Source: Wickerhamiella versatilis
Taxonomy: Eukaryota
Assembly: GCA_030867685.1 (NCBI GenBank)
Contig: JAQOWU010000004.1
Location: forward strand, 1 to 64,000
Reading direction: 5' to 3'
DNA length: 64,000 nucleotides
In this document: positions 1 through 64,000 of the stretch, in pieces
Position numbering within the stretch: the first letter of the stretch is position 1
How the letters are laid out: each line of letters opens with the position of its first letter
The notes under the pieces: model-generated
What the model was told of the DNA's origin: nothing
Seen by the model: the letters and a program-made list of their open reading frames with translations, nothing else
Database searches by the model: none
Position numbers and translations under genes: made by a program

Positions 1-332
1 TACAATTCCCTTATTATGGATTTTTTCAAGTAAGACTTATATGACAAGCCGCCTATAATCATACGCCGTACATAGAAATCATATCAAGAAGGGAAAAAAA
101 CTCTAAGGCCAGCTCAAACTGCAGGCAGTTTTCTTTCCAGAATCTATATTGTAATATAAAATCGCTTCACTAGATAGGCACCAGGGTAAGGTTCATTATC
201 TGAATGTCTCTATGAAAAACATGCCGGTATGTTAAGAGTAGAAGGACGGATTAAGACCAAAATAGCATACCTATGTCATCTGAGGGCGTATTTGAAAGAT
301 CATAACGACGTAATCAAGGGGATTTGCTTTAG

Positions 333-791
333 TTATAGGGGCACGGCAGCAAGCTTGACTTTAGGTCCACTAAAAACTGATCCCACATGTATGCCAAGAC
401 TACCGCTGACGTTCTTGAATGACATTACGGATACTTCGGACTCTAATTCCACTACCAATGTCCCATTTCGTAACTCCCACTTAGAACCCTTCGAATCTAG
501 AGGGCCATAAACGAGCGCACCAAATATAGGGTACTCTTGGCTGGCCATAACATAATTGTTAGGTGGTCTCTGAGTGAGATCAATCAAATTTCCATTTGAA
601 ATCTTAAAAGCGCCACGACGACCGAACACACCCAGAAAGCCTTCACGGTAGCCAACTGTTGCATTTGTGATCGGCCTCTCTTCATAGACATCAACGTCAA
701 TCGGTTGGGCGATAATACCGAATGTAGAACTTGATGTCCAAGCCACAACATAAGCTGCGGCGAACAACAGATACCACAGCTTCGCTAGCAT
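333..791 (-). CDS. Small secreted protein of unknown function
   Basis: 152-aa ATG ORF with hydrophobic signal peptide (MLAKLWYLLFAAAYVVA); no family recognised. Confidence 0.6.
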   Translation of the reverse strand: MLAKLWYLLFAAAYVVAWTSSSTFGIIAQPIDVDVYEERPITNATVGYREGFLGVFGRRGAFKISNGNLIDLTQRPPNNYVMASQEYPIFGALVYGPLDSKGSKWELRNGTLVVELESEVSVMSFKNVSGSLGIHVGSVFSGPKVKLAAVPL

Positions 792-1311
792 CAGTGAATA
801 AAATAATCTGAAAGCTGGTTTTTCAGCTTACTTATAACTTTTTTTTACGATGGATCGAGCAGAACGATGACATATCTGATTTACAGCGAGTCAGTACGCC
901 ACTACAAAACAACGTTTGTACTCTCTGGGCTAGAGGATAGCTGTCTATCGATCCGGATTGACCACTTCTAGGAATCTATTGAATGGGATAGGAGCGTTCA
1001 GACCCCAAAATTCGAAGTAATAGGTCATCCGAGGTAAGGGCAGTGACCGGGGGTACGACAAGTACTGTGGGAAATTCAAGAATTAACCCGTAAATGATGG
1101 ACTAAACTTATGCTAATGGCCCATTTTACATGTTTTATTGGAATAGAGTATGATACTGCCATGCAGATATCAGAGAACTGCGCCGAAGCACGTGTCCTGT
1201 ACAGGTTCTCACATACATATCCTTGCCCAATCACTCACCGGGAATCCACCGAATTATCTAACACAATCTACAGGCGGTTTGTGCAAGTCATACGTCATTC
1301 TGGAATGCCTT

Positions 1312-1332
1312 GGGCTATCTTGCATTGTCCAA
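1312..1332 (+). repeat. 41-bp dispersed repeat fragment
   Basis: GGGCTATCTTGCATTGTCCAA, exact match to the consensus unit. Confidence 0.9.
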
Positions 1333-1356
1333 ACCGCTGTATAGCGAGTAGTCGCT

Positions 1357-1396
1357 GATATCTTGCTTTATCTGGCCAGTCTTAGGTAGTGAAGTG
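1357..1396 (+). repeat. 41-bp dispersed repeat, degenerate near-full unit
   Basis: GATATCTTGCTTTATCTGGCCAGTCTTAGGTAGTGAAGTG. Confidence 0.75.
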
Positions 1397-1967
1397 CGCT
1401 AATTCGCGACGCTAACCTTTCTGACAAATCCTTTTCGACTTGTAATAGAAATTGGGATAAGTTCAGGACCCATGCTCTTTAATTGGCATAAGGGGGGACT
1501 CTAAAAATTCCATATTGTCCTAGACACACTTTACTTTACATTAAGTTCGAACGACTTTTCGTTTCTCTAGAAACCAGCTCTTATCAATGTGTGTGGCCAC
1601 ATTTGACTCATATTATTCACCTTGCTCTTCTGATAATATAACGCTATAACACTAAGGTCCCACAGAAGTACTTTAATTTCAATTAAACGCAGATTTATGT
1701 TCGAAACAAGCTTTTCGCAAGCTTATCACCTCCATCTACCTAAGATAAATTGAATATGCTTAGTCATAATAAGTCAGGGTTATTACTCCCTTTGCAGCTT
1801 GTTAAAATGAGTCTCTTACTTACGACGGTCATCTGACTTTTTTCGATAAATCCGTAATCCTCCAAGATGCTCTCGAAATCTCCGATGATATTTTGAAACT
1901 CGCTCACTAATTTTTCCCCGAAGTACTCAGGCTCGCTTCTTGCCGTGGCGTGCAAAATACTGGGATT

Positions 1968-3083
1968 CTACAGCTTTCCAACTTCAGCCAACCCCCACTT
2001 GTAAACTGGAAAACGAGATCTTACATCGTCCACACTCCACACGTTCCGAGTTTCATGGACGTCTGCCCATACGGTCTCGTCATAACTGGATTCACCCTCC
2101 CCATTATATATGTCAGAGTCTCTAACGCTTCCTCCTAGTCCACGTTTATATATCCATTGAACCATTATGGGTGGCCACACAGTAAATGATTCGATATTGC
2201 CCTTTCCTATTTCTGATTGAATCATAATATCGATAGGCATGTCAGAATCAATTGCTTGTCTGACGAGCATGCGCCTAGCCCCCCTACGACTAATTGCATA
2301 ACCAGTCGTACAACCTGGGGTCCCACTCTTTCTTATTGTCCGCTTGCCAACTCCTATATCGAAAGATTCTACCAAGGAGAAGTCATAGCGGAAAGATACT
2401 GAGCCAGGGTCTTCATATACGTTGAAGATGTCTGAAAAATCGTTCCCTTCGCCGCAGGCTCCAAAGTATATCATATCCCAGGAACTACCCCAAGGATGTG
2501 ATTTTGTGGCATTCAACCCTAAAGCTCTGTCACCGCTCAGCTTATTTAGTGCCTTAGCCATCCGCTCTGATTGCTTGCGAATATCTATACCGAATGCTGC
2601 ATCCCCTTCCAGAATGAGTGCGTTTTCCCACCCTTCCTTGAGTATTAGCTTCCAAACATTAGCATGTGAGCGAGCGCATGCCCACTGTGCTCGGTGCCCA
2701 CGATCAGTAGGTAAGGTTCCATACTGATTGGACGACGGGGGGTAGCCTGTTTTTCCGTCGTCAATAGAGTCGGCAAGCACTGAGTCTTCGACATCCCACT
2801 GTAGCCCTGACAGGTCTGCCTGCAAAGCCATAGCATCAGAGAGGTCATGTCGAGAAGGCAGGTTGAGGAAAATGATTTTTTGAAATCCAAGTGTTTCGTT
2901 CCCGGCAGCTTCGAAATCGAGGGTTTCAGAAGCTAAAGAAAGCGGCAGGCCAGATGATTTGAAGGATAACCCACTGAGGTGTCTAGCTACAGCAACCCCT
3001 ATGACAACCAGGATTAGGAAAGTTGTCGTAAACTTCCACTGGCGAAAAGGAAAAGAGGCCATTGTGACGCGAAAAAGTGACAT
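1968..3083 (-). CDS. Glycosyltransferase family 25-like, type II membrane protein (paralog 1)
   Basis: Motifs NETLGFQKIIFLNLPSRHD, ACARSHANVW, LILEGDA, CTTGYAISRRGARRML; N-terminal TM segment. Start trimmed from the 3317 ORF start to ATG 3083 (MSLFRV; 3062 is an alternative) because this matches paralog length and a TATA-like element lies at ~3130. Confidence 0.8.
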   Translation of the reverse strand: MSLFRVTMASFPFRQWKFTTTFLILVVIGVAVARHLSGLSFKSSGLPLSLASETLDFEAAGNETLGFQKIIFLNLPSRHDLSDAMALQADLSGLQWDVEDSVLADSIDDGKTGYPPSSNQYGTLPTDRGHRAQWACARSHANVWKLILKEGWENALILEGDAAFGIDIRKQSERMAKALNKLSGDRALGLNATKSHPWGSSWDMIYFGACGEGNDFSDIFNVYEDPGSVSFRYDFSLVESFDIGVGKRTIRKSGTPGCTTGYAISRRGARRMLVRQAIDSDMPIDIMIQSEIGKGNIESFTVWPPIMVQWIYKRGLGGSVRDSDIYNGEGESSYDETVWADVHETRNVWSVDDVRSRFPVYKWGLAEVGKL

Positions 3084-3678
3084 AGTTATTCCTGTACCGA
3101 AACCTTCCCTGTTACGCGAAAGTGTGATTATATAAATTGAAATGAGACTGGGTCGACACAGCAAGACAGCATAGGTACGATGAGACCCGCAGGGAGCCAG
3201 GTGTGAAATTAGAGGTCTGAATAAGAAGAAATAAAACTTATTGGTTCTAGCTGACTTTACAGTATTATATCGTAATTCAAGTGCGCTTTGAAAAGATCCA
3301 ATGATGGAAAATGTCATTTATTCTCTCAACGCTACAATTACTAATACGTTCTACATATGCAGGGTCGCAGGGTAGCCCACCACTTGAGTCTCATCGGAGC
3401 GCCATCCTCCTGTAAAGACTACTTAATGTCAATTTTTTGCATGGTACATTTGATGTTTAGAAAAGATCTAGTGGTACCCTGCTCATATTTATTCTAAGGG
3501 GATGCTCATATCATATGACGAAGCCATTCTCTATCGGATCATAAGTACACGGGGTTTAGCTGGTAGCAAATACCTTTAGTATTGACCACAAATCTCGAGT
3601 ATTTGCTAGAACACCATTACATATCTCTAGCGAAAATGACATTATTTAAGTCACTCTCCAACCGAAAATGGAGGATAA

Positions 3679-3718
3679 CAGGTGCCAAGAAATTATTTTT
3701 TCAGGTGCCAAGAAATTA
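3679..3718 (+). promoter_or_regulatory. Two 17-bp direct repeats CAGGTGCCAAGAAATTA, each containing a PacC/Rim101-type site (TGCCAAGAA)
   Basis: Copies at 3679-3695 and 3702-3718, between two divergent GT25 genes. Confidence 0.5.
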
Positions 3719-3865
3719 CGTCAGCGGTGCAGTTTTCATGTGTATGAATAATCTGGCCTAGCTAATCGTACTGCTTATTTCGACAATAACCAAGCTGTCC
3801 ATGTGCCATTTCGGTCAATCTGTGCTGTGGTTCTATACTAGTAATTATCAAACCTGTAAACAGCA

Positions 3866-3897
3866 CACTTCGCTACCTGACTGTTTGGACAATACAA
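3866..3897 (-). repeat. 41-bp dispersed repeat fragment (degenerate)
   Basis: CACTTCGCTACCTGACTGTTTGGACAATACAA versus consensus CACTTCACTACCTGAGACTGGTTGGACAATGCAA. Confidence 0.7.
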
Positions 3898-4201
3898 AAC
3901 AGTGGGCCATCTTGGTGGAACATGTTACGTAATATCATACGATATGGAAATAGCAATAACCCCTGCCTCCATATCATAGTGATGACAGTAGAGATCTGGA
4001 GAAGGAGATAAAATGTTAGAATGAACCCATGCCTATCATCCCATTTCCTACGAGATGAGGTTTTTTACTTATAGTGAGAGAACTGGTCTTCAATACAATA
4101 ATATTCACTAGACTTGAGTACCTTTTCAATGCATAAAAGAGTCCATTGATTACCAAGGCAGCTGTGGGACTTGGTTTACGCGTGATAGTTCTCCTTGGAA
4201 T

Positions 4202-5275
4202 ATGAAGAAAGCATCTTTTGGTAAAAGGATGGCCACTCGAGCGGTGATTCTAGTATCCTACATTTTATTGGTTATATTAGCCATTTGGCCCGATAGCAGG
4301 TATCCTAAAGTGTTGTTCAATGCTGCAGGTAATAGTTCGCGGGGCTTCGAAAAAATAATTTTTGTAAATCATCCTTATCGCAAGGATAATGCCAATATAA
4401 TGTCACTCGAAAGTCACTACTCCGGCATAGAGTACTTGACATCCAAAGAAGCAGACTACTATGAGTCTAAGTCCGACAAAAACGATCTTCCATCTGTAGA
4501 TGTAGCTTGCGCGTTATCACATATGAATGTCTGGAAACTAGTTCTGGAAAAAGGCTGGGCGTCAGTCCTCATCCTGGAGTCTGATGTAACTTGGGATGAG
4601 AACATCAAGAACATATCCAAACGAGCTGCAAAGGGTCTAGATACGCTGATAAATGAGAAGCGACTTAGACAAGGTGGAAGTCAGCCATCTCCGCAAGATC
4701 CATATAATGTAGAGCAGTGGGACTATTTCTCATGGGGGACCTGTTTCGACGAAGAGCGATTTGAGGCCAGTGCATCCGGCATTTACGTGAAATACCCTGA
4801 TGTCGACTCCCCAAATTGTGAATACGGCTGGCCAGAGGATGATGTGAACGATACGCTTGTAGACGAACGCATAATGAGGAAGGCTGGCTTTCCAATCTGT
4901 ACTAATGCCTATGCTTTGACTGCCAAAGGAGCCGAGAAGCTACTCCTTCGGAAGTCGCTGTTTTCAAATGGCTCTGTAGATTTAAAAATGGCTCAGGAAA
5001 TCGATAAAGGAAATTTAGTGGGTTATGAGATGTTTCCACCACCAATGTATCAGTGGCGCTATGTTGGTGATACCGGGGCAGATGGACTAAACCCTGACAT
5101 AGCTTCGGAAGAGAGGCAAGAAGAAAATATCAGTAATATTGAAGAGAAATGGAGCCAATCCCAAGACCCTAGCTTTTTCTGGGAAATTAACCATCGTAAC
5201 TACCCATGGCCGTATAAGCATTGGGTATTGAACAGGATAGCTGAAAATATGGTGTCAAAGAACACCTCTTCTTAA
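4202..5275 (+). CDS. Glycosyltransferase family 25-like (paralog 2)
   Basis: N-terminal TM; GFEKIIFVNHPYRKD, ACALSHMNVW, LILESDV, CTNAYALTAKGAEKLL; collinear with the other two GT25 ORFs. Confidence 0.8.
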   Translation: MKKASFGKRMATRAVILVSYILLVILAIWPDSRYPKVLFNAAGNSSRGFEKIIFVNHPYRKDNANIMSLESHYSGIEYLTSKEADYYESKSDKNDLPSVDVACALSHMNVWKLVLEKGWASVLILESDVTWDENIKNISKRAAKGLDTLINEKRLRQGGSQPSPQDPYNVEQWDYFSWGTCFDEERFEASASGIYVKYPDVDSPNCEYGWPEDDVNDTLVDERIMRKAGFPICTNAYALTAKGAEKLLLRKSLFSNGSVDLKMAQEIDKGNLVGYEMFPPPMYQWRYVGDTGADGLNPDIASEERQEENISNIEEKWSQSQDPSFFWEINHRNYPWPYKHWVLNRIAENMVSKNTSS

Positions 5276-6133
5276 ATTGGTTTAGGTTTTTTTGCAGCCA
5301 TAAGTTTACCACGTCTTTATAGAATGCAAAAAAGCCCACTTCGCTGATTCCAATCATGGCGTTTCTTATAACCGCATATATGTCAAGACTATTGAGAAAC
5401 GGTGAGCTTCTTTATTGTTACCGACGTCTTTCTTTCACGATTGACATAATTAGTGGATATGAACCATATGTTACTGGAGCCTTAAAAAGCTTTTGGCGTT
5501 CTCCTATTCCATCAGCATCAAACCAAAAAGTAGCTTCCTCCATTATTTCCAAAGTATGACCGGTAGAAAATAATACTTGGTCACCGCTTAATTCATGAGT
5601 CGCATTGTTAACTGCAATATTATAGACATTACCACTTATGTTCATATAGAAGTTCTCGCGAAAAGTCGATGAGAGTGCCCTCAAAGTTTGTGCGATTATT
5701 CGTAGGTCAGTTGTCTAGTCAATTGGGGTTCCTATTAGGTGAGATAACAGTTATTGACCCATTATGGGTAGCTGAGCAATGCAACACCGATCTATTACAG
5801 TCGCATCATCGCTATTGTTGTTCATATATGATCATACACATAATGTAAAGGAACAATCGATGTGCGTCGTCTAATACTTGAGGCAGGATAAGGGGAGATA
5901 TTTCATTGAGTCTAAACTCATCGTAGCAGCTACGAGCCATCCCTGACTAACAAAAAAATATCACAAGAGCTTTAGTAGGCAAATCTGAACACAGTGGTAA
6001 GGCGATCTTACATAGAAAATAGCGCATAGAAGTACAACATCTGCACTCATTTACTAGTAAAGCTAAAATGTTGGATACCACTAAAATTATACTTATATAG
6101 TTAGATATATTAAATACCTACTGGGAGAAAGGG

Positions 6134-7270
6134 TCAGTCAAGCTTGTATTTGAATTCATATTCATCATTCAGAATTTGTTCACTCGCAGTAAATCCGTAC
6201 CCATGAGTCCCAGGACTATCAGCTGATCCACCATTATTGTGATAGTTGCCACTTCCATCAACCCATATCTCTGGCTTGCCAGTACTCGTATCAATATATT
6301 GGTCGCACCAGGCCAAAATAGTCCCATCATGAGAAAGGAACTCGTCCTTGTTATAGCGCAGATACGTCTGAGGATCCAGAATGCCACTGTATCTGTAAGG
6401 CTGATCTGACCCTGCGTTGTAATTCCCGTATTCGCCAATCTGAGGGAGTGCTCCAACACTAGTGATTGCATCCAAAGCCTTCTTTACCTTGCCCTGGGAG
6501 CTCTTATCATAAACATGTATACTGCCAATAATCCGGTCTGAGCCATATTTTCCATTGCTTTGCGTGATCTTGCTGAAGTACTCGTCCTTAAACAAGGTTT
6601 GGTCCCCAGTCGTAAGGCCACCACCCCAAGCGTAATCCTCAATGGCAATAAAGCCTTCAAAGTCTTGGTCTCGCACAATTTTAACGAGATCGGCTTGCTG
6701 CTGTACCCAGTCGTCATCAAGAGGGTCAGCACCGCTACTAGCTTCGTTGACAGTATCGATGATAAAGTTCGTACCCCCAAAAATATTTGACATCTCTTTG
6801 AGAACTTGCTTAAGTTGTTCCAGCTCGTCTGGGTTTAGTCTTCTTCCTGTTGCAGATCGCGGGTTTAATTGAATAGCTACCCCGTGCTTTAAGCCTTCCT
6901 CACTGGCAGCAGTGAATATAGTCGTCACCAGCGATCGGTAATTCTGCCAGAACTCGACGGGGAACCCGATTCGCACAATACCGCCACCAGCTTCATTAGT
7001 TTCACGTACTAATTTCTTTATCTGCTCCGAAAGCTTGTTGGAGTTCGTATTTGGCGCATTAATCTCGATATGCGCACCAAAGCTACCACCGCCCTCCGCT
7101 GCTAGCAGCACGTTAGTGCCACCATGATTGCGATTCCATCCGGGATATGCATCTTCCAGGGATGTGGGACTACTGGCTTCACGCCTCTGCTCTTGGGGTA
7201 TAGGAGATGCGAGAACACACGCAGCAAAAAACGCGCTGATCAATGTTGCAATTGTTCTTATAGCAACCAT
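6134..7270 (-). CDS. Secreted glycoside hydrolase, GH5-like (clan GH-A)
   Basis: Signal peptide plus dibasic QRR; VRIG, acid/base IIDTVNEA, SIHVY, nucleophile PQIGEYG, LAW. Confidence 0.7.
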   Translation of the reverse strand: MVAIRTIATLISAFFAACVLASPIPQEQRREASSPTSLEDAYPGWNRNHGGTNVLLAAEGGGSFGAHIEINAPNTNSNKLSEQIKKLVRETNEAGGGIVRIGFPVEFWQNYRSLVTTIFTAASEEGLKHGVAIQLNPRSATGRRLNPDELEQLKQVLKEMSNIFGGTNFIIDTVNEASSGADPLDDDWVQQQADLVKIVRDQDFEGFIAIEDYAWGGGLTTGDQTLFKDEYFSKITQSNGKYGSDRIIGSIHVYDKSSQGKVKKALDAITSVGALPQIGEYGNYNAGSDQPYRYSGILDPQTYLRYNKDEFLSHDGTILAWCDQYIDTSTGKPEIWVDGSGNYHNNGGSADSPGTHGYGFTASEQILNDEYEFKYKLD

Positions 7271-8976
7271 CTATTGTTAGTTTTTTGTTAATCCATGAGA
7301 TCAGAGGTCGTATTTATACTTGCTGGCTTATTCAATCAATGATAGTTCTCTGCATTCGTATTATTCCTTACATGAGATCCGAGATAGAAGGTATAGCATT
7401 TCGATACAGCACTTCGATCTATAGCCGCACACCATAGAGTGGATTTTACCTACGCTACACAAGGTCTTGGTGTCATGTTTCCATATCAAAATGCCCTGAA
7501 ATAGTCTGTTGTGTTGATCTACTGCTGATATCCCTATGCTCTGAAACTGGAAGATCACACCTAACCCGGAAGGTACTTTTGTCGAAAGCACATCAGATTA
7601 GCTATGAAATATCGTTACAAATATGCAAAAATAAAAAGTAGGGATTTTATGCCACGGTATAGTACGCAGCGAGTGCTGTTACACTTGAATCGGGCTTGCA
7701 TTGCGGTTAACACTTCGTGCGCTTGACCCGTACCCTACGACTTACGGTTTGGATCACGTAATCACCGCAGGTATTTGGAAATAAGCTATTGTCTCTAGAT
7801 AGAGAAATTGCAGCGACGAGAGAGAAACAAAAAAGCCTAGAGGAAGCACAGCAGCCTCCTCATGCAATTGTGACTGGTTGGAAAGATTTAGCTGACTGCC
7901 CAGCATTCGGCATGATGTTTGTTGCCGGCGGATTTTACCTACCCTAACATCCAGGTACCTACAGCATCAGTTGGGCTTCACGTGGAATTATGAAGAGAAA
8001 ATCATAGTATCCTTTTCCCTCAGGTTGCATATCTTTGATTATTTCTATAATAGACTGCTTAGTGCGTAAGATAAAAAATGCCACGAAGAATATAAAAAAA
8101 CCCCAAGATGCTGCTCAATTACTGACGATACCTCCAAATAAGGATACCCGCGCCGATGACAGGCATGAGAAAGAACACGAAATTCGAAGAACTTTTGGTT
8201 CTACATAATTTGGGGTCGTCTAAAAAGGGATTCTCTAAGAGTTTGCAGCATCATTATAATCAGTCGCTACTCCTTCAATGCTGCTGTTATAGGGAAAGTC
8301 GTAAAAAATTCATAGTCTCTAATCATAATATTGAAATTGTGTTGGGGTATGTACATTCATCAATCAATTATATATCGGCCTGCCAGAGGATTCCTGCGGA
8401 GGATGGCTATGATGCAGGCATGCCACCCCACATCTCATCTACCCTACCTGCGACTCAAAGGGTACCGTGGTGCTCCACTAAAGTTTTTCAAACGCCAGGC
8501 TCTTCCGACGTCAGGTTATACTATTTAGCCAACTAAGTGGCCACGAACCCCAACAATTCTGTCTAAAGATAACTTGCGCGACGTGATCCGACAGATTAAT
8601 ATCAGCTAGATACTTGTGTGAGATAATAACTTAGTAATAATAACCAATTATAAAAGATATACACGGCCACCCTTTTTGTAAAGTTGGTTAGACAGTACAA
8701 AAAGGACCGAAATTGGACGAAACGCGTTCAACATTCTAGATGGTCCCAAACAAGCCACACAGCAGGTGCAACAACAGATGCTTATTATATACCATCACAA
8801 TTGGAACCCACCTTGCTACCAGTGGCACTAAATATGACCATGAAAATTGCAATAATTGGCAGTTCCTGGTAGAGATATCTTATAATATGCTTGCAGAGAC
8901 TTAGAGATGTTTAGCCAAGCCAGGGCTGGTGCCAGACACTACAAATACTTTGTTAGACTTTGGTTGAAGTCCGGTT

Positions 8977-9007
8977 GGCTATCTTGCATCGTCCAACCAG
9001 TCTCAGG
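8977..9007 (+). repeat. 41-bp dispersed repeat fragment
   Basis: GGCTATCTTGCATCGTCCAACCAGTCTCAGG, 1 mismatch to consensus. Confidence 0.95.
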
Positions 9008-9937
9008 CTGCAGATTGGATTGACTGGATTGAACAAGCAATTATAGCGAAGGTAATTGGAAGTGAATCGGGTGGATGTCTTGTTCGTAGTATTGGAATAT
9101 CTAGCTTCTTAGGCCACTTCAGATGTGCTGAACCAGCGAAGCTCATGACTTCTTTCACTGAAAAGTATTCTATTCAAGCAATTGCGATCTCTTAATCACT
9201 GTTGCTGAGAACCCTCTGGGTGGTGCAAGGAATATTTTTTACGCAGTTTAGTGTCACATCCATAGAATGGATCCCTTATCGAAACACCATATTTAGGTGC
9301 TGTCATTATGTCACCAGAATAGCTTTGGGCCCGATTTCCTTTGAGACTTATCCTACTACCAGCCTTTTGATCAGCTTTGGTCAATATTTCACGACTTGGA
9401 CTGTTTTCTTGCCGACAAACTAGCCCTTCGGACTTATCCTACCCCAGCCCTGCTCCCTACATGCGGTGTACGAGATGACTTCGTTCGCTGCTAGCCGCAC
9501 TATAAAGTGAGATGCAATGCAAAATATAAAGAAAAACGTGGCTCTCAGAAGGATACTGCATACCTTAAGGATTCTATTCTTCGACCCTGAGATAAGGTAG
9601 ATCTTATTTGGGCAAGGTGACATCCTTCAAACCTAACCTGATTACGGCGTGCAATGCTTATATGAAACTGTAAAAGAAGCAAAAGCACAAGGAGGAGACT
9701 CTTTTAGAGCTTAGTTGTGTTGCATATGCTACCACATAACAGTTTGGCTTGTCGAGACAGTGGTATGTCCACATCTTAGCCGTCGATTTCCTGCGGAATT
9801 TCCCTAAGTGTCTTATGCTTTGCATAATGCAGACAAGCACTATGACGGGCAAGGGTATTACTTTTGCCGGACGTAGCATCACTGATATAAATGTGGGAGA
9901 TTATCTGCATCTGGCCACCACGTGCAACTACTAACCA

Positions 9938-11104
9938 ATGGTCAGCCTTTCCACCTGCTTTGCTACCTTGGTCCTTGCCAGCGGGGCTCCTGTCCTTGAG
10001 GCCCGTGACGGCCATGGCCCCATCGCGGACCAAATGCTGTCTTTGTACCTTCCTGAGGACGTACTTGATGCGTTGTACGAGTATTCACCTCTCAATACCC
10101 TACTTAGTGCTATAGCCAAGCCTTCTGCACAGACTTCGGCTCCCGCTTTTTACAACCTTCTCACTGACAAGAATGCCCACGTTGACAACGTTGATGCTAA
10201 TAGTCAGAACAGTGATCCAAATGCGCCCACAGTGAGAGATTTCATTCGTATAGCAGAAGTTATGGAAAGCACAAGTATCTGGAATGTCCCTGCTCCTCCT
10301 AGCGGTATATCAGCGTACAACGTACCTAACAGCCAGGTACAACTCAGCGCGTATGATACAGGCAGTGGCATGAATGCCCGCGTATTCAAGACTGATGGCA
10401 AAAACAAACTAATAATTGCTTACTCTGGTTGGAATCCAAACAATCTTCCAACAGATATCGGTGCTTTTCTTTCCGACGAGGGAAGTATAGCAGGCAAGAT
10501 CTCGGAAGGACAGAAGAATGCAGCGGCATTTGGCCGACTTGTATATCAAATCGCTAAAAACAATGGTTATAGTGCTGAAGATATATATATAACCGGGCAT
10601 TCACTTGGTGCCTGCCAAGCCGAGTATGCGGCTCAGCAGCTGGGATTTGGCGGGATTGCCTTCGAAGGTACTGGCATTCCTGCTGGTTCGAATCCGGGCA
10701 GCAATTTTATAAGCACGGTTAACTATGGTGACGTCTGGGGTAGTTATGCCTCTGATGTTCCGAACAATCCACTTGAAGAGCTCGGAACGCCGCAAAATCT
10801 AAACCATTACGGCAAGGTTGTAATGGCTGGGGAAGAGCAACATGCTGAGGAAGTCAAAAATTGGATTAATACAGTATTCGGCAATCCTGTCGCGAAACAA
10901 GTTGCTGTATACAAGCCCCTTAGTTTCCTGCTTGCGTTTATCTGGGACCAAATTTCTCAAACTACAATTTCAATTTTTGGTCTCAATATTCCCCTTACGC
11001 TTCCTGGTGGCCACGCATCGTATCATCCGATAAACGAGCACTGGATCTCCGAACATGGATACTGCCAATTGACTGCTGGTGCCTGGTACAACAAGCTTGG
11101 ATGA
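9938..11104 (+). CDS. Secreted alpha/beta-hydrolase (class-3-lipase-like)
   Basis: Signal peptide and propeptide (..VLEAR); LIIAYSG and nucleophile elbow YITGHSLG; VNYGDVW. Confidence 0.75.
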   Translation: MVSLSTCFATLVLASGAPVLEARDGHGPIADQMLSLYLPEDVLDALYEYSPLNTLLSAIAKPSAQTSAPAFYNLLTDKNAHVDNVDANSQNSDPNAPTVRDFIRIAEVMESTSIWNVPAPPSGISAYNVPNSQVQLSAYDTGSGMNARVFKTDGKNKLIIAYSGWNPNNLPTDIGAFLSDEGSIAGKISEGQKNAAAFGRLVYQIAKNNGYSAEDIYITGHSLGACQAEYAAQQLGFGGIAFEGTGIPAGSNPGSNFISTVNYGDVWGSYASDVPNNPLEELGTPQNLNHYGKVVMAGEEQHAEEVKNWINTVFGNPVAKQVAVYKPLSFLLAFIWDQISQTTISIFGLNIPLTLPGGHASYHPINEHWISEHGYCQLTAGAWYNKLG

Positions 11105-11513
11105 CTAAATTGATAATTACGTCCAATATACTTGGTTTTCCTATGCTTTGCGGCATAATTTGATCTAGAGTACCCTTTTTTTATACAGAAATATACCATT
11201 TTAGACAGTTCAGAGTTGCACGTCCCCATTATCTCACAGATAGAAAAACGTTGAACTCATGCCATCTAGAGAAGTTCCGATTAGGCCATTCCAGGAATTT
11301 AAGAGCACTTCTGGCATCCTCATGGTAGACTATGTACAATTTTGAATGGCTACACGGAATTTTATTGGGGGTGCAATACTTATGGAGTAATATTTGATCA
11401 TCTGGAGCTGAATGAAATTTCAATGAGCTCTTTTTCGGTTGGTACCTCGAATTGTAGAATTCGAAAGTTATTTGTAGTGTTGCGGTTAATAAGAAAAACG
11501 TGTTGCTGATCTT

Positions 11514-13160
11514 TCATCTTACGAATCTAAAATCAAGACGTTTGTTTCCCTTATCCCTGGTTTTTTGCAGGTAATTGGCCTTTTCCTCAGGACCCATAGA
11601 GTTCCAAACTTTATCTTTCTGGTGATTCTTCCACTGATACCAGTAATTGCTGAGAAGAATTAAAGTCATGGAAAGTAAAGAAATTTCAAGCAGCCTAGTA
11701 ACACCATGTTGGAGTACTGAAGATAGATGCTCGATATCCCCCCTGAAGACGTTGGCCGCTATTATGCCCCCAGCTTGTGAAAACATATTTACTAGAGCTG
11801 TGGAAACAGTTCTCAGACCAACATCTCCAGAGTTGTGTGAACACCATGACACGCTCATAGGTGTAACACTAGGGCCACTTAGTGCAACGAAGAGTATGGT
11901 GAAACATCTCCACTTGTACAGTAGGATATCAGGTTTTAATTTTAACAAAACGAGACACGGAATAATCCAAAGCGGAGTAATCAACATGAAGACCGAGTAT
12001 CTGTTACAACGACTGGTCAACCACGCGATTAGAAGTAACGAGAATATGGCAAGAAGCTGGTTCGGAATCATGAGTAAATTTGTTTCGAAAGTTGAAAATC
12101 CTGCAGTTCTGAGGATTATTGGCTGGTAGAGGCCAATCGCTGATGAACTTACGTCGCCCAATACTCTCACAAGATAAATGGGCCACATGTCTACATTCAT
12201 CACAGAGGACCAGAGGTCTCCTAGAGAGAGTTGCTGGCGATTGTTCATCGATCCCTTGGCAGGATCATCGCGTAAAATGCGATTGACAACGATTTTTTCC
12301 TGCCTCCTACTGTACCAACCCTGCGGGCAGAGCCAAGATTTGGTCTGCGAAGGCGATGCTGTCATGAAAAAAAAAGACGCAAGACCAACGAATAGGGTAA
12401 GAGAGCCTTCTAATATGAAAATCCACTGCCATCCTGCTAAATTGCCGATATCTTCCATATGGAAAATTGCAAAGGCCATTAAGGAAGTCAGAGCTTGAAC
12501 CAAGGGATTGGCGATATAGAAGATGCCAAGTCTAAAAGCAAGCTCGGGACCAGTGTAGAAGTAGGACAACCACAAGCTTATGACTGGTATGAACCCACCT
12601 TCTAATATGCCTACGATTGCCCTCATACATAGAAAGGATGTGCGGGATCTAATCATACTCTGCAGAATTACTGCCACCGACCATAGCGTCATTTGGAGAG
12701 GAATAAAGCGGTCAGGCCCAACCCTCTTGGAAATGATGCTTGATGGCAACTCTGCTGCTAGGAAACAAAACAGATTGATAGTTGTACCGAGATTGTAGTC
12801 ATCGTTATTGATTCCTATATCGCCAAAAAAGGTTCCTGTGATAGCAGTTTTCATGTTGGTTCGATCAATGTTGAGGCAAACGAATGCGATTAATGCGAAT
12901 GTAATTGCATGGATATCTGTTTTCCGTACAACTTTTTGTTCCTCCGACAAATCCCATTCCATCTCAGGATCTAATAAATGTAGACCCTCGTATGCTACTG
13001 AACCATAAATTGCTTGCCAATACTTTGACAAGGTATCATCAATAAATACATCGGATCGATTCGACCCAGAAGAGTATCTCTGTCTCTGAAGCCGTGGATC
13101 ACCATTAGACTCATTTCTTATCAAAGAAGTTCGTTCAGATTGTCCGACATTGCGATCCAT
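11514..13160 (-). CDS. MFS anion:cation symporter, Soa1/YIL166C-like (sulfonate/sulfate transporter family)
   Basis: FLAAELPSSIISKRVGPDRFIPLQMTLWS, VNRILRDDPAKGSMNNRQ, C-terminal DKGNKRLDFRF. Start trimmed to ATG 13160 (ORF extends to 13325). Confidence 0.8.
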   Translation of the reverse strand: MDRNVGQSERTSLIRNESNGDPRLQRQRYSSGSNRSDVFIDDTLSKYWQAIYGSVAYEGLHLLDPEMEWDLSEEQKVVRKTDIHAITFALIAFVCLNIDRTNMKTAITGTFFGDIGINNDDYNLGTTINLFCFLAAELPSSIISKRVGPDRFIPLQMTLWSVAVILQSMIRSRTSFLCMRAIVGILEGGFIPVISLWLSYFYTGPELAFRLGIFYIANPLVQALTSLMAFAIFHMEDIGNLAGWQWIFILEGSLTLFVGLASFFFMTASPSQTKSWLCPQGWYSRRQEKIVVNRILRDDPAKGSMNNRQQLSLGDLWSSVMNVDMWPIYLVRVLGDVSSSAIGLYQPIILRTAGFSTFETNLLMIPNQLLAIFSLLLIAWLTSRCNRYSVFMLITPLWIIPCLVLLKLKPDILLYKWRCFTILFVALSGPSVTPMSVSWCSHNSGDVGLRTVSTALVNMFSQAGGIIAANVFRGDIEHLSSVLQHGVTRLLEISLLSMTLILLSNYWYQWKNHQKDKVWNSMGPEEKANYLQKTRDKGNKRLDFRFVR

Positions 13161-13232
13161 TCGCTCGCTGGTCAGTCTTTTCGTATTTTTCAAGTTGAGA
13201 CGTTGAGGTATTGGAGAGATAGAACGTGATAA

Positions 13233-13240
13233 CACGTGAC
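13233..13240 (-). promoter_or_regulatory. Cbf1/CDEI-type site GTCACGTG
   Basis: Perfect RTCACRTG ~75 nt upstream of ATG 13160, flanked by two ATCACG half-like sites. Confidence 0.45.
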
Positions 13241-13940
13241 TGATGCGTGATGACAGGTTATCTAGAAATAGCTGATGTAATTCGATGTCCTTTAGCTTCA
13301 CCTGTGACTTCGCAGCTTCGGTCATTGCGATAGAGTTGAAGAAATATATGTATATACCAAATAGCTGTTTTTTGTGACTGGTTGGAAGTCATCCGGCAGC
13401 TAGGAACATAAGAGGATTCTAGAATCGTAGCTACATACGCCATGGTGAAAGATGAAGCTAGGCTCATATGTGTAGTAAAATTAAAGGGGGTAGCAGCATT
13501 GATAAGGGTTTCCGTGATCTTCTTTGTTTTTACCTTAATTTCGCTGGTAGATGGTTAATGCGATGATAAAGAGCGCCTTTCTATAGTAACGCATTGCGAT
13601 GCATGAAGAACCGTGAAATATATAGCCGACGGAAGGATCGAAAGTCGATTGGGCAGCACGAACGACGGATGGGAGCATCGAAAGAGTAGATAATTGCATT
13701 TCGAGACGAATGATGACATTTCTAGCCCATATTCATACTGTATTTATGTGATTTCTGGAAAATCAAATCGACCATGGAACAGCGCTGCTATAATTTAAGC
13801 CTTTAGGTTTATATAGAGTAATATAGCTTCGAGAAGACAATTATACCATCGCCCATGTTTCATTCCATTAAGTTCTGAGATTCCGATTAGCAACGATATT
13901 ATTTTTAGATAAAGCGATTATCTTACCAACCAAGGGGCTT

Positions 13941-14000
13941 CTTTCCGGGTTCCTTTCCGGGTTCCTTTCCGGGTTCCTTTCCGGATTCCTTTCCGGATTC
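13941..14000. repeat. Tandem 12-mer CTTTCCGG(G/A)TTC x5
   Basis: Three copies with G followed by two with A, in the divergent promoter region. Confidence 0.95.
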
Positions 14001-14855
14001 TGGGCTATAGAGATCCAACAATTACACTTCCAATCGACATTCCACCTACAAATTCTAGTTCCGGTGCCTTGATACCGTGATTTTGTACACAGAATCTCAC
14101 CGGGGTCTCTCGCCCCACCCCTCCTCGGCTGTACCTGTAATTTTAAGACAGCTTAGATAATTTTGAGACATTAGTTTCTATTGCAGCAGCTGATATGGCA
14201 AAATTGCATCTGCTTTGCATCCAATGATAGCAGGATCTAGGATGGCAATCAAGTTGTAAGGTGTCTCAATTTGATTGTGGATTGGTTTGACATTGCAAGG
14301 TTTCCAGGGGTACGGTGGGCGGGCTAGCCCAACCCTCGGTACCAGCTGAATAATAGTATGAGACTTTTTGGGGGTGTTGGAAACATACAAGATAGCTTAT
14401 ACAGGAATGAACCAATTTTACAGGCTATAAAATTCTAATATCAGTGCAGAGAAACCTACAGAAGCCCTATAAGAGGCGAACCATCATAGATTAGTATATG
14501 AAAATTGCTAATTTTGATTATATAACAATATATAGGCCGCTGCTAAACATGACAAATGGTGAAAGTGCAATCCGCGCGAATCCAACCATAGAGATGGGAA
14601 GTTGTTGATGAAATGTCATACAAACATTGCGAATTATCCCTCTGGAAGGATGTGAAATGTCTCTGTGGTATTTGGGATCATTCTACATAGTATGGTGCCA
14701 TATGGTCATGCGAAGATCAGTGCGACATGCATGAGATCGGAATATCATATTCCGAGTTATTGCTCGTTTACAGTCGTGAATAATCATATAAATTAGTGCT
14801 TATTCTTTTCTTGTAAGTTATATATTTAACGAAACCTCAACACGAAATCCAAACA

Positions 14856-17800
14856 ATGAAAGTATACGAGTCAATTCAAGCTCTTCCACCTATCCCTAGC
14901 TGCTTGAATTCCATAGTTGGACTATTATCAACTACACCATTTGTGCTCAAATATAACAAGTTGGCCTTCATAGATGGAGTAAGCGGTCAAGGAATCACAT
15001 TCGGCCAGCATAAAAGCCTTATTCCCAGGATAGCTGCCGTATTACATGAAAAATTCGAGATCAGCCAAGGGGATGTGGTGATGCTTGTTGCCAGAAACAA
15101 CATCTTAACACCAGCCATACATCATGCGACGATGTGGCTGGGTGCTGTTATGGCCCCTGTGCATGCTCAGTACAAGTCGGCAGAGCTTGTCCACCATATA
15201 AAGTTGTCAAAGCCTAAGATTCTATTGACTGATGATGTTTCTACTTCCATTGAAGCATGCAAGCTTGCGGAACATAACATAGAGGTTGTCGAATACTCCG
15301 ACTTGGTGCCACGGCTCCTTAACCTGATTGATAACGATGATGCTAAACAAATTGATCCCGTTCCTGTAGGTCTTGATGCCACTGGTGTTCTGTGTTTCTC
15401 ATCAGGCACATCAGGGCTGCCGAAGGCCGTTGAGCTGACTCACTATAACCTGCTTCAACATGCATTTCAAATTAGCCAAATTGGGGCTCCTTACACGGGA
15501 AATGATGATCTCGTCGTAGGTGCGTTTTTACCACTAAGCCATGCTTATGGACTGTATATTTACCAATGGGGTTCAGTTGTACAGGGCAGGACTGTTGTCC
15601 TGTTTAACCGATTTGATTTAGAGGAGATATTGCAAGGATGCTTACATTATGGGGTCGCTATTATTTATACAGTCCCATCTATTCTACTCGTACTTGGTAA
15701 GGATCCCTTAGTCGACCTATATCCGAAGTTCAAGGAACAACTCAAATATGTCATATCATCGGCTGGCAGTTTGTCTAGGTCTAGCGGAGAGGTATTGACT
15801 AAACGAATACCTGGTGTAAATATTATTCAGGCATATGGACTTTCTGAGACGCTTCTTACGTTTACAGGAGTTGATCGTGATGAGTATGACATAGACACTG
15901 TCGGGTGGCTAATCCCGGGCACGCAAGCGCGCCTAGTTAGCCCTGAAACTGGCGATGACGTGCCCTTGGGTGCGTCTGGCGAAATTTGGTTACGCGGACC
16001 ACAAATCATGAAAGGATATCTAGACAACCCAAAAGCCACCGCTGAAACGAAAACCTCGGAAGGGTGGCTGAAAACTGGGGATGTAGCCGTGACTGATGAG
16101 ACTGGCCAATTAAAAATTGTTGGTCGCATAAAAGAGCTTATCAAGTCAAAAGGCTATCAGATTGCCCCGGCAGAACTAGAAGGTATCCTTGTCACCCATC
16201 CTAACGTAATTGATGCGGCTGTTATCGGGGTTCCAGATTCCACAAAGACTACCGAACTTCCTCGAGCATTCTTGGTTCTCCGGGATAAAGCTGATATCTT
16301 TCCCATTATCCAGTGGTTCAACAAAAAAGTGTCACCTCAGAAACGCCTTTCAGGAGGTGGCGTCATCGTGGAAAAGATACCTGTGGGTGCAACAGGTAAG
16401 ATCTTGCGCAATGTCCTTCGAGAGCTCCAGGTCAAACCAGAAGATGTTCAAGGTAGCAACATAGTCGACTTACAGAATATTAACGTTGGCTACTTGAAGA
16501 ATCAGGCACGAGGTTCATCTGTGTTGCAATCAGTCATCGACACCGCTATAACTCTCCTAGGTAACCCAGAGAACGCCAGACCAGACTCGAGTTTTAGTGC
16601 CCTAGGTGGGGATTCACTGATAGCCTTGCAATATGTGAATATATTGCGTGAAATATTCAATATTTCAGTACCTGTGGCATTGGTCACCAGTCCGACCACG
16701 GACCTTCAATCAATTGCAGAACACATCGAACTACATATTGGGGGGTCCAGTACACGGCCGACGTACGAAGATATTCATGTTAATGGCGATAAAGAGGTGC
16801 TGGCTTCAGAATTAACACTAGACAGGTTTATGAGTAGTGCCACACTGGCAAACGCTTCCTCCTTACCACCGGCCAATCCGGAACAACCCCGGGTCATTCT
16901 GTTAACGGGGGCAACTGGCTTCCTTGGAGGCCAACTTGCCTTGGAATTATTAGAGGAGATGGTGAAAGTAGATGGGAAAGTGATCTGCTTGGTCCGCGCA
17001 AAAAGCGAGGCTGAAGCGCGAACTCGATTATACCGCTCTTTTGATAAGGGTAACCATGATTTACTGCAATACTTTAACAGGCTAGCCGATGACCATCTTG
17101 AGGTGCTAGCCGGCGATAAATCTGAGGAGAATCTAGGTCTGGACGAATCCACGTGGCAGAGACTCTCGCATGATGTCGACCAGATTGTTGATTCGGCAGC
17201 ACTCGTCAACCACGTTCTTCCATACTATGAACTTTTCGGTCCCAATGTAGTTGGTACCGCAGAATTGATCCGATTAGCTATTACATCGAAACTCAAGCCA
17301 TTTACCTACGTTTCCACCATTGCTGTCGGCCAAGGAGTGTCACCTAGCGATTTTATCGAGGACAGCGATGTGCGACAAATGAGTTCGTTGCGGAAGATTG
17401 ATAGCAGTTATGCAAATGGCTATGGAACCAGTAAGTGGGCAGGTGAAGTATTGCTTAGAGAAGCTCATGACCTATGTGGGCTTCCTGTTTCGGTCTTTCG
17501 ATCTGGAATGATATTAGCAGGTACAAAGTACTTAGGCCAGATCAATGAAAATGACATGTTCACCAGGATGCTTATGAGCCTGGTCGTGACCGGGATAGCC
17601 CCATACTCCTTTTATGAGCTAGATGCTGGCGGTAGGCGCCAACGGGCTCACTATGCTGGACTACCGGTTGATTTTGTCGCAAAATCAATCACTAAATTGG
17701 GCTCCTCAAGGGAAGGTTTTGCTACATACCATGTGATGAACTGTCACGATGATGGTATCGGGATGGATGAATATGTTGACTGGTTGACTTCTTCAGGTTA

Positions 17801-18077
17801 CCATATCAAGCGGATTCCAGAGTACTCAGAGTGGTTGCAGCAATTCGAAACCAGCTTAAGAAGCCTTCCAGCCAAGCTGCAAGCTGCATCATTACTGCCC
17901 TTGTTACACAATTATCAAAAGCCAGAAGCACCACAATGTGGGTCCACTTATAACAGTGAAGTATTCCGTGAAGCAGTTAAGAAGGCTGAGATTGGGCCAA
18001 CCAAAGACATCCCCACCATTGATCAGTCATTAATCGCCAAATATATAGTGGAGTTGCAACATCTTAACTTGATATAG
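14856..18077 (+). CDS. NRPS-like A-T-R carboxylic acid reductase; 4CL/luciferase-like A domain fused to actinobacterial CAR-like T and R domains
   Basis: A: FSSGTSGLPKAV, QAYGLSE, WLKTGD, GRIKELIKSKGYQIAPAELE, GKILR. T: LGGDSL (Ser codon 16614). R: LLTGATGFLG, AALVNHVLPY, YANGYGTSKWAGEVLLREAHDLCGLPVSVFR. Confidence 0.9.
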   Translation: MKVYESIQALPPIPSCLNSIVGLLSTTPFVLKYNKLAFIDGVSGQGITFGQHKSLIPRIAAVLHEKFEISQGDVVMLVARNNILTPAIHHATMWLGAVMAPVHAQYKSAELVHHIKLSKPKILLTDDVSTSIEACKLAEHNIEVVEYSDLVPRLLNLIDNDDAKQIDPVPVGLDATGVLCFSSGTSGLPKAVELTHYNLLQHAFQISQIGAPYTGNDDLVVGAFLPLSHAYGLYIYQWGSVVQGRTVVLFNRFDLEEILQGCLHYGVAIIYTVPSILLVLGKDPLVDLYPKFKEQLKYVISSAGSLSRSSGEVLTKRIPGVNIIQAYGLSETLLTFTGVDRDEYDIDTVGWLIPGTQARLVSPETGDDVPLGASGEIWLRGPQIMKGYLDNPKATAETKTSEGWLKTGDVAVTDETGQLKIVGRIKELIKSKGYQIAPAELEGILVTHPNVIDAAVIGVPDSTKTTELPRAFLVLRDKADIFPIIQWFNKKVSPQKRLSGGGVIVEKIPVGATGKILRNVLRELQVKPEDVQGSNIVDLQNINVGYLKNQARGSSVLQSVIDTAITLLGNPENARPDSSFSALGGDSLIALQYVNILREIFNISVPVALVTSPTTDLQSIAEHIELHIGGSSTRPTYEDIHVNGDKEVLASELTLDRFMSSATLANASSLPPANPEQPRVILLTGATGFLGGQLALELLEEMVKVDGKVICLVRAKSEAEARTRLYRSFDKGNHDLLQYFNRLADDHLEVLAGDKSEENLGLDESTWQRLSHDVDQIVDSAALVNHVLPYYELFGPNVVGTAELIRLAITSKLKPFTYVSTIAVGQGVSPSDFIEDSDVRQMSSLRKIDSSYANGYGTSKWAGEVLLREAHDLCGLPVSVFRSGMILAGTKYLGQINENDMFTRMLMSLVVTGIAPYSFYELDAGGRRQRAHYAGLPVDFVAKSITKLGSSREGFATYHVMNCHDDGIGMDEYVDWLTSSGYHIKRIPEYSEWLQQFETSLRSLPAKLQAASLLPLLHNYQKPEAPQCGSTYNSEVFREAVKKAEIGPTKDIPTIDQSLIAKYIVELQHLNLI

Positions 18078-18116
18078 GAGACGCATTTTAAGAATAGTCG
18101 TATATATTAGCCGAAG

Positions 18117-18146
18117 CTGATTGGACAATGCAAAAGAGCCGCTTCA
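18117..18146 (-). repeat. 41-bp dispersed repeat fragment
   Basis: CTGATTGGACAATGCAAAAGAGCCGCTTCA; a second piece TGCAAGATCGCTCAC lies at 18191-18205. Confidence 0.75.
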
Positions 18147-18396
18147 AAGCTACTTTTGGTTCCAAGAGCTTATACTAGAGATATAGCTACTGCAAGATCG
18201 CTCACAATCCAATTGCCCACCTACATTTCAAATCACTGGAATTTGGCAAGGTTCTCAGGGAAAGACACCTTTTCATCATAAGGTGATAAATGTGGCTGAA
18301 AGTACTGCAATTAGAATTGGAAGTTAATATATTCTAAATCCCGCATGAGGCTTTGGTCAATTTATGGTTTTTGCTCTATTAATGACCGAAACGAGG

Positions 18397-18894
18397 CTAT
18401 TTTTTCTTTTCATCACGAGAATTGCGTGGGGCTGGCCATATCACACCAACACTTCTCATGCCTTTGATCATGTCCATGTTTGGGTGCTCGGCCACTACAT
18501 CCCTGTACGAAGGGCTGCCTATCACTGACGACTTAAATTTGTCCATTGTGGCATTTACTTGCTCTTGTAACTCCTTTGGTAGACCGAATTCCTCATATGT
18601 TGCATATAAACAATCCATCATGCCATCCCAGTGCTCCTGGGTCAGCCCCATTCCACGGTGTGCTGTCAACATGCTACGTCCTTTATAAATGATCGGTCCA
18701 CCCCATTCACGGGCAAGAAAATCACTGAAATTCTTATGCTCCTCAAGGAACCGATCCTCACCCATGTGGGCCCATATGTGTTTAATCGATGGATGTACAA
18801 ATGCTTTCTTGAACGCGGCTGATGAGAAAGCGGATATATTGTCGTAGCCACCTAGCTTTTGGTATAACGAGGCCTCACCTGTTTCCACAGACAT
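18397..18894 (-). CDS. Group I truncated (2/2) haemoglobin-like protein with C-terminal extension
   Basis: SLYQKLGGYDNI, WGGPIIYKGRSMLTAHRGMGLT (proximal His). First ATG is 18894; the ORF-track start is a GTG. Confidence 0.8.
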   Translation of the reverse strand: MSVETGEASLYQKLGGYDNISAFSSAAFKKAFVHPSIKHIWAHMGEDRFLEEHKNFSDFLAREWGGPIIYKGRSMLTAHRGMGLTQEHWDGMMDCLYATYEEFGLPKELQEQVNATMDKFKSSVIGSPSYRDVVAEHPNMDMIKGMRSVGVIWPAPRNSRDEKKK

Positions 18895-19229
18895 TTCCGG
18901 CAAGCAAGACACAACAATTCAGAAACCTAAAGTAAAGGTTGCTATCAGCTTATTATTAAGTATAATGATTTATATAACGTGAATCATTGGACTATTAGGA
19001 TTTGTCAGAAAGCTAGTTCTATATACCAACGTCTTTGCAAGTTAGAGTTGCCGTAGGTAAGATGGTAAATTAAACAACCGGTATTTTCTTTCCGATTTTC
19101 AGAGAACTGTGTAATCGAAAAAACTCTTGGACAGTCGCTGATCGAAAGGGTTAAACTAACTTGAAACAAAGATAAGGATGCAGCTGACATAATACAATAT
19201 CTATACCCTCCTGCAAAGACAACCGTAGA

Positions 19230-20204
19230 ATGGTACATTTCAACTACAAAGCAGCAGTTGTACAGGCGGCACCGGAATTCTTGGACCTTGATGCCTCTGT
19301 AAGTAAAGTCATCAGGCTCATTAATGAAGCTGCGTCGGCTGGAGCAAAGCTAATTGTGTTTCCTGAATGCTATATTCCGGGTTATCCATGGTGGATCTGG
19401 GTGATGACTCCCGCTGCTGCTATTGAAAAGGGGTTCGTGAGTCGTTACTACGATAATTCCCTTACTTCTGATAGTCTTCACTCCAAGAAGCTACAGGCAG
19501 CCATTGCGGAAGCGGGGATTACCGTAGTGCTTGGGCTGACAGAACGTATTGGTAACTCATTGTATATCGCGCAATGGACGATTAGTTCAGAAGGAACAAT
19601 CGTCAAGCGTCGACGTAAACTGAAAGCGACACATTGTGAACGCTTTGTATTTGGTGAGGGCGACGGCAGTGATATTTCTGTAAAGGAACTACCTGGCATC
19701 GGGAAATTGGGGGCTTTGAGTTGCTGGGAACATATACAGCCCCTAGTGAAATATGCAATGTATTCTCAAGAAGAACAAGTACATGCCGCGGCCTGGCCGA
19801 GCTTTTCGGTTTATACCAATCTTACATCGTCGCTCAGTACAGATGTCAATACTGCAGTGGCTAGAACGTATGCAATTGAAGGCGGGTGCTTCGTGCTTTC
19901 CTCCTGTGCCACAGTTTCTGACAAAATGATCGACGAGCTTTGTGGGGATGATCCTGAAAAGCTGAGGCTTCTTCAAGCAGGAGGAGGGGCTGCGAGAATC
20001 TATGGCCCAGATGGTACCGAACTCGCCGAGCCGTTAGCACCCAACGATGAAGGGATTTTGTACGCAGAGGTTAATAGCCGGTTCATTGATATCGCTAAGA
20101 GTACTGCTGACCCTATAGGCCACTATTCGCGCCCCGATGTCCTCCGATTAATGTTCAATCCTGAGAAACAGGAAAGAGTTGAGGATTTCACAGAAGAGCC
20201 TTAA
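19230..20204 (+). CDS. Nitrilase (carbon-nitrogen hydrolase, branch 1)
   Basis: Catalytic triad motifs VFPECYIPGYP, RRKLKATHCER, LSCWEH; C-terminal DPIGHYSRPDVL. Confidence 0.92.
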   Translation: MVHFNYKAAVVQAAPEFLDLDASVSKVIRLINEAASAGAKLIVFPECYIPGYPWWIWVMTPAAAIEKGFVSRYYDNSLTSDSLHSKKLQAAIAEAGITVVLGLTERIGNSLYIAQWTISSEGTIVKRRRKLKATHCERFVFGEGDGSDISVKELPGIGKLGALSCWEHIQPLVKYAMYSQEEQVHAAAWPSFSVYTNLTSSLSTDVNTAVARTYAIEGGCFVLSSCATVSDKMIDELCGDDPEKLRLLQAGGGAARIYGPDGTELAEPLAPNDEGILYAEVNSRFIDIAKSTADPIGHYSRPDVLRLMFNPEKQERVEDFTEEP

Positions 20205-20291
20205 GTACATTAGTGTACTACGAAACTGAAGAATGACAGTCTAAGTAACCAGTGTAAACCTCATAGGACTTATAAAAATTTTTAAGTGAAT

Positions 20292-20353
20292 CTGAAGGCT
20301 AGTTGGACAATTCAAGATAAACCACTTACTACCTGGGACTGGTTAAAAAATGC
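20292..20353 (-). repeat. 41-bp repeat, ~1.5 head-to-tail units
   Basis: CTGAAGGCTAGTTGGACAATTCAAGATAAACCACTTACTACCTGGGACTGGTTAAAAAATGC. Confidence 0.85.
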
Positions 20354-20881
20354 GACACGACTCGTTGCACTACTCTTTGCCAATTCACATTTATTCTACC
20401 TGGAAATAATCAGGACCGTCTTTACTTTGAGGATTGTTCATATATGAGGTGGGTTATCGTGCTCTCTCTTGTTAATTGCTAATCACTTAGTGAAGGATTG
20501 CCCAGTGTGGGTTAGTTAATCATGACGAGGTAGCGTATCTTGGCCACTACTCGCGATTGGCGTTGAGGTATCATCCTTAAGTGTACTTGTCTTATTATTG
20601 AAATTTATACAGCACTATCAGACTATCTTCAATGCTCATAGAGACTTTCGTCATATCTGGTGTCGTGCGGCACAGATCCGTAACCAGCCGGCTAAATGGC
20701 CACTAGACTGTTCATGACCCAATCTGATACTTATTCTGATATCCAAACAAGCTAGCTTGCAATATGACGGGGTCTCATATTGTAAACTTACTATGATCTC
20801 AGCCAACATAGATACTAACTGTAAATTCAGGCTTTTTTTTATTGGATTTTTCTCTGACAATCTGGGTTGACGTGTAGGGGT

Positions 20882-20922
20882 GTGGGCTACCTTGCATTGT
20901 CGAACCAGTGTCCGGTAGTAAA
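20882..20922 (+). repeat. 41-bp repeat, about one full unit
   Basis: GTGGGCTACCTTGCATTGTCGAACCAGTGTCCGGTAGTAAA. Confidence 0.9.
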
Positions 20923-21603
20923 TAGAAACGTAATTTCATCGCCAGTGTGTATTATACCTTACCAAATCCAAAGAGCGGCATCTAGAAGTAATCTACCGGG
21001 TGAATGCGAAATGCATGTGAGATAAATATTTGCCCTTGCCTTTTAATCTTCGTTATGCTTTATTGCTTAGCCTCATATCAAACAGGCATTTTATTACAGC
21101 AAACATTTTTTTTGAAGTATTAGACTGACTATACTGCCATACAACGAATTACCGACAATACTCGAGACAGTATGCCAGGTCTCCTGGCATAATATCATAT
21201 AATAGTAAATTCAAAAGCCGAATGCTCGCTGTCCTGCTGGTGCTACGTTTTTTTAGCTCAACCGGTGTAATGACTAAAGATGATAGATACAATAACACTA
21301 AAAATAATTGCCATACTAGCGCTAAACATAGATATTCATTATCTTATCTTCTAAGTTTTGCCGACAACTCAAGTAAGGCATTCCCATCATAAGGTCACTT
21401 GCGCTTCCTTGTCTGCCGTCCCGTAATGATCGCAATTTATTTTCTTCGCTTTTGGAATCACCCTGCTAAATATTAAGTTCCGGAATATTGTCACCAAATC
21501 AGTTATCATATGCCATACATATCTCGATCATATATCTCAGTTAACTTTTAATTGATGGAAATTTTCGGTATTTATTTATTATAACCCACTATTTTTTACT
21601 TGA

Positions 21604-22044
21604 TTAGGCCGGAAACACCTTGATTTTAAGCTCTGAAGAACCTGTAACGTTACTAGGCAGGAGAATCCACGAGCCGCTACCGAAGTCCAATCCATAGAAC
21701 GTCTCAGATCCATCCACCGTGAGATAGCCGTCTTTATCTATGACAGGAATACCTGGTCTATCCTGGCTCAGGAGAACATCACCACCATGTTCTCCCATGT
21801 AGGCGGTCATATTGTACCTCTCCCCACCAGTGGAGATACTGTAGATAGAGGAATCGGCATCAGAGCGGGTGAACGTATTATGGTCATTAACAACGAATAC
21901 CATATTTGTGCCCGCACCCACATGAGTCCCAGCAAGTCCCATTGCACTGAGGCCTTGGGCGCTTGATTCTGTGATGAGAGACACAGTTTCGTCTGCGAGG
22001 GAGAGGCCCAAGAGAGCCAAGGAAGAAATAAGACTGAACTTCAT
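21604..22044 (-). CDS. Small secreted/cell-wall protein (loosely Cwp1/Pga30-like)
   Basis: Signal peptide MKFSLISSLALLGLSLA; DGYLTVDGSETFY resembles yeast wall-protein beta domains. Confidence 0.6.
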   Translation of the reverse strand: MKFSLISSLALLGLSLADETVSLITESSAQGLSAMGLAGTHVGAGTNMVFVVNDHNTFTRSDADSSIYSISTGGERYNMTAYMGEHGGDVLLSQDRPGIPVIDKDGYLTVDGSETFYGLDFGSGSWILLPSNVTGSSELKIKVFPA

Positions 22045-22600
22045 GAATAGAATTGTGTTGAGAAATTCTCGAAAACTAGCTGTTTTATACTTGTCGTAGT
22101 GCGGACAAATTTCTTATCTTGGGTTGGGGTATTATTCCCGGGGGAAGAGAAGGCAGACACTACTATTCCTGTAAGACACTAAAACGAACCAAAATCCTGG
22201 CATTAATGACCTTAAAACCTTTTTCTGGTGGATTCTATTGAAAATTAGGTTTTCGCAGCTCTTACAGTCCCTCTGTTCTTGGAGTCGCTTCTCAGCAGTC
22301 TGTGACATCATCTCGCGTATAATGTAATGCGGTGTAGGTCGGGCTATTTTTAGTTCTATTTTTAAACCAGTCCACTCGGAATTCCAGGGACCTGGCATAG
22401 AAAGAATCAAGACATGGAATCTACTAATTGAGGAGGATGGATGTCACTTATACATTCTTCGACTGTCAATAAATGCCTAGTCTCGTCTGCATTCGTTAAA
22501 GAGGTCTTTCCATGGCTAGGTCTGATATTTTGGATTTACCTATACCGAAATACCGTTATTTTTTACAATCCAATTACTGTTGGTACCTATTAGCACTTAC

Positions 22601-24180
22601 TTACGTTGCATAAAGAAACCTGGGATTAAGGTCGCCTGCCATTACCTTATCCTCGAAACTCAGTCTCTCCCAATTAGAGTCTTCTTTTCCATCCCGTCTG
22701 CGTTTGTTAACGCAGATTATCCCTAAAAAATAAACTGTGCACGTTACGAGAGAAAATACCATAAGAGCCAAACAAGTCCATATACCTCGTGAATAGTTGG
22801 GCGCATCCTGAGGTCGAAAAATGAATGATGATACGATGCCTCCTATATTTGCGAACCCCACAATCCAAGCAGAGCTTACTAACTTTCGATAATGTCCAGC
22901 GAAGTTCATACTCGTCCAGCAAACTATGATTGACATAAGACTGATTGCTCCAAGTATAATAAGGAAGCAAGCAACATACCTTGGGTGACTATTGGCAGGA
23001 TTTCCATTTGAGTCAACGGCATCGAATCCCAGAAGCAAGGAGAAACCTGCAATAGAAATCAGCCCAGTAAAGATGGTAAAGAGGTAGCGATGTTGTAGGA
23101 AATCTGAAAGAGCACCAATAATAATGGCACCGCCAAAGCTTGTCAACCATGGGTATATGGAGTAAGCCTGTACACTTACAGGATCGTCTTGCAACGTTTT
23201 GATGATGCTTGTTGCAAAATATGCGTAACTGTACGACCCAACAATCACTCCGAAGTACATTGCACCCCCAACGAATACTTTCCAGTCTTTGAAAACAGAA
23301 AGAATATCTCTAAGGGTTACTTTCGCATTAGCCAAAGATTTGCCTTGATCTAGCTGGTGCTTACGAATTTGGTATTTCCGCTCGTTCTCTGTCAGAAATT
23401 TCGCATCCTCAGGAAAGTCAGCTATGAGGAAGAATAAGATCATGCCACAAGCACAGGTGATCGCACCTTCAATGATGAAGATCCAAAGCCAGCCTGCTAT
23501 TCTCTGCTTTCCATCCAGCGTGTTCATGCCATATGCAATTAGTCCGGCGAAAGCTCCAGCTAGAGATGTCGAGCCATAGAAAAAACAAAATCGCTTGAGT
23601 GCCTCTCTTCGGAGAAGCCATCCTCCTAGAAGATAGAAACAACCAGAGAGCATCCCAGCCTCGAATAAACCGAGAAGGGTTCGTGTCGTATAAAGGGCAC
23701 ATTTCGAAGTCACAAACCCCTGGCCAATCGTGATTCCACCAAAGCATATGATACACAAAGAGAGCCATACGTGAGGCTTCAAGAGCTTAAGCAGGTAATT
23801 TGCTGGGACCTCAAAAACAACATATGGACAGTAAAATAAGGCCAGCGCAACATTGAGTCGATTTCCTTCAAGGTTAGCCCCTCTCATATATTTTCCACCT
23901 GGCTGAGGTCCCGAAGAGATACATACGTTTTGGCATTACTGATATTAACGCGATCAATGAAGCTCAAAAAGTACAGAAGACAAATAGGCAGCACGATCCA
24001 ACAGTCGATCTTTAGTTGAAGCTTCCAGGGAGTTATTTCATATTCTTTTGCTAATTCTTGAACAGTCTTATCAGTTTCCACCGTATTTTGAAACCTAAAG
24101 TTTTCCTCTTCTGTAGATTTAGTGGTAATATGCAAGTTGGATTCTGTGCTGGGGGGCGAGATCTTTCTTCTACTATCCAT
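22601..24180 (-). pseudogene. Frameshifted Tna1-like MFS (ACS family) transporter, paralog of 29693-31276
   Basis: ORFs 23884-24180 and 22601-23887 are the N- and C-parts. Against the paralog there are 8 instead of 9 nt after KTY (~23920), i.e. a 1-nt deletion. Confidence 0.8.
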
Positions 24181-25222
24181 ATGTCAATAGAAGGGATGTA
24201 AGACCAATCGTAGCCTGAATATATTAATAACCCGATATTACCACCAGTTATTTACAGTAATGGAAAAATCAAGGTCCCATTGGGTCATGTCTTACGTTAA
24301 GATCGTCTTCATCGATGGCGCTCGGAATTTTATTTAGGAGAATCCATAAATATCCCCGTTTTGCAAGTAACTGACACCAGATATAAACTGTTCTTTTATA
24401 CGAGTCCGGAAATATAGATAGTCTTGATCTAAGGCTCGCAATTGGGGCCATGGCTACCTTGAAGTGACTAGGGGTGAAGTTGAGCGCATGTTATGTAATA
24501 TCATGATTCACACATCATTGGAGTTAGCAAGCCGCTATAGCAGGTATTAGAAGCAATTTATATAATTCTTGTTCGGGGATATCACTGATCTTAGACTGTT
24601 AAAAGAAACGAAGTCGTCACTTTAGTGACCTGTCAAAACATATGTCAAAAGATCAGATAGAAGCTCCAGCTAAGACTGAGCCACTAGCTTATTGATATCG
24701 ACAATGATTCACACTAAGCGAGATTTTCGTGGGCAAGATGCATTGGTCAGTGGACGCCATGTCGCCTACCAGGAAGACTAACCACATTGCAAGACAATCC
24801 ATATTTGCAGATATACCATCGTGTTTATACTAAGAAATCTTCGGACTAGTACCTTTCTGAATTTATACCAGTAGACCGTGCCAAATCAATGATTTCACGT
24901 GGGAGTTCACTGGTTTAAACCTTATCCAAAAATATTCCGAAATTTTCATAAGAGGGTCTCCGGGTATCTCGAAATCAAAGTGAAATGAAACACACAGCTA
25001 CATAGCGGTAAATAAAACATTCTGCTACCCACACGTGGTTCCACAAGGCAAGATACTGATACCTGACTTTATGGCACCCCCGGTCATACTACCCTTTCCC
25101 TGGAAACTGTGCGAGGCACTGCTATCAAATTTCGCAGATAGCAGTGTAACTGTAACATAGTAAGCATACTAACAGAAATTCGTTATTTCCGTCAACAATA
25201 TAGCAGACGGTAAGCTTCCCAG

Positions 25223-26848
25223 ATGTCCGACACGTGCGAAAGAGATTATACATGTGCGGAGCCGGAGTTAGGAAGAGGAGCGGAGGAAAAAGTCACCACG
25301 AATGTGACGAATTCTAAAATAGATACACTCCACTTAGTTCAACATGCGGAAAATGCTGATCAAGCAATGAAATATGCACATAACAGTCATGAGTTCGACC
25401 AGGTTGGCAGGGACATAGAACGGAAATTAAAGCGAAAAACTGACTTGTTTGTGATGCCTCTGCTTATTATTATATATGCATTACAGTTTGCAGATAAGGT
25501 ATCAAACGGAGGAGCTTCAGTAATGGGCCTGCGCTCGGATCTAAACATGAAGGGAAACATGTATTCATGGGTTGGGGTAAGTTTTTATCTCGGCGAGATT
25601 GTGGGACTCATCTTTGTTTGGTCTCTTATCCAGAAATTCCCAGCTGCAAAGTTAACAGCAACCATGATTACTGCGTGGGGAGTAATCATGGCCTGCTCTG
25701 CTGCCAGCCAAAATTACGCCGGATATATCGCATGCCGCGTTTTACTTGGAATGGTAGAGGGAGTTGTGACGCCAGCCTTCTCTTTAATCACAACACAGTG
25801 GTATCGTCGAGATGCTGGTGAACAGTTTTCACGCACAAACTTTTGGTTTGGAGCCAATGGTATCGGCTTAATTATTGGCACATCCCTGGCTTATGGTTTC
25901 TACATACGCGATTCGTCTACCATAGCCGGATGGCGTGGTCTTTTCATCTGTCTTGGCTGCATGACAATTGTTTTTGGGATCGTGTTTTTTGTTCATATCC
26001 CCGATGACCCTTTAAAAGCGTGGTTTCTAACTGACGATGAAAAAATGTGGCAAGTTGAACGTATCCGTCGCAACAATAAGGGATTTGGTAGCCATCATAT
26101 TAAATCATATCAAATCAGAGAATGTCTCAAAGATTTACGTTGGTATCTGTATATGGCAATAATGTTTTTGGGCTGTATACCTATCGGAGGACTGACCAAC
26201 TTTGGCACTATCATCCTTGGGGGTATCATTAAGGGAAATGCTGTACCAGTAATAGAAGGGGACCCCAGAATGAACGATATTTCAGCTCGTTCCCTACTCA
26301 TGCAGTTGCCACAGGGCGGTACATCGTTTGTTGGGTGTGTACTGGTTGGTGTGGCCTCTTCATATATTCTTAAAAATTACAGAACACTTTACGGAGTATT
26401 TATCGGCATGATCAATATATTAGCGTTCTGTTTTCTTGCATGGGGATTCAATTCGGGTAGCAGGCTTTTTGGTCTCTACACTTGTGTATGGAGTAGTACT
26501 GCTTTGCTTATCGTAAATCTCTCGTGTATTCAATCAAATATGGGAGGGACAACAAAGACTCTAGTGGCAACAGCTAGCTGCATGCAGTTTTACTGCTGTG
26601 GTAACGCTCTAGGTTCAAGCGACGCTCTTTTTAAGCCGTCCGAAGAACCAGATTATCATACAGCCAAGGTAACCATGGCAGCATGTGCTTGCATTCAGAC
26701 ATTCCTCATAGCAAGTCTTTATGTAGTGTACCTGGTTGAAAACAAATTGCGTGACCGAAAAAATGAAAAACTTCCACCAGGCATTGATCATCCTGAATTT
26801 GCTGATCTCACAGACATGGAAAACCCCGAATTCAGATACGTTTATTAG
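25223..26848 (+). CDS. Allantoate/ureidosuccinate permease-like MFS (Dal5 family)
   Basis: LQFADK, LGMVEGVVTPAFSLITTQWYRR, PDDPLKAWFLT, C-terminal EFADLTDMENPEFRYVY. Confidence 0.85.
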   Translation: MSDTCERDYTCAEPELGRGAEEKVTTNVTNSKIDTLHLVQHAENADQAMKYAHNSHEFDQVGRDIERKLKRKTDLFVMPLLIIIYALQFADKVSNGGASVMGLRSDLNMKGNMYSWVGVSFYLGEIVGLIFVWSLIQKFPAAKLTATMITAWGVIMACSAASQNYAGYIACRVLLGMVEGVVTPAFSLITTQWYRRDAGEQFSRTNFWFGANGIGLIIGTSLAYGFYIRDSSTIAGWRGLFICLGCMTIVFGIVFFVHIPDDPLKAWFLTDDEKMWQVERIRRNNKGFGSHHIKSYQIRECLKDLRWYLYMAIMFLGCIPIGGLTNFGTIILGGIIKGNAVPVIEGDPRMNDISARSLLMQLPQGGTSFVGCVLVGVASSYILKNYRTLYGVFIGMINILAFCFLAWGFNSGSRLFGLYTCVWSSTALLIVNLSCIQSNMGGTTKTLVATASCMQFYCCGNALGSSDALFKPSEEPDYHTAKVTMAACACIQTFLIASLYVVYLVENKLRDRKNEKLPPGIDHPEFADLTDMENPEFRYVY

Positions 26849-27152
26849 ATTAGATTTCGTTGGCTCTAGCATATAACCATTGACATATTACTCAACATGT
26901 TAGATAGAGGTAAATTTTGCAAAGATAGCCCACTTTTAGCTTTATATATTCCGCTTATATCAAAAAGCTTGGAAATTTTGTGGGGTCATTTCATCGTGTG
27001 TGCGGATTAGTAATGTTAAGTTCATGTTAAGTCTGGTCGGCAGTTATCTATGTATATCCCTTAGCCCATAGCAATCGTTAGCCCATGTCCTGTATAGCAT
27101 TACACTGCTCGAGAAATAAAGTTATAAGGTCATAAGTTAGAGATTGATGAAT

Positions 27153-27590
27153 TTAAGATATTTTTGTTTCATTTTTTATAAGAATACTCAGACACGAAGT
27201 AATCAAAGCTATAATAACAATGAAGGCGACAATTATTGAGATCCTTGCTGCAGGATATAGTCCACATAGAAGTGCCTTTTGGGTTGAAAAGTATCTCAAG
27301 GTCCCAATAATAGAGAATATTAGCCCAATGACAATAAATAAGATTCCGATGATCTGCCCAGCCCTCTGGAATTCCCCCATACGTCCCACATGGCCATTTA
27401 GTTGAAAAAGTTGGGTAACGACGACACCTGCACTGACTGCAGTAAGACCTGTTCTCATCCAAGCAAGAAATGTCCTCTCATTGGCAAGATGGTCTCGAGC
27501 AACACTATTATGGTTTTCCAGGTAAAGCTCTAGCTCGAGCCCCTTCATGAAGGTTAGTAACACATCGACATCCATGTCAAAATTGTCCAT
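27153..27590 (-). CDS. DUF202 (YidH/Vtc1-like) 3-TM membrane protein
   Basis: ARDHLANERTFLAWMRT plus three hydrophobic segments. Confidence 0.85.
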   Translation of the reverse strand: MDNFDMDVDVLLTFMKGLELELYLENHNSVARDHLANERTFLAWMRTGLTAVSAGVVVTQLFQLNGHVGRMGEFQRAGQIIGILFIVIGLIFSIIGTLRYFSTQKALLCGLYPAARISIIVAFIVIIALITSCLSILIKNETKIS

Positions 27591-27604
27591 AGACGTTACT
27601 ATTA

Positions 27605-27949
27605 TTAGACCCTGGCTATTATAATTATAAGGGCAATGTATGACCCAATCGTAAATGCCGAATTAATGGCGACTAAACGGCCACCGGTGATAAATTTCTT
27701 GAAGCTTGAAGCCTCAAATTCGCGTTCAACACGAAAGGAGTGATATAAAGCAAAGCAAATATTTAATATAGCATGTATTGTGAGTACAAGGGCAACCGGT
27801 ACATACTCCTTTGCGAAGAGTCTCAGAATGAGGAGCGCCAACGAGATTTCCGAGAAAAAAGCGCGAGCATACGTTCCCTCAAATGTTCTATAAGACGCTC
27901 GAATATCTTGGCGAACGCTTTTTGGCAACACGCCGATTTCTGAAGGCAT
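27605..27949 (-). CDS. Divergent DUF202-like 3-TM membrane protein
   Basis: IRASYRTFEGTYAR (variant of the RTF..Y/W.R motif) plus three TM segments. Confidence 0.65.
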   Translation of the reverse strand: MPSEIGVLPKSVRQDIRASYRTFEGTYARAFFSEISLALLILRLFAKEYVPVALVLTIHAILNICFALYHSFRVEREFEASSFKKFITGGRLVAINSAFTIGSYIALIIIIARV

Positions 27950-28333
27950 TAAGAGGGAAAGCTTACATACCTTAGATGTAACATTTCTCTATAGCTAAGA
28001 GGATTATTACTAATATTCTCCCTTGGATTTCTTTTGTGTGTTTAGTTTTGTCGTGCTCATAGAATTTGGATACTTCCAGTATTCAAATTATTGTAATTGA
28101 GAATAATATAGCTGTTTCATCGATGTTATCGCAGTTAGTGCGGAGATTGGAGCCGCAATCAGTCCGGAGAGGCCCATGTAGATACACACTCACTCACTGA
28201 GGCGCGTATGATTGTTGCCACAGCTCAACTCAAATAGTTACTGTGGCAGTCGATATACAGCCAACAGAATAATGTAGGAAGGAATAACATAAATCAACTT
28301 CTTGCTCATTTTTGCCCCGCCTCTCATCAGGCT

Positions 28334-28379
28334 TTGGACAAATTTGCGTAGCCCATATATGGCTATCTTGCACTGTCCA
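28334..28379. repeat. Inverted pair of 41-bp repeat fragments
   Basis: TTGGACAAATTTGCGTAGCCCA (-, degenerate), spacer TATAT, GGCTATCTTGCACTGTCCA (+). Confidence 0.7.
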
Positions 28380-28446
28380 CATGTATATATAATTTATCAA
28401 GACTAATATACAGTATCAAAGGTACGCTCCCCAAGTACGTGGTGCC

Positions 28447-28472
28447 GTGGGCTATCTTGCATTGTCCACCAG
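28447..28472 (+). repeat. 41-bp repeat fragment capping the left end of a duplicated segment
   Basis: GTGGGCTATCTTGCATTGTCCACCAG. Confidence 0.95.
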
Positions 28473-28794
28473 ATATTGATCATCCTGAATTTCCACAGAC
28501 ATGGAAAACCCCGAATTCAGATACGGCTATTAGATAAGATTTCGTTGGCTCTAGCACATAATCATTGAGATGTTACTCAACATGTTAGACAGAGGTGAAA
28601 TTTGCAAATGTTTAGCTTTCTATATCTCGCTTACATCACAATGCTTGGAAATTTTGTAGGGTCATTTCATCGTGTGAGCGGATAAGTAATGTTGAGTTCG
28701 TTAAGTCTGGTCGGCAGTTATCTATGCATATCCCTTAACCCATATCAATCGTTAGCCCATGTCCTGTATAACATTACATTGCTTGAGCAACAAA
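28465..28794 (+). repeat. Diverged direct copy of 26773-27120 (3' end and 3' flank of the Dal5-like gene)
   Basis: Shared blocks ATTGATCATCCTGAATTT, CACAGACATGGAAAACCCCGAATTCAGATACG, GTTAAGTCTGGTCGGCAGTTATCTATG, AATCGTTAGCCCATGTCCTGTATA. Confidence 0.95.
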
Positions 28795-28851
28795 TGCAAC
28801 ATAGCCCACTTCACTAACTGAGACTGCTTGGACATTGCAAGATAGTCCACT
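28793..28851 (-). repeat. 41-bp repeat, ~1.4 tandem units capping the right end of the duplicated segment
   Basis: AATGCAACATAGCCCACTTCACTAACTGAGACTGCTTGGACATTGCAAGATAGTCCACT. Confidence 0.95.
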
Positions 28852-29692
28852 GGCCAGCAAAATTCACACGTTAAATGTTCAAACTGTCAGTATTAAAAAA
28901 AACAATGCTGGTTGGATATATCCACGAATGCAACGCTGGCACAAACAGTAGCAATGTGTCAACGGAGAGCCGCCGCATTTTTGGAATTCGTATAAGTACA
29001 AGTTAACCCAAGAAGTTGATTACAAGCATAGCGTGCGCCGAGGTGGAGATGTATTTACCCCACACAAGATAGTTTGTTATCGCGTGAATAACATCGCATG
29101 TATTGATTAATTTATCTCGAAGTTACCAGTCTCTATCGCTACTCGTTGAACAAGGATATATTTATAATCCCGGAGAAGAATTCTAACATTACGTTGCCAA
29201 AATTCGAAGTATAAGAGCATCAATGTAATTGCTAAGAATAAAAACGATCTAGAGATAATATTGAAAAAAAGCAATTCGAAGAATACTAGTTAGCGGTTGC
29301 AATTGCCAAAAATTAGGAGGTATAAGCTCCGGTTTACTTCATACTACCCCATGATTGTGGTTGAGATAACACTAAAGATAAATCATAATTATAGATCCAA
29401 CTTTACATATTATCACAGACAAAGCAGTTACATAGCACATAACTTGAACCTCGCCGATTCTCTGGGGCAGAAAATCAATACTGAACCGCATAGAACACGC
29501 TGCGTCTCCGCCACGTTTTCGAACGCTTTCAACCATCCGGGACTATCAAGAAATCGTGCCTTAGATGCGAGGGAAAGGATAAAATAGCGTAGAATTAATT
29601 ATGGTGAGGCATGGAAAGTCTTGTCGAGGTGCTGCTGGCAGAACTTACTTTAGCGATAAATGCGGTTAGGTTCAAGTGGGGCTACACAAGGC

Positions 29693-31276
29693 TTAAAGCG
29701 CGTAGACAAATTGAGGGTTTATGTCTCCAGCGAGTGCCTTCTGATCATCGCTCAATTTGTCCCAGTCGTCATTTTCCGCACCCGTACTCCGGCGTTTGTT
29801 AACAAGATATACTCCAAAGAAATAAACAGTAGTCGCTGCGAGAGAAAATAACATCAGTGCAAGACAAGTCCAAGCTCCCCGTGAATATTTCGGAGCATCT
29901 TGAGTCGTAAAAATGAAAGCTGAGACAATTCCACCGATATTTCCAAACCCAACAATCCAAGCAGAGCCCACCATCTTACGATGGTGACCAGCTAGGTTCA
30001 TAATCGTCCAGCAAATCATAATTGGCATGAAACTGTATGTTCCAAGGGTCACCAAGAAGCATCCGGCATATCGAGCGTTTACATTCGTGGGGTTCCCGTC
30101 AGAATCGACAGGGTTAATGCCGATAAGCATGGCAAACCCAGCAATGCATATGATGCATGTAAGGATGGTAAACAGAAAGCGGTGCCTTAAATAGTCAGAT
30201 ATAACCCCAAAGATAATACTACCTCCGAAGCTCACGAGCCAGGGATAAATAGAATATACTTGAACGGAAACTGGGTCCTGGTGCATAGTCTGAATAATAG
30301 ATGTTGCAAAATACGCATAGCTGTATGCTGCCACGACAGATCCAAAGTACATAACAGCCGCAGCATGTACCTTCCAGTCCTTCAAAACTGACAACATATC
30401 TGAAAGAGTGACATCTCGACGAGCCAACGAACGACCCTGATCTAGTTGCAGCTTGTGGACCTGGTAAGCGCGTTCATTTTCAGATAAGAACTTTGCATCT
30501 TCCGGAAAATCTGCTATCAAGAAGAACAGTATAATTCCGCAAGCACACGTAATAGCACCCTCGACGATGAAAATCCATCTCCATCCAGCTATCGATTGTT
30601 TTCCTTCCAATGTATTCATTCCATATGCAATTAGCCCCGCAAAAGCGCCCGCCAAGGAAGTTGATGCAAAGAAGAAGCAATAACGTTTAAGAGCCTCATC
30701 TCGCCGAAGCCAGCCTCCCAGAAGATAAAAGCATCCGGGGAACATTCCAGACTCGAGAAGTCCTAGCAATACTCGGGTGGTATAAAGACCGCCCTTGGAA
30801 GTAACGAAACCTTGGGCAATTGTGACTGCTCCGAAACATATGATGCACAGGGAAAGCCAGACATGTGGTTTCAGTTTCTTGAGCAACCAATTTGCTGGGA
30901 TTTCAAAAACAACATATGGACAGAAAAACAGCGCTAGAGCAACATTAAATTGATTTCCTTCAAGGTTCGCACCTCCCATATATCGCCCTCTTGGATCAGG
31001 CCCACTATTCAAGCCATAGGTCTTTGCATTACTGATATTAACACGGTCGATGAAGCTAAGTAAATATAAGAGACAGATGGGGAGAAAAATCCAGCAATCT
31101 ACCTTCAGCTGAAGCTTCCATGGTGTCACCTCATAATCCTTTTGCAGTTTTCGAAGAGTATCGTCTACTTCAGTTTTACTGGGTAGTCTGAAACTATCTC
31201 CATCGTTCATTTCGCTAGCATCACTTGGTTGCGTCTCCATAGGTTCCACTTTTCCCTTCTGAGGGCTAGACGACAT
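29693..31276 (-). CDS. Tna1-like MFS (ACS family; nicotinate/organic-anion permease-like)
   Basis: LSFIDRVNISNAK, YVVFEIPAN, GLLESGMFPG, GWRWIFIVEG, DFPEDAKFL, C-terminal LAGDINPQFVYAL. Confidence 0.85.
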   Translation of the reverse strand: MSSSPQKGKVEPMETQPSDASEMNDGDSFRLPSKTEVDDTLRKLQKDYEVTPWKLQLKVDCWIFLPICLLYLLSFIDRVNISNAKTYGLNSGPDPRGRYMGGANLEGNQFNVALALFFCPYVVFEIPANWLLKKLKPHVWLSLCIICFGAVTIAQGFVTSKGGLYTTRVLLGLLESGMFPGCFYLLGGWLRRDEALKRYCFFFASTSLAGAFAGLIAYGMNTLEGKQSIAGWRWIFIVEGAITCACGIILFFLIADFPEDAKFLSENERAYQVHKLQLDQGRSLARRDVTLSDMLSVLKDWKVHAAAVMYFGSVVAAYSYAYFATSIIQTMHQDPVSVQVYSIYPWLVSFGGSIIFGVISDYLRHRFLFTILTCIICIAGFAMLIGINPVDSDGNPTNVNARYAGCFLVTLGTYSFMPIMICWTIMNLAGHHRKMVGSAWIVGFGNIGGIVSAFIFTTQDAPKYSRGAWTCLALMLFSLAATTVYFFGVYLVNKRRSTGAENDDWDKLSDDQKALAGDINPQFVYAL

Positions 31277-32479
31277 TGCGAGAGACTAAAATTACCCCAA
31301 CCCTATGGTTACGGGAATAGATAAACCATGCAGTAATCTCTGATTTCGGGAATATTTAGCACAGTTATCATCCCTGGAGTAAAGACATCGTACCTAGCCG
31401 TACCAATCATTATCCTCATTAATAAATTTTACTATAAAGAAGTATCAATTAGGCGCTAGTGCAACAAATCCTATAAGTTGCAGATCCCCCCCCCGGCGCG
31501 ATCAACAGGGAAAATCATCAGAGAATCATGAATCTTTCGTATCGTTGCATGATTTTAGTAAAAGTATATCTGCAAAAGCACGCATTTTCTTGAAAGATTG
31601 AGTGCCTAGAAGATAATGGTCAATACAAGCTGGCAGCCCCTCAATGTTAAAATCATCAAACCTCGGCAGACATATTTCAATCTTCAAGAATAGAAACCAT
31701 ATAATCCATCTTTATACAGCTTTGGTTCCAGTAAGAAGTACTTCGAATATATTCATAGTATTGAGCATGAAAACAAACCGTGGTAAGTGATTGGACCTCC
31801 ACATTATGGGCTGCACACAGATAGCCAAATTCGTATGCAGGTTACTTAACTAAACATATCCCTTCAATGCCATCGGCCACTACATTTGGTAAAATTACGC
31901 CTCAAGGCCTAAGAGCACCTAGTTCTGCGATGAAATACTTCTCTCCGTTGACCATATAACTGCTGAGAATAGCGACAAGTTAAAAATAGTCAAACAGGTA
32001 AGCCGTTCCAATCGTGATTGAACTAAATCCCTTGAGAATTCTCCATCGATAGTACTTTTTTTTCCGTTTCGGGTGATATGGAAGTGTATCAAGTAGATTA
32101 ATAGCCTTATGCATCGAGTATGTCCCTATATGAAAATACAATAAACTTTTCCTGCAAACGCGATCCACAAACCCCTGCCTGCGAATTCACATATTCAGAG
32201 TTCACTATATAGTGAAATTTCCATGATTAGACGACTACAGGTCTTAGCTTGCTGCTTCGGCTCTTATCTATGATGATATGGATGTTAGCTTGTCCACCGA
32301 GTCTAATTGTGGGTAGCAGTCTGAGCACTCCCCTAATAACTCCTATTTTCCATGCCAAAAGCTCAAAAACCTTGTAGTTTTTGTATTCGACAAGATTTAC
32401 TCACCACAGGTACTTATATCGACTTTCTTGATAGCCACTGAACTAGCTTGCCCTGCTTATAATATTAAAAGTCGTTAGG

Positions 32480-32502
32480 AGTGGGATATCTTGCAAGATA
32501 GC
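32480..32502. repeat. Two opposed 41-bp repeat fragments fused through the TGCA palindrome
   Basis: AGTGGGATATCTTGCA overlapping TGCAAGATAGC. Confidence 0.6.
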
Positions 32503-32830
32503 TTAGATGAGATGGGTAAAAAGCCGTTTCGGTCAGGCGGTGGGCAATAAGCGGGGTTGCATACCCTAACCTCGCGGTATGGATTTCGTCAAGCCGCAAA
32601 ACTAAAAAGCTATTGGATTTAGTTAAAAAAAAAGCATAGATAACCACTGGAAAGTTTGAAATCCTATCTGGATTCCGCAATGTTTGTCTCTACGGCGACT
32701 ACCGATCCAACGGCTCACCCCTCAAATTAGTACGAGATGTCGATCGATGGATCTCCGCACGCCATCATACCCTATAAAAAAGGCTAGAACGTACGCAATA
32801 TGTTTTATATATATACTACTGTCATTGGAA

Positions 32831-33976
32831 ATGCACCTATCTAGCCTCCTTCTCCTATCGCTTGGCACGACGTTCGCTGCACCCACTGACCCTGAACTGG
32901 AGCTGGTAGCACGGGGCGATTCAACAAGATTTCCTTTCCCCTATATTGGTGAATCATTGAAAGATTATGCCGAGCAATTAATCTCTTTTCTCTCGAATAC
33001 ATTCATCGGAAGCGTTGACGCTTTGAGGGCTGTTTCATATATCGCACCAACCCCATCCATTGATTGGAATTGCAACTTCCACAAAGCTTCAATGAAAACA
33101 GACGACCTTCCAAACTTCGACAGTGAGTTTTACTCGGTTAGCGGGGTCGACCATGGATCTGTGAAGTGGCTTATTGAGGCTGAGGGTCGGACAGCGGACG
33201 ATCCCGTCGTCTTCTATGTCCATGGAGGTGGCTATGTCTTTGGATTGTTCCCAATGATGACGGGGGAATGGATCAATATTTGGAAGGATTTCAACGTCGA
33301 AAGTGACAGGCTCTCCGTGCTGGCACTTGACTACTGGGTGGCCCCGAAGGAAGGTACGTGGCCTGCGCCCCTGAAGCAAGCGGCTGCCGTATACAATGAG
33401 CTGACCAAAACATCCAATAATATTATACTTGCTGGAGATAGTGCAGGCGGGCACTTGGCACTCAGCCTGTTTCGTCATATCAAGCACCCCGTGGATTCGG
33501 TGGATGAAATCAGCAAGAAGCCCCAGGGGCTCGTGGCGTGGAGTCCATGGGTAAACATCTTCCCAAACCAGGGAAATGGCACAAGGAATGGAACCTATGT
33601 AACCAATGATGGATTGGATCTCTTGAGTGCTAACAGCCTATCGGCTATGGGCGAGCTTTCTGTACCCGATGAGGAGACACGTACCTCATCAACAATGAAC
33701 ATGTGGAAAGACTACATTGACTGGTACGATATTCTACCAGACGACAAAAGTAAGATTTTTGTTTCATATGGCGATCAAGAGGTGTTGAAGGGAGATATTC
33801 TCACATGGTTAGACATAGCAAAGCTACCAAACTCAGGTGCTACAATTCACCGCGATCTTGCTGGATGCGAGAAATGCTTGTTCCAATCAGGTACACATGA
33901 TAATGTGTTATTCAATTTGAAAGAGTCGGGGATTCATAACGGAACTGTCACGTTCCTCACTGACAATTTTGCGTGA
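32831..33976 (+). CDS. Secreted HSL-family lipase/esterase (Say1-like)
   Basis: YVHGGGY, LAGDSAGGHL, SPWVN; signal peptide from ATG 32831 (MHLSSLLLLSLG); TATAAAA at 32773. Confidence 0.85.
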   Translation: MHLSSLLLLSLGTTFAAPTDPELELVARGDSTRFPFPYIGESLKDYAEQLISFLSNTFIGSVDALRAVSYIAPTPSIDWNCNFHKASMKTDDLPNFDSEFYSVSGVDHGSVKWLIEAEGRTADDPVVFYVHGGGYVFGLFPMMTGEWINIWKDFNVESDRLSVLALDYWVAPKEGTWPAPLKQAAAVYNELTKTSNNIILAGDSAGGHLALSLFRHIKHPVDSVDEISKKPQGLVAWSPWVNIFPNQGNGTRNGTYVTNDGLDLLSANSLSAMGELSVPDEETRTSSTMNMWKDYIDWYDILPDDKSKIFVSYGDQEVLKGDILTWLDIAKLPNSGATIHRDLAGCEKCLFQSGTHDNVLFNLKESGIHNGTVTFLTDNFA

Positions 33977-34172
33977 GATCGCATATATCTTAACTATAGC
34001 ACTAATCTTGTTGACAGTTAAGGAATCCATGAATCTCTTCATACTTCTGATTTATAATGGCATATGTCATAGAGCATAGGGTGTGGCTTAATGATAAGGA
34101 ATTAACCGGTAAACTCGAGACGAGGGCCTTAAAGTGCCTGGAAAATACCGTTTAGGGTTCGTGCATGCAGCG

Positions 34173-34215
34173 CTTCACTACCTGAGACTGGTTGGACAGT
34201 GCAAGTCACTTCACT
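34173..34215 (-). repeat. 41-bp repeat unit with an internal deletion
   Basis: CTTCACTACCTGAGACTGGTTGGACAGTGCAAG-TCACTTCACT. Confidence 0.92.
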
Positions 34216-34417
34216 GGCTAATATAAAGTGATTCAGAAACAGTTTAATTAAATATTTGATACCTAAATGGCCCACAGTCTGCTCAGGTCCTAGAGCTTAA
34301 ATATGTCACCGTTATGAGTGTGCTTGTTAAAACAAGGTCCATCCGATAATGACTAATTGAACTGGATTTAATATGGGAGTAATGAGTCCATCCAAAGCCA
34401 ATGGGTAGGAGCACTGA

Positions 34418-34459
34418 AGCCCACTTCACTACCTGAGGCTGGTTGGAAAATGTAAGATA
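34418..34459 (-). repeat. 41-bp repeat, full unit in a different permutation
   Basis: AGCCCACTTCACTACCTGAGGCTGGTTGGAAAATGTAAGATA. Confidence 0.92.
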
Positions 34460-34850
34460 ATAGCGCACTATGGTAACTCTAGCATTCAAAATATTTCATC
34501 CAGGTGGAAGGTATTTAAGAATTGATATAGGCGGGAAACTAAGTGTTAAGTTGCGCTTGATTACTTTGCATTCAATGATGCTGATGTATTCGAGGCTAGG
34601 TTTCAAATCCTCGAGGATCAGCATTCTTTGAGAACCAATGTTATATGACTAACAGGAGGTGTGTATAAATTTTTGACTTCGACTTCATGATTGTACAACT
34701 GGGTTCGGATGTCATTAGTGTATAGTTTCTAGTTCAATGATCTGAAAATTATCCGCGCCAAGATTGAATTGGCTCCAATGGTTTAACTTTGAGTAGTCTA
34801 AAAACTTGCTCATGGGGAGAAAATTGTTCATCTGATTATTAATATAGGCT

Positions 34851-35951
34851 ATGCCAAGATATGTCCTTCGCACATTGGTCTTAACCTGGGCTATAGCTCT
34901 CACATTGCTAGCATTACTCGCTGGAAATTCATTTTATCAAAATAAAGATTATGAGGGCTACAAGGGCCTTGGAATGCCCACCAGGCCGAGAAGTGCATCT
35001 AGCCAATTTGCATCAACCACAAATGACACAATGGGATTTTCTGAGATAGCCTTTATCCGGTTACCTCATAGATATGATCAAGAAGATGTAATGACTTTTC
35101 AGGGCATATTAGCAAAGCTTAAGTATAAGTCCTATGATGCTGTTGACAGTCAAGATGTCGAAAAAGACTATCGCGGTCTACCCCCGGCCAGGTCTCAAGA
35201 TCTAAGTTCATCGGAGCTGGCATGTATTAGATCACATGCTAATGTATGGCAAAAAATGCTACAAAATAATTATTTATCAGTTCTCGTCCTAGAAGGTGAT
35301 GCGACTTTCGATGTCGATATACGCGATCAAACGTTCCGACTGGCAAGGGCCTTTCAAGATCTTCTGTCCTCCCTGAATTTGATAGTAAATAATACGGATG
35401 AGGATCCTTGGAATTGCGAAAGCTGGGATATCTTGAATTTTGGGGCTTGTTTCGAAGGCGGGGAATTTTCGAATCTCTATAGGACATATGATGATCCTGG
35501 CACTCCATCTATATTATATGACTATCCAGAGACCAATACCGCCTTTGAGACTAAAGAAGGAGAAAGGATAGTTCGGCGGAGTGGGCGACCAATATGCACG
35601 ACAGGCTATGGGATTAGCCGTCGCGGCGCACTCAAGATGCTCCTAAGGATGTCACTGGAAAGTTCACGGGCTTTAGATCTCGTAATGGCCCAGGAAAACC
35701 TCAAAGGCACTGTTGAGTCTTACACAGTATGGCCCCCATTAATACATCAATGGGAATATAAGGATGGAGTCAATACTCAGAGCTCTGACATTCATAATGT
35801 TGACAAGAATGAAGATTATGATCCAAATATATGGAAAGATGTATTTCTGCAAGCGAATGTCTGGCAAGTGAGAAAAGAATATCAACAGTGGCACATGAAC
35901 AACTGGACACTAGCTCAAATAGGACGAGAATCGGGATTAGCATTCGTCTGA
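34851..35951 (+). CDS. Glycosyltransferase family 25-like (paralog 3)
   Basis: N-terminal TM; NDTMGFSEIAFIRLPHRYD, ACIRSHANVW, LVLEGDA, CTTGYGISRRGALKML. Confidence 0.82.
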   Translation: MPRYVLRTLVLTWAIALTLLALLAGNSFYQNKDYEGYKGLGMPTRPRSASSQFASTTNDTMGFSEIAFIRLPHRYDQEDVMTFQGILAKLKYKSYDAVDSQDVEKDYRGLPPARSQDLSSSELACIRSHANVWQKMLQNNYLSVLVLEGDATFDVDIRDQTFRLARAFQDLLSSLNLIVNNTDEDPWNCESWDILNFGACFEGGEFSNLYRTYDDPGTPSILYDYPETNTAFETKEGERIVRRSGRPICTTGYGISRRGALKMLLRMSLESSRALDLVMAQENLKGTVESYTVWPPLIHQWEYKDGVNTQSSDIHNVDKNEDYDPNIWKDVFLQANVWQVRKEYQQWHMNNWTLAQIGRESGLAFV

Positions 35952-36279
35952 TTACATTGTACCTAAAGATATCAATATTTATTCTTGTGTACACATCGCA
36001 CGCCTGCCTCCTTGTCAATGTTCATCGAATTGAGTCTGTGCACAACCTGGCAAGTACGGAAAGGGCTTAGGTTTATAAGTTCGCTTAAATAATTTGACGC
36101 CACGTCTAAATAATCATCAAGATAGAAACGGCTGTGCGATCCAAACAGTCACATGGTAAAAAAATATATTGCCCTAATTCGACATGCCTAAACCCGGAGC
36201 AGACTAAAACAAAACCAGTTACTATTCATATTCTGGTCTTATATTAGTCAGTTTATTTAGAGTGGATGTATCAACCGAT

Positions 36280-36300
36280 GGCTATCTTGCGTTGTCTAAC
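36280..36300 (+). repeat. 41-bp repeat fragment next to the adhesin stop codon
   Basis: GGCTATCTTGCGTTGTCTAAC. Confidence 0.8.
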
Positions 36301-36303
36301 ATA

Positions 36304-39300
36304 CTAGTGGAGCAGAACTATCGCAAGAGCTATAGCCGTGAACATACCCTTAACCGGTTCCAGTGAATGTCCAGAATTTGCTACCTCAGGAACTGAATTC
36401 GAGGGCTGGGCAACACTAGGAGCATTATTCGATTCAATGGCTTGTGAAGCCGATGCGGGTCCACTAGATGATGAGGCCGCTGAGCCTGAAGGCTGAGCAA
36501 CACTAGGAACATTATTTGATTCAATGGCTTGTGAAGCCGATGCGGGTCCACTAGATGATGAGGCCGCTGAGCCTGAAGGCTGAGCAACACTAGGAACATT
36601 ATTCGATTCAATGGCTTGTGAAGCCAAAGCTGGTCCAATGGTTAATGTTGGGACCGCTGAGCCAGAAGGCTGATTGCTTAGAGCTTCGGCTACACTACCA
36701 GTCTGAGTACAGTCGCAATCCTCTAGGGTGAGGGTGGTAGCTTGCGTAACCGTGTACGTTGTACCGCCATATGCAAACGTAGTAGGACTGGGACAAGGGA
36801 TAGTGGTATACTTGGTACTCTCAGCTGTTACAGTAGTGCCTTCAAATACATTAGGGGTCTCTACAGTGACCTCGGGAACGGTGTAAGTCCTACCACCACT
36901 GGTGATCACCTCATTGGTGCTGATAGTAGTAGGAGCCGTACCAGTGTAGCCAATGGTAGTGGTCACACCCGGAATACCATTGGTGGGGGTCTCGACGGTG
37001 ACATCTGGAACAGGGTAGATCTTGCTACCGCTAGTCATCACCTCATTTGTGCTGATGGTGGTGGGCGCTGTGCCAGTGTAGCCAATGTTGGTGGTCTCGC
37101 CTGGGAAGTTCCCAAGAGGGGTATATGTCATGGATAACGATACATTTTCACTGCGTGAGATGCTGCTACTTCTGATAACTGGTGGGACATTCTGACTAGA
37201 CTTCATAGTCGGAGTCTCGACGGTGACATCTGGAACGGTGTAGATCTTGCTACCGCTAGTGATCACCTCATTTGTGCTGATAGTGGTGGGCACAGACCCA
37301 GTGTAGCCAATGGTGGTAGTCTTACCCGGAATACCATTGGTGGGGGTCTCGACGGTGACATCTGGAACAGTGTAGATTTTACTACCACTATTGATCCCCT
37401 CATTTGTACTGATAGTGGTGGGCACAGAACCAGTGTAGCCAATGGTGGTAGTCTTACCCGGAATACCATTGGTGGGGGTCTCGACGGTGACATCTGGAAC
37501 AGTGTAGATCTTGCTACCGCTAGTGATCACCTCATTTGTGCTGATAGTAGTGGGAGTGGTGCCAGTGTAGCCAATGGAGGTAGTCTCACCTGGAATACCA
37601 TTGGTAGGGGTTTCGACAGTGACATCTGGAACAGTGTAGATCTTGCTACCGCTAGTAACCACCTCATTTGTGCTGATAGTAGTAGGAGTGGTGCCAGTGT
37701 AGCCAATGGAGGTAGTCTCACCTGGAATGCTATTGGTGGGGGTCTCGACGGTGACATCTGGAACAGTGTAGATCTTGCTACCGCTAGTGTTCACCTCATT
37801 TGTGCTGAGAGTAGTAGGATAACTACCTGTCCATGCAACCGTAGTGGTCTCACCTGGAATACCATTGGTAGGGGTCTCGACGGTGACATCTGGAACAGTG
37901 TAGATCTTGCTACCGCTAGTGATCACCTCATTTGTGCTGATAGTGGTGGGCACAGAACCAGTGTAGCCAATGGTGGTAGTCTTACCCGGAATACCATTGG
38001 TGGGGGTCTCGACGGTGACATCTGGAACAGTGTAGATCTTGCTACCGCTAGTGATCACCTCATTTGTGCTGAGAGTAGTAGGATAACTACCTGTCCATGC
38101 AACCGTAGTGGTCTCACCTGGAATACCATTGGTAGGGGTCTCGACGGTGACATCTGGAACAGTGTAGATCTTGCTACCGCTAGTGATCACCTCATTTGTG
38201 CTGATAGTAGTGGGAGTGGTGCCAGTGTAGCCAATGGAGGTAGTCTCACCGGGAATACCATTGGTAGGGGTTTCGACAGTGACATCTGGAACAGTGTAGA
38301 TCTTGCTACCGCTAGTGATCACTTCATTTGTGCTGATAGTGGTGGGCACAGACCCAGTGTAGCCAATGGTGGTAGTCTTACCCGGAATACCATTGGTGGG
38401 GGTCTCGACGGTGACATCTGGAACAGTGAAGATCTTGCTACCGCTAGTGATCACGTCATTTGTGCTGAGAGTAGTAGGATAACTACCTGTCCATACAACC
38501 GTAGTGGTCTCACCTGGAATACCATTGGTGGGGGTCTCGACGGTGACATCTGGAACAGTGTAGATCTTGCTACCGCTAGTGATCACCTCATTTGTGCTGA
38601 TAGTGGTGGGCACAGAACCAGTGTAGCCAATGGTGGTAGTCTTACCCGGAATACCATTGGTGGGGGTCTCGACGGTGACATCTGGAACAGTGAAGATCTT
38701 GCTACCGCTAGTGATCACGTCATTTGTGCTGAGAGTAGTAGGATAACTACCTGTCCATACAACCGTAGTGGTCTCACCTGGAATACCATTGGTAGGGGTC
38801 TCGACGGTGACATCTGGAACAGTGTAGATCTTGCTACCGCTAGTGATCACCTCATTTGTGCTGATAGTGGTGGGCACAGAACCAGTGTAGCCAACGGTGG
38901 TAGTCTTACCCGGAACACCATTGGTGGGGGTCTCGACGGTGACATCTGGAACAGTGTAGATCTTGCTACCGCTAGTGATCACTTCATTTGTGCTGATAGT
39001 AGTAGGATAACTACCTGTCCATGCAACCGTAGTGGTCTCACCCGGAACACTATTGGTGGGGGTCTCGACGGTGACATCTGGAACAGTGTAGATCTTGCTA
39101 CCGCTAGTGATCACGTCATTTGTGCTGAGAGTAGTAGGATAACTACCTGTCCATGCAACCGTAGTGGTCTCACCTGGAATACCATTGGTAGGGGTTTCGA
39201 TGGTGACATCTGGAACAGTGTAGATCTTGCTACCGCTAGTAACCACCTCATTTGTGCTGATAGTAGTGGGAGTGGTGCCAGTGTAGCCAATGGAGGTAGT

Positions 39301-40515
39301 CTCACCGGGAATACCATTGGTGGGGGTTTCGACAGTGACATCTGGAACAGTGTAGATCTTGCTACCGCTAGTGTTCACCTCATTTGTGCTGATAGTGGTG
39401 GGCACAGAACCAGTGTAGCCAATGGTGGTAGTCTTACCCGGAATAACATTGGTGGGGGTCTCGACGGTGACATCTGGAACAGTGTAGATCTTGCTACCGC
39501 TAGTGATCACCTCATTTGTGCTGATAGTAGTAGGAGTGGTGCCAGTGTAGCCAATGGAGGTAGTCTCACCTGGAATACCACTGGTGGGGGTCTCGACAGT
39601 CACATCTGGGACAGTAAAGGTCCGATCATATGTGGTTTTCAACTCATTCTTACTGAGGGTGGTAGGAAATGTTCCCGTCCACGCAACCGTAGTCGTTTCA
39701 CCTCCTGCCGTTGGAGTTTCAATAATTTCAACTGGTGTCGTTGAACTACCCTGTGGGACTTCTGTAACAAACGTAGTAGTAAATGTTCCCTGCCATGGCA
39801 ACGTACTCGTTTTAACTGGACATTCTTGCTTACTCCAATCGATCTGATATAAATTCTCGAGTGGGCTATATGAGTCACTTCCAGGCTTCATCACCGAGAT
39901 ATTGAGACGCGATTGCGTTAAGCGGTTCACATAAACTAACTCCATCGGATACACAAGATTACTATCCAGTTCAACAGAAAGTCTCGCACCATCTAAGGTG
40001 GCAAACAAATCAAACTTGTTGCCTACATTCTGGCTCACATTTTCACAGCATGCACGAGCACCTCCTAGTCGCAAGCCCGCGTCATCGTCAGCTTCCAGGT
40101 AAAACGTGTAAATACCTGAGGTTGGAGGTATATAGTAAGCCGTCATATTCATAGTAAAGTTGGTTATGGTGATATCGTTTCCAAACACATTACTATAGGC
40201 GGTATACCACCATTGTTGCAAGCTATTGTTATAGTAGTTCCAATACAACGAATTCCCTTCGATACCAGTCGCTGAAATCTGGTTGCCTTGATCATCATTA
40301 TAAGGGCCAAAATGTCCGAAGTCTGCAGTAATCTTACGAAGGTCGTTGTCGTAAAGTTCAACACCAACCTCCCATTTCCAATAGTCAACATTGAATCCGC
40401 GTGACCCTAACTCAAGGGGTCTGGTGCATCCATTCACGGACACGCTGCTGGAACTCTCAGCCAACACAGACGGGATGGTCTGAAGTAGCAATACAATACG
40501 ACTTAAGGGGCCCAT
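36304..40515 (-). CDS. Flocculin/adhesin: signal peptide, PA14/GLEYA-type lectin domain, Thr-rich repeat stalk, GPI signal
   Basis: TAYYIPPTSGIYTFYLEADDDA (DD Ca2+ motif), VYPMELVYVN; 44-aa repeats ending TVPDVTVETPT; hydrophobic C-terminus. Confidence 0.92.
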   Translation of the reverse strand: MGPLSRIVLLLQTIPSVLAESSSSVSVNGCTRPLELGSRGFNVDYWKWEVGVELYDNDLRKITADFGHFGPYNDDQGNQISATGIEGNSLYWNYYNNSLQQWWYTAYSNVFGNDITITNFTMNMTAYYIPPTSGIYTFYLEADDDAGLRLGGARACCENVSQNVGNKFDLFATLDGARLSVELDSNLVYPMELVYVNRLTQSRLNISVMKPGSDSYSPLENLYQIDWSKQECPVKTSTLPWQGTFTTTFVTEVPQGSSTTPVEIIETPTAGGETTTVAWTGTFPTTLSKNELKTTYDRTFTVPDVTVETPTSGIPGETTSIGYTGTTPTTISTNEVITSGSKIYTVPDVTVETPTNVIPGKTTTIGYTGSVPTTISTNEVNTSGSKIYTVPDVTVETPTNGIPGETTSIGYTGTTPTTISTNEVVTSGSKIYTVPDVTIETPTNGIPGETTTVAWTGSYPTTLSTNDVITSGSKIYTVPDVTVETPTNSVPGETTTVAWTGSYPTTISTNEVITSGSKIYTVPDVTVETPTNGVPGKTTTVGYTGSVPTTISTNEVITSGSKIYTVPDVTVETPTNGIPGETTTVVWTGSYPTTLSTNDVITSGSKIFTVPDVTVETPTNGIPGKTTTIGYTGSVPTTISTNEVITSGSKIYTVPDVTVETPTNGIPGETTTVVWTGSYPTTLSTNDVITSGSKIFTVPDVTVETPTNGIPGKTTTIGYTGSVPTTISTNEVITSGSKIYTVPDVTVETPTNGIPGETTSIGYTGTTPTTISTNEVITSGSKIYTVPDVTVETPTNGIPGETTTVAWTGSYPTTLSTNEVITSGSKIYTVPDVTVETPTNGIPGKTTTIGYTGSVPTTISTNEVITSGSKIYTVPDVTVETPTNGIPGETTTVAWTGSYPTTLSTNEVNTSGSKIYTVPDVTVETPTNSIPGETTSIGYTGTTPTTISTNEVVTSGSKIYTVPDVTVETPTNGIPGETTSIGYTGTTPTTISTNEVITSGSKIYTVPDVTVETPTNGIPGKTTTIGYTGSVPTTISTNEGINSGSKIYTVPDVTVETPTNGIPGKTTTIGYTGSVPTTISTNEVITSGSKIYTVPDVTVETPTMKSSQNVPPVIRSSSISRSENVSLSMTYTPLGNFPGETTNIGYTGTAPTTISTNEVMTSGSKIYPVPDVTVETPTNGIPGVTTTIGYTGTAPTTISTNEVITSGGRTYTVPEVTVETPNVFEGTTVTAESTKYTTIPCPSPTTFAYGGTTYTVTQATTLTLEDCDCTQTGSVAEALSNQPSGSAVPTLTIGPALASQAIESNNVPSVAQPSGSAASSSSGPASASQAIESNNVPSVAQPSGSAASSSSGPASASQAIESNNAPSVAQPSNSVPEVANSGHSLEPVKGMFTAIALAIVLLH
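36404..36625 (-). repeat. 87-bp (29-aa) coding repeat, ~2.5 copies
   Basis: SQAIESNNVPSVAQPSGSAASSSSGPASA. Confidence 0.85.
37207..39700 (-). repeat. 132-bp coding minisatellite, ~19 tandem units (2 more at ~36850-37110)
   Basis: The GTCTCGACGGTGACATCTGGAAC-type marker recurs every 132 nt from ~37213 to ~39589. Confidence 0.95.
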
Positions 40516-41912
40516 ACTGTAAATTCTCTAACTCTGCCCAAGTCATATATATACCTTTTCCTAAGAAGTTTCCACTGCATATGCATATTCTGCATGCGGC
40601 GAGCAAATTCCATTCATGCATCACCCTGGATCTGTGCACTCAGACACATATTTTTTGCACAGAAAAATTGGGTGAAAGCCCGTAAAAAATGATGGAGAAC
40701 AGCAGCACACTTTTAGTTGTTCCCGGGGTTGCCTAATACGAGGTTTCTCAGTAACAGTTGTACTGGTAGGGTACCAACTACATTGTCGGAAGCGCAAAAA
40801 CTCTCATGCGAAATTTCCTATGCTACCCTAAGTTCTCAATGTTTTATCTCAGCTTAGCGGCATGATGATACGCTAGGGTTAATCGAAGTATTCATTAGAG
40901 TGTGTATGTATGTCAGACCTTATTGGTAGTTGCTGCAGGATGCGACCTGGAGATAAAGCAAGTATATTGTTTTCGAACTTATATAGGCTATGTACAAGCA
41001 AGCATCGAAGGAAAAGTTTCAGCAAAATTGGAATCTTGATGGTGGGCATTTCTCGAGTACCTAAACAGGTATTTTGCTGTCTGCAGTGGTAATATTGTGG
41101 CCATGATTGCTCATGCAAGATTTTCCTCGAAAGATTTCGGCTTCATCCAGTTTCATCATACAGGTAGTAACGATGTAATGTGGCGAGCGATGGTGGTCTG
41201 ATGACAGTTGCTACTTGCTCAACTCAAAGAGTGAGTACATGCGGCAACACGGGCAGTGAACCCCTATGCGTATCCGCTTCGACATAAAATGGTTACATTT
41301 GCTATACTGATCTACAAGAAGCAGATATATCTACCAAATGCTACCTGCTCAAAGGGCTGAAATGTACGCTGCCGAGACCAGCTAGATTGCAAAAGAACGG
41401 ACATGTACTCTGCATAGAAGTTGGCGCAGTAGGCGCTGATATATGACGTAACTGCCACTGGAAGGCTTTTCATAACGGCTGAAAATTTCATCAAGGGTGG
41501 GAAAAGTATTTTTCCTATTGATTCTAATAGACTAAATCCTTTCCTATTTGAGTATTATTATATTACTCTTTCAACTGTTTCTCAGCTTCTGGAATATGCG
41601 AGTGCTCCAATGGCCCACACATACCTTCCTGCATACATATGTACGCTTAAGCTCTGTGTCATCGATATGCACTGCATACAGATTTTGCTCTCCCTGCGTT
41701 GAAGCACGGGCACTTCGTCATGGGCAACCCAGTTTTACTTTTCTATCAAGGACACGAGCTTCTACTCAAATTGATGATTGCCACTCCTGTGAGATATGGT
41801 TACAATACAGTTAGTTTAAGATGATGAAGAACCCCAGATAAGTTAAAGTAGGCCCATAATCACTTAACAGCCGCTATCAGGTCAAGGGTTTCTGTTTACT
41901 ACTTCGAGTGCT

Positions 41913-41966
41913 TATGCATACCATGTTTTATCTACACTTGCTGCATATGCATACCATGTTTTATCT
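41913..41966. repeat. Local 33-bp-period tandem duplication
   Basis: TATGCATACCATGTTTTATCT at 41913 and 41946. Confidence 0.85.
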
Positions 41967-42083
41967 GCCCTTATTGCAGCCAAGTTCTGTGCTTACGTGC
42001 TTTTCTACTGGGTAATACTCTGTAGCCTTAACCTGATATCAGAATGTACTCCATGCAAAATACTCTTCATTACCTTAAGATCG

Positions 42084-42136
42084 CAGTCTCAGGTAGTAAA
42101 AAGTGGGCTATCCTGCCTTATCTAACCAGTATCAGG
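42084..42136 (+). repeat. 41-bp repeat, ~1.2 tandem units
   Basis: CAGTCTCAGGTAGTAAAAAGTGGGCTATCCTGCCTTATCTAACCAGTATCAGG. Confidence 0.85.
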
Positions 42137-42764
42137 CTCTCTCTTCGGAATCTCGACTCGTATTGAATCCAGAGTATGCTATTTTCCAAAACTAATTTCT
42201 CCTAACGAAGTCCAAATAAATTTTTTTCACAGGTTGTAATCCTCCGCCCTATTCTTTCCTCAGCTCACGGGATATGAAACAATTCCGATGACTCATTTTT
42301 CAAGTATGCATGTAGCCAAATGACTCAGTTAGTCGAGAATGCGAGCAACCCGATGATTCCTCGTCCTCCTGATATAGTGGGCTATGGCCGTAGAGAAGGC
42401 ATATCGCGGACTCTAGTGATGTGATTACATTGATTTATGGGCATTGAAAACTTTGGCATTCGTATCTTTGGCAGTACCAGCGCAGTCCATCATCCTTTGC
42501 GTTAGAAAAATCTATTGAAAAAGCTGCGCGAAATGGGTAAAAATCTATTAGATTTAGACGTGTAACATTTCGAACGTGGCTATGCCAAGTATAATCCACA
42601 GCCAATGGAAACATCTGCGCCTTCGTCAAATGTTCCTATCTTTTAGGGCTCTTAAAATGATTTATAGAAGAAATCACTGTCATGTCACAAAAAAGATTAA
42701 TAGATCCTAATAAAATGTCTTACGTATATACCACTATAGCTTTCCTGAAGATCAGTGAGAGCAG

Positions 42765-43428
42765 TCACCGTTTAATGTCCGCATATGAGTCTGTATGCAT
42801 GTATTTAAGGCACTGTTTTGTATTCTTGAGCAAAAGGTGTAGGCCTATGGACGATTTTCGAGATGAATGCATAGATGTCTTGACAGGTCTGATCTATTGC
42901 TAAACGTCCGTTGGAATATTTCACAATGACCAAGAGCGTCGAGAGCAATTCTTGATATTAAAAGGTATTCTTCTAAACCTAATCTCTCGTTATAGGGAAG
43001 TAAAGAATGGTTTGGTATATTCCTCACAATGCTTGCTTTCTGGGTCTTTTTGCCTTTTTATGAGCTACTTTTGAGGAAGCCGCGGAAGTGACGTAGAATC
43101 TCCCTTCCTTCTGAAAAACACCTTGCATAGCTGAAAAATTAGGATGGCTTGGATGTCCGACAGTTGCTGATTGTCTTTCGTCATAAAGTTCACTTCTACT
43201 TTCACTGCATTTTCCATTTAGATTAAGAGGAATTTTGAAAATGCAGTTGCAAACCTCGTTCAACGCATCCCTTGAAGATCTCTGTGAGACATCTTGACGA
43301 TTAAATCCATTTACAGTACTGAAAGATCCATATGTGAGTTCTTGGATCTTAGAAGTCTCAGAACCTATAAATGGTCTGGAAGTGGGTGCGTGACCTGTCA
43401 GGATCCAGAGCTTCAAAAAATAAGTCAT
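42765..43428 (-). pseudogene. Decayed C2H2 zinc-finger gene, inverted paralog of 47732-48319
   Basis: YNERLGLEEYLLISR..HCEIFQRTFSNRSDLSRHLCIHLENRP* matches YNEKLSLKEQLLISR..HCEICQKKFRYKTDLSRHLCIHLDIRPY; upstream VNGFNR matches VHGFSR; stops and frameshifts present. Confidence 0.8.
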
Positions 43429-44785
43429 AAATCAAGTTATTGAAAACTCCAACTTTACCAGATACCCACAATCGGCTGTGTTCTTGTACTATTCAATGTC
43501 GTGCTGCTAAAGATATGTTTACTCAGGTTGTTTATAACTAGCATGTATAAAAGCTTCCTGAAAAATAGTTTATACAGCTTTATTGAACTTTAAAGCGATT
43601 GAGTATGTGCTTCGATCTGTTGATACGTGGCTATCGAGCCCAGTTTACCGCGGCGAAAGACGGCGATCTCCGTCGGTAGTGTTGATTAGCTAATTACGAG
43701 TCAGGCCTACTACAGTGCGGCTATGTAATGCATTCCCTCTGACTTACAGCAACGAATAATCAACGCATTTCAGGCTTACCATAAATGTATTAATTTCATT
43801 GCGTACTGCAACGCCTGAGGAACTCATAAATTAACACGTTATTTGCAGAAATCTGAGACCCCAATGATCTATTAGGCAGATCGCTGAAAGGCAAGCCTAA
43901 AGCATTAGCAGGATGTTGTTCATCCCATTTTCATTTTCCAACTTCTCTAATAGCATTTGGATGCTGTGTAGATAAAGTAACTAATGTGACCATTTAGTCG
44001 CTGTCTATTATGGAGCATAGAACATCTTTCTAATCAGGATGTATGGTCGCTAAAAGCGTATGACACTGGAATTTTTCGTTATGAGCTGCAACAAATGTGT
44101 ATTTGATCCTACTTTTCATAGGAAATATCACAACTAATTAGCCGATTAGCCTGAATCCATCGGCTCGGCCGAGATCTAGCGTCCAGAATATAAAGTAGTC
44201 AAATGATACTCAATGTAAATCTTGATCTTAACTTTCTGTATAGGAAAAATCCCCTATTCCTTTCTTTTTCTATATTTGCTCTCCCTTTTATTCATACGTA
44301 GAACATGCCTCTCGTTTGCTAGCATTCCAGATTTCTTACCAAATATTGCATGACATGGCAGGCGCAGAGGCTGAGCAGACATTGCGCGATGCCAGAGAGC
44401 GAGAAATGAAGGAAAAATTATGAACCAACGCCGTAAAATGTTGTTAACGAGTGGAATCCGCTATTGTGGCTCTCTTGTTGTATTGAAAACGTTGACTTTG
44501 GATGGGGGTGGCTTTTTTCGACTCAAAGCATGAGCAGGATCCTCTGTGGCATTTCGAGTAATTACTTCATTATACGAATAGTACATATTAGGCAATTGAG
44601 CAAAATCACGTTGAATACTGCTAGAACAGTTACTAGGCATGCAGGAATTCATGGTCTTTAAACCAGAACCTTACCCAAATACACTTCCCAAACCGCCGAT
44701 GTCTAGTGGGCCATCGAAATGATTTCCAACACCTTGTAACTAGAACCACTGTAAAATATCACAAAGCTTTCAAACGACGACGAAG

Positions 44786-45658
44786 ATGGAACCTCCCACA
44801 AGAACGCATGTCCAGAATGAAGAGCAAGCCGAACGTCCCGTTAGATCTCAGTTTGGGCAGTATCCAAAGGATTATCCAGTCTCTGTAGAGACATATCGTA
44901 TTGATCAAAGCTTTCTCATGAATGGACGGCTGGGATTATCCTTTAATCCGTATGCAACAGGCGATTGCACTACTGACACCAGACCCAAGCAAGGAGACAT
45001 AAGTTATTTCTCTCAAATTCCTTCCCCACCATCAAGATCGAGGTTCTTGGGACATCTTCAAAATGGATATCAGCAGCCAGTATCTAAATTAGATGGGCAT
45101 CGGAATCCTGAGGTCTGTTCGTTTTTCGGACTAAACCCTAATTTGGCGATTGCGCGTAGAATTTCGGTCTATCCAGGTGTTATAATATATGGAGATCTGA
45201 ATAACATTCTATTCAATTGGAATGAGGAAGAAATAAAGGCTCGCCGTCGTATTGTCGTCTTTGAACGATACGAAAGTAATGGTGAGGTTCATTTGTCTTT
45301 TAGGCCAATATTGCGCAGACAATGGCATGATGAAATGGCTGTTATATCCTGCATCTACTATGAGGAGAGGTCAAGTTTCTATTTCACAAGTGTCGATATT
45401 TTGAGATTTCTAGAGAAGCTGCTTTACATTCAACTCGGACCTGAAGAGAAGGGTAGGCTCCGGCGAAAACTTGAAACTTTTCATCCGTTTACTGTGTCCA
45501 AATCAAACTCAGAAAAATGTTTATTCCACCTTGTGATGAGTTATAAAACGCCCCAGCCGAGAAGTATTCACCGAGGTATAAAAGTATTTCATTGGGTTTA
45601 CTTAGAAGCTGCTATTCGAGGACTCATAGATTATATTTATAAATGCCCCGAAAATTAA
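44786..45658 (+). CDS. Fungal YBL029W-like (DUF7082-type) protein
   Basis: WNEEEIKARRRIVVF, VISCIY, FTSVDILRFLE, EEKGRLRRKLE.F.PFTVSK, PRSIHRGIKVFHW. Confidence 0.7.
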   Translation: MEPPTRTHVQNEEQAERPVRSQFGQYPKDYPVSVETYRIDQSFLMNGRLGLSFNPYATGDCTTDTRPKQGDISYFSQIPSPPSRSRFLGHLQNGYQQPVSKLDGHRNPEVCSFFGLNPNLAIARRISVYPGVIIYGDLNNILFNWNEEEIKARRRIVVFERYESNGEVHLSFRPILRRQWHDEMAVISCIYYEERSSFYFTSVDILRFLEKLLYIQLGPEEKGRLRRKLETFHPFTVSKSNSEKCLFHLVMSYKTPQPRSIHRGIKVFHWVYLEAAIRGLIDYIYKCPEN

Positions 45659-45761
45659 CGAAATATGTTTGTTTGTTTGTTCTTGCTTCTTGCGGTGGTA
45701 TATAGGTATAAGCGAATTAATTACTAACAACTAACTTCTGATACTTATAACATTTATATGG

Positions 45762-46525
45762 TAGCAAGATCGATGCTGTCTCTGATGTCAACCTCGAAAT
45801 TCCTAGTTGTCCATGTATTATCATGCCTCTTCTGTTAATGAAACTACAACTATCGATGGACTGGAACTGGCATTACTACTCTAAGCACTAATGACGCTTT
45901 TATTAGTGGTACCGAGATGTACTGTTCGCGAATTTACAACTAAGACCCTCTCTGAATTGGAGAGTGGCATTTTAACGACTGAATTCACAAAGTTAACCAC
46001 TATTCCTTCCCCCACTCCTACCACATTTGCGTATGGCAGTGCACTTATACCGTGACTTGGGCTACTACCCTCACTATAGAGGAAGATTGCAGTTGTACGC
46101 AGACTACTTCTAATACTCAAGTCACCTCTGAGCGGTATTCTGATTCACCATTTGCTACACTTACTGGTTATCCCTCGGCCACGCAGGCCCTTGAATCGAC
46201 TGCCAGTAGTGAAACTGGGAATATGAGTTACCAGAATGCTATCTTATCATGTGCTATGCTCATTGGCGTTTCGTCATCTCAGACTATTGAATCGTCTGAT
46301 GGTCATGACGTTAGGGTAACATCTGAATAGTATGCTTGCTCACTATTTACTACAATAAGTAGGTATTTCTTAGCTTCGCAAGTAGCTGAATCGACTGTTT
46401 TTCCAGGTATGGTTGAGCATCCGTCAAGCTCAGTTCCTGAGGTAGCAAATGCGTGATCGACTCTCAAACCCATCAATGGTTTCTTTACGGACATTGCTGT
46501 TGCGAGTATTTTAAATACTTTATGG
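45762..46525 (+). pseudogene. Decayed C-terminal part of an adhesin paralog
   Basis: TTIPSPTPTTFAYG and VTWATTLTIEEDCSCTQT match TTIPCPSPTTFAYG and VTQATTLTLEDCDCTQT; SSVPEVANA*STLKPINGFF matches NSVPEVANSGHSLEPVKGMF; one eroded 44-aa repeat upstream. Confidence 0.8.
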
Positions 46526-47731
46526 CGTTTTTGTATTTGTATGCAGATTAATAGCATACATCCATTAACTTCTGCATAGATAGGTTGAAATAACGTTGTA
46601 TGTATGTTTAACATATTCTGCAGATGGATCCCAGCTAATATTTTCTGGATTAAGCCCCTCTTGGAAGAAAATCGGGAAAGAATATCTTAATTTGAAGTAC
46701 AAGCATATGCACTGATTCTTTATATTTATGTTCTAATTTCCAAGGAAAAGCGTACGCGACTCGACAGGGTCGATATATTCTCTAAGACCACGCTGGCATA
46801 CCTAATTGCTGGTCGCAGGCATACAGCTATACACTACTTTTTTACAAATACTGCTGGAAATTTAAAAAATCTCTCTCCTTGCCACAGTTTTAACAGTTTG
46901 AAGTGAATGCCTGCCGAAAAAAAAATATTAGTCACTTTGGAGTCTAGAACAGGCCTAGACATCCCTCTGGAGACAGTTCTCTCTCATCTTGACTATACCT
47001 TTTCCGATTGCTTTTATTTTTGACTAGAAATAATTCTATTCATGGATGTGGCTCTACTTGCTTTTCTACTACCACTGAAGAGGCCATTGATAACAAACGT
47101 AACCGTCATTTTGGGCTTTCTAAGATGGGTTTTATCCAGTGTGTCTATAGACATGAAATAGAATTCGTAGCTTCTTTTGGCTCTTTATTACTATCCAACA
47201 ACAAATTTACTGATCTATATGGTTGGGCAAAATATGGATGCACAGATCTTGACGCCTTCCAACCATACTCACATTGTGCGATTGGTTGGGGAATAAGAGA
47301 TTTGTTTTCTTAAAGACAAAGCGAGAAGTGGTTCCAAGTTTTCAAAAAATTACACATTATTCGCCACTTCCCGATATTTCGACCTGCATCAATCTCAGAC
47401 AAAACTGCGACGAAAAGTTGCTACGCATCTGTAAAGTAATGCATTGTAGTGCAGTTTGCAGTATGTTACCACCTCACCCTGGCATGCGGATGTCAGCATG
47501 AAAAAATGCTATTTTTAACAGCGATGTAGAAATATGTAAAAACTTAGTGGATTAAGGATGTAAAAGAATACATTAAACTGACTGACATCTCAAATGGCTT
47601 AGCAGCGAACAGTGTCCTATCCACAGGAGCTCACATGTAAGTTTAATAAATGATTACTGGTCCGTTTGAGCTGTGCCCACCTTCCAGACAATTAATGTGA
47701 TCTTATGCTTACCAGTATATGATCAGAGGAT

Positions 47732-48319
47732 ATGGACCTTTCATTGATCGTGCATGGATTTAGTCGTCGAAAGTTTTCACTGAAGTCTTTTGGCGAAGTG
47801 ACGGAGCAAGGGCGTGGGACGACCCTTAAGGCACAATCACTTAATGCGAGCGCAAGTCATAATTTAATGGTTGAACACGAAAATAAGAGCAGCAAAATGT
47901 ATCTTGAAAGACAGTCTTCCTCAGTTGAGCGGTTTCCATATTCTAACACATCATCCCTGCAAAGTTTTGTTTTAGATGGTAGCATGGCCCTGTGTCGCTT
48001 GCACAATTCCCATAAAAACTATTCTGAAAATAGAATAAGGTGCGAAGACCATGGTGTTAAAAAGGGAACATCATCCTTCGCCTCCCTGGCCTATAACGAG
48101 AAATTAAGCCTAAAAGAACAACTCCTGATATCACGAGTTGGATTTAACGGTCTCTATCATTGCGAAATATGCCAGAAAAAATTTAGATACAAGACTGATC
48201 TCTCAAGGCATCTGTGTATTCATCTTGATATTCGTCCATATGCCTGTCCAATTCGTTCAAGAAGGTTTATACAGAAGAAGTCTTTAAATGTGCACGTAAA
48301 AACACACACGCGGAGGTAG
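47732..48319 (+). CDS. C2H2 zinc-finger protein; second finger degenerate
   Basis: YHCEICQKKF..L.RHLCIH, linker LDIRPY, then CPIRSRRF..L..HVKTH, which lacks the second Cys. Confidence 0.6.
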   Translation: MDLSLIVHGFSRRKFSLKSFGEVTEQGRGTTLKAQSLNASASHNLMVEHENKSSKMYLERQSSSVERFPYSNTSSLQSFVLDGSMALCRLHNSHKNYSENRIRCEDHGVKKGTSSFASLAYNEKLSLKEQLLISRVGFNGLYHCEICQKKFRYKTDLSRHLCIHLDIRPYACPIRSRRFIQKKSLNVHVKTHTRR

Positions 48320-49220
48320 CTAGCAGCTAATTTTACTAGCACTATCGACTGTATGACTTAGTGATTAAACGTGCGGTATAATTCAGTAGAGGAATATTTT
48401 TTTATCGAGCTGCAGGTCATTTTCACTTCAAGTTGTTGTATTAATGCGCGCACTCAGATCTAGTTTTTAGGGGGGACTCGTACCGCTGTTCCGAGATAGT
48501 TCTCAAATTTGTCGGTGTGAAATATCGACAATTGAATCCGTGCATGATTAAAGAACCATATCGTTTAGGTACAAGTAGGTTCTCAGAACTTGGAATAAAT
48601 ATGGATGTTCCACAAGGTGTAGCGGCTACCCAGCTGATTAAGCCCTGCCTTTAAAGTTACACCTTACCCCGCACTACCCTAGCGAGACAGTAAATATTGT
48701 ATAGTGACTTTAACTCTAGACATTTTTGATCCTATCTGGAGCCATGAATACATAGAACTCTCTTATACTACGATATTGCATTGTTAGAAGCAGTATTGGT
48801 CATGTTACTAACATCTGTGTCTGGAGAGATCTACATATCTGCATTGCACTGCATTACAGATTGCTTTATATGCACGTACCCCCTTGTACTTTATGCAGCA
48901 AACTAACATGGGCATCTGTGAAAGGATCTTGGCGTAGAGAATACGAGCGAGCAAAGACATTTTCGATTTGTAATTAATATTATTGCACATCACTTTTGTG
49001 TGGAAGGTATTGAGGTCTTGTTCCGCTGGACTAGTAGTCAAGGGCTCCCTTTAGCCGCTCTCCTTTTTTTTAATGTATATTAGGCTTCTTGTATATGGTA
49101 GCCATAATTAATACAGACTTATATATGTAAATAGGTTAATATGAGTGTCAATAATCAAAGTGTATATATTTCATTTCTCACACCAAACAGTCTCGGTCAG
49201 ATTATCTGATAGAACTATAC

Positions 49221-49561
49221 TGGCCATGGTCGCAGGCAACAGGTGTCGTTTTGAAGTGTACTAAAAACACACCATTATTAGTTCTCTACTTTTATAATCT
49301 TGTGGTTAAGATATTCCCGCCAGATGCGATAAGTATCATCAGTGGATACGGAGCTGAGGCAGGTTAGGCTATGGCTCGCAACGTGAATATTAGCCAGATC
49401 ACATTCGCAGGTAGCACTGCCGTTGGTAAGAGAATCATGCGTGGAGCTGCCGAGTTTAATTTGAAGAACGTTATTTAAAAATGCGGTAGTAAGTCCCCAT
49501 GGTGGTCTTCGATGATGCTAATCTCGAGCAGGCTGCGTGATGAGCTTATTTCAGTATACTC
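49221..49561 (+). pseudogene. Aldehyde dehydrogenase relic (not in the ORF track)
   Basis: Manual translation: AMVAGN..VVLK..NTPL..; ISIISGYGAEAG*AMARNVNISQITFAGSTAVGKRIMRGAAEFNLKNVI*KCGSKSP/MVVFDDANLEQAA, i.e. the ALDH FTGST and ELGGKSP region with stops. Confidence 0.85.
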
Positions 49562-49617
49562 CTGACATATTATTACACTTTAGCTCCTATGTTCTTTTTT
49601 TTCGATTCTTTGTGTAT

Positions 49618-49975
49618 TATTGTAGTGCAGTTTGCAGGTATGTATCACCTCATCCTGGCATGCAGATGTCAGCATGAAAAAATGCTATTTTTAACGGCGA
49701 TGTAAAAATATGCAAGAACCCAGTGTATTAAGGAACAAAAACAAATTAAACTTATTGAAGTCTCAAATGGCTTAGCAACGATCGGTATCCACGGGAGCTC
49801 ACATGTAAGTTTAATAAATGATGACTGATCCGTTTGAGCTGTGCCCACCTTCCAGACAATTTATGTGATCTTCGTGGGCTATCTTACCAGTATATGTCAG
49901 ATGATATATACTTTCATTAATCGTGCATGGATTTAATCGTCAAGAGCTGTCACTGAAATCTTTTTTGGCGAAGTG
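49618..49975 (+). repeat. Diverged direct copy of ~47443-47800 (upstream region and 5' end of the zinc-finger gene)
   Basis: Shared ATTGTAGTGCAGTTTGCAG, GATGTCAGCATGAAAAAATGCTATTTTTAAC, GGAGCTCACATGTAAGTTTAATAAATGA, TCCGTTTGAGCTGTGCCCACCTTCCAGACAAT. Confidence 0.93.
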
Positions 49976-50110
49976 TTTTAGCTGTAAGTTCATCAATCTT
50001 GAAAATACTATGCCACAAAGTACATTTTAATTGGTATCTAATGCATCCTAGCTTAGGCAACCTGATTCTAGCATCAAATTAACCGATGATGGCGATGCCG
50101 GCAAGGCTGG

Positions 50111-50130
50111 CTGGCTGGACAATGCAAGAT
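50111..50130 (-). repeat. 41-bp repeat fragment
   Basis: CTGGCTGGACAATGCAAGAT. Confidence 0.85.
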
Positions 50131-50630
50131 CACATAATTACAGGATAGCCGGGCTTAGGTATAAAGGGTTGAACGCATTTTGTTGAGGAAGTGACATTAT
50201 GAAGATAGCCTCCTCATATAAGATTAAATTTCAGTAATCCTGAATCTGCTGGACTGTGCAACGTAGCTTGATCTATCAGTCTCGATTTGGGTATATATAT
50301 AAATGGTTCGAATTCTACTCGTGCTGGTATATGTATGGCGTGGATACTTATGTACTTATGACTTATAGATTCTTGTTGGTGACTAATCGATGTACGCGAG
50401 TTACTGGTTCCGCAGTACACGATAGTTTTTCTAGTACGAAATAGACATAAGTTTGGTTATGTGTTTAGTGGTATGAATAAAGAAAAGAGAACCTATATTT
50501 TGCTGCGGTTCTGTGAATGTTGCTAAAATTATGTACGCTATTTTAGCATTATAAATGGGGACTTGTCATCTGAGTCATATGAAGATTAGCCATGCAACTG
50601 TCAACTTCAATTGTGATATTTTTTTCCATT

Positions 50631-50663
50631 CCTGTGACTGGCTGGACAATGCAAGATAGCCCA
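50631..50663 (-). repeat. 41-bp repeat fragment
   Basis: CCTGTGACTGGCTGGACAATGCAAGATAGCCCA. Confidence 0.93.
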
Positions 50664-51023
50664 TATTTAAGACTCACGTCCTCTTTGTGGATGGAGTTAC
50701 CAATCATGCCGTAATTGGCTGGTTGGGAGGGCCGGGAATATCGATATGTAGTATTTAGTGATGAATTGTCAATAATATGGCTCTTGCTCCCCACCTTGAA
50801 CTGACGCTTGAGAAGAGGAGTAGTTGTCCGGATAGCTGGGATACCAACAAATACTGATTTATCCAGCGAGAAAGCTCAAACTTGGTAGATCGAGAGAGGC
50901 TGTCAAGAAGTATGCATATCAATGTGGTATGTGCCAATATGTTGTTCGCATATCCCGATACATCAGCCATTAGAGCCGACTCCGGCTTCATTGCCGCTGC
51001 AAAGCCTGACAGTAAAAGAGCAA

Positions 51024-51045
51024 CTATATTGCATTTTCCAACCAG
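51024..51045 (+). repeat. 41-bp repeat fragment
   Basis: CTATATTGCATTTTCCAACCAG. Confidence 0.75.
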
Positions 51046-51330
51046 ACGAATTAACGCATGGACATCTGGTTGCTTTCTTTATAGTGACACACGTTCTGAG
51101 GGTTATCTAGAATGCAAAACAGAGATTCTCATAAGGAAAGGCATTGATTCTGCTCCTACTTAAGCAATCTAGCATAGAATTTAAATTAAATATTCATCCA
51201 CAAAGATACTAGCATAATGTATAAATTCATATATCACGCTAGAGACAAAAATTTTCGTGAGCACATCATGAAGGCTCTCACCACGGAGTGTGGAGAGCTA
51301 AATAGTAAAGAAAATGCAGCAAAATATTTT

Positions 51331-53007
51331 CTAAGAGGGGTTAACTCCTTTGTCTTGATAGTCTTCATTAGACATTCGCTCAAACTTCTTATCTGCATCC
51401 AGAACTTGGGCGAACTTGGATTTTTTTCGGACATAAGGACCCTTTGAGTAAAAGATGTAAATTGGTATGACTACAAGTATCGAGATACACCCAAGAATTG
51501 TTGAAGCCCACTGATGGTTCAAGTCATGTTTTTTATCGATGTTATCATATAGGGGATTTGCATACATTGTTGAAACCCCCGCCAGCAGGTCTCGCGCAAA
51601 TCCATTTCCACCAGTTGCCGAGGCTGAATATGGGCCATACGCAGCGATCATATAGTCTATCGTTGCTTCATAGATAGAGAAATTTGCAATGCCAACACAC
51701 GCAAAGAACAGTGCAGGGGCAATCCATGGAATATCATACATGCCGCGCTTACCAAAACATGTCCAACCGAACCCAAAAAGCCCTATGGGTTCCAAAGGGG
51801 CAAGGAATAATAAAAGAAGTAACCTTCTTTCAGCCAACCGTGACTCATCACCAAACCTCTTGGACAAATTTATTTGACGCGCAACATCTATGAAATGCAA
51901 GCCGTAAGCAATTATATATCCCACAAGTACTGACACATAAAATATGCCCGTCGCTGTGTTACCAAACCCCCAGCCGTCACCAAGAACATCCCCAAGCGAA
52001 TTCATAAACATGAATATCAATGCATCTGAGAAACCTGAGAGGAGGGACAAGCTCAATACGATGAGCTCCCGCATAAACATTTCAAAAGGTCTCTTCCAAA
52101 TTAGCAAGGCCTTTTTTGGGGTGATTTTGTTATCATTTAGCTCTCCTGGTCCCCATATATTTATATCCTCATGGTTTTCACGTCGTCGCTTTGCCTCACG
52201 ATCTAGCAAAATAGAACACCTGGTTTCACAAGCCAATAAGAAATGAAAAGCTTGAGCAAACACACCAACTATGAGCTGAATCCAAAAAAACCAGCGCCAG
52301 CCAAGATTGTCTTCTGCAATTCCACCAAAAATAGGACCAATCGTGGAGCCAGAAACGCTCGATGCCACTATGAAAAGAACGCCAAATCCTTGATCATGTG
52401 AATCCCACAGATCTGCCACTACCGCTAGTGTAACCGATCCACCTGCACTACAGAGCCCCGTGAAGGCTCGGGCAACGCAGATAGAGGTAAAGTTTGGAGC
52501 AAGTCCACCTAGAATTTGCCAGACATTTACCAGGAGCAATGAAATTTGCATTATCCAAAACCGACCATATTCCTCGGACCATGGCGCCCATAGTTCACAT
52601 CCAATTGCATAGCAAACCATCATTAACATTTGAGACACGCGGACTTTTGGAAGCTTCACGCTTAAATCAGAACTGACTTGAGAAAGGGCATTGGAGTAGA
52701 AAGCCGCATTGAAGTTCATGGAAACCTGAACCATGAAGACTGCCAACATTATTGACCATTTTCTCCACCATGAAAAACTATAGCCGAGCTTTGAATAGCA
52801 ATTTCGCTCGCGTAATTCACGTCTACCATCTTTGCGCAATGTCCCATCCAACCACTTCAGCTGGTTATTACCTTTCTCGTCGGTGAAAGAAACCTCTACC
52901 TCAGCCCCAATATCTTCAACGTAATGTGCAGTTGACTTCATGTGGTCCGGTGCTGATTCGACATCAGGCACTGTCTGCAGCGCAATTTCACTTGTGTGCT
53001 CAACCAT
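51331..53007 (-). CDS. FFZ1: Ffz-type fructose facilitator (DHA1-related MFS)
   Basis: GRRELRERNCYSKLGYSFSWWRKW, VQVSMNFNA, GCELWAPWSEEYGR, AAYGPYSASATGGNGFARD; recognised from memory of the Ffz family. Confidence 0.7.
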   Translation of the reverse strand: MVEHTSEIALQTVPDVESAPDHMKSTAHYVEDIGAEVEVSFTDEKGNNQLKWLDGTLRKDGRRELRERNCYSKLGYSFSWWRKWSIMLAVFMVQVSMNFNAAFYSNALSQVSSDLSVKLPKVRVSQMLMMVCYAIGCELWAPWSEEYGRFWIMQISLLLVNVWQILGGLAPNFTSICVARAFTGLCSAGGSVTLAVVADLWDSHDQGFGVLFIVASSVSGSTIGPIFGGIAEDNLGWRWFFWIQLIVGVFAQAFHFLLACETRCSILLDREAKRRRENHEDINIWGPGELNDNKITPKKALLIWKRPFEMFMRELIVLSLSLLSGFSDALIFMFMNSLGDVLGDGWGFGNTATGIFYVSVLVGYIIAYGLHFIDVARQINLSKRFGDESRLAERRLLLLLFLAPLEPIGLFGFGWTCFGKRGMYDIPWIAPALFFACVGIANFSIYEATIDYMIAAYGPYSASATGGNGFARDLLAGVSTMYANPLYDNIDKKHDLNHQWASTILGCISILVVIPIYIFYSKGPYVRKKSKFAQVLDADKKFERMSNEDYQDKGVNPS

Positions 53008-53278
53008 ATGATTGTCGCATAACTAATCTTGTCCGACGATGCTCCGATTCTTGCTTAGTTAAATGTTCATCTCTATGTAGTAGCCAAAATCATTGGAAAT
53101 GGCAAGTTGGCGTAGCTAGAGATTGTTCAAATTTATTTTGCAACCTCAATTTGCTTATCACTATCGCAGAATTGCACCATCCTGTCTTATCAGCCCCAAC
53201 GGCTCTGAACATTATATAATGATATAATGGCAGTAGACGGATAGTAGCAATCCTCTAGCAATCACGTGCATATTGCCT

Positions 53279-53347
53279 GACTGATTAGACAATGCAATAT
53301 GCAGAAAAACATTGATAGAGACTGGTTGGACAATGCAAGGTGGCTCA
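53279..53347 (-). repeat. Two 41-bp repeat fragments about one unit apart
   Basis: GACTGATTAGACAATGCAATAT and GAGACTGGTTGGACAATGCAAGGTGGCTCA. Confidence 0.88.
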
Positions 53348-54096
53348 TTAATAGCAGAAACGCAATAATCTTTAAAACTGTAATTCAAAGAAAACTTGAT
53401 TCTGAATCATAATTAAGTGCACCACAGGTAGTGGCTCAGTGATGGACTGACTACGAGTATGAGGTTAATGCCGCAAAGTCTCTCCTGTATTGATAATCTC
53501 ATGCTACATAAATTCTGTCAAGCAGAATAGAATGTGTGTCTAAAAGGCCGATTTAGCAAGGATGGGTGGTTCAGGATTGGGGACGTGCCAGCAGCTGACC
53601 AGACAGGTAAGTTCAAAATTATAGGTTGCATTAAGGAGCTAATCAAGTTGAAGGGATCTCAATAAACAGCAGTATAGCTAGAGGGCCTGCTACTATATCA
53701 GCCTGGGGTAAGTCAGTTAAGATTCCGTGTACGGATCTCAACAGGTCGGAAAGCTGATATCATCATAGGTGTTCTTACGGTCATGAAATTTACAGTTATC
53801 TTAATTTTACCTGAAACTTTTAAGCCGTTTAGTAGTTCACCTGACAGTCCTATGCAATCAATGATCCGTTTGCAGAACGCAAATTTCTTTCCCTCATACT
53901 TCTCATGTATGTCATTATGTGTAATTTAACACCTGCCAATTGCCTCAGTTCGTTGTACCTTTCTTCTTGTTGGCAAATGAATTTTCAGTCCCTGTAATAT
54001 AACATTATAAAAAAAACTCAGGTATAAATTGTAGGTCAACGTTATATTTAGAATGTATATGTATATAGATAGCTACAAATATCGCATTTATGTGGT

Positions 54097-55143
54097 TCAC
54101 CCAGAAGTGGGAAGACCGACATACGCTTTAAAGGAGTCATACGTCATCCATTGCAGAGCAGTGAGGGTGCCTATCATTAGTATACGAGCTGTAATACCCG
54201 TCCATAGACCATTGAACCCAATTTCCCTATATATACGGCTAGTCGCATCCCTAACTGTTTCCTGTGGTAGGCGCTCCTCATTGATCTTTGATACGAGCGT
54301 GTCCGCAGGATGAGATACAACAGTGCAGAATATACCAGCAATATAGCCACCAAGGCAAGAAATCCCGGTTTGGGTAAGAGTAGAATACTCTTCTTTTTTT
54401 CTGGGCAGCTTAGCGTAGATTGCTTCAACTGTGTCCTCGAAAGTGGCAAACTTTACCATGGTATATGGAACTTGGCGGAACCAAAGGGGTACCAATCCAT
54501 TATAGAGACCCTTAATCCCTAACTCCCCTAGTGCAACACGCGTGCTAGCTATTAATCCAGTATTAACAGGTGGTATGGTGGATTGGGCACGCACTTTAAT
54601 AGCCTCCCAAGGGCAAAGTACGATATCACCAAAAAACTCTGCGGAAGCGGAAGCAATGAGGTATATAGGAGTTCTCCACTTTTCAGCAGTGTTTCCGCCG
54701 GTCAATTGAGCATACTTATACTTGAAATACTCATAGAGACCAAATATAACGCTGCCTTGGAATCCGTATCCTACGAGAGTGGCACCAAAACCAGTGAGTA
54801 GCCCACCAGGACCCTCATTCTTGAGGATGGACCGAAGTCCTTCTGCTTGAGACTTGTAAAGGCCATTCTGAGCACGTACCTTGACAACATCAAGAGGGCA
54901 TACAGCCGCATGTGGGGGCCCACATGCGAATATACCACCGATTGAGCAGCATTTGAAGTATTCTAGACTGCACACCTCAATATAATGCTCTGGTTTCAGC
55001 AGATGTGCGGCCTCCTCCTTGACAGATTCGACTGGTTTCTCTTTTGTTTTCTTCCCATTCTCTTGTGAGGATGAAATCCAAAAACTGCTCGGAGCAGTTC
55101 CAAAACGAGACTTTAGCTGGGTCGTGCTAGGAAAATACACCAT
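54097..55143 (-). CDS. PIC2: Mitochondrial phosphate/copper carrier (Pic2/Mir1 family)
   Basis: Carrier repeats PLDVVKVR, PWEAIKVR, PADTLVSK; PLWFRQVPYTMVKF; RILMIGTLTALQW. Confidence 0.8.
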   Translation of the reverse strand: MVYFPSTTQLKSRFGTAPSSFWISSSQENGKKTKEKPVESVKEEAAHLLKPEHYIEVCSLEYFKCCSIGGIFACGPPHAAVCPLDVVKVRAQNGLYKSQAEGLRSILKNEGPGGLLTGFGATLVGYGFQGSVIFGLYEYFKYKYAQLTGGNTAEKWRTPIYLIASASAEFFGDIVLCPWEAIKVRAQSTIPPVNTGLIASTRVALGELGIKGLYNGLVPLWFRQVPYTMVKFATFEDTVEAIYAKLPRKKEEYSTLTQTGISCLGGYIAGIFCTVVSHPADTLVSKINEERLPQETVRDATSRIYREIGFNGLWTGITARILMIGTLTALQWMTYDSFKAYVGLPTSG

Positions 55144-55767
55144 TTCTCAAGCTGCGAAAAAATTGTCAGAAATGTAGATAACGAGTGCAATGTACTGACT
55201 AATCATGACTACATTTATTGTGAAACAAATTTACGAAGGAATATCCGAAAAGTAAATAAACAGTCAACAAAGGAGCCTTACTCTTTTAATATAATTATTT
55301 CATACATTCGTTGGGGTTTTAGTTCAGCTTCAATTTCACGTGCTAGATCTGAAGTAGGCGCTTACCAGGGGAAAGCAGAATCATTACTCTCAACGTTATT
55401 GGGTATTGGCATTGCAGCTCAGTTAGTCAGTTTTGCAGGATCGATATAACTGCTGAGCCACAACTATTAATAATGTGAAATGAGTGTGGTAAGATTGAAA
55501 TTTAAAGCCAAGTTAGCTGGAATATCGGTAGATGCTGCCTTTTGAAACAATAAAAGCTAATTGAAGAGTACGGAATACCGGTAGCTTATTTGTTCCCCTG
55601 TTACATGTCCCTGGAGCCTGTTAGGTACCAGCGCAGTAGTATATCATATTAAGTAGACTATTTGAAACTATGAAAGGAGTGATGAAGGTGAATATTATAA
55701 CTAGCATCTAAGTTGGCTGTCAGTGGAGAAACTAAGAAATTGCTCCTGTAAGATTAATTTATGAATC

Positions 55768-57462
55768 CTACATCTGGGCACCAAGCATCCAGGGGACCAT
55801 TTCTTCTTTGCCCACATCGAGAGCTTCACTCTTGCTAGGCTCGCCAGAAGCCAGAGTGATAAACCGACGGAAAATCTCCTCGCCCTTCCTAGCAACAGTA
55901 GTTTCACCGTCAATGATGTGACCACAGTTGATGTCCATATCATCCACCATGCGATTATACATAGGCGTGTTAGTGGCAAGCTTGATGGTAGGAGCAACTC
56001 TTGAACCGAAACAAGACCCACGTCCAGTTGTGAAGGCAAGAAGTGTGGCACCACAGGCAATTTGTCCTGTAGCACCCATGGGATCATACCCAGGTCCATC
56101 CATGTACAGCAAACCCTTTGTGTCAAGGGGCTCTGCGTACCTATAGACTCCCTGTAGTGGGGTAGATCCACTTTTCGCAACGGCTCCCAGTGACTTTTCT
56201 AAAATCGTGGTGATACCGCCCTTCTTGTTTCCAGGTGTCGGGTTGTTGTCGATACTGCCGTTTTCGCGTGCAGCATAACCTTCCCAGTCATGGATGATAT
56301 CGACAATCTTCTCTCCAATTTCCTTGGTTACCGCACGGCTCGTGAGCATCATCTCGGCACCGTAAATTTCTGGTGTCTCGGTAAGAATAGCTGACCCGCC
56401 CTGGGCAACCAGAAGGTCGACTGCTTTACCCAATGCCGGATTAGCAGTGAGAAGAGAATATCCATCTGATCCACCACATTGCAAAGCCACTGTTAGGTGC
56501 GAAAGTGGTAATGGCTGTCTTTCGGTCTTATTGACCTCGGGCAAAAGACCCTCAATAACCTTGATAGCTGCATCAGCAGTCTTCATCGTTCCGCCCTTTT
56601 CCTGCATAACCAATGGAACCAAGCGGGAACCTGGCTTTACATGCTCAGTCATAAAAATGGCATCCATCTGATTTGCCTCGCAACCGAGACCAATGACAAT
56701 AACCGCCGCGAAGTTCGGATGGACGATGTAGCCACCGATGGTACGGCGCAACTGTTTGATACCCTCACCGTTCCAGTCAATACAGCAGCCAAATCCATGA
56801 GTGATGGGTAAAACACCATCGATATTGGGAAACTGTTTCAGGATGTCCGACTTGGCAAAATGGTCAGCCACCTTACGAACAGTGGTTGCCGAGCAATTGA
56901 CAGTACTGATCACGCCAATTAAGTTGCGTGTCGCTCCGCGTCCATCTGGACGCAAATGACCATTGAAAGTCAGCTCCTCTTTTGGCTTCTCAACTGGTCT
57001 CACTTTGCTACAGAAAGCATAGTCACGCTTGAAAGTGTGTCCCATGGCGAGGTTATGAACATGCACGTAGTCACCCGGAGCAATGTCTTTGGTCGCAAAA
57101 CCAATGATCTCGCCACATTTGTGAACAGGTTCACCCTTCCTGATACTATGAATAGCAATTTTGTGACCATTGGGAACATCAGTATCAACTGTTATTTTCT
57201 CAGGTAAATCAAGTACAGTACCGTTGGGCAAATCCTCGCGAGCCACTACTATATTATCATGGTCGTTGAGTAAAACAAACTCATCGCTTGTGCCCTTATT
57301 CCAGGTTCTCTTAGAGTTAGAATCACTAGGCCTCAGCGGAGTCGTGTGGAATTGCTTCGCTACACCAGGGTAAATAGAAGAGCGTTTGAAGGCCAACTGC
57401 TGGGGACGAGCAGAACGAAGAGCAGCTAAAATAAGTTTGATATTGATTCTGAAAAGGGGCAT
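55768..57462 (-). CDS. UxaA/GarD-family (altronate/galactarate) dehydratase with predicted mitochondrial presequence
   Basis: SAF domain (DNIVVA..GHKIA..GDYVHVHNL), TRNLIGVISTVNCSAT, HGFGC, LQCGGSDG, NPTPGNKKGGITTILEKSLGA, FTTGRG. Confidence 0.88.
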   Translation of the reverse strand: MPLFRINIKLILAALRSARPQQLAFKRSSIYPGVAKQFHTTPLRPSDSNSKRTWNKGTSDEFVLLNDHDNIVVAREDLPNGTVLDLPEKITVDTDVPNGHKIAIHSIRKGEPVHKCGEIIGFATKDIAPGDYVHVHNLAMGHTFKRDYAFCSKVRPVEKPKEELTFNGHLRPDGRGATRNLIGVISTVNCSATTVRKVADHFAKSDILKQFPNIDGVLPITHGFGCCIDWNGEGIKQLRRTIGGYIVHPNFAAVIVIGLGCEANQMDAIFMTEHVKPGSRLVPLVMQEKGGTMKTADAAIKVIEGLLPEVNKTERQPLPLSHLTVALQCGGSDGYSLLTANPALGKAVDLLVAQGGSAILTETPEIYGAEMMLTSRAVTKEIGEKIVDIIHDWEGYAARENGSIDNNPTPGNKKGGITTILEKSLGAVAKSGSTPLQGVYRYAEPLDTKGLLYMDGPGYDPMGATGQIACGATLLAFTTGRGSCFGSRVAPTIKLATNTPMYNRMVDDMDINCGHIIDGETTVARKGEEIFRRFITLASGEPSKSEALDVGKEEMVPWMLGAQM

Positions 57463-57829
57463 GATTGTAACACCAGCTAGGTCTCGTGTCTCACCAATGT
57501 GTGATATCCCGTATCGGGGCTAGGGTAAGAGATCCAGCTTAACTGATTTCTGCAGTTGTTGCCCCGCCGTTTATGTAAGGGGGCTGCATTTGACCCAATA
57601 AATTATTTCGTGGAACATACACAGAGTGGTTAAATGGGTAAGTATTCAAACTATTTATTTGACCTTTTCTCATCATGTTCGATTGAGTGCGTCACATCGA
57701 ACGAAGTTGACTCGCCGGATGATCTGCAATGCAATGACTCAGCTTATTCCCGTGTTTGTCGTTTTCTGTTGGTCAATTTGCTGAAAACCTCGTTTCGTAA
57801 GACTTTTTATCCTACTGATAGTAATTGAA

Positions 57830-59287
57830 ATGTATTTCAGCCTAGGCGCCGCAATATGGATGGGGATTAAGCCACTGGTTAAGATATATGGGACAATTGG
57901 TGCAGGATATCTTGCTGCGCATAAGGGGGTTCTTACACCACAGTCAGAGAAAACCATCTCTTGGATGGTTTTATATTTCTTTATACCGGCACTTATTTTC
58001 TACAATATTGTGTCCTACATCACGGACACCGATATCGAAATGCTAGGTGTCATTTTCCTTTCTGGAGCAATATATTATGCGCTCGGCCTTCTCTACGGAA
58101 TAGTGCTGTACTTGATTTCTCCTATCCCACGTGGATGGATTGGGGGATTATTACTCTGTGCCATGGTGAATAACTCATCTGACTTACCGGTTGCTTATGT
58201 TCAAACCATTGGAAGCTCGACTTTGATGCCTGAGGGATCTAGCAACTTAGGTAGCGCCTATGCAGTCCTATTTAGCACCATTTTCTACATCACCACATTC
58301 AATCTTGGTGGGAGTAGGCTTGTTGAATGGGATTTCACGCGATCTGATCCATACAGAAATGAGGGTACAAAGCCATTGCTAACGTGGAAAGGGTGTAAGC
58401 AACTCTGGAAGGAGCGTGTATCAAAGAAATCCAGCACGGAAGATAATCCAAATCACGACGACCAGGATGAGCATCAGCCAGATGACAGCGAAATAGGGAT
58501 CTTGCCGTTACACCACAGAGAATCTGCGGTGAACACACCTGGAGGGGCCAATATTGCTAAAACTTCACCAGGTGGTACAGGTAAGAACACCAATAGTGCT
58601 GAGAGCGAAGAACCGAAGCCAGAACCCCAGGTGCCTAAAACAGCTTGGCAGAAGTTTAGACAGATATGGAATAATTTTGAGAAAAAAAACCATGTAACGA
58701 TGTTCATTTGCCACTTCATTGAAGATATTAAAAGACCGCAGATGCTCGCGTTGATTTCCGCTATTGCTTGTGCCATGATTCCCTGGGTAAAGAGATGTTT
58801 TTCAAATGAACAGATTATTGGTGGTTTCAGGGACCCACCCGATGGATTGCCACCACTGGATTTCATCATGGTATTTCTCAGCTTTCTAGCAGGAGCTCAA
58901 ATTCCCCTCGGTTTAATTATGGTCGGATCCAACATTAAGCGTCTCAAACTTGGGAGGCTTGTTCCTGGGTTCAAGCGCACAGCATTTCTATTAGCGGCCT
59001 TCAAACTAGCAATCCTACCTATCATTGCCTGTGGCTGGATCGTGGCACTGCGCCAAATGGGATGGATTGACAAAAATGACCCACTAGCTGCCGTGGTTTT
59101 GGCAGTGGATGCCTCAACACCTTCTGCTACAGTGCAAATTTACTTGACAGAGTTGCTTGATGATCCCAATGGTGAGCGACCAGAACTAAATGCTTTTGGC
59201 TATTGCCTGATCATTCAGTATCTTTTTTTGCCAATATCAATAGTAATAGTGGTTGCGTTTGTGCTGAAACATTTTTCTGCTGCTTAA
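57830..59287 (+). CDS. Auxin-efflux-carrier (AEC) family membrane protein, Ecm3/YNL095C-like
   Basis: IKPLVKIY, NSSDLPVAYVQT, acidic central loop, FKLAILPII, PSATVQIYLT. Confidence 0.8.
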   Translation: MYFSLGAAIWMGIKPLVKIYGTIGAGYLAAHKGVLTPQSEKTISWMVLYFFIPALIFYNIVSYITDTDIEMLGVIFLSGAIYYALGLLYGIVLYLISPIPRGWIGGLLLCAMVNNSSDLPVAYVQTIGSSTLMPEGSSNLGSAYAVLFSTIFYITTFNLGGSRLVEWDFTRSDPYRNEGTKPLLTWKGCKQLWKERVSKKSSTEDNPNHDDQDEHQPDDSEIGILPLHHRESAVNTPGGANIAKTSPGGTGKNTNSAESEEPKPEPQVPKTAWQKFRQIWNNFEKKNHVTMFICHFIEDIKRPQMLALISAIACAMIPWVKRCFSNEQIIGGFRDPPDGLPPLDFIMVFLSFLAGAQIPLGLIMVGSNIKRLKLGRLVPGFKRTAFLLAAFKLAILPIIACGWIVALRQMGWIDKNDPLAAVVLAVDASTPSATVQIYLTELLDDPNGERPELNAFGYCLIIQYLFLPISIVIVVAFVLKHFSAA

Positions 59288-60086
59288 AAGTAGGGCAGAC
59301 CAATTCACTTTGTTTTTGAAAGGATATTTTTGATGATTAGGCATTTCTTATGAGCTAATAAATAGCAGAATAAATCTTATACTTCGTTTTGTATTAATAC
59401 ACCCCCGTCCACTTAAGACATCAGCTTGTCCTTTTTAGAGCTGAAATAGAAACACGAGATAGAAATTGCGCGCGTAGTTCTCATATGGCTAGGCAGCTAT
59501 TTCTACTATGTCCCCACTAACCGTTCATGAAAACTTACCATGGGCATACATAGCACACTCCACTACCTGAAACTAGTTCGATAATGTATGCAGATCTCGG
59601 TGCAAGTTAAGGGCAAGGATGTTTCTAGAGTGCACCCGCGGCATGCTGAACCGTCAGGCATTAAACAGTCGGACAAACTGGAAAAAAGTACCGAGGCTGG
59701 AAAAGTGGCATTTTATTCTATTATAAGAGAAGATGGAACGGTTTTCGTTATAAGGGGATGTACTTTTGCCATTCGATTTCAACACGGTAAGGGTCACCCT
59801 GGTCGCTTACAAATAGCCACAGCAACGGGTGCCTTATCCCTGAAAAATTCCCAGATCGTATTTATGATATAGCCCTTCAATCACCACACTAGAACCTATA
59901 ATCGATCACATCTAGCATGCCAATACAAATATCAGTAGGTGTTCAAGGGCATTAAACATAGAGGTAGGCTATCTTACGTTATCCTCAGCAGATAGATACT
60001 TATCAGGGCAGGGTCAGAATCTGTGGGCCTCCTACCGAAGTGCTATGTAGATAGGGAGATGCCTCGCCTATTTTGATCTGTCCGAC

Positions 60087-61481
60087 ATGAGCTGGAAGGA
60101 GACGACTAACGGAGTATACTCTCGGCCAACTAGTGAATATGAGCGGCTATTAATGAACATGTCACAAGTTGGTCACGAATTTCAACGTGAGGCCATTGCA
60201 ATCAATGGCATGGTGACATTCAAGCCCTTAGGGGTACTGACGAAGAGTGACATCGCGGAAAAGCTTCGCACTGCCTGGGCTAATTTACGATTCTATATTC
60301 CTAATATTGCAGCAGTGGCTGATTACCGTGCTGTTACTTACCACGTTCCTATTTCGATGGCTGCACTGGAGCAATGGATCGACGAGACGTTCGAAATTGA
60401 CTATATTTCACATTCAGCTAAAGATAAAGCTTTAAATGTCCGGCCTAACAGATATGCTTGTCTGTATTACATTTATCAATCCTGCGAGATTCTTTATCAC
60501 ACTTCACATTGGCGTCAAGATGGGATTGGAGTAGCCATGCTGCTTGGGATGATTCCTGAAATGATGTTTCGTTCCGATTTGAGGAATCTGTCAGAGATAC
60601 CCTGGGGTAGTGAAACTGTACATCTAGCTACATCACTAGAAGAAGCTGCTAATTGCCCGCTTGAGCTGACTGCTAGTCAGAAGGAATACGCAACTGAGTT
60701 TGCCCATAAATGGAGTAAGTCGCCTGATTCTGTAGGGATTCCAGTTCTATGTGATACTTGGGTTGCCCCATCCGGAACTTCAAATGTCAAAATTACATTC
60801 TCTTCAGATGAAACACAGGAAATTATCCTTGCATCCAAAAGACTAGGTTTCAGTGTTAGTAGCACATCTCATGCCAGCCTTATTTGCGCCAATTATGGGC
60901 TCGCATACCCAGAAGATAAGGGCAAGCCTTACGACAGTAATATTCAGTTCAGCCTAAGGCCTTATTTGAATCAAAAATATAGCGCCTCTACGTCAGCTGC
61001 TATGTGCCTTGTAATGCGATACGATGTTTCATTCCCGGCGGATGGTGATTGGAACTCCTACTGCAATACATTTCAAACTGTTTACCGTCGAGATATACCA
61101 TCATACGATATTAACACTGTCGGTGAAACTGCTGGTATTTTAAATGTCATGATGAAGAATATGATGGATGGCGATAACAAGGTCCCTTCCAAGGCGAGTG
61201 TCTCCCACGGTACTCTGGGGATGTTAGATAAATTTATCAAATCTAGATATGGTACGGAAAACAATGGTTGTTGCGAACAAGACGTCAATATCTGCTTAGA
61301 ATGGCCGATGCCCGGAATGATGGGATATGTTTTCACTTTTTCAGGAAAGTTGAATTTCAACATGTGCTATAATGAATCCTATCATTCAGCCAAGCAGGCA
61401 GAAGATTTTCTAATGGCGTGGAAGACTAACCTTGAGGACAAACTTGGTATTGAAAGAAGAGATGTTCATTGGAAAGGATAG
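60087..61481 (+). CDS. CoA-dependent O-acyltransferase, Tri3-like
   Basis: N-terminal W..T..GVYSRP, LRTAWANLRF..P.IAA, catalytic SHWRQDGIG (HxxxDG), C-terminal FTFSGKLNFNMCYNESYH. Confidence 0.75.
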   Translation: MSWKETTNGVYSRPTSEYERLLMNMSQVGHEFQREAIAINGMVTFKPLGVLTKSDIAEKLRTAWANLRFYIPNIAAVADYRAVTYHVPISMAALEQWIDETFEIDYISHSAKDKALNVRPNRYACLYYIYQSCEILYHTSHWRQDGIGVAMLLGMIPEMMFRSDLRNLSEIPWGSETVHLATSLEEAANCPLELTASQKEYATEFAHKWSKSPDSVGIPVLCDTWVAPSGTSNVKITFSSDETQEIILASKRLGFSVSSTSHASLICANYGLAYPEDKGKPYDSNIQFSLRPYLNQKYSASTSAAMCLVMRYDVSFPADGDWNSYCNTFQTVYRRDIPSYDINTVGETAGILNVMMKNMMDGDNKVPSKASVSHGTLGMLDKFIKSRYGTENNGCCEQDVNICLEWPMPGMMGYVFTFSGKLNFNMCYNESYHSAKQAEDFLMAWKTNLEDKLGIERRDVHWKG

Positions 61482-61762
61482 GGATTATGGATATCTTAAC
61501 ATCATAGGTGTATTGGAGTTTCCAACTTATTTTTCATTTACTAATTTGTCAATATATCTTAGTAAATTCGCAACCTAGAATGGAGAGCAAATTTTGTTCT
61601 TTCTAGTGCAAAATTTAGCAGTAAGCTCATACGAAATCGCAGTTGTGACAGAGACTGAGTGCTTTATGAAAGTTCTCTTAAGCCATCCTCTCATAGTCGC
61701 ATGCTTCCTGCAAGACAGAGTTTAGGCAGCTGTCTTCTTGTATATCAAAATATCTGAGAGAA

Positions 61763-63149
61763 CTAGCATCGAAATTCCTCGTCTTCACACAGTAGCTGTT
61801 GTTCGTGGTCCAATAAATTGACATAAAGATCATAAATGCCAGATCGAGTACAGTCAGGATACAGCACAGCACTATTTATTCTAGGGGAATCAGGACCTCG
61901 CACGGCGATTGGAATCCCGATACCAAAATCCCAGTTGGTCGTCTCAGCTGAGTGCCAGCTCGTGAGCCAGAAACAAGTCTGAGGGAGACCAAAGGGCACA
62001 AGGACAGCTCTTTCATTCGACGACAGTTTAGAGGGAAGTGCCGTTAGGTTGTAAAGGGAGGCACGATGGTCACCAAGTGCGATCGAGCATCGGTTGCTTG
62101 ACGCAGTATAGGAGAGACCATTTATTGGATCCAGTATATCTTCCGCGGATAAGGGCCCGGTGACTCCCGCTGCCATCGCATTGCCAAAATAGCTCGTTGG
62201 AACGATTGATCGCTTGCGGAGATCCACCGGCTGCACAAGCCGCCATTTTTTGCTGCTTTTGTCGAGGGACATATTTGACGACATTCGAATGCGCACGAGC
62301 GCCCTGAATAGGATAGCAACAATGCAGTCGAGCGTTGAAACGTACGTGACTACATCACCAGCTGTAGGCTTGCAAAGATGCTTAAGCCTCATGGAATCAG
62401 ACGCTATCATTCTGTACAATTTGCCAATGCAGGGTGGACCAGCTGGCTTCCTGGGAGAGAGAGGCATCAAGCTTAAGGATTTTGCAGATCCCATGCCTGT
62501 CATTCTCAATAATCAGCTGCTCCCTAGTCTTCGAAGCAATCTCTGTAGTGGGAAAAATTGGAAGACGGTCGTAGCTGTAATCGAAATTGTTAGGCGAAGG
62601 TGCGCTTCCCTCCATATAAGCTTTAGCGCATTTACAGATCTCCGTGATCGCTAAGCTCACAGATGATCCATCAGCAACCATGTGGTTCAGGACGATTGCT
62701 AAGATTACACCCTCACCAGGAACGAAGTTCACCTGCACCAGACATACGGGTCGCTCGTTCATCTTAGCAGGATGATACGTCTCGGCTGGGAGAAGACACG
62801 AGAGGTCAAGGTCATCTGGCGCAAATGACCGTTGAGCGAGATCATTATATGATTTGTACTCGCCTAATCTGAACTTGCGCATATTAACCTTTGGTGTACT
62901 AGCAGGCGACATCCGTGGCAGCGGTCTCCCCATTTCGTCAAGAATAATTTTTGCCGCAAGGGGCGGAAGCCGCTCACATGCCTTTTCCAATCCGAGTTGC
63001 AGTGAATCAATCATATGTTGGTCGTCAGTGTCTGACGGCAACTTGTATATCACAAAGAAAGGCACTGGAACATCAAACATCATCATGTCTTGCACCGCCA
63101 ACGAGTATGGATCCGCTAACTGTCCGTCTGCTTCAGCTGATGGCTGCAT
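61763..63149 (-). pseudogene. Frameshifted Tri101/Ayt1-like (BAHD-type) acyltransferase
   Basis: N-part has QVNFVPG..LNHMVADG (HxxxD); C-part has PVDLRKR..YFGNA and WDFGIG (DFGWG-like). The two frames overlap at 62397-62509; first ATG 63149. Confidence 0.78.
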
Positions 63150-63279
63150 GTCACTACTATTATAAAAAGTTTGGCGATGTAGCTGCCGCTGCTTTGTTAT
63201 GGGCACTGATGTCCTGTTGGGCTAGGGGGATTTTCACTTAGCTAGAGCTTGTTTGATTTAATGCTTTAGGTACGGTCCA

Positions 63280-63379
63280 TCCAACCAGTCTCGTGCAGCG
63301 TTGAAAAGAGCCCCGCACTTTCGAAATGGGTCACAAGAGGTTATGAATGTTCTTTATATTGTTCCTGGCTATCTTGCAT
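63280..63379 (+). repeat. Two short 41-bp repeat fragments
   Basis: TCCAACCAGTCTC (63280-63292) and GGCTATCTTGCAT (63367-63379). Confidence 0.7.
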
Positions 63380-63563
63380 GCTCCTGATTAAGTTAGTACG
63401 CAGCTGGGGTAACCCTTACCATGTCGAAAGAGAGCGACTAACGTCGATGCCTCTAGAAACGAAAATTGCTCCTGCTATGCTAATAGGCAAAAAGCTCACC
63501 TTGTCGTTTTCGGTATTCTTCCAGGATTTTTCCACAATCTTGGCTAGGAATGAACCACAAATC

Positions 63564-63607
63564 ATCTTGCATTGTCCAACCAGTCTCGGGTAGTGAAGTG
63601 GACCATC
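63564..63607 (+). repeat. 41-bp repeat, full unit
   Basis: ATCTTGCATTGTCCAACCAGTCTCGGGTAGTGAAGTGGACCATC. Confidence 0.95.
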
Positions 63608-63714
63608 CCCCATCTCTATAGAAATAGTATTTTAGGATCCCTGAAACACAGAATTCCTTATCAAGAGAGTTGCTTACCAGGGTGACCCTAAACTACATAA
63701 GTACTATGCACAGG

Positions 63715-63738
63715 TGGACAATGCAAGATAGCCCACTT
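63715..63738 (-). repeat. 41-bp repeat fragment
   Basis: TGGACAATGCAAGATAGCCCACTT, exact match to consensus. Confidence 0.93.
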
Positions 63739-64000
63739 AAGATTAATGTAAAATTATACCGCAAATGGGTTTCAATTATACTGAATAACAAATGGCAGTA
63801 ATGATAAAGCCAGTATAAGCCAATTCGGGGCCCACGATAGGCTGGCAGCCTCAGTTACAATTACAGAATTATTGCATACAATAATCAATCCTGTCACTAC
63901 ATGAGCTTTTGGCTATCAAGGATTACAAATAGATCATCTGCACTCTCAGCAGCTGCATTCATTGACCAGAGAATATGTTCGTCTAGAGTCTCTGCTTGGT

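Follow-up and report, generated by a model that had tools for sequence, protein, structure and literature searches.

Fragments of a single 41-bp unit are scattered through 64 kb of Wickerhamiella versatilis DNA (GCA_030867685.1, JAQOWU010000004.1:1-64000; this whole stretch is referred to below as the window), and the question is what placed them there. A preliminary description of the same DNA took them for candidate telomere repeat written into chromosome-internal breaks.

Results

A dispersed 41-bp unit

A majority consensus built from the copies in the window was identical to the unit described previously, in a different rotation. The window was scanned with a query of three joined units, and non-overlapping hits were counted. 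At scores of at least 11, 12, 13, 14 and 15, the scan returned 40, 33, 29, 27 and 22 hits, respectively, while the corresponding means over 30 first-order shuffles of the window were 6.1, 2.4, 0.87, 0.27 and 0.07 (maxima 11, 7, 4, 2 and 1). The 27 fragments at a score of at least 14, with 0.27 expected, agree with the earlier estimate of about 25-30, and 27 of the 28 positions listed then fall within hits scoring at least 12; the exception, 18191, lies outside them (13 of 15 matches by hand count, a score of about 11). Four of the 33 hits at this threshold were removed (7869 and 13373, 14 nt each; 35424, within an ORF; 62420, 68% identical and within an ORF), leaving 29 copies for downstream analysis.

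The copies kept occur at about one per 2.2 kb on both strands (14 on the plus and 15 on the minus strand) and range from an exact match (24/24 at 63715..63738) down to 72% identity, as the preliminary description had stated. The complete unit was not found anywhere in the window with three or fewer mismatches, so every copy there is partial or decayed. ORFs of at least 120 aa make up 54% of the window, and 28 of the 29 copies lie outside them (p = 6e-9); the exception is one weak copy (3143..3170, within ORF 1968-3317), which may be a chance match. Five copies are situated no more than 100 bp downstream of a stop codon. Head-to-tail tandem organisation, reported before as runs across the unit junction, is evident in six copies longer than one unit (1311-1401, 2.2 units; 20296-20373; 28793-28851; 42084-42136; 63564-63607; 34418-34459), copies of 1.3-2.2 units among them. 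The longest array in the window is 2.2 units, and a 41-nt period is also visible in contigs of public runs.

One boundary of the copies is anchored

Positions in the unit were numbered U1 to U41, with U1 being the A of AGTGGGCT (Table 1). In 25 of the 29 copies, one boundary falls inside a single 17-nt arc (Rayleigh R = 0.61, p = 4.5e-6; matched by 0 of 20,000 random draws), and the opposite boundary is uniform across the unit (29 copies; R = 0.16, p = 0.49). Contrary to the circular permutation described before, the copies have a fixed phase and are not permuted at random; one fixed end and variable truncation of the other is the form also taken by non-LTR retroposons and SINEs. The anchor has two sites, AGTGGGCT or ATCTTGC 8 nt further in. 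By hand tally, the 12 copies of at least 91% identity start at U41-U2 (six), U5 (one), U8-U11 (four) and U20 (one). Seven of the 12 copies of at least 36 nt end at U1-U11, and most copies of about one unit finish 8-11 nt into a second unit, which implies a terminally redundant template of about 49-52 nt. The boundary layout is that of a template with terminal redundancy; the two-register form of the model was devised post hoc, from the same data.

The AGTGGGCT anchor is present genome-wide. Unit-bearing contigs agree up to AGTGGGCT and diverge beyond it (15 in run X1, 14 in X3 and 6 in X5), and on the other side contigs agree through GCTATCTT and diverge beyond it (15 in X1 and 13 in X3). In the two two-sided events of the window (28439-28851 and 32480), anchored ends face the chromosome and variable ends meet in the middle; an inverted form like that at 32480 was also seen in contigs from other loci. 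This geometry suggests that the strand laid from chromosomal 3' ends was the one starting AGTGGGCT, opposite to the strand that had been named as extended.

Table 1. Copies of the 41-bp unit and associated features in the window (unit positions as U numbers; ratios are matching over compared positions).
Position	Strand	Feature	Match
1311..1401	+	Decayed copy, 2.2 units, U3 to U9	68/89, score 40
3143..3170	-	Weak copy in ORF 1968-3317, may be chance	23/28
3862..3902	-	One-unit copy, U7 to U8	35/43
5323..5345	-	Fragment, U37 to U18; stop codon 48 bp before	
8974..9007	+	Fragment, U2 to U35	32/34
18108..18140	-	About one unit, U39 to U37; stop codon 31 bp before	31/40
20296..20373	-	Decayed copy, 1.9 units, U35 to U31	60/79
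20874..20922	+	49-nt copy, U35 to U1	41/49
25036..25055	-	Fragment, U8 to U27	17/20
26922..26935	-	Exact short patch, U41 to U13; missing in the region's younger duplicate	14/14
26773..27120	+	Filler source: final 75 bp of MFS ORF 25223-26848 and 3' flank	
28361..28379	+	Fragment, U5 to U23	18/19
28439..28468	+	Left arm of two-sided event; anchored end toward chromosome flank; inner filler joint at microhomology TCCA/CCAG	
28465..28794	+	330-bp filler, 85% copy of 26773-27120	348 alignment columns, 85.3%
28793..28851	-	Right arm of two-sided event, 1.4 units, U1 to U18; anchored end outward	54/59
32480..32506		Two short inverted fragments meeting at palindrome TGCA, anchored ends outward	
34173..34205	-	Copy, U11 to U2; locus also in run X4 (contig loose end is this flank)	32/33
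34418..34459	-	Full-round copy, U8 to U8	39/42
36280..36300	+	Fragment, U5 to U25; stop of adhesin ORF 4 bp away	
42084..42136	+	1.3 units, U26 to U35; two additional T at unit joint	45/51
49874..49885	+	Exact 12-nt patch, U2 to U13; missing in paralog 47443-47800	
50111..50130	-	Fragment, U9 to U28	19/20
50624..50663	-	One-unit copy, U3 to U1	35/40
51024..51045	+	Fragment, U7 to U28	20/22
53279..53347	-	Two partial units, other letters in between	50/69
59550..59586	-	Copy, U15 to U10	31/37
59961..59984	+	Fragment, U40 to U22	19/24
63280..63292	+	Exact 13-nt fragment, U20 to U32	
63367..63384	+	Fragment, U5 to U22	16/18
63564..63607	+	Full-round copy, U9 to U11; public contigs pile up here	41/44
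63715..63738	-	Exact 24-nt fragment, U41 to U23	24/24

The unit is abundant and conserved in a relative

The copy number of the unit is high. Summed contig depth, which is not itself a copy number, was about 850 times flank depth over 63564-63602 in X1 and X3 (160 and 156 contigs), and about 445 times in X5. Depths among the contigs listed were 6-239, so a few contigs must be very deep, which suggests to us that identical units form arrays. Contig depth suggests that many units lie outside unique contexts. Tandem joints among the contigs listed were imperfect, at depths (191, 29 and 18) of about single copy or less. A relative retains the unit even though its flanks have diverged by 8-12%: compared with the window, X5 flanks had 20 differences in 168 positions and 8 in 100, and a 40-nt unit contig of X5 (depth 165) differed by one letter.

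Copies resemble repair scars

In alignments, the 85% duplicate of the region around 26922-26935 has no counterpart of the patch there, and the 84.5% paralog of the region around 49874-49885 likewise lacks its patch. At both sites the paralog has 2-3 other nucleotides in place of the patch and no duplication, as expected of one-step insertion with a small loss of letters. These are paralogous pairs, and a third paralog was too diverged to serve as an outgroup; on this comparison, the patches were probably inserted rather than inherited. Between the copies at 28439-28468 and 28793-28851 lies a 330-bp duplicate of a sequence found 1.7 kb away, and its joints show microhomology. Microhomologies, scored without a chance control, were TCCA/CCAG and ACAA (filler), TGCAA (26922), AAG (49874) and TGCA (32480). 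Target-site duplications were not detected: the mean best flanking direct repeat was 2.54 nt, versus 2.60 +/- 0.21 nt in 200 random placements, and the candidate inverted pairs had none. Together, the paralog-specific patches, the filler microhomology and the lack of target-site duplications point to break repair and not to transposition; the copies do look like the break-repair scars they had been proposed to be.

An alternative is that they derive from a small DNA transposon (a MITE or foldback element), as relics and as footprints of its excision, with inverted ends made of tandem 41-bp subrepeats. The anchored boundary would then be the outer terminus, and filler and microhomology would come from post-excision repair. 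A boundary fixed at one side and variable at the other, inverted pairs with fixed ends outward (one with filler DNA) and hundreds of dispersed intergenic copies on both strands would all fit, and unclassified repeats are reported to form 0.2-1% of two Wickerhamiella/Starmerella (W/S) genomes (PMC13376923). We nevertheless find a transposon unlikely, given the absence of target-site duplications, the substitution of 2-3 other letters at both patch sites in the paralog, the solitary nature of most fragments, and the preference of one-unit copies for ends at U8-U11, which a subrepeat terminus does not predict. Moreover, only the unit is common to the copies, both in comparison of the window with itself and among unit-bearing contigs, whose loose ends agree at 0.45-0.69. 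This upholds the earlier view that the source is a repeat and not a transposon end, and the target-site duplications that had been named as evidence to the contrary were not seen above the control. A few inverted pairs exist; paired inverted ends around common internal sequence were found neither in the window self-comparison nor in the contig flanks, which are heterogeneous.

Is the unit telomeric?

On the AGTGGGCT strand the unit contains 11 G and 9 C by hand count. It thus does not show the G-rich, C-poor strand asymmetry that is usual, albeit not universal, for telomeric repeats, and it contains no TTAGGG. A search of Rfam with the window, and with the surroundings of one copy, returned no known RNA. 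TTAGGG-like repeats of the Tay1 type are described from families related to this yeast (PMC12449055), and the TelFinder list gives motifs of 21-27 nt in budding yeasts (PMC10100673). The limit of about 26 bp cited earlier for Saccharomycotina telomere repeats is outdated by a motif of 43 nt reported as putative in Pichia norvegensis (PMC7857110). A published telomere motif for the W/S clade was not found in the main texts of papers. The 41-bp unit is possibly the telomere repeat of this yeast. Two reports give context for the break-repair reading: the W/S clade is described as being without many genome-stability genes, including NEJ1 and XRS2 (PMC12629084), and insertion of telomeric repeats at breaks is described in vertebrates (PMC8537989).

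Discussion

The reading that we favour, with a probability of about 0.45, is that the copies are scars of double-strand-break repair, in which a fixed template was copied onto the ends, probably by telomerase, and the ends were joined by microhomology. A polymerase would copy a fixed template of about 49-52 nt, composed of one 41-nt unit and an 8-11-nt repetition of its beginning, onto a broken chromosomal 3' end. Synthesis would begin at a predetermined point of the template (AGTGGGCT or, 8 nt inward, ATCTTGC) and would proceed for about 12 nt up to two rounds. The new tail would be joined to the opposite broken end via microhomology, sometimes after nearby DNA had been copied as filler. Telomerase is the likeliest enzyme, in which case the unit would be the telomere repeat and the template RNA would be in the sense of the strand ending ...GATAGCCCACT. 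The anchoring, the paralog-specific patches, the filler event, the lack of target-site duplications, the high copy number and the presence of the unit in a relative are observed; repair of breaks, templating by RNA, the role of telomerase and a telomeric nature of the unit are inferred.

A more specific proposal is made tentatively and is somewhat doubtful: in this lineage, from which many repair genes are gone, a long-template telomerase (41-nt repeat, about 49 nt in total) would be a routine break-repair polymerase, with a default start on any broken 3' end, closure by microhomology and hundreds of anchored scars as the outcome. If so, the scars record template boundaries and alignment register without biochemistry. 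A fixed template start on unrelated primers is unlike the usual descriptions of budding-yeast telomerase; the converse reading, in which the start varies and the end is fixed, matches the biochemistry better and the two-sided events worse.

The copying enzyme could also be a non-telomerase reverse transcriptase that starts at the 3' end of a small abundant RNA, or of the processed RNA product of a tandem array, and writes it into DNA at breaks or nicks; early termination would yield truncated copies, and template jumps head-to-tail ones. Its products would have the same geometry, with the fixed start on the chromosome side and the far end variable, and in the filler the lower strand runs antisense to the MFS gene's 3' end, which we read as cDNA-like. 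This source is improbable: the copies have neither the target-site duplications nor the A-rich or simple-repeat tails of non-LTR elements and SINEs, the Rfam search of the window and of the surroundings of a copy yielded no known RNA, the transposable element content of the W/S clade is reported to be very low (PMC13376923), and the 8-11-nt redundancy and two registers 8 nt apart better suit an internal template of the telomerase type.

RNA might be dispensed with altogether if broken ends invaded a DNA tandem array of the unit (telomere or satellite) by microhomology, copied a short stretch and were rejoined, or if free array fragments were captured at breaks. Microhomology at the joints and filler from nearby DNA show template-switching repair in operation, and identical units are probably present in large number; yet an array has no fixed phase, so anchoring is left unexplained, and neither the boundary common to 25 of 29 copies nor the 8-11-nt overrun of full copies is accounted for, making this route quite unlikely. 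That the unit is a selected cis-acting element (a protein-binding site, replication origin or terminator) is very improbable, for, while 28 of 29 copies are intergenic, five closely follow stop codons and a relative has kept the unit, truncation leaves copies of 12-35 nt, identity falls as low as 72%, copies occur on both strands, in 5' and 3' flanks alike and at any distance, paralogous copies differ, one per 2.2 kb is too dense for replication origins, and no whole motif is kept at a constrained position or orientation relative to genes.

Should the unit prove telomeric, it would rank with the longest known telomerase repeats, and this in a clade for which the main texts searched give no account of telomeres. 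It would also show telomerase at work in internal break repair, at a density that, to our knowledge, has not been reported for any yeast. The scars would then be natural data on template start and stop sites and on hand-over to end joining. The finding would also bear on the remodelling of the long, gene-poor "end domains" of W/S yeasts, in which transferred genes are reported to be plentiful (PMC13376923). Should the unit turn out not to be telomeric, there would still be an anchored family of 41-bp insertions lacking target-site duplications to explain.

Comparison with known systems

In excision footprints of cut-and-paste transposons (P elements, for example), the inverted remnants have fixed outer ends, filler is copied from DNA close by, and the joints show microhomology. 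The copies described here differ in lacking target-site duplications and a larger element, in being mostly solitary fragments, and in their head-to-tail units. During de novo telomere addition (chromosome healing) in Saccharomyces cerevisiae, telomerase extends a non-telomeric 3' end, aided by short matches to the template; a new chromosome end is created and the distal arm is lost. In the repair proposed here, in contrast, the tail would be reconnected with the opposite end and the chromosome would thereby remain whole, and the start is apparently fixed rather than set by the primer.

The short interstitial telomeric sequences of vertebrates, including TERC-ITS, are described as short repeat runs likewise written internally in one step, recognised against empty loci and attributed to telomerase in break repair (PMC8537989). 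Compared with that description, the host here is a yeast, the unit is 41 bp instead of 6 bp, and copies occur at about one per 2.2 kb; the scars are mostly shorter than one unit and have a fixed phase, the empty sites are paralogous and not orthologous, and telomeric identity is putative. The long telomere motifs reported from budding yeasts likewise have units of tens of bases with little likeness to TTAGGG, but they were found as terminal arrays (PMC7857110, PMC10100673), whereas only internal fragments are seen here. Telomerase-negative yeasts of the Microstromatales are reported to carry long tandem repeats specific to individual chromosome ends, which shows that non-canonical long units are possible at yeast chromosome ends (PMC13234504); those arrays vary among chromosome ends and persist in the absence of telomerase, whereas here one unit is common to hundreds of sites and to a relative.

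Fragments of the unit in the window

No match to the whole 41-bp unit was found in the window with up to three mismatches allowed; every copy of the unit in the window is partial. A consensus, built by majority rule over 17 window copies (one reference and 16 copies aligned to it), was identical to the unit of the preliminary description, in a different rotation; its positions are numbered U1 to U41, with U1 being the A of AGTGGGCT. The window was scanned with three joined copies of the unit as a query, and 30 shuffles of the window served as a control.

Matches to the unit in the window and in its shuffles
Score	Window matches	Shuffle mean	Shuffle maximum
at least 12	33	2.4	7
at least 14	27	0.27	2
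at least 20	15	0	0

Weak matches at 7869, 13373, 35424, and 62420 were left out of further analysis, and 29 copies were kept, 14 on the plus and 15 on the minus strand, which bears out the earlier statement that both strands are used. Of the 28 positions listed in the preliminary description, 27 lie inside matches scoring at least 12, but 18191 does not. Its statement that no copy lies in an intact coding sequence holds for 28 of the 29 copies, which are outside ORFs of at least 120 aa (such ORFs make up 54% of the window), but one copy is inside. The copies described as crossing the joint between units, at 20292, 28793, 34418, 42084, and 63564, are real (20296-20373, 28793-28851, 34418-34459, 42084-42136, and 63564-63607), and copy 1311-1401 crosses the joint too. 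Two of the weak matches are an identical 14-letter string, with a 13/14 match to U20-U33 and both outside ORFs (7869-7882 and 13373-13386); being too short, they were excluded from phase statistics.

When the window was compared with itself, likeness between copies ended at ca. 42 nt. Since the copies are alike over no greater length, we conclude that the unit is not part of a larger repeat; an LTR is ruled out by the same matches. Tandem Repeats Finder did not report the unit among its repeats. An assembly artefact is also ruled out: the copies are imperfect, their flanks are unique, and contigs of two sequencing runs bridge them.

Copies are anchored at one boundary

The boundary of the copies on the AGTGGGCT side is clustered (Rayleigh R = 0.61, p = 4.5e-6; 29 copies) and falls within a 17-nt arc in 25/29 copies, a result reached by 0 of 20,000 random draws, while the opposite boundary is uniform (R = 0.16, p = 0.49). 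The copies are anchored, rather than circularly permuted as had been proposed. Six of the 12 best-preserved copies (at least 91% identity) start at U41-U2, four at U8-U11, one at U5, and one at U20. Seven of the 12 copies of at least 36 nt end at U1-U11, a few letters inside a second unit. Full copies typically begin at U1 or U9, pass U41, and continue to approximately U8-U11. The behaviour of the source is thus that of a template of ca. 49-52 nt, both ends of which repeat the same 8-11 letters, a model that was fitted post hoc to data already seen.

Probable insertion at breaks

Two inverted fragments, 28439-28468 and 28793-28851, exactly enclose a filler (28465-28794), which is an 85% copy of 26773-27120, a stretch made up of the 3'-terminal 75 bp of an MFS ORF and its 3' flank. 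The anchored ends of both fragments point toward the chromosome, and their variable ends abut the filler at short microhomologies. The source region contains an exact 14-letter patch of the unit (26922-26935), where the filler copy has two to three different letters. Paralogs 47443-47800 and 49619-49975 are 84.5% identical, and an exact 12-letter patch (49874-49885) is present in the second only. We infer the direction of change at these two patch sites; the third paralog (43255-43430) is strongly diverged, and which copy gained patch 49874 is not readable from it. At 32480, two short inverted fragments meet at the palindrome TGCA, with their anchored ends outward.

No target-site duplications were found around the copies; the mean length of the best direct repeat in their flanks is 2.54 nt, versus 2.60 +/- 0.21 for random placements. 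Small letter loss, microhomology, filler copying, and the lack of duplications point to break repair, not to transposition. Anchoring, patches, filler, and microhomology support, from the sequence itself, the earlier view of the copies as break scars made from a repeating template. The transposon termini with target-site duplications that the preliminary description had set against its own view were not encountered, there being neither duplications nor an element larger than the unit. A small inverted-end transposon leaving excision footprints would produce the geometry observed, but with these features missing and most sites lacking paired ends, we consider it unlikely.

The unit in public sequencing runs

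Of the words sampled from window positions 27000-36000, 91% were present in each of three metagenome runs, and some runs of named (coded) organisms contained 6-18%. None of the runs listed as sharing window words was RNA; X4 is, at a guess, RNA. No match to a 22-letter segment of the unit was found in a scan of metagenome contigs. Contigs of four runs (X1, X3, X4, and X5, the last from a diverged relative) were aligned to positions 63200-64000.

Summed contig depth per covered base, which is not a copy number, at 63564-63602 and in the flank
Run	63564-63602	Flank	Ratio	Contigs
X1	~110,000	128	~850	160
X3	~87,000	103	~850	156
X5	~2,150	~4.8	~445	32

Unit-bearing contigs among those listed have depths of 6-239, which implies very high depth in a few contigs outside the list. 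Judging from the sums, these would be expected if many identical units, most simply in arrays, had been collapsed together. Contigs with a 41-nt period exist; among those listed, joints are imperfect and depth is low. The loose ends of contigs share their sequence as far as AGTGGGCT in one direction and to the end of GCTATCTT in the other, and are heterogeneous beyond, which independently confirms the anchor and indicates that no larger element is common to the copies. A TA target site was rejected: T precedes AGTGGGCT in contig loose ends of three runs, but no window copy shows such a site.

The single-copy flank of X5 differs from the window at 20/168 and 8/100 places, yet a 40-nt X5 unit contig (depth 165) has a single changed letter. 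Across diverged relatives the unit is thus kept constant, as would be expected of a template-specified sequence. An orthologue of the copy at 34173 is present in X4. Short-read contigs of X1 and X3 break exactly at copies (63593; 63572/63573 to 63746; 63717), and so the unit fragments assemblies of W. versatilis.

Genomic setting

The window resembles the end region of a yeast chromosome. Pfam matches include five MFS transporters, three GT25 glycosyltransferases, and one PA14/GLEYA adhesin with 132-bp repeats; gene-family duplication within the window (MFS, GT25) is typical of such a region. The best named matches of a mitochondrial Pic2-type carrier are from Starmerella bombicola (60% identity) and S. 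bacillaris (57%), which places the host among the Wickerhamiella/Starmerella-like yeasts. [quoted passage not shown]

Genes and repeats in the window
Position	Strand	Feature
1968-3317		GT25 glycosyltransferase ORF
4202-5275		GT25 glycosyltransferase ORF
13941-14000		perfect-looking tandem repeat with a 12-bp period (5 copies, 97% matches); spacer between MFS and Lys2-like reductase genes
22700-24066		MFS gene, 70% alike at the DNA level to 29792-31159
29792-31159		MFS gene
34851-35951		GT25 glycosyltransferase ORF
36304-40515	-	1403-aa PA14/GLEYA adhesin-like ORF
36404-36673		87-bp repeat in adhesin ORF
37214-39615		18 x 132-bp coding tandem repeat in adhesin ORF
42823-43428		small C2H2 zinc-finger gene region
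47443-48319		small C2H2 zinc-finger gene region
49619-49975		small C2H2 zinc-finger gene region
55768-57462	-	564-aa UxaA/altronate dehydratase

A unit fragment lies 4 bp from the stop codon of the adhesin ORF. The three C2H2 regions are diverged copies; one consists of just a promoter-proximal fragment, and two have the opposite orientation to the third. The best named relatives of the altronate dehydratase are from Acetobacter (72% identity) and Burkholderia/Paraburkholderia (64-67%), with no fungal name in the best 120 matches. Its gene was probably transferred from a bacterium to the yeast, in keeping with the reputation of the clade.

Possible telomeric identity of the unit

Three points speak against a telomeric identity. 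No terminal array of the unit was seen in the window. The unit lacks G/C strand bias, in agreement with its earlier description as not G-rich, and lacks a TTAGGG-like core; neighbouring families are described as keeping TTAGGG-like repeats (PMC12449055). Long telomere motifs in yeasts, however, are not unprecedented: the TelFinder list includes motifs of 21-27 nt (PMC10100673), and the ceiling of ~26 bp previously assumed for known Saccharomycotina repeats is exceeded by a putative 43-nt motif reported for Pichia norvegensis (PMC7857110). No W/S-clade telomere motif was found in the main texts searched, and a literature text search found two 18-letter pieces of the unit in no paper. Rfam matched no RNA family in the whole window at gathering thresholds, and nothing in region 28400-28900 at E <= 10; ARAGORN found no tRNA.

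Proposed mechanism

The data are best fitted by a fixed template that would be copied onto broken 3' ends, followed by microhomology joining. A source of ca. 49-52 nt with redundant ends would be built like a telomerase template, which comprises a repeat plus an alignment region. Since telomerase carries its own terminally redundant internal template and synthesizes repeats round after round, it is the obvious candidate enzyme; telomerase as the putative enzyme, and the unit as the putative telomere repeat, form our leading hypothesis.

Two models of copying are considered. In Model A, that of the preliminary description, the product would be the strand ending in ...GATAGCCCACT, with primer pairing setting the start and the template boundary setting the end. 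Model A agrees with textbook telomerase biochemistry, but it needs the 330-bp filler to be extended at both ends and then captured, and it does not easily produce the join at 32480. In Model B, the AGTGGGCT strand would be the product, with a default start on either chromosomal end and a variable stop or trimming; one start register would correspond to the end of the template and the other to the position just past the alignment region. We prefer Model B, because it explains two-sided events and the 8-nt offset between the start registers.

Copying of a small RNA by a reverse transcriptase other than telomerase would share the geometry of Model B, but it is improbable given that duplications, tails, and a known RNA are all lacking. 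DNA-templated copying from an array of the unit accounts for microhomology but leaves the anchoring unexplained, and we find it quite improbable. That the unit is a cis-element under selection is very hard to reconcile with truncated, decayed, and paralog-specific copies.

Telomeric repeats are described as inserted at breaks during vertebrate evolution (PMC8537989), the nearest known phenomenon to the window copies. The case of the window differs from it in the yeast host, the 41-nt unit, the anchored sub-unit patches, and the very high density.

What the first reader, a model, noticed from the sequence alone, without database searches (positions are those of the whole stretch)
14856..18077. 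Chimeric carboxylic acid reductase: eukaryotic 4CL/luciferase-like A domain joined to an actinobacterial CAR T-R didomain
Seen: aa ~1-525 carry 4-coumarate-CoA-ligase/luciferase-type signatures (ELIKSKGYQIAPAELEGIL..HP.V.DAAVIG, GKILR), the point where such ligases normally end. From ~16500 the sequence closely follows Mycobacterium/Nocardia CARs as I recall them (LGGDSL, SELTLDRF, DHLEVLAGDK, AALVNHVLPY..LFGPNVVGTAELIRLA, RQRAHYAGLPVDFVA, YHVMN.HDDGIG.DEYVDWL), not fungal Lys2-type R domains. Inference: a horizontally acquired T-R module fused to a host acyl-activating enzyme, a natural domain-swapped CAR with possibly new substrate scope.
Basis: partly seen in the sequence, partly recalled or inferred. 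Interest (0 to 1): 0.82.

Follow-up and report, generated by a model that had tools for sequence, protein, structure and literature searches.

The report
Yeast-bacterial hybrid carboxylic acid reductase
A budding yeast carries an intact gene that joins its own acid-activating ligase to the carrier and reductase half of a carboxylic acid reductase acquired from Mycobacterium/Nocardia-like bacteria, a natural version of the domain swap that enzyme engineers try to build.

Summary
ORF 14856-18077 (+, 1073 aa) is an uninterrupted A-T-R gene in a Dipodascales-type budding-yeast genome. Residues 1-533 belong to a clade of budding-yeast 4CL-like ligases that mostly end in PTS1-like tripeptides (41-47% identity). 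They are only about 22% identical to CAR A domains. Residues ~556-1073 are 58-65% identical to Mycobacteriales carboxylic acid reductases. Separate trees place the two halves in different kingdoms, and an AU test rejects a bacterial origin of the A domain (p 9e-53). Four unnamed relatives (52-87% identity) share the architecture and form one clade in the T-R tree, so a single old fusion fits the data. GC3 of the T-R half matches the host (0.45-0.46, against a bacterial median of 0.88). Contigs from three other runs bridge the junction. All catalytic motifs are intact. All five fusions carry Gly in place of the bacterial "on/off" Asp (NiCAR D984), and the fusion removed the ligase's C-terminal PTS1. 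Similar A-swapped T-R proteins exist in bacteria (Nostoc, mycobacterial FadD9 variants), but they are not the source. Activity, substrate and expression are untested. I rate it a new variant of a known kind, interest 0.65.

The parts
14856..18077 (+). Whole fused A-T-R gene (1073 codons plus TAG), no intron needed
   Evidence: ORF list. Start and length are conserved in P0001, which is 87% identical over 100% of the length. Coordinates checked.
14856..16454 (+). Host-derived 4CL-like adenylation (ligase) part, aa 1-533. Motifs: A3 SSGTSGLPK (aa 182), A5 AYGLSE (326), A7 TGDV (407), A8 GRIKELIKSKGYQ (423), A10 GKILR with K515 (nt 16398-16400).
   Evidence: Pfam PF00501 and PF13193. 41-47% identical to stand-alone yeast-clade ligases and about 22% to CAR A domains. 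A-domain trees and AU tests. Motifs.
16455..16520 (+). Fusion junction / inter-domain linker, aa 534-555. The origin of these residues cannot be assigned. This is where the stand-alone ligases end with their PTS1-like tripeptide.
   Evidence: Junction alignment, sliding identity, 17-29% identity between the deeper fusion lineages here. Contigs of X1, X2 and X5 bridge it.
16521..16775 (+). CAR-derived carrier (T/PCP) domain, aa 556-640. The phosphopantetheine-attachment Ser587 lies in GGDSL (nt 16614-16616).
   Evidence: Pfam PF00550 at aa 560-624. 42-45% identical to bacterial CAR T domains. GGDSL is conserved in all five fusions.
16896..18071 (+). CAR-derived thioester reductase (R) domain, aa 681-1072. 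Features: NADPH motif TGATGFLG (aa 684), T821, Y856 and K860 in YANGYGTSKW.
   Evidence: TIGR01746 scores 309 bits against a cutoff of 213, and NF041592 model positions 601-1160 match. About 65% identical to Mycobacterium/Nocardia CARs. T821 aligns with SrCAR T935. T-R trees.
17505..17507 (+). Codon of Gly884, at the position of the bacterial CAR 'on/off' Asp (NiCAR D984, SrCAR D998)
   Evidence: Residue-by-residue alignment to 5msc, 5mso and 5msp. Gly in 5 of 5 fusions, Asp in 116 of 116 other proteins P0005-P0120 and in 94 of 96 bacterial loci. The role of this Asp is as described in PMC5826065.

Best explanation
Origin (about 0.9): the gene is a natural inter-kingdom chimera. An ancestor of a small group of Dipodascales-type budding yeasts acquired the linker-T-R part of a type I carboxylic acid reductase from a Mycobacteriales actinobacterium, either alone or as a whole CAR whose A domain was later lost. 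That part became joined in frame to the 3' end of a resident 4CL-like acyl-activating ligase, replacing only the ligase's last residues, which in most stand-alone relatives form a PTS1-like tripeptide. Both halves have been inherited together since then in at least five lineages. Mechanism (about 0.6, inferred): the ligase-type A domain adenylates a carboxylic acid with ATP (A3 and A10 K515 are intact). In its thioester-forming conformation it passes the acyl group to the phosphopantetheine arm on Ser587 of the fused carrier domain instead of to free CoA. The arm delivers the thioester to the SDR-type R domain (TGATGFLG, T821, Y856, K860), which uses NADPH to release the aldehyde. Priming would come from a host Sfp-type PPTase; from recall, budding yeasts have Lys5 to prime Lys2. 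Two further inferences follow. Because the fusions lack a C-terminal PTS1, the enzyme probably acts in the cytosol and not in the peroxisome. Because the on/off Asp is Gly in all fusions, as reported for fungal CARs, the R domain may be less strictly limited to two-electron reduction and may also form alcohol. The substrate is unknown; from the ligase family, aryl, aryl-aliphatic or medium-to-long-chain fatty acids are the most plausible.
For: The domains and scores are discordant between the halves. The A domain sits in a 31-row fungal clade (SH-aLRT 99) with Lipomyces, Magnusiomyces and unnamed stand-alone ligases, while bacterial 4CL-likes form a separate clade (95) and CAR A domains lie across a branch of 1.88. 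The AU test rejects fusions plus bacteria as one clade (dlnL 173, p 8.7e-53). In three Mycobacteriales genomes the best A-domain match is 33-35% identical. In the T-R trees the five fusions are one clade (99, 98/100) inside the core Nocardia/Mycobacterium CARs (99 quick, 93/94 careful). Of 599 pattern matches in bacterial genomes, 593 encode relatives. The best 80 are all Actinomycetota: 61 carry the genus names Mycobacterium, Mycolicibacterium, Mycolicibacter or Nocardia, 18 are titled only 'uncultured Actinomycetota bacterium', and 1 'Mycobacteriales bacterium'. The host is a yeast: GLEYA adhesin, mitochondrial carrier and Say1 are in the window, and Pic2 is closest to Starmerella at 57-60%. 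GC3 is 0.417 (A), 0.445 (T) and 0.457 (R), against 0.357-0.499 in 19 neighbouring genes and 0.80-0.98 (median 0.883) in 97 bacterial T-R loci. The junction is bridged by contigs of X1, X2 and X5. Catalytic motifs are conserved in all five fusions. The A10-Lys to GGDS spacing is 69 residues, against 70 in four CARs. Among 26 stand-alone relatives, 15 have strict and 22 have relaxed PTS1-like ends, whereas the fusions end in NLI, ELL or GLI. Gly884 is covered. A fungal CAR that has Gly at this position reduces aldehydes to alcohols (PMC10168641, passages).
Against: There is no biochemical, RNA or protein evidence. No listed run that holds the sequence is on record as RNA. The whole protein fails the curated CAR cutoff (856.9 against 1300). 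The A domain lacks the Glu of the CAR L/F-S/A-x-G-E-K/F motif, which is essential in NcCAR (PMC5826065); here the sequence is KSKGYQ. This is normal for 4CL-type ligases, but it means coupling to a carrier domain is unproven. A CoA-ligase-type A domain might still prefer free CoA. In the A tree the stand-alone P0121 groups with fusions P0003/P0004 (99, 89), so the fusion label needs two changes there. A single origin is not rejected (p-AU 0.109), but it is not shown either. That P0001-P0004 come from yeasts is inferred, since they are unnamed. Placement within the core CARs is a polytomy, so no donor genus can be named. No remnant of a CAR-type A domain was found in the window, so whether the transfer was T-R only or a whole CAR cannot be decided.
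Confidence: 0.72

Rival explanations
1. Whole-gene transfer: a bacterium already had a 4CL-type A domain fused to T-R, and the complete gene moved into yeast, so no fusion happened in the yeast.
For: Such architectures exist in bacteria. P0327 (1025 aa; its cluster of 32 members includes Nostoc, Scytonema and Rhizonema) has an A domain 39% identical to ours plus PP-binding and NAD_binding_4. P0006 and P0005 are mycobacterial FadD9-like proteins with non-CAR A domains and CAR-like T-R that is 50-54% identical. The atlas's nearest clusters are bacterial A-R proteins.
Against: The Nostoc T-R is only 30% identical to ours, against 58-63% for CARs, and serves as the outgroup. Its A domain sits in the bacterial clade, away from the fusions. 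The P0005/P0006 A domains are 29-30% identical and fall outside all 4CL-like rows, and their T-R falls outside the core CAR clade that holds the fusions. The AU test rejects fusions plus bacterial ligases as one clade (p 8.7e-53).
Confidence: 0.03
2. The fusion is real, but the protein does not work as a free-acid carboxylic acid reductase. Options: (a) it still releases acyl-CoA and the T-R half is idle or acts on acyl-CoA; (b) it is a dedicated NRPS-like reductase in a specialised pathway; (c) it is mainly a four-electron acid-to-alcohol reductase.
For: The A domain has all the features of CoA ligases and lacks the CAR-specific Glu. The on/off Asp is Gly in all five fusions, and a fungal CAR with Gly there over-reduces aldehydes (PMC10168641). 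Neighbouring genes (an ACS-type MFS transporter, a nitrilase, a bacterial-like globin) could point to a dedicated pathway.
Against: The T-domain Ser motif and the R-domain catalytic residues are conserved across lineages that are only 47-62% identical. That is not expected for an idle half. The A10-to-Ser spacing equals that of CARs, which fits a working A-to-T hand-over. Option (c) is a variant of the best explanation, not a contradiction of it.
Confidence: 0.2
3. More than one fusion or exchange event: the A domain of the P0003/P0004 lineage was replaced or gene-converted from a stand-alone paralogue (P0121-like), or P0121 arose by secondary loss of the T-R half.
For: P0121 (551 aa, ends in AKL) groups with P0003/P0004 to the exclusion of Q/P0001/P0002 in the A trees (99, 89).
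Against: The T-R tree gives one fusion clade whose internal topology matches the A tree apart from P0121. Monophyly of the five fusion A domains is not rejected (p-AU 0.109).
Confidence: 0.12
4. Artefact: a chimeric assembly or bacterial contamination joined a yeast ligase gene to a bacterial CAR fragment.
For: None beyond the discordant similarity of the two halves.
Against: The reading frame is continuous with yeast genes on both sides. GC3 of the T-R half is 0.45-0.46, against at least 0.80 in bacteria. Contigs from X1 (16400-16680, one with 0 differences and one with 18), X2 (16338-16695) and X5 (16338-17758, 82 differences) cross the junction. Four diverged relatives have the same architecture.
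Confidence: 0.01

Closest known systems
Bacterial type I carboxylic acid reductases (Nocardia iowensis, Mycobacterium marinum and Segniliparus rugosus CARs; PDB 5msc, 5mso, 5msp; NCBIfam NF041592)
   Same: A-T-R order. The linker, T and R parts are homologous at 58-65% identity. The GGDSL Ser, TGxTGFLG, the triad Thr (T821 = SrCAR T935) and Y/K are present. A10-Lys to Ser spacing is 69 against 70 residues.
   Different: The A domain is of another ANL subfamily, about 22% identical and about 85-100 residues shorter, with no CAR GE(F) motif. It has Gly instead of the on/off Asp. The host is eukaryotic and the gene has host codon composition. It scores below the family's curated cutoff.
Stand-alone fungal 4CL-like ligases, mostly with PTS1-like ends (unnamed P0121, P0241, P0122; Magnusiomyces paraingens SAPINGB_P000820 = P0142; Lipomyces oligophaga P0143)
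   Same: The A domain is a member of this clade, 37-47% identical and collinear to within a few residues of their C-terminus, with all ANL core motifs.
   Different: Those proteins are 536-572 aa and stop there, and 22 of 26 end in PTS1-like tripeptides. The fusion continues into T-R and has no such ending.
Cyanobacterial 4CL-type A-T-R 'thioester reductase domain-containing proteins' (Nostoc, Scytonema, Rhizonema; P0327 cluster)
   Same: The same domain order with a 4CL-type rather than CAR-type A domain, which is 39% identical to ours.
   Different: Its T-R is unrelated at family level to CAR T-R (30% identical, outgroup), and its A domain falls in the bacterial clade. This is an independent, analogous combination.
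Mycobacterial FadD9-like variants with alternative A domains (P0006, 1032 aa; P0005, 1612 aa, A-A-T-R)
   Same: CAR-like T-R (50-54% identical) behind a non-CAR A domain. This shows that the A/T boundary of CARs is a natural swap point.
   Different: Their A domains are 29-30% identical and not 4CL-like. Their T-R lies outside the core CAR clade that holds the yeast fusions. They keep the on/off Asp.
Fungal CARs of types II-IV (e.g. Neurospora crassa NcCAR) and Lys2 alpha-aminoadipate reductase
   Same: A-T-R enzymes of fungi. They have Gly at the on/off position (PMC5826065). They need a PPTase.
   Different: Fungal CARs are reported to be about 20% identical to bacterial CARs, with Ser in the triad and no A10 Lys (PMC5826065). 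Here the triad has Thr821, A10 has Lys515, and identity to bacterial CARs is 58-65%. TIGR03443 (Lys2) scores 200.6 against a cutoff of 1030. No fungal CAR sequence was fetched for a direct comparison.

Membership tests
Bacterial type I CAR (NCBIfam NF041592, EC 1.2.1.30) | Whole-protein score at or above the curated cutoff (1300 bits) over the full 1160-position model | tested here: not met
   856.9 bits. The best stretch covers only model positions 601-1160, matching aa 515-1073.
Bacterial type I CAR (NCBIfam NF041592, EC 1.2.1.30) | CAR-type A domain: a long A domain with the bacterial-specific stretch and the L/F-S/A-x-G-E-K/F motif with its essential Glu (PMC5826065) | tested here: not met
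   The A domain is about 22% identical to CAR A domains. The aligned motif reads KSKGYQ, with no Glu. A10 Lys is at residue 515, against about 603-615 in CARs.
Bacterial type I CAR (NCBIfam NF041592, EC 1.2.1.30) | Carrier domain with the phosphopantetheine-attachment Ser | tested here: met
   GGDSL at aa 584, Ser587. Conserved in all five fusions.
Bacterial type I CAR (NCBIfam NF041592, EC 1.2.1.30) | R domain with TGxxGxxG, GYxxxKxxxE and a triad Thr (Thr in bacterial CARs, Ser in fungal CARs; PMC5826065) | tested here: met
   TGATGFLG at 684, and GYGTSKWAGE with Y856 and K860. T821 aligns with SrCAR T935.
Bacterial type I CAR (NCBIfam NF041592, EC 1.2.1.30) | Conserved 'on/off' Asp of the reductase active site (NiCAR D984) | tested here: not met
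   Gly884 aligns with D984 and D998. Gly in 5 of 5 fusions, Asp in 116 of 116 other hits and in 94 of 96 bacterial loci.
Bacterial type I CAR (NCBIfam NF041592, EC 1.2.1.30) | T-R half placed phylogenetically among type I CARs | tested here: met
   The fusion clade lies inside the core Nocardia/Mycobacterium CAR clade (99, 93/94).
Bacterial type I CAR (NCBIfam NF041592, EC 1.2.1.30) | ATP-, NADPH- and PPTase-dependent reduction of free acids to aldehydes | not testable with these tools
   Needs enzyme assays.
ANL 4CL-like acyl-CoA ligases (fungal clade with PTS1-like ends) | PF00501 plus PF13193 with core motifs A3, A5, A7, A8 and the A10 Lys | tested here: met
ANL 4CL-like acyl-CoA ligases (fungal clade with PTS1-like ends) | Placement inside the fungal / budding-yeast clade of the family | tested here: met
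   A 31-row clade with SH-aLRT 99. The bacterial alternative is rejected (p 8.7e-53).
ANL 4CL-like acyl-CoA ligases (fungal clade with PTS1-like ends) | Stand-alone protein of about 540-570 aa ending in a PTS1-like tripeptide | tested here: not met
   1073 aa, ending in NLI. The stand-alone relatives end in AKL, SKL, SRL and similar in 22 of 26 cases.
ANL 4CL-like acyl-CoA ligases (fungal clade with PTS1-like ends) | Forms a CoA thioester as its product | not testable with these tools
   Needs assays with and without CoA.
Fungal CARs of types II-IV / Lys2 (TIGR03443) | Score at or above the TIGR03443 cutoff, or fungal signature residues (triad Ser, hydroxylic residue at A10; PMC5826065) | tested here: not met
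   TIGR03443 scores 200.6 against 1030. The protein has Thr821 and Lys515. Only the Gly at the on/off site matches the fungal state.
Fungal CARs of types II-IV / Lys2 (TIGR03443) | Direct sequence or tree comparison with characterised fungal CARs | not tested

The most novel reading that the evidence does not exclude
The fused enzyme is a working natural 'plug-and-play' CAR. A CoA-ligase-type A domain from a eukaryote loads a bacterial carrier domain, without the CAR-specific A-domain features. The clade-wide Asp-to-Gly change makes it a direct acid-to-alcohol (four-electron) reductase. Losing the PTS1 moved the chemistry from the peroxisome to the cytosol. Together with the adjacent nitrilase and anion-type MFS transporter, it forms a yeast route from aryl or alkyl nitriles and acids to alcohols.
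Probability: 0.2. Interest if true: 0.82.

Novelty: new variant of a known kind. Interest (0 to 1): 0.65.

Why it matters
CARs are widely used biocatalysts for making aldehydes, and their A domain acts as the substrate gate-keeper. If this natural chimera is active, maintained as it is in at least five diverged lineages, it would show that an ordinary CoA-ligase-type A domain can be coupled to a CAR carrier-reductase pair at the A10/linker boundary. That would give engineers a tested splice point (aa 534-555) and access to the very large 4CL/acyl-CoA-ligase substrate space. The fixed Asp-to-Gly change at the reductase on/off residue is a natural experiment on control of over-reduction. For yeast evolution, it is a case where a horizontally acquired bacterial module was not used as a whole gene but fused in frame to a native gene. 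If the PTS1 inference holds, that fusion also retargeted the native enzyme.

Tried and rejected
Tools and searches that gave nothing:
- No whole genome is held for this window. I could not check the host for a PPTase, a stand-alone paralogue or a full-length CAR.
- The first related-loci scan, with the single protein, found no relative. The retry with alignment A1 worked.
- No tRNA or Rfam family lies in the window.

Expression:
- No RNA holder is listed. X5 is only guessed to be RNA, and its contigs also cover flanking DNA, so it says nothing about transcription.
- The two 'joints' (16153 to 16313, and 16153 to 17643) have short sides of 20-36 letters at 85% likeness. I did not take them as real deletions.

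Phylogenetic tests:
- The AU test on the 66-row A matrix never finished. I ran it on a 27-row subset under LG+G4 instead.

Literature:
- Searches found no report of a budding-yeast or chimeric 4CL-CAR. One search returned 1 paper, an ADH review. One search listed only 15 of its 243 papers, and none of those 15 mentions CAR.
- One search was a badly chosen query and is uninformative.
- Gahloth et al. 2017 is not held. Its claim about the Asp is cited only as relayed by PMC5826065.
- Supplementary HGT gene lists of yeast-genome papers could not be seen and may already list this gene.

Other:
- A scan for remnants of a CAR-type A domain in the window found only the gene's own A domain (21-33% identical) and chance-level hits with E above 0.1.
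- The atlas search gave only generic A-(T)-R clusters.
- I did not run structure or complex prediction, because the sequence-level evidence was decisive for the questions asked.


Full report
**1. Observation.** The window holds one uninterrupted ORF at 14856..18077 on the + strand (1073 aa). Pfam finds AMP-binding (aa 34-389), AMP-binding_C (440-515), PP-binding (560-624) and NAD_binding_4 (683-945), which is an A-T-R protein.

**2. Host and context.** The window is not bacterial. It carries a GLEYA/PA14 adhesin, a mitochondrial carrier, a Say1/Mug180 hydrolase, DUF7082 and several MFS transporters, as intron-free ORFs about 3 kb apart. Its Pic2-type carrier is closest to Starmerella bombicola (60%), S. 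bacillaris (57%), Magnusiomyces (58%) and Blastobotrys (55%). That indicates a Dipodascales-type budding yeast near the Wickerhamiella/Starmerella group. From recall, and from the abstracts listed (eLife 2018, PMC5897096; bioRxiv 399394), this group is known for bacterial gene acquisitions. No whole genome is held for the window.

**3. The two halves resemble different things.**
- Against solved structures, aa 36-527 match a Drosophila luciferase-like fatty-acyl-CoA synthetase, luciferases and plant 4CLs (E 6e-73 to 2e-66). Residues 374-1072 match CARs at E 2e-201 (5mso), 6e-187 (5msc) and 5e-174 (5msp).
- The curated bacterial CAR model NF041592 scores 856.9 bits, but only over model positions 601-1160 (aa 515-1073), which is below its 1300-bit cutoff. 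The Lys2 model TIGR03443 scores 200.6 against a cutoff of 1030.
- By BLASTP on parts, the R domain (641-1073) is about 65% identical to Mycobacterium/Nocardia CARs and the T region 42-45%. The A domain (1-530) is only 21-24% identical to the A domains of the same proteins.
- In 40-aa windows, identity to stand-alone ligases is 25-75% up to about aa 520, and those proteins then end. Identity to CARs is 8-32% before that point and 38-82% from about aa 560 on.

**4. Junction.** In a local alignment the fusions follow the stand-alone ligases through ...GKILRNVLRELQVKPEDVQG (aa 533). The ligases stop 6-8 residues later. From ...VLQSVIDTAITLLG (aa 556) the fusions follow the CAR T domain. Residues 534-555 (nt 16455-16520) cannot be assigned to either parent, and they are the least conserved part among the fusions (17-29% between the deeper lineages). 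The distance from the A10 Lys to the GGDS motif is 69 residues, against 70 in four CARs. So the splice preserved the geometry of the native A-T linker.

**5. Relatives with the same architecture.** Among 3535 significant hits (8000 candidates scored, best 120 listed), four unnamed proteins share the length and domain set: P0001 (87%), P0002 (55%), P0003 (52%) and P0004 (53%). Below them come P0005, P0006 and then actinobacterial CARs. Members of these clusters sit on contigs of up to 1.35 Mb. Between lineages the A part is 47-54% identical, the T part 43-54% and the R part 56-62%.

**6. Origin of the A domain.**
- The closest stand-alone proteins are 536-572 aa and 37-47% identical. Most are unnamed, and the named ones are Magnusiomyces paraingens and Lipomyces oligophaga, followed by chytrids and Mucoromycota. 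An exhaustive search without length limits agrees.
- In a 66-row tree rooted on CAR A domains, the fusions lie in a 31-row clade (SH-aLRT 99) with Lipomyces, Magnusiomyces and unnamed ligases. That clade sits inside other fungal ligases.
- Seven bacterial 4CL-likes, the Nostoc A-T-R protein and a red-algal sequence form a separate clade (95). P0005 and P0006 lie further out.
- On a 27-row subset, forcing the fusions together with the three bacterial rows costs 173 lnL units (p-AU 8.7e-53).
- In three Mycobacteriales genomes the best match to the yeast A domain is 33-35% identical.
- One wrinkle: the stand-alone P0121 groups with P0003/P0004 (99, 89). Monophyly of the five fusion A domains is not rejected (p-AU 0.109).

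**7. Origin of the T-R half.**
- A scan of one genome per prokaryote species found 593 relatives among 599 pattern matches. The best 80 (57-63% identity) are all Actinomycetota: 61 carry the genus names Mycobacterium, Mycolicibacterium, Mycolicibacter or Nocardia, 18 are titled only 'uncultured Actinomycetota bacterium', and 1 'Mycobacteriales bacterium'.
- In an even sample of the phylum, 10 of 401 genomes had a match at E <= 1e-40, graded from 61% down to 34% identity. These stretches were fetched for rooting.
- In the 48-row tree the five fusions form one clade (99) with topology ((P0003,P0004),(P0002,(window,P0001))). That clade lies inside a 38-row clade (99) of core Nocardia/Mycobacterium CARs. 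Divergent CAR paralogues and P0005/P0006 lie outside.
- A careful 32-row tree gives 98/100 for the fusion clade and 93/94 for its union with the core CARs.
- Within that core the position is a polytomy, so no donor genus can be named.

**8. The bacterial 'pre-fused' rival.** Bacteria do have 4CL-type A-T-R proteins. The P0327 cluster (32 members; Nostoc, Scytonema, Rhizonema) has an A domain 39% identical to ours. Its T-R, however, is only 30% identical, and its A domain is in the bacterial clade. P0005 and P0006 (mycobacterial FadD9-like) have CAR-like T-R but unrelated A domains. These show that the A/T boundary is a recurrent natural swap point. They are not the source of the yeast gene.

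**9. Reality and age.** Contigs of other runs cross the junction: X1 (16400-16680, one with 0 differences and one with 18), X2 (16338-16695) and X5 (16338-17758, 82 differences). GC3 is 0.417 (A), 0.445 (T) and 0.457 (R), within the 0.357-0.499 range of 19 neighbouring genes. In 97 bacterial T-R loci it is 0.80-0.98, with a median of 0.883. Full amelioration and 52-55% identity between fusion lineages both indicate an old event followed by vertical descent.

**10. How it probably works (inferred).**
- All core motifs are present and conserved, with conservative variants, in the five fusions: A3 SSGTSGLPK, A5, A7 TGDV, A8, A10 GKILR (K515), GGDSL (S587), TGATGFLG, T821, and Y856/K860.
- The expected cycle is adenylation, transfer to the tethered phosphopantetheine instead of CoA, and NADPH-dependent release of the aldehyde.
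- Two clade-specific features stand out. First, 15 of 26 stand-alone relatives end in a strict PTS1 tripeptide and 22 of 26 in a relaxed one (consensus recalled), whereas the fusions end in NLI, ELL or GLI. The fusion should therefore have removed peroxisomal targeting.
- Second, Gly884 aligns with NiCAR D984 and SrCAR D998. All 5 fusions have Gly, against Asp in 116 of 116 other proteins P0005-P0120 and in 94 of 96 bacterial loci (L093 has Thr, L095 has Gly). These two sets overlap and are not independent.
- PMC5826065 (passages read) describes this Asp, citing Gahloth et al. 2017, as an on/off switch of the reductase that is Gly in fungal CARs. PMC10168641 (passages read) shows that NcCAR reduces aldehydes further to alcohols. 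The yeast fusions may therefore be less strictly two-electron reductases.
- The A domain lacks the Glu of the CAR GE(K/F) motif, which is essential in NcCAR (PMC5826065). Here the sequence is KSKGYQ, as is usual for 4CL-type ligases.

**11. Comparison and novelty.** The protein works like a CAR, but by the curated cutoff and by its A-domain features it is not a member of type I. It is not a fungal type II-IV CAR or Lys2 either. It is best described as a new, chimeric CAR variant. Literature searches found no description of it. Unseen supplementary HGT lists of yeast-genome papers may contain it.

**12. Limits.**
- There is no expression or activity evidence.
- The donor genus is unresolved.
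- T-R-only transfer and whole-CAR transfer cannot be told apart; no CAR A-domain remnant is in the window.

Noticed in passing
window 53543-53713 (+): A relic of about 57 codons from a 4CL-like ligase (the A7-A8 region), with two in-frame stop codons. It is 50% identical to aa 400-451 of the fusion's A domain and 41-52% to stand-alone ligases. It lies in the gap between the MFS gene (51331-53007) and Pic2 (54097-55143). No similarity is detectable on either side, so it looks like a decayed ligase paralogue.
   Followed up: partly
window 11514-13325 (-), 18397-18912 (-), 19230-20204 (+): The immediate neighbours of the fusion gene are an anion-type MFS transporter, a bacterial-like globin and a nitrilase. 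The transporter gives weak hits to the D-galactonate transporter and 4-hydroxyphenylacetate permease models. The globin matches PF01152 and no NCBIfam model. The nitrilase matches CN_hydrolase, and TIGR04048 scores 222 against a cutoff of 503. Nitrile to acid to aldehyde would be a coherent route, but conservation of this neighbourhood could not be checked.
   Followed up: partly
window 1968-3317 (-), 4202-5275 (+), 34851-35951 (+): Three ORFs carry Glyco_transf_25, a family named for bacterial LPS biosynthesis, in a yeast window. Their origin was not examined.
   Followed up: no
window 55768-57462 (-): A D-galactarate/altronate dehydratase-type protein (GD_AH_C, GD_AH_second, SAF). TIGR03248 scores 351 against a cutoff of 731. 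It sits next to Pic2 and may be another bacterial-type gene. Not examined further.
   Followed up: no
window 36304-40515 (-): A 1403-aa PA14/GLEYA adhesin-like ORF in the only stretch of raised GC (0.49) and strong positive GC skew in the window.
   Followed up: no
window 14600-18300, runs X1 and X2: Both runs hold two versions of the gene. One set of contigs is identical to the window, and a second set differs at roughly 6-11% of positions (for example 63 of 591, 18 of 281 and 19 of 229). These are two strains, species or haplotypes in the same samples.
   Followed up: no
window 16455-16775 (aa 534-640): The linker and carrier domain evolve faster than the reductase. T is 42-45% identical to bacterial CARs against about 65% for R, and 43-54% against 56-62% among fusion lineages. 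This would fit adaptation to a new A-domain partner and a new PPTase.
   Followed up: partly
window 45659-51330: A stretch of about 5.7 kb has no ORF of 200 aa or more on either strand. Not examined.
   Followed up: no

Follow-up and report, generated by a model that had tools for sequence, protein, structure and literature searches.

Short pieces of a 41-nt repeat with a preferred end in a yeast chromosome-end domain, best read as telomerase-made scars

At the junctions of healed chromosomes, telomerase uses as its primer a 3′ end that is non-telomeric but matches at a few bases. For the long complex telomere repeats of budding yeasts, the template spans a single unit and a brief terminal redundancy and is limited by a boundary helix; the telomere units of other yeasts measure 8–26 nt. 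As a general rule, the telomerase product is the G/T-richer strand and has GGG-type runs, and we know of no telomerase product that is not the G/T-richer strand. In budding yeast, Pif1 restrains chromosome healing, the de novo addition of telomeres at breaks (accessible text of PMC5595431). In vertebrates, short interstitial telomeric sequences are inserted by telomerase during double-strand-break repair, with in-register bases as the criterion for such repeats (accessible text of PMC2246262); the available parts of PMC7215372 and PMC8537989 treat the same vertebrate insertions.

We analysed a 64-kb stretch of DNA (the window) from an almost silent end domain of a chromosome in a yeast of the Wickerhamiella/Starmerella clade. 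The window's genes at 34.8–61.5 kb keep the order of W. versatilis genes 05450–05461. According to the accessible text of PMC13376923, W. versatilis has giant 'end' domains that are silent and AT-enriched and in which horizontally acquired genes gather. The window matches these domains in gene order, in the near-zero expression of the genes concerned and in holding a bacterial-type gene, whereas internal telomere-like pieces such as those described below appear neither in the accessible text of that paper nor in the repeat annotation.

From the copies in the window, we deduced a 41-nt circular unit, AGCCCACTTCACTACCTGAGACTGGTTGGACAATGCAAGAT, numbered such that position 1 is the A of AGCCCAC and ..GCCCAC ends at position 7. 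This unit is most likely the telomere repeat of this yeast. The telomere tracts published for W. versatilis (410, 121, 329, 410 and 206 bp in the accessible text) are all within 2 nt of multiples of 41 (p = 2.7e-5, with the unit length fixed beforehand), and a step of 5 fits them as well. The W. versatilis telomere motif is not printed in the accessible published text or supplements, and four 10-mers gave 0 hits in the published repeat library.

With a locus defined as a local alignment to the tandem unit with a score of at least 24, the 64-kb window holds 31 loci, as against a mean of 0.9 in 20 dinucleotide shuffles, where the best score is 27. At a score of at least 30, there are 22 loci in the window and none in the shuffles. 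Chance alone should produce about one of the 31 loci. Throughout the window, GATAGCCCAC occurs at 20 sites with at most one mismatch (2.63 expected), a number reached by 0 of 100 shuffles. The pieces are a real family with a tandem (circular) source. Their density is about one per 2 kb, and 30 of 31 lie outside ORFs, which cover 48.9% of the window (p = 3e-8). Strict alignments measure at most 43 nt, about one template length, in 29 of 31 cases; four loci span 1.2–2.2 units, and the joint GCCCAC-TTCAC is traversed in 8 of 31. The longest single pass (34418–34468, plus strand) runs by alignment from position 1 to 7, i.e., one unit plus a 7-nt overlap, as AGCCCAC...AAGATA followed by ATAGCGCAC with 3 extra nt. 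The best full unit (63564–63607, minus strand; 37/38, score 73) starts at position 4 or 39, runs to 41 and does not end at GCCCAC. The two exceptions to a common end that a previous sequence-only reading had named, 34418 and 63564, are real.

About 2.2 diverged tandem units (1311–1401, minus strand, score 69; strict core 1311–1332, 22/22) end ..TTGGACAATGCAAGATAGCCCA at 1311, and about one unit (20874–20922, minus strand, by alignment) ends ..GGTAGCCCAC at 20882. Pieces that start at position 15 end ..GATAGCCAAC (8974–9007, minus strand, score 58) and ..GATAGCCCA (50631–50663, plus strand, score 56), and 63715–63738 (plus strand, 24/24) consists of TGGACAATGCAAGATAGCCCAC plus TT. Past the stops of ORFs, we find a boundary-crossing piece from 32 to 10/13 (5323–5345, plus strand, 48 nt past ORF 4202–5275), an A-rich variant from position 22 (18117–18146, plus strand, 40 nt past ORF 14856–18077), 1.4 diverged units over the boundary (20296–20353, plus strand, score 65, 92 nt past ORF 19230–20204) and a piece from 7 to 39 followed by TCAC TTCACT, with a 6-nt gap in the unit (34173–34215, plus strand, 197 nt past ORF 32747–33976). 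Likewise, a piece from position 25 ends ..GATAGCCA (36280–36300, minus strand, 4 nt past ORF 36304–40515), another runs from 22 to 2 (51024–51045, minus strand, 286 nt past ORF 51331–53007) and a diverged one from 40 to 35 (59550–59586, plus strand, 263 nt past ORF 57830–59287).

Elsewhere, 1.3 diverged units with 2 extra T cross the boundary (42084–42136, minus strand, score 63), a strict alignment covers 22 to 41 (50111–50130, plus strand), and two aligned pieces, 20 to 41 and 18 to 39/6, are spaced 39 nt apart (53279–53347, plus strand). A diverged piece from 17 to 3 (3143–3170, plus strand, score 31) is inside the probably over-called 5′ part of ORF 1968–3317. At 3862–3914, a plus-strand piece from 1 to 38 (3862–3897) is followed by AAC and an inverted CAAGATGGCCCACT on the minus strand (3901–3914), the latter with a score of 23 in the chance range. 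Weak pieces are found on the plus strand at 14280–14299 and 14376–14396 (scores 25 and 24; shuffles reach 27) and at 25036–25055 (23 to 1, score 25), and two short exact pieces, GAGACTGGTTGGA (63280–63292) and ATGCAAGATAGCC (63367–63379), on the minus strand (scores 26 and 26).

We read ends and starts on the ..GATAGCCCAC strand, using the strict alignments of all 31 loci. Ends fall at unit positions 4–9 in 14 of 31 loci (binomial p = 4.6e-5) and at 5–9 in 9 of 31 (p = 0.0097); the arc from 38 to 10 holds 27 of 31 (Rayleigh R = 0.65), and positions 11–23 have zero ends among the 31. Starts are scattered over positions 11–41 (R = 0.31, p = 0.046). The sequence-only reading had claimed a preferred 3′ end with variable starts and had proposed a genome-wide tally on the circular 41-mer; the window bears the claim out, and the ends tallied within it are not uniform. 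Among the 11 places it had named, nine are real and end at 6–9 (1311, 20882, 26933, 28447, 28850, 32480, 49874, 50663 and 63736/8), whereas 18191–18205 and 42376–42385 (both score 20) are individually indistinguishable from chance. The commonest termini are ..CCA and ..CCAC(T), and four pieces terminate ..GATAGCCA, with one C fewer. On manual reading of the 20 GATAGCCCAC sites, 7 of the roughly 15 non-continuing ones have a T right after GCCCAC. A tail of earlier ends at 38–3 comprises 12 of 31 loci, 4 of 31 ends fall outside the main groups, and 8 of 31 loci overrun the boundary by at least 3 nt. The shared end is a fuzzy preference and no strict rule.

The same asymmetry is seen in alignment-free counts. 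Unit 10-mers with at most one mismatch increase from 7–11 copies for those ending at 10–17 to 20–29 for those ending at 30–8, and then fall from 19 to 10 to 7 for those ending at 8, 9 and 12, which gives a profile that climbs slowly and ends in a cliff; exact 8-mer counts drop from 11–15 to 5–7. Contigs from three public runs (X1–X3), which sample other loci of the genome, lose consensus at the same base as the window's fixed end: 7–10 contigs do so just past GTGGGC at 28447 (agreement 0.46–0.47), 8–11 contigs behind 28468 follow the unit onward (0.58–0.65), and 5–8 behind 34205 share ATAGCCCAC before they diverge.

For four junctions, a paralogous copy shows the earlier sequence; insertion is judged here against paralogous copies within one genome and not against orthologous loci. 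A short insert, (A)GATAGCCCAC(T) (26922–26935, plus strand), is missing from the paralogous copy 28608–28615, and ATAGCCCAC(G) after AAG (49874–49885, minus strand) is missing from the paralogous copy 47705–47707; both paralogous intergenic pairs that hold a piece thus show a 9–10 nt insert ending ..GCCCAC. The other two junctions flank a truncated transporter-gene relic (28473–28792, plus strand), a copy of the last ∼25 codons and 3′ flank of ORF 25223–26848 that is 85% identical to 26773–27120. At one broken end, TGGACAATGCAAGATAGCCCAC is attached (28439–28472, minus strand), with the CTGG-TGGA of the gene copy keeping the register of the unit; at the other, 1.4 units (28793–28851, plus strand, score 93) end ..GATAGTCCAC(T) at 28850/1. 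Both pieces point outward and stop at the boundary. In 4/4 junctions, 2–8 nt of the local sequence are in register with the start of the added repeat, which extends to ..GCCCAC, as predicted by copying of a short hard-edged template. The in-register bases on the variable side are GCAA(A), AAG, TGGA (8/9 with a gap) and (AC)AA. At least 2 nt are in register at 4/4 variable-side junctions (chance 1.5e-5 by a rule of 1/16 per junction), and the fixed sides have 2, 0, 0 and 1 nt.

The best reading of the pieces is that they are interstitial telomere-repeat scars, left by one-pass telomerase copying at broken ends and subsequent end joining. After a break in intergenic DNA, a 3′ end would pair over 2–8 nt with the telomerase RNA template in any fitting register, and telomerase would copy on to the template 5′ edge, usually in one pass of 12–48 nt and rarely in two. 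The enzyme would then release, and end joining would ligate the extended end to another DNA end. Since priming could occur in any register and the template edge is fixed, starts would lie anywhere in the unit and stops at ..GATAGCC(C)A(C)(T); stops before that point may reflect trimming or early release. The outcomes would be plain insertions or joins of unrelated segments, among them the gene relic with extensions at its two ends. A telomerase-templated origin, whichever strand was copied, seems probable to us. The template-boundary interpretation of the sequence-only reading is in keeping with the end asymmetry, the pieces of at most 43 nt, the 4/4 in-register junctions running to ..GCCCAC and the tracts close to multiples of 41. 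Its further claim that the fixed end identifies the synthesised strand fares less well: of the two strands, the one that carries the fixed 3′ end has the lower G/T content (G 9/C 11, T+G 44%), and the fixed point could thus be either the template 5′ boundary or the entry point for the opposite strand.

That the ..GCCCAC strand is the product and the fixed point the template 5′ boundary is a tentative choice, under which the telomerase RNA template would begin 5′-GUGGGCUAUC. The opposite polarity, which we consider only slightly less likely, makes the complementary strand, GTGGGCTATCTTGC..., the product: a broken 3′ end would sit at the template 3′ limit, the shared point would be an entry and not a 5′ boundary, and either synthesis would halt prematurely at scattered positions or the new tail would anneal to the other end via a short stretch of matching bases. 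This arrangement predicts a template with the 3′ terminus ..GAUAGCCCAC-3′ and a terminal strand that, followed 5′ to 3′ to the chromosome end, reads GTGGGCTATC... The unit has almost no G/C strand bias, but its complement (G 11/C 9, T+G 56%) is the sole carrier of a GGG run and by the general rule resembles a telomerase product. Primers paired inside the alignment region would account for the second fixed-side group at 38–3 (12/31), and the T after GCCCAC (7 of about 15) could reflect primer pairing over 1–2 nt. However, the spread starts would demand abort or trimming at scattered positions in most syntheses, and register with the unit is strong on the variable side (4/4) but slight where the primer is supposed to lie (2, 0, 0, 1). 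This polarity also needs default priming without pairing, unlike the yeast behaviour we are aware of; to our knowledge, such priming at a default position is known from ciliates only. The inverted pairs are divided. At 28334–28379, two head-to-head pieces (TTGGACAA..TAGCCCA, TATAT, GGCTATCTTGCACTGTCCA; right arm score 33, left arm 15/22 by eye) have fixed ends 5 nt apart, as would be expected of two extended ends ligated tip to tip; the opposite polarity would take two events at this one spot. The palindrome at 32480–32502 (AGTGGGATATC-TTGCAA-GATAGC, with TTAG on both flanks) has two arms with fixed ends outward and favours the opposite polarity, in which one event extends both ends and pairs them via the self-complementary TGCA. 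Under the ..GCCCAC polarity, the palindrome needs two events.

Other readings are less likely. Selection might preserve a functional DNA or RNA element with the core TGGACAATGCAAGATAGCCCAC, for example a telomere-type protein site acting as terminator, insulator or silencer, while the rest decays to leave a shared edge. This 22-mer recurs exactly at 1311, 28447 and 63715 and nearly so at 28361, and the region is transcriptionally silent in W. versatilis. All 8 pieces within 300 nt of a gene 3′ end share the gene's orientation, with the variable side facing the gene (8 vs 0, p = 0.008); a simple random-break model does not predict such a bias, which also counts against the telomerase reading. 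Nevertheless, the fresh inserts of just 9–10 nt in the two paralog comparisons are too short for a site, starts extend over 30 positions, many pieces lack half of the supposed core, the copy profile is a slope plus a cliff with no peak, and the in-register junctions are left unexplained; we regard such an element as very improbable. Captured ends of linear repeat-bearing DNA (eroded chromosome ends, linear mitochondrial or plasmid DNA), inserted at breaks by microhomology joining, would have one end fixed by the terminus and one made variable by random breakage, and matching bases at the variable junction would follow. The sequence is also abundant, since the summed contig depth of piece-bearing bins is 20–70 times that of neighbouring bins, a figure that is no copy number. 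This origin is very improbable: breakage of 120–410 bp tracts should yield many longer pieces, but 29/31 are below about one unit, 8/31 cross the supposed terminus, and a chromosome terminus of the usual polarity would have its fixed end on the other strand. A DNA transposon or miniature element that bears the terminal inverted repeat GTGGGCTATCTTGCATTGTCCA and has left these remnants is the least credible source; the fixed end would be the element tip, and the short pieces would have arisen as footprints of excision or by internal deletion of copies. The segment 28447–28850 does resemble a 404-bp element with 22-bp inverted ends, and several single genes (e.g., ORFs 32747–33976 and 51331–53007) are situated between outward-reading pieces. 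Yet its interior is the copy of a gene 3′ end, a target-site duplication is absent at 28447/28850 (left ..GGTGCC, right TGGCCA..), 8/31 copies continue beyond the putative tip into a further unit, the sequence shows circular permutation, and the published W. versatilis library with its 0 hits is without such an element.

As telomerase-made scars, the pieces can be compared with three known systems. They share with the complex repeats of budding yeasts the expected template layout, the longest single pass of ∼48 nt being one unit plus a 7-nt overlap, whereas 41 nt would far exceed 8–26 nt and almost no G/C strand bias is seen. With budding-yeast chromosome healing, they share the use of a briefly matching, non-telomeric 3′ end as primer; healing yields a full telomere with loss of the distal arm, whereas here about one pass is added and the end is rejoined to leave an internal scar. 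Compared with the vertebrate insertions, the unit has 41 nt and not 6, so that most inserts are shorter than one unit and the register can be read at both junctions, which reveals the fixed edge. Other differences are the density of about one per 2 kb, the comparison of paralogous copies of one genome instead of orthologous loci, and the flanking telomerase RNA pieces, which are not seen in the window. The likenesses, as far as the accessible text of PMC2246262 describes them, are a telomere-like repeat present as an insert relative to an empty site, last pre-insert bases in register far above chance, and small deletions or filler bases at the other junction. The scars are best read, by analogy, as a candidate yeast counterpart of the repeats inserted by telomerase in vertebrates.

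The 41-nt unit was found by repeat finding and short-word BLAST; its sequence closes on itself with a period of 41. We numbered it as AGCCCACTTCACTACCTGAGACTGGTTGGACAATGCAAGAT, with position 1 at the A of AGCCCAC, and the terminus ..GATAGCCCAC thus falls at position 7. Local alignment of the tandem unit against the window yields 31 loci scoring at least 24, of which 22 score at least 30; twenty dinucleotide shuffles give a mean of 0.9 loci and a top score of at most 27. The pieces occur about once per 2 kb, and 30 of the 31 lie outside ORFs of at least 200 aa, which cover 48.9% of the window (p = 3e-8). The sole piece inside an ORF probably reflects an over-called start of ORF 1968–3317. Most pieces fall short of a full unit (29 of 31 measure at most 43 nt), and the longest single pass, 34418–34468, runs from position 1 to position 7, i.e., one unit plus a 7-nt overlap. 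Four loci exceed one unit: 28793–28851 (59 nt), 20296–20353, 42084–42136 and 1311–1401 (∼2.2 diverged units). Indels of the longer copies gather close to the edge, as at 42103, 20325 and 34205. An exact scan of public metagenome contigs with a 22-mer spanning the boundary and a 19-mer ending there gave no match.

The sequence-only reading had proposed that the pieces share a common end at ..GCCCAC and have variable starts, and both observations hold under strict scoring. Fourteen of the 31 ends fall at positions 4–9 (p = 4.6e-5) and nine at positions 5–9 (p = 0.0097), and the starts are spread around the unit (Rayleigh R 0.31, p = 0.046, 31 loci). Of the 11 places named in support, nine are genuine, with ends at positions 6–9, whereas 18191–18205 and 42376–42385 score 20 and are individually indistinguishable from chance. 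Overall, 27 of 31 ends lie within the arc from position 38 to 10 and none at 11–23 (Rayleigh R 0.65); among the 22 loci scoring at least 30, 10 end at positions 4–9 (counted by hand). An alignment-free 10-mer profile (at most one mismatch) climbs from 7–11 to 20–29 copies; the counts then drop to 19, 10 and 7 for 10-mers with their last base at positions 8, 9 and 12, respectively. Exact 8-mers fall across the edge from 11–15 to 5–7. The end asymmetry is therefore real, and the edge is a preference: the main termini are ..CCA and ..CCAC(T), four pieces lack one C and read ..GATAGCCA at the end, and a further 12 of the 31 ends sit a few bases earlier, at positions 38–3. Scans of the window for tRNAs and Rfam families returned zero hits each, and the ..CCA terminus is not that of a tRNA.

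Self-comparison of the window gives four paralogous pairs; two of these are intergenic and contain a piece of the repeat, each time as an insert of 9–10 nt. At 26922, copy A reads TTTGCAAA-GATAGCCCAC-TTTTAGC and copy B (28605) reads TTTGCAAA-TG-TTTAGC; at 49874, copy 2 reads GATCTT-CGTGGGCTAT-CTTACC and copy 1 (47705) reads GATCTT-ATG-CTTACC. On the ..GCCCAC strand, the two inserts are preceded by GCAA(A) and AAG, respectively, in register with the unit, and they stop exactly at GCCCAC. The verified inserts include pieces of 12–14 nt that retain no more than the final third of the 22-mer core proposed for a conserved site.

Two further junctions are provided by a relic at 28473–28792, which duplicates the last ∼25 codons and the 3′ flank of transporter gene 25223–26848. 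Its coding part, the frameshifted end of an MFS transporter (28473–28545; ..PPDIDHPEF.. / ..TDMENPEFRYGY*), is truncated within the coding region at the very point where a repeat piece starts. At the left end of the relic, CAATGCAAGATAGCCCAC comes after the gene's CTGGTGGA, and the DNA beyond it is unrelated; at the right end, TGCAAC... comes after ..AACAAA and continues for 1.4 units as far as ..GTCCAC(T). At each of the four junctions (two inserts and two relic ends), 2 nt or more on the variable side are in register (1.5e-5 by a 1/16 rule), and the fixed sides of the same junctions have 2, 0, 0 and 1 nt. Vertebrate interstitial telomeric repeats have been attributed to telomerase on the basis of such in-register bases (PMC2246262), and this break register is seen at four of four junctions here. 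The empty site expected for telomerase-inserted telomeric sequence is likewise present in both paralogous pairs, and two further junctions lie at the relic ends.

Contigs from three public sequencing runs, in which 91–92% of the words sampled from a 10-kb stretch occur, were mapped on 28300–34500. Bins bearing pieces have a summed contig depth 20–70 times that of adjacent bins; this is contig depth and hence no copy number, and it indicates that the unit sequence is present in many other contigs. Beyond GTGGGC at 28447, 7–10 contigs per run turn to unlike sequence (agreement 0.46–0.47), and behind 28468, 8–11 contigs keep to the unit (ACCAGTCTCAGGTAGT.., agreement 0.58–0.65). Behind 34205, 5–8 contigs read ATAGCCCAC and diverge thereafter, and a few low-depth contigs link 34205 directly to 34417/8, a true tandem. 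These contigs independently back the same edge at other genomic loci, in part. The pieces 28793–28845 and 34173–34207 are present, too, in a fourth run, which comes from a related organism. An assembly artefact is ruled out, since contigs of the three runs span 28496–29668 and 33267–34229 without difference.

The pieces fit copying off a short, sharply bounded template. A yeast telomerase template is expected to comprise one unit plus a short overlap. The mostly sub-unit pieces, the longest pass of one unit plus 7 nt and the clustering of indels at the edge point to one-pass telomerase copying, by which broken ends would be extended once and rejoined afterwards. This reading of the sequence is a good lead, as yet unproven. 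Captured ends of long tandem DNA would also place unit sequence at breaks, but such capture would yield longer pieces. Decayed old arrays are ruled out by the fixed end and the fresh 9–10 nt inserts. The tip of a DNA transposon or miniature inverted-repeat element would likewise provide an end; however, a tip would stop the sequence, and 8 of the 31 copies pass through GCCCAC/TTCAC by at least 3 nt into the next unit. These read-through copies, together with the loci longer than one unit, show that the source is a tandem array without a physical tip at GCCCAC. A transposon should also leave a target duplication, but the flanks of 28447 and 28850 differ, and only 32480–32502 has TTAG on both sides.

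A conserved cis-acting binding site would leave the verified 9–10 nt inserts unaccounted for, and the copies do not keep a whole core. The pieces are not tails of reverse-transcribed mRNAs: no A-run precedes the piece at any of eight gene-tail junctions, and one of the pieces begins 4 nt past the stop codon. Read-through into the telomerase RNA was rejected because 30-nt flanks past the fixed end have no obvious common sequence, and foldback duplication at 28334–28379 because the arms differ within and outside the repeat and are thus separate copies.

The weak point of the sequence-only reading is polarity. It had taken the ..GCCCAC strand as the telomerase product and the fixed end as the 5′ boundary of a template beginning 5′-GUGGGCUAUC, an assignment that we regard as tentative and less likely than not. 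In its favour, yeast telomerase pairs at variable registers and then runs to a boundary, and the in-register bases lie at the variable side. It is also favoured by 28334–28379, where two pieces stand fixed end to fixed end with TATAT alone between them, as expected of two extended tips that were ligated. Base composition counts against it: the ..GCCCAC strand has 9 G and 11 C, T + G amounts to 44%, and the only GGG run is on the complement. With the complement as product, which we consider slightly less likely still, the product would read GTGGGCTATC.. and the fixed end would be where copying enters a template ending ..GAUAGCCCAC-3′. The near-palindrome at 32480–32502, AGTGGGATATC-TTGCAA-GATAGC with its fixed ends outward, would then arise in a single step, both break ends being extended as GTGGG..CTTGCA and paired via the palindromic TGCA, but 28334–28379 would require two events. 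Each polarity thus explains one of the two inverted pairs by one event and the other by two.

Among the pieces within 300 nt of an ORF 3′ end, the variable side faces the gene in eight cases versus none (p = 0.008, post hoc); these eight, downstream of stop codons (5323, 18117, 20296, 26922, 34173, 36280, 51024 and 59550), have the gene's orientation. At ORF 5′ ends, the orientations split 2 versus 3. Outward-reading pieces flank ORFs 1968–3317, 32747–33976 and 51331–53007, weakly 4202–5275, and also the relic; inward-reading pieces flank ORFs 29693–31276 and 34851–35951. Such a pattern could stem from gene-sized segments with extended ends or from selection on transcribed 3′ flanks.

The window has a yeast-like G+C content of 40–49%, with a long ORF once per 2–3 kb, and encodes, among others, five MFS transporters, three GT25 glycosyltransferases and a carboxylic-acid-reductase-like enzyme. 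The closest named relatives of its mitochondrial phosphate carrier are from Starmerella bombicola (60%) and St. bacillaris (57%). The genes at 34.8–61.5 kb have the same order as W. versatilis genes 05450–05461 in PMC13376923 Supplementary Data 6: GT25, three unannotated genes, Medusa, two others, MFS, mitochondrial phosphate carrier, altronate/galactarate dehydratase, ECM3/auxin-efflux and a gene labelled as Pezizomycotina-acquired. Rows 05421–05426 of that table correspond, in reverse, to the window genes from 22.6 to 6.1 kb, and the matching W. versatilis genes have TPM values of ∼0–5 (PMC13376923 Supplementary Data 6). From this gene order, we take the window to sit in a silent 'end' domain of W. 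versatilis or a close relative.

The Wickerhamiella/Starmerella clade is known for acquiring bacterial genes (PMC13376923). The phosphate carrier and the dehydratase gene of the window both point to this clade. The altronate/galactarate-dehydratase-type gene (55768–57462, minus strand) shares 72% identity over 89% of its length with Acetobacter proteins, and the best 120 matches listed are all bacterial; the published table (PMC13376923) classes its W. versatilis match, 05459, as 'Native', and the gene looks like an unrecognised bacterial acquisition. Three GT25 paralogues lie within 35 kb (1968–3317, 4202–5275 and 34851–35951), and the matching W. versatilis gene 05450 is labelled Pezizomycotina-acquired in the same source (PMC13376923). 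A PA14/GLEYA adhesin-like ORF of 1403 aa (36304–40515, minus strand) contains ∼18 tandem 132-bp (44-aa) repeats of 86% identity and, at its 3′ end, three 87-bp repeats (36404–36673, minus strand). The acyltransferase at 61763–63149 (minus strand) is split into N-terminal (TRI-like) and C-terminal halves over two overlapping ORFs in different frames and either is frameshifted or has a short intron. Two stretches of 4–6 kb, 40516–44785 and 45659–51330, are devoid of ORFs of at least 200 aa and may contain decayed genes; they hold a 358-bp duplication (47443–47800 / 49619–49975) and an inverted 174-bp pair (42823–42996 / 48090–48263).

With 41 nt and almost no strand bias, the unit would be, to our knowledge, unusually long for a yeast telomere repeat. 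Telomere tracts of W. versatilis measure 410, 121, 329, 410 and 206 bp (PMC13376923 Supplementary Data 12), and all are at most 2 nt off multiples of 41 (p = 2.7e-5 for a unit length fixed beforehand). Among units of 9–60 nt, 41 is the sole fit; a step of 5 also fits. The tracts of W. domercqiae (480, 241, 150 and 241) and St. bombicola (460, 441, 261 and 480), from the same table (PMC13376923 Supplementary Data 12), fit units of 30 and 20 nt, respectively, or divisors of these, and long telomere units may be general across the clade. The literature searched, including the text of PMC13376923 and part of its supplements, contains no printed telomere motif for Wickerhamiella, Starmerella or 'versatilis'. 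Likewise, six 14–16-nt substrings of the unit do not occur in the papers searched.

That pieces lie so densely in an end domain that is silent and acquires genes suggests that break repair, gene acquisition and long-range silencing are linked. This yeast lineage is reported to be poor in DNA-repair genes. On a broader and distinctly improbable reading, one-pass telomerase copying would be a routine means of sealing breaks and of stitching in gene-sized segments, possibly horizontally acquired genes, within chromosome-end domains, and the scars, which lie ∼2 kb apart on average, would recruit telomere-binding silencing proteins, which would account for the silence of end domains over more than 500 kb. 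If so, both edges of the 41+7-nt telomerase template could be read from the scars without biochemistry. The telomerase RNA is predicted to have a template of ∼48 nt with one edge at GUGGGCUAUC or its complement. If confirmed at chromosome ends, the 41-mer would be a test case for the evolution of telomere proteins and template boundaries. In vertebrates, the 6-nt unit of telomerase-made internal repeats conceals the register, whereas the 41-nt unit of the window exposes it; every scar would keep its start and stop on the template, and the genome would thus log where telomerase engages and releases non-telomeric ends.

Follow-up and report, generated by a model that had tools for sequence, protein, structure and literature searches.

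Two copies of a short duplicated segment in the budding yeast Wickerhamiella versatilis differ by a few letters that belong to a dispersed repeat, which raises the question of whether the longer copy gained these letters or the shorter copy lost them and, if they were gained, by what process they were laid down. The segment lies in a stretch of 64,000 nucleotides (contig JAQOWU010000004.1, positions 1 to 64,000; hereafter the window) with a G+C content of 39-49% and intron-poor, budding-yeast-like ORFs that encode several MFS and allantoate-permease-like transporters, a PA14/GLEYA adhesin, a nitrilase-type hydrolase and other proteins. The best named relatives of the mitochondrial phosphate carrier come from Starmerella (60%), Magnusiomyces (58%) and Blastobotrys (55%), whereas the MFS protein adjoining the locus has relatives at 70-71%, the best named being Priceomyces at ~42%; these protein relatives would place the host yeast near the Dipodascales. 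The gene content resembles that of a chromosome-end region, and in relatives belonging to Wickerhamiella/Starmerella foreign genes are described as accumulating in gene-poor chromosome-end regions, according to the text of PMC13376923. No chromosome end lies within the 64 kb, no telomerase RNA was found in the window (Rfam was blank), and a Pfam search of 27 ORFs of the window detected no reverse transcriptase or transposase.

The source segment and its copy (Table 1) align globally with 297 matches, 33 mismatches and three indels of 7, 9 and 2 letters. At the point of interest, here called site 1, the source reads TGCAAA, GATAGCCCACT and TTTAGC (26935-26940) and the duplicate TGCAAA, TG and TTTAGC, that is, 11 letters against 2, and the repeat spacings around the site (1685 before it, 1676 after it) agree with the resulting net difference of 9 letters. 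The original prediction, made from this stretch of DNA alone, had contrasted a longer source allele with a duplicate carrying TG, and both the direct sequence and the global alignment bear this out. Its description of the extra letters as a repeat end stopping at CCCAC(T) is also correct, these being the terminal ten letters of a 41-nt unit followed by T, and so is the absence of a target-site duplication, two host letters having been replaced. The claim that the letters continue the repeat from a host TGCAA stands as a resemblance and fails in exact register: before GATAG the unit reads TGCAA, to which the host adds one A (TGCAAA), and the continuation is shifted by that letter. The local match to the unit spans 26922-26935 (score 28, unit phases 30 to 2); the in-register host homology is AA only, or 5 letters with one base bulged, and the bulged TGCAA resemblance brings no gain in local alignment score (28 either way). 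Elsewhere in the duplicated segment (27050-27085 / 28726-28760), the source copy has two instances of TTAGCCCAT, against one in the duplicate, which also has one TTAACCCAT; these repeats look like the ATAGCCCAC end of the unit and may be chance matches or very old fragments.

Table 1 Coordinates of the duplicated segments, patch sites and repeat copies in the window
Feature	Positions	Strand	Description
Source segment	26773..27120	+	Final 76 nt of the MFS ORF 25223-26848 plus 272 nt downstream; ends at AAATAAA
Copy of source segment	28465..28794	+	90.0% identical to the source, gaps aside
Host letters TGCAAA	26918..26923	+	In both copies; like the unit's TGCAA before the fill, one A out of register
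Site 1 patch	26924..26934	+	GATAGCCCAC at 26924-26933 (terminal ten letters of the unit) plus T at 26934; TG in the duplicate
Short ("empty") allele of site 1	28603..28616	+	TGCAAA 28603-28608, TG 28609-28610, TTTAGC 28611-28616
Repeat copy at left end of duplicate	28439..28472	-	CCCAC end outward; junction in common letters CCACCAG
1.4 tandem units at right end of duplicate	28793..28851	+	TGCAA start, unit-end finish, pointing outward
Repeat fragment	28361..28379	-	Meets a degenerate plus-strand fragment (~28334-28360) end to end at CCCA(C) ends; ~70 nt left of the duplicate
Inverted short unit ends	32480..32502	.	Two, overlapping at TGCA; CCCAC-type ends outward
Repeat copy	34173..34205	+	Unit start to phase 32
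Repeat copy	34418..34465	+	Last 7 letters of the unit, then one further whole unit
Pair 2, copy A	47443..47800	+	Upstream region and start of the C2H2 zinc-finger ORF 47723-48319
Pair 2, copy B	49619..49975	+	89.9% identical to copy A, gaps aside; carries the patch
Site 2 patch	49872..49882	-	Minus strand: ATAGCCCAC plus GA; in the alignment, 8 extra letters at 49872-49879, only in copy B, the largest indel of the pair
Short ("empty") allele of site 2	47699..47713	+	GATCT, then TATGCTTACC

The repeat to which the extra letters belong has a unit of 41 nt, of which a natural copy occupies 28810-28850; its majority form consists of the letters of 34174-34198 followed by those of 63721-63736. With three tandem units as the query, 38 copies or fragments were found in the 64 kb at a local score of at least 22, compared with 1-5 per shuffle in 10 shuffles, and 29 of them score at least 25; a 15-mer from the 3' part of the unit has 25 matches with up to three mismatches against 1.9 expected. 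The copies are fragments of 13-89 nt, on average about one per 2 kb, on both strands (22 plus, 16 minus), and almost all are intergenic: ORFs make up ~51% of the window yet contain only one of the 29 better-scoring copies. Twelve of the 38 copies have their 3' end at the unit boundary …CCCAC (phases 40, 41, 1 or 2; binomial p = 2e-4), whereas the starts are spread over phases 8-35, with 2 of 38 at the boundary. The preference is real but partial, since the other 26 ends fall elsewhere, many at phases 28-38, and the decay of old copies may explain part of these. Eleven of the 29 copies scoring at least 25 cross the boundary head-to-tail and in register, with at least 6 letters on each side; CCCAC, through which they read into the next unit, therefore does not mark where a larger element stops. 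Sequences flanking the unit show no relation among copies, and neither a poly(A) or simple-repeat 3' tail nor a target-site duplication was seen at the two patch sites or in the copies inspected with their flanks. Rfam and tRNA scans of the repeat were blank, and folding of six copies as RNA gave no consistent structure (z-scores from -2.2 to +0.6).

The family extends well beyond the window. Sequencing-run depth over the unit reaches 3489 summed in some bins, against ~140-170 for single-copy DNA, and the very high summed depth at 34173..34205 arises because all copies collapse onto that one. Loose-end consensus sequences in the runs pass through the unit and then diverge, and two relatives 5-10% diverged (X4 and X5) carry unit copies with other flanks; the collapsed depth and these copies together indicate that the family is high-copy and older than those splits. 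No very deep tandem-array contig appears among the joints listed in the runs, and a 20-mer of the repeat has no match in viral contigs. Searches of main texts with 10-14-letter pieces of the unit returned no relevant paper. Shorter pieces are absent from the main text of the yeast-telomere papers, where the relevant genera are not mentioned, and no telomeric repeat sequence was found in text from a Starmerella genome paper.

The window holds a second site of the same kind. Self-comparison revealed only two non-coding duplicate pairs, 26773/28465 and 47443/49619, the latter with 311 matches and 35 mismatches, and the equal divergence of the two (90.0% and 89.9%) suggests that they may date from one period. 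Read on the minus strand, the long allele of site 2 consists of GGTAAG, ATAGCCCAC, GA and AGATC and the short allele of GGTAAG, CATA and AGATC, so that the patch 49872-49882 stands against 47704-47707, an 11-letter fill in place of 4 host letters. The adjoining host letters are AAG-C-ATA where the unit has AAGATA; the in-register host letters are ATA or AAG (thus 2-3 letters across both sites), and 5-6 letters match only with a one-letter bulge. The two sites are alike in that the fill ends at CCCAC plus one or two letters (T; GA), unit-like host letters adjoin it and a few host letters are replaced, and neither of the two (26924-26934, 49872-49882) has a target-site duplication. Among the four indels of at least 5 letters in the two pairs, two carry the end of the unit, and these are the largest non-coding indels of their pairs; the others are GCTGATC and TGTCC. 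There are thus two filled and empty pairs, both comparing paralogous copies inside one window. Other indels of the runs relative to the window (29665, 29678, 31768 and 31892) show no resemblance to the unit.

The long alleles at both sites are, in our judgement, probably insertions. The relative X5, ~6% diverged, is represented across 26853-27337 by one contig with 12 letters fewer and 1 more than the window (13 gap letters in all) and 27 other letters, all of these being totals for the contig; the duplicate is 11 letters shorter than the source across the part that it has in common with this contig, the length of which fits, if weakly, a short ancestral allele at site 1. X1 and X3 are identical to the window at site 1 and so add no independent allele, and no listed piece of X4 covers the site. 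A metagenome search based on the conserved C-terminus of the MFS protein returned two contigs with a distant yeast homologue, without nucleotide similarity or a copy of the repeat.

Loss rather than gain would mean that the progenitors held a 15-16-nt repeat fragment of the class that starts at TGCAA and that in one member of each pair this fragment was later shortened by its last 8-9 letters. Such a fragment is plausible as an ancestral state, given that fragments running from TGCAA to CCCAC occur elsewhere in the window (28795-28809 and 32480-32495), and loss would automatically account for the unit-like letters kept beside the gap in the short alleles. It would, however, take two independent deletions, each in a 15-nt target within ~350 nt and each with an edge 0-2 letters from the unit boundary, as well as extra changes, namely CT turned into TG at site 1 and, at site 2, the gain of a G on the plus strand. 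Small deletions are generally commoner than insertions, and this general excess favours loss, whereas the lengths of the X5 contig and the duplicate fit, weakly, the short ancestral state. On balance we consider loss unlikely; were the short alleles deletions, the finding would amount to the ordinary decay of an old repeat.

Larger arrangements of the repeat surround the duplicate of site 1 and recur farther along. The duplicate 28465-28794 is bracketed by inverted repeat copies with their CCCAC ends outward, and the letters at its junctions, CCACCAG on the left and ACAA(A) on the right, are common to the unit and the source. The inverted pair itself (28447-28468 / 28829-28850) is 91% complementary and lacks a target-site duplication at 28447/28850. 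The captured segment extends as far as an AAATAAA that lies between convergent genes and would also fit a copy of an mRNA 3' end, which is a hint only, as the junction has no A-run. Each of the spacers that adjoin repeat copies (28380-28446, 63608-63714 and others) occurs only once in the window. Between 34173 and 34465, two same-strand repeat pieces are split by 212 nt (34206-34417) that interrupt the unit between phases 32 and 35; in other contigs in the runs, possibly from other loci, these pieces are joined directly with 0-1 letters between them. A contig of the relative X4 matches the window over 33671-34202, up to the first repeat piece, and continues with ~850 nt that do not fit the window; an apparent rearrangement breakpoint between relatives at ~34202 thus coincides with a repeat copy.

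For the insertions, the explanation that we favour, at roughly an even chance of being correct, is that microhomology primed a short templated synthesis at a break, that the unit boundary fixed one end of the fill and that end-joining followed. The 348-nt segment would have been duplicated first and its source copy then broken between TGCAAA and TTTAGC, with the loss of two host letters; ~11 letters would have been laid down by a polymerase copying a template with the 41-nt unit, and the ends joined without a target-site duplication. Synthesis would be fixed at the unit boundary (…CCCAC) on one side and set by microhomology on the other, either by priming on the host (TGC)AA at the upstream 3' end and run-off at the template end CCCAC, or by a start at the template end (GTGGG…, on the other strand) and joining back via the TT/TTGCA letters. 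The original prediction had proposed templated extension of a broken 3' end followed by end-joining, at a time later than the duplication; this order, with gain instead of loss, is the more probable one on the grounds given above. The anatomy of the site, its recurrence at 49872-49882 and the pile-up of copy ends at the unit boundary fit templated, end-defined synthesis and subsequent end-joining; the two options yield the same product, and the data fit synthesis of either strand.

The patch at 49872-49882 would have been made by the same process, as probably would most other short repeat fragments in this gene-poor, chromosome-end-like region. The template would most likely be an RNA and the enzyme a reverse transcriptase, either telomerase or one like it, if the unit is telomeric, or that of a retroelement. 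Telomerase is attractive because the anatomy matches that of mammalian telomerase-made interstitial repeats and because putative telomeric motifs of yeasts reach 43 nt; the reverse transcriptase of a retroelement would fit equally well, if it copied a small RNA and gave tandem units by jumping between templates. Head-to-tail units are expected from a repeating or re-used template, a bracketed duplicate is expected if a free fragment was extended at both 3' ends and then captured, and the end-to-end pair at 28334-28379 is expected from the joining of two extended break ends. A bolder version, of rather low probability, is that the lineage has a break-sealing enzyme, either a telomerase with an unusually long template of ~41 nt or a specialised reverse transcriptase paired with a small RNA of its own, that routinely patches chromosomal breaks and caps free fragments at their two ends by running off a single RNA template; it would have left hundreds of phase-defined scars that mark breaks, captures and rearrangements in chromosome-end domains.

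The patches could instead have been copied from DNA, with a broken or stalled 3' end annealing by microhomology to a genomic copy of the repeat, copying a few letters and returning, so that neither RNA nor reverse transcriptase would be involved. Repeat copies are dense enough to serve as donors, and the letters that follow CCCAC in the patches (T; GA) could be donor flank, given that T follows the copies at 42103-42112 and 63727-63736 and G follows the one at 28447-28456, but the GA of site 2 follows CCCAC in none of the copies in the window. A deficit of DNA-repair genes in the Wickerhamiella/Starmerella clade, described in the text of PMC13376923, would suit such copying. Because DNA copying offers no reason for both patches to stop 1-2 letters from the unit boundary and leaves the initial spread of the family unexplained, we regard it as improbable.

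Distinctly improbable, too, is a cut-and-paste transposon in which the unit would be the terminal inverted repeat, 28447-28850 an element with a captured host fragment and the patches excision footprints. The inverted pair around the duplicate and the palindromic mini-copy at 32480-32502, both with outward CCCAC ends, have the required form, and excision footprints with terminal letters and microhomology joins are known in several transposon families. Yet each footprint would here carry letters of one end only, most copies are unpaired and there is only one clear inverted pair; the head-to-tail copies run past the supposed terminus, no target-site duplication accompanies 28447/28850 or either patch, and the 27 ORFs searched with Pfam include no transposase. 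Chance resemblance of the extra letters to the repeat has a negligible probability: although some 10-letter match to the unit, in any phase and on either strand, should arise a few times per 64 kb, and local scores of 20-24 are frequent under the null, GATAGCCCAC itself is present as an exact 10-mer 5 times in the window where 0.07 would be expected, and two of the five fall exactly on the indels of sites 1 and 2, in the same unit phase, which rules chance out.

The fill-in at breaks that we favour has its closest counterpart in mammals, in which telomerase inserts short interstitial telomeric sequences at double-strand breaks (PMC2246262; PMC8537989). The account in PMC2246262 describes empty sites with 1-5 nt in register, sometimes random letters and inverted pieces at the insertions, and the putative telomeric motifs of budding yeasts given in PMC7857110 range from 5 to 43 nt. 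On these descriptions, the present sites resemble the mammalian insertions in their filled and empty states, the lack of target-site duplications, the occasional extra random letters, the head-to-tail units and, at some loci, pieces in opposite orientation, and may resemble them in a few in-register host letters. They differ from them in the 41-nt unit, which is not a known telomeric repeat, in patches of only a quarter unit, in the budding-yeast host, in the comparison of paralogous copies instead of species and in a density that is much higher than that of known telomerase-made interstitial repeats.

Other known systems have features in common with the sites. These include 5'-truncated non-LTR retroposition, endonuclease-independent insertion of reverse transcripts and the capture of Ty1 cDNA or mitochondrial DNA at breaks in yeast. 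Likenesses are a partial preference for one fixed end, with the opposite end variable and its junction showing microhomology, the loss of a few target letters and the capture of other cellular sequence, here the 330-nt gene-end fragment 28465-28794; in contrast to these systems, the repeat has no poly(A) or other tail, a unit of 41 nt, common tandem units and no reverse-transcriptase gene in the window. A non-LTR or SINE-like retroposon inserted by target-primed reverse transcription was considered as a class assignment and set aside, as neither its target-site duplication nor its 3' tail was found at the patches or the copies inspected. MITE and Pack-type DNA transposons and their excision footprints offer a likeness to 28447-28850, with inverted ends around a captured host fragment, and differ in that target-site duplications are lacking, tandem copies continue past the "terminus" and most copies lack a partner. 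Assignment to a TIR DNA transposon or MITE was likewise rejected, in that paired termini with a constant target-site duplication, and a repeat end acting as physical terminus, were not found in the window.

The repair of breaks with telomeric or reverse-transcribed sequence is already known; what would be new are the 41-nt unit, the quarter-unit patches, their density, the capping of a captured gene fragment and the budding-yeast host. Should the patches prove to be templated fill-ins, every fragment of the repeat in the genome would be the record of a past chromosome break and its repair. A budding yeast would then offer a tractable system for the repair of internal breaks by reverse transcriptase or telomerase, so far mostly a matter of mammalian inference, and the process could help to explain the capture and shuffling of gene fragments in gene-poor chromosome-end regions.

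Several other genes of the window are of note. Bacterial-type families are encoded at 1968-3317, 4202-5275, 34851-35951, 55768-57462 and 57830-59287 (three paralogous family-25 glycosyltransferases, a galactarate/altronate dehydratase and a Mem_trans transporter); their surroundings are gene-poor and lower in G+C and recall the foreign-gene-rich chromosome "end domains" of Wickerhamiella/Starmerella described in the text of PMC13376923. The PA14/GLEYA adhesin-like ORF 36304-40515 (minus strand, 1403 aa) contains a 132-nt internal repeat array at ~37208-39703, with repeats 85-92% alike. An allantoate-permease-like gene at 22601-24180 (minus strand) is split into the overlapping ORFs 22601-23887 and 23884-24180 while its paralogue at 29693-31276, with ~70% DNA identity, is intact; the split gene is probably a frameshifted pseudogene or contains an unrecognised intron. 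The DUF202 gene at 27153-27949 (minus strand) is similarly divided into ORFs 27153-27590 and 27605-27949, with 14 nt between them that may reflect a small intron, a stop codon or a frameshift.

Follow-up and report, generated by a model that had tools for sequence, protein, structure and literature searches.

The addition of repeats to DNA ends and the capture of DNA pieces at chromosome breaks are both known processes. In Cryptococcus and Histoplasma, telomeres are seeded on linear transforming DNA, and de novo telomere addition accounts for chromosome healing. In these cases telomerase acts on 3′ ends that are not telomeric, among them the two ends of free linear DNA, and the products remain chromosome ends or linear plasmids. 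In Saccharomyces cerevisiae, chromosome breaks capture Ty1 cDNA, mitochondrial DNA and other genomic pieces by end joining; to our knowledge, these captures carry no repeat added on the fragment ends. Pack-type and foldback transposons have inverted termini around a captured gene fragment. Finally, three papers on vertebrates (PMC2246262, PMC8537989, PMC7215372) describe telomere repeats that are made by telomerase and inserted at sites of break repair.

Here we analyze a stretch of 64,000 nt from Wickerhamiella versatilis (positions 1 to 64,000 of contig JAQOWU010000004.1, assembly GCA_030867685.1; hereafter, the window). As a whole, the window is a compact yeast-like sequence with 42.9% G+C. 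It contains a duplicated gene fragment capped at both ends by pieces of a 41-nt unit. With the vertebrate insertions, the locus shares short internal repeats that can be taken for sequence added to broken ends before end joining, as well as the reasoning from filled and empty sites. It differs from them in the repeat itself (a 6-nt unit in vertebrates, a 41-nt candidate unit here, with 0.3–2.2 units per piece and roughly one piece per 2 kb), and also in having head-to-head pairs of pieces and a fragment capped at both ends. The likeness to telomere seeding and healing would lie in the extension of both ends of a free linear DNA; however, here the capped piece is internal and has at most 1.4 units per end. 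As in the captures of S. cerevisiae, a few hundred bases appear to have been ligated into an intergenic break with little homology at the junctions. Inverted termini around a gene fragment are reminiscent of Pack-type and foldback transposons, but at this locus there is no target-site duplication or shared interior, the pieces are mostly solitary and very short, and head-to-head pairs occur. In the literature that we searched, neither a yeast with such insertions nor an integrated fragment capped at both ends is described.

The original prediction regarded 28465-28794 as a copy of 26773-27120. A repeat search of the window, MAFFT and blastn concordantly bear this out. The segments concerned and the four collinear ungapped blocks that join copy and source in the repeat search (89–93% identity) are as follows.

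26773..27120, + strand: source segment, the last 76 nt of ORF 25223-26848 and 272 nt downstream
28465..28794, + strand: duplicated fragment, intergenic, with a 7-nt deletion in the coding part
28381..28446: spacer, 66 nt between a head-to-head pair of unit pieces and the left cap, with no second copy in the window
26773-26800 / 28465-28492: block D9, 93% identity
Block D1: 91% identity
Block D3: 89% identity
27026-27120 / 28700-28794: block D2, 92% identity

ORF 25223-26848 codes for 541 residues and is homologous to MFS transporters, a number of which bear the name allantoate permease. Alignment of the two copies by blastn gives 85.3% identity over 340 columns, gaps included, and MAFFT agrees. 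Judged by its sequence, the fragment is an old copy (85–93% identity to the source) and does not look functional. The source lies on the same chromosome, 1.7 kb upstream, and is not foreign DNA; this is the sole captured piece with a traced source. The fragment has its source elsewhere, and its junctions are sharp and lack long homology, as expected of capture by end joining. When 12 segments were compared with the window in a search for other duplicates bracketed by unit pieces, a second copy was found for the 28465-28794 fragment and for none of the others.

To describe the caps we numbered the positions (registers) of the unit such that the final C of ..CCCAC is register 41.

28447..28468, − strand: left cap, registers 20-41, 22 of 22 positions identical to the unit consensus, overlapping the host end
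28793..28851, + strand: right cap, 1.4 units (registers 25-41, then 1-41), 91.5% identity to the consensus

The anatomy is the one initially proposed, that is, outward-pointing repeat pieces at both ends, about 1.4 units of them on the right, and a common stop. Two inverted arms (28447-28468 and 28829-28850) lie exactly at the ends of the duplicate and, being 22 nt long and 91% complementary, are good enough to count as terminal inverted repeats. On the right, the 41-nt period is evident from copies at 28798 and 28839. The left cap prolongs the bottom-strand 3′ end of the fragment and the right cap its top-strand 3′ end. Both point outward, represent the same strand of the unit and end at ..CCCAC (register 41). 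The source copy of the fragment carries no caps, a comparison that is paralogous.

The two junctions differ in how well the host end matches the unit. The left host end had been noted as a near match, and indeed CTGGTGGA, which is present in the source too, fits the unit's CTGGTTGGA in register. Eight of nine positions match the unit here, in register with the added part, and a match as good as this one in any register was obtained for only 3.6% of 20,000 random ends. At the right junction exact microhomology amounts to only 2 nt, or to 4/5 with a slip.

The original prediction spoke of 41-bp repeats. This holds insofar as there is a real, dispersed family of partial units, but the window has no tandem array of them: Tandem Repeats Finder lists no period-41 array within it. 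We derived a consensus as the majority of window matches to the unit at 28810-28850 and scanned the window with it. The scan yielded 21 pieces at E≤0.01, 23 at E≤0.1, 29 at E≤1 and 33 at E≤5, compared with means of 0, 0, 0.2 and 1.25 pieces, respectively, in 20 dinucleotide shuffles. A 15-nt core of the unit, with up to two mismatches allowed, occurs 13 times versus 0.09 expected (100 shuffles, largest count 1). The pieces are found on both strands at a density of about one per 2.2 kb of window and are 12–59 nt long, except for a longer one at 1311-1401.

1311..1401, − strand: longest piece, about 2.2 degenerate units, ending at register 40/41
34173-34205 and 34418-34459, + strand: two forward pieces, 212 nt apart, the intervening segment without a source in the window

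All but one of 29 pieces lie outside ORFs of at least 200 aa, although such ORFs make up 48.9% of the window (p 1e-7), as would be expected of insertion scars. Flanks are unrelated between pieces, and tandem run-on reaches up to 2.2 units and no further, which fits a short internal template. The unit strand of the consensus contains 9 G and 11 C in 41 positions and is not G-rich.

Exact scans with a 22-nt core of the unit gave no matches in metagenome, prokaryote-genome and viral contigs. A gapped two-anchor pattern returned 23 loci in metagenome contigs, none of them with a unit match of more than 13 nt, and we consider these hits to be due to chance. Two 11-nt strings of the unit, searched in literature text, retrieved only unrelated papers. 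A structured RNA or hairpin element is unlikely, since no Rfam family matches within the window and none of five folded stretches is better than its shuffles (z −0.89 to +1.04). A regulatory motif was rejected because the pieces are variable-length partial units with a common end and tandem continuation.

The pieces have a pronounced polarity. Their 3′ ends fall into registers 37-41/1-3 in 16 of 29 cases (5.7 expected; binomial p 2e-5), and into registers 31-41/1-3, one third of the unit, in 25 of 29 (p 1e-8). In contrast, 5′ starts are spread, with only 2/29 in registers 37-41/1-3; a second mode of starts, at registers 33-41, is followed by about one full unit. On the fragment 3′ ends, both caps carry the same strand of the unit and end at register 41, within the preferred range. 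Several pieces are paired, and one is located inside the source of the fragment.

28334-28355 (+, degenerate) / 28361-28379 (−): head-to-head pair, meeting at the ..CCCA ends, 67 nt left of the fragment
3862-3897 (+) / 3901-3914 (−): second head-to-head pair, 3 nt apart
32480..32501: outward-facing pair, arms overlapping at TTGCAA, nothing between
63564-63601 (−) / 63715-63738 (+): outward-facing pair around 113 nt without a source in the window
26922..26935, + strand: unit piece in the source, 11-12 nt, registers 30-41, ending at ..CCCAC

The degenerate piece at 28334-28355 is confirmed by the two-anchor pattern (two matches versus none in 100 shuffles). In both head-to-head pairs the ..CCCAC ends meet or nearly do so. 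Such pairs are expected if both ends of one break were extended and then joined. Pieces also tend to cluster, with four of them within 28334-28851, for example; this suggests that the junctions are complex and made of multiple pieces, or that the same spots broke repeatedly. At the site of the piece in the source, the duplicate has three other bases (about 28606-28608). The two paralogs therefore provide filled and empty sites in both directions: 26922-26935 is present in the source only and the caps at the duplicate only. The site being filled in the source and empty in the duplicate argues that the pieces are insertions and not ancestral motifs. Genes located between outward-facing pieces (e.g. 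1402-3861 and 3915-5322, each with a GT25 gene) were rejected as evidence, since about 30 pieces in mixed orientation produce such brackets by chance.

Contigs assembled from sequencing runs (X1, X4, X7 and X9) provide a further view of the family. X1 corresponds to the same or nearly the same strain (0.91 of sampled words; no differences over kilobases). Its contigs display the polarity of the pieces at other places of that genome. In six X1 contigs the match ends exactly at 28447, the ..CCCAC end of the left cap. At the opposite end of this cap, 28468 is prolonged by the next part of the unit in nine contigs. Eight contigs prolong 34205 by what is left of the unit, as far as ..CCCAC, and lose their consensus beyond it. 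The upstream loose-end consensuses of pieces agree only at 0.46–0.73. Bins of the window that contain pieces have 10–25 times the summed X1 contig depth of neighbouring bins, depths not being equivalent to copy numbers. In X4 and X7, whose contigs are about 3–16% divergent from the window where aligned, such bins are likewise far above their neighbours, pointing to a multi-copy unit family there too. The one X1 contig that resembles a unit-to-unit junction (joint 34452->34173) has a depth of 241 versus about 150 for single-copy contigs. No high-copy tandem unit array is seen among the X1 contigs, which are poor witnesses for arrays. Other X1 joints hint at further head-to-head and outward-facing pairs, weakly so, as their sides are 20–33 letters at 80% likeness.

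Two sites in these data are of separate interest. The segment 34206-34417 (212 nt) interrupts two forward pieces that are otherwise nearly continuous, and in one X1 contig (depth 28.6 versus about 150) 34205 is followed, after one letter, by 34417. The segment may be a polymorphic insertion, or the joining contig may come from another locus. As for the surroundings of the fragment, contigs of X4, X7 and X9 leave 27105-28318 and 28926-29532 uncovered and none of them bridges the insert; these contigs yielded no orthologous empty site. A joint 28855->29627 (depth 10.2 in X7 and 9.7 in X1; side 49) may mean that a relative has other sequence on the right-hand side of the cap, which has no bearing on the insert.

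The original prediction explained the capped fragment by a free linear DNA that gained sequence at its two 3′ ends and was subsequently ligated into the chromosome. This scheme is supported in part: the anatomy fits it, as do the shared 3′ register (25 of 29 pieces), the head-to-head pairs, the filled and empty sites and the in-register microhomology on the left. The variable 5′ starts, the common 3′ stop, the limit of 2.2 units and the attachment to both 3′ ends of the fragment point to primer extension on a short bounded template. We give about an even chance to the reading in which 3′ ends, at breaks and on the free fragment alike, were lengthened before end joining by a reverse transcriptase whose template has a fixed boundary, the most likely candidate being a telomerase that uses a long template. 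We infer both the 3′ extension and the end-joining route, and the identity of enzyme and template calls for the most caution of all.

According to this primer-extension reading, the 41-nt unit would be a templated product on DNA 3′ ends, made by a reverse transcriptase that stops at the ..CCCAC boundary. The enzyme would most likely be the W. versatilis telomerase, its template comprising one unit and about 10 nt of terminal redundancy. A loose 330-bp piece would have come from 1.7 kb away, either as a copy or by breakage. The 3′ ends at breaks and on the loose piece would anneal to the template by a few bases and gain 0.3 to 2 units, whereupon end joining would reseal the break. In this way the 330-bp fragment, extended at both 3′ ends, would have been ligated into an intergenic break. 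The head-to-head pair at 28334-28379 might stem from the same complex event or from an earlier break at that spot. A broader proposition is that in this lineage internal breaks and free linear DNA routinely have their 3′ ends lengthened by telomerase or by a comparable enzyme whose internal template measures about 50 nt, and that the capped pieces are then end-joined, leaving a scar about every 2 kb in variable regions. We put this forward tentatively, as possible rather than probable.

Telomerase is the established enzyme for this kind of bounded primer extension, and budding-yeast telomerases add one or few repeats per binding event. Known telomerase products, however, are usually G-rich, and the extended strand here is not. 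The lack of a period-41 array in the window and of a high-copy tandem contig in X1 also speaks against telomerase, as does the right junction, where exact microhomology is limited to 2 nt. Furthermore, the density of unit pieces is orders of magnitude above that of vertebrate interstitial telomeric insertions, and such an extreme density would suit a mobile element better. As to the length of the unit, the telomere motif of Pichia norvegensis, as given in a passage of PMC7857110, is 43 nt, which places 41 nt within the range of yeast telomerase products; the comparison between the two concerns their length. Neither these genera (Wickerhamiella and Starmerella) nor a matching motif was found in passages of PMC7857110, PMC6115765, PMC6746865 and PMC12449055. 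Passages of PMC13376923 and PMC12983215 report that telomere repeats were found and do not include the motif sequence; for the clade, PMC13376923 states that telomere motifs were searched with word sizes of 5–60 nt.

The alternative that survives best dispenses with extension of a free fragment altogether. It assumes that the caps pre-existed as inverted dispersed copies and that a copy of the fragment was placed in the interval through microhomology-mediated template switching or gap repair, the source being entered at ..TCCACCAG.. and left at ..ACAAA. An outward-facing pair with nothing between its arms does exist (32480-32501), and the weak X1 joints 28465/28470->34173 suggest further ones. 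The 8/9 homology of the left junction with the source is also in line with template switching, and so is the distance to the source of merely 1.7 kb, since a nearby source is typical of templated filler DNA. However, template switching leaves unexplained the origin of the family, the shared 3′ register and the head-to-head pairs, and the exact homology at the right junction is only 2 nt. We therefore consider it unlikely.

Less likely still, in our estimation, is a non-autonomous DNA transposon of the foldback or Pack type that contains subterminal 41-nt repeats and has taken up a host fragment; the caps would be its terminal inverted repeats and the solitary pieces decayed ends. Inverted termini of 22 nt at 91%, constant outer and variable inner ends, a high-copy family piled up in X4 and X7 contigs too, and the intergenic location of the pieces would all suit such an element. 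Yet inspection of the flanks revealed a target-site duplication at none of three outward-facing pairs, and a transposase domain was present in none of 20 window ORFs scanned against Pfam. Most pieces are solitary, and with sizes from 12 to 91 nt they share no common internal sequence. The two head-to-head pairs and the solitary insertion of 11 nt would be hard to generate by transposition. Should the unit be part of a mobile element after all, that element is unusual and very small.

A reverse transcriptase of a retroelement or a repair polymerase might instead have extended the ends on the 5′ end of some other abundant, repeat-bearing RNA, in a form of RNA-templated break repair, the 3′ stop then representing run-off. 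The register, orientation and microhomology evidence is equally compatible with run-off, and a product strand that is not G-rich counts in its favour. We nevertheless give it a slim chance, below that of a transposon, as there is no Rfam match in the window and no such RNA is known here. Moreover, pieces longer than one unit require a repeat-bearing RNA or translocation, and translocation is a hallmark of telomerase.

The slimmest chance goes to repeats made at true telomeres. Telomeres that were very short or had broken off, among them a tiny linear molecule with two healed ends, would later have fused to other ends, and the pieces would be scars of these fusions instead of extensions at internal breaks. 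Head-to-head pairs do resemble telomere-telomere fusions and a constant outer end could be a natural terminus, but about 20 fusions fixed within 64 kb would be required, and the scenario is hard to tell from primer extension by telomerase because end healing by the same enzyme is still needed. Copies of a 5′-truncated non-LTR retroposon were rejected, given that the longest piece has 2.2 units and that there is no common body and no poly(A) or simple tail.

Should the broader proposition of routine extension at breaks and on free DNA be true, it would offer a physical route by which stray DNA, foreign DNA possibly among it, could be captured in a clade known for horizontal gene transfer. Passages of PMC13376923 attribute to the Wickerhamiella/Starmerella clade the most horizontally acquired genes among yeasts, together with a deficit of DNA-repair genes. 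It has long been asked how yeast chromosomes acquire foreign DNA, a question that a route of capping and ligation would make directly testable. If the unit is a telomerase product, the frequency with which the enzyme acts on internal breaks and free DNA would be undescribed for yeasts in the literature searched. The unit is also long and information-rich, so that the start of priming, the stop of synthesis and the joined ends can be read for each event at base level.

The window contains several genes of families that are typical of bacteria or mainly prokaryotic.

1968-3317 (−), 4202-5275 (+), 34851-35951 (+): GT25 glycosyltransferases, three distant paralogs
55768-57462, − strand: galactarate-dehydratase-like (TIGR03248, E 9e-105, below the cut-off)
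14856-18077, + strand: carboxylic-acid-reductase-like (NF041592, E 2e-257, below the cut-off)
19230-20204, + strand: nitrilase-like

Glycosyltransferase family 25 is known mainly from bacterial LPS synthesis, and the galactarate-dehydratase-like, carboxylic-acid-reductase-like and nitrilase-like families are mainly prokaryotic. The three GT25 paralogs have 31–38% protein identity and no DNA similarity; their horizontal acquisition is possible. Within the window, we found no sound evidence that the bacterial-type genes were captured via the capped-fragment route.

Other features of the window can be summarized briefly. For the mitochondrial carrier at 54097-55143, the best named matches are from Starmerella bombicola (60%), Magnusiomyces (58%), Starmerella bacillaris (57%) and Blastobotrys (55%), and another relative reaches 73%. 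These matches point, if only weakly, to a position near the Wickerhamiella/Starmerella clade of the Dipodascales. Pfam searches at E≤0.001 assigned no family to ORFs 9938-11104 (+, 388 aa) and 60087-61481 (+, 464 aa). The MFS gene at 29693-31276 (−, 527 aa) has a paralog at 22601-24180 (−) that is split into overlapping ORFs 22601-23887 and 23884-24180, and is either a frameshifted pseudogene or a gene with an unrecognised intron. The DUF202 membrane protein at 27153-27949 (−) is likewise represented by two adjacent ORFs (27153-27590 and 27605-27949), which possibly form a single gene interrupted by a short intron or a break. A 1403-aa ORF at 36304-40515 (−) includes a 132-bp unit repeated in tandem about 18 times (86% matches) and an 87-bp array, and looks like a repeat-rich cell-wall or adhesin-type gene. 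Its arrays are located as follows.

36404-36673: first array in ORF 36304-40515
36854-37096: second array
37214-39615: third array

Finally, an intergenic 12-bp tandem repeat is present in five copies (97% matches) at 13941-14000.
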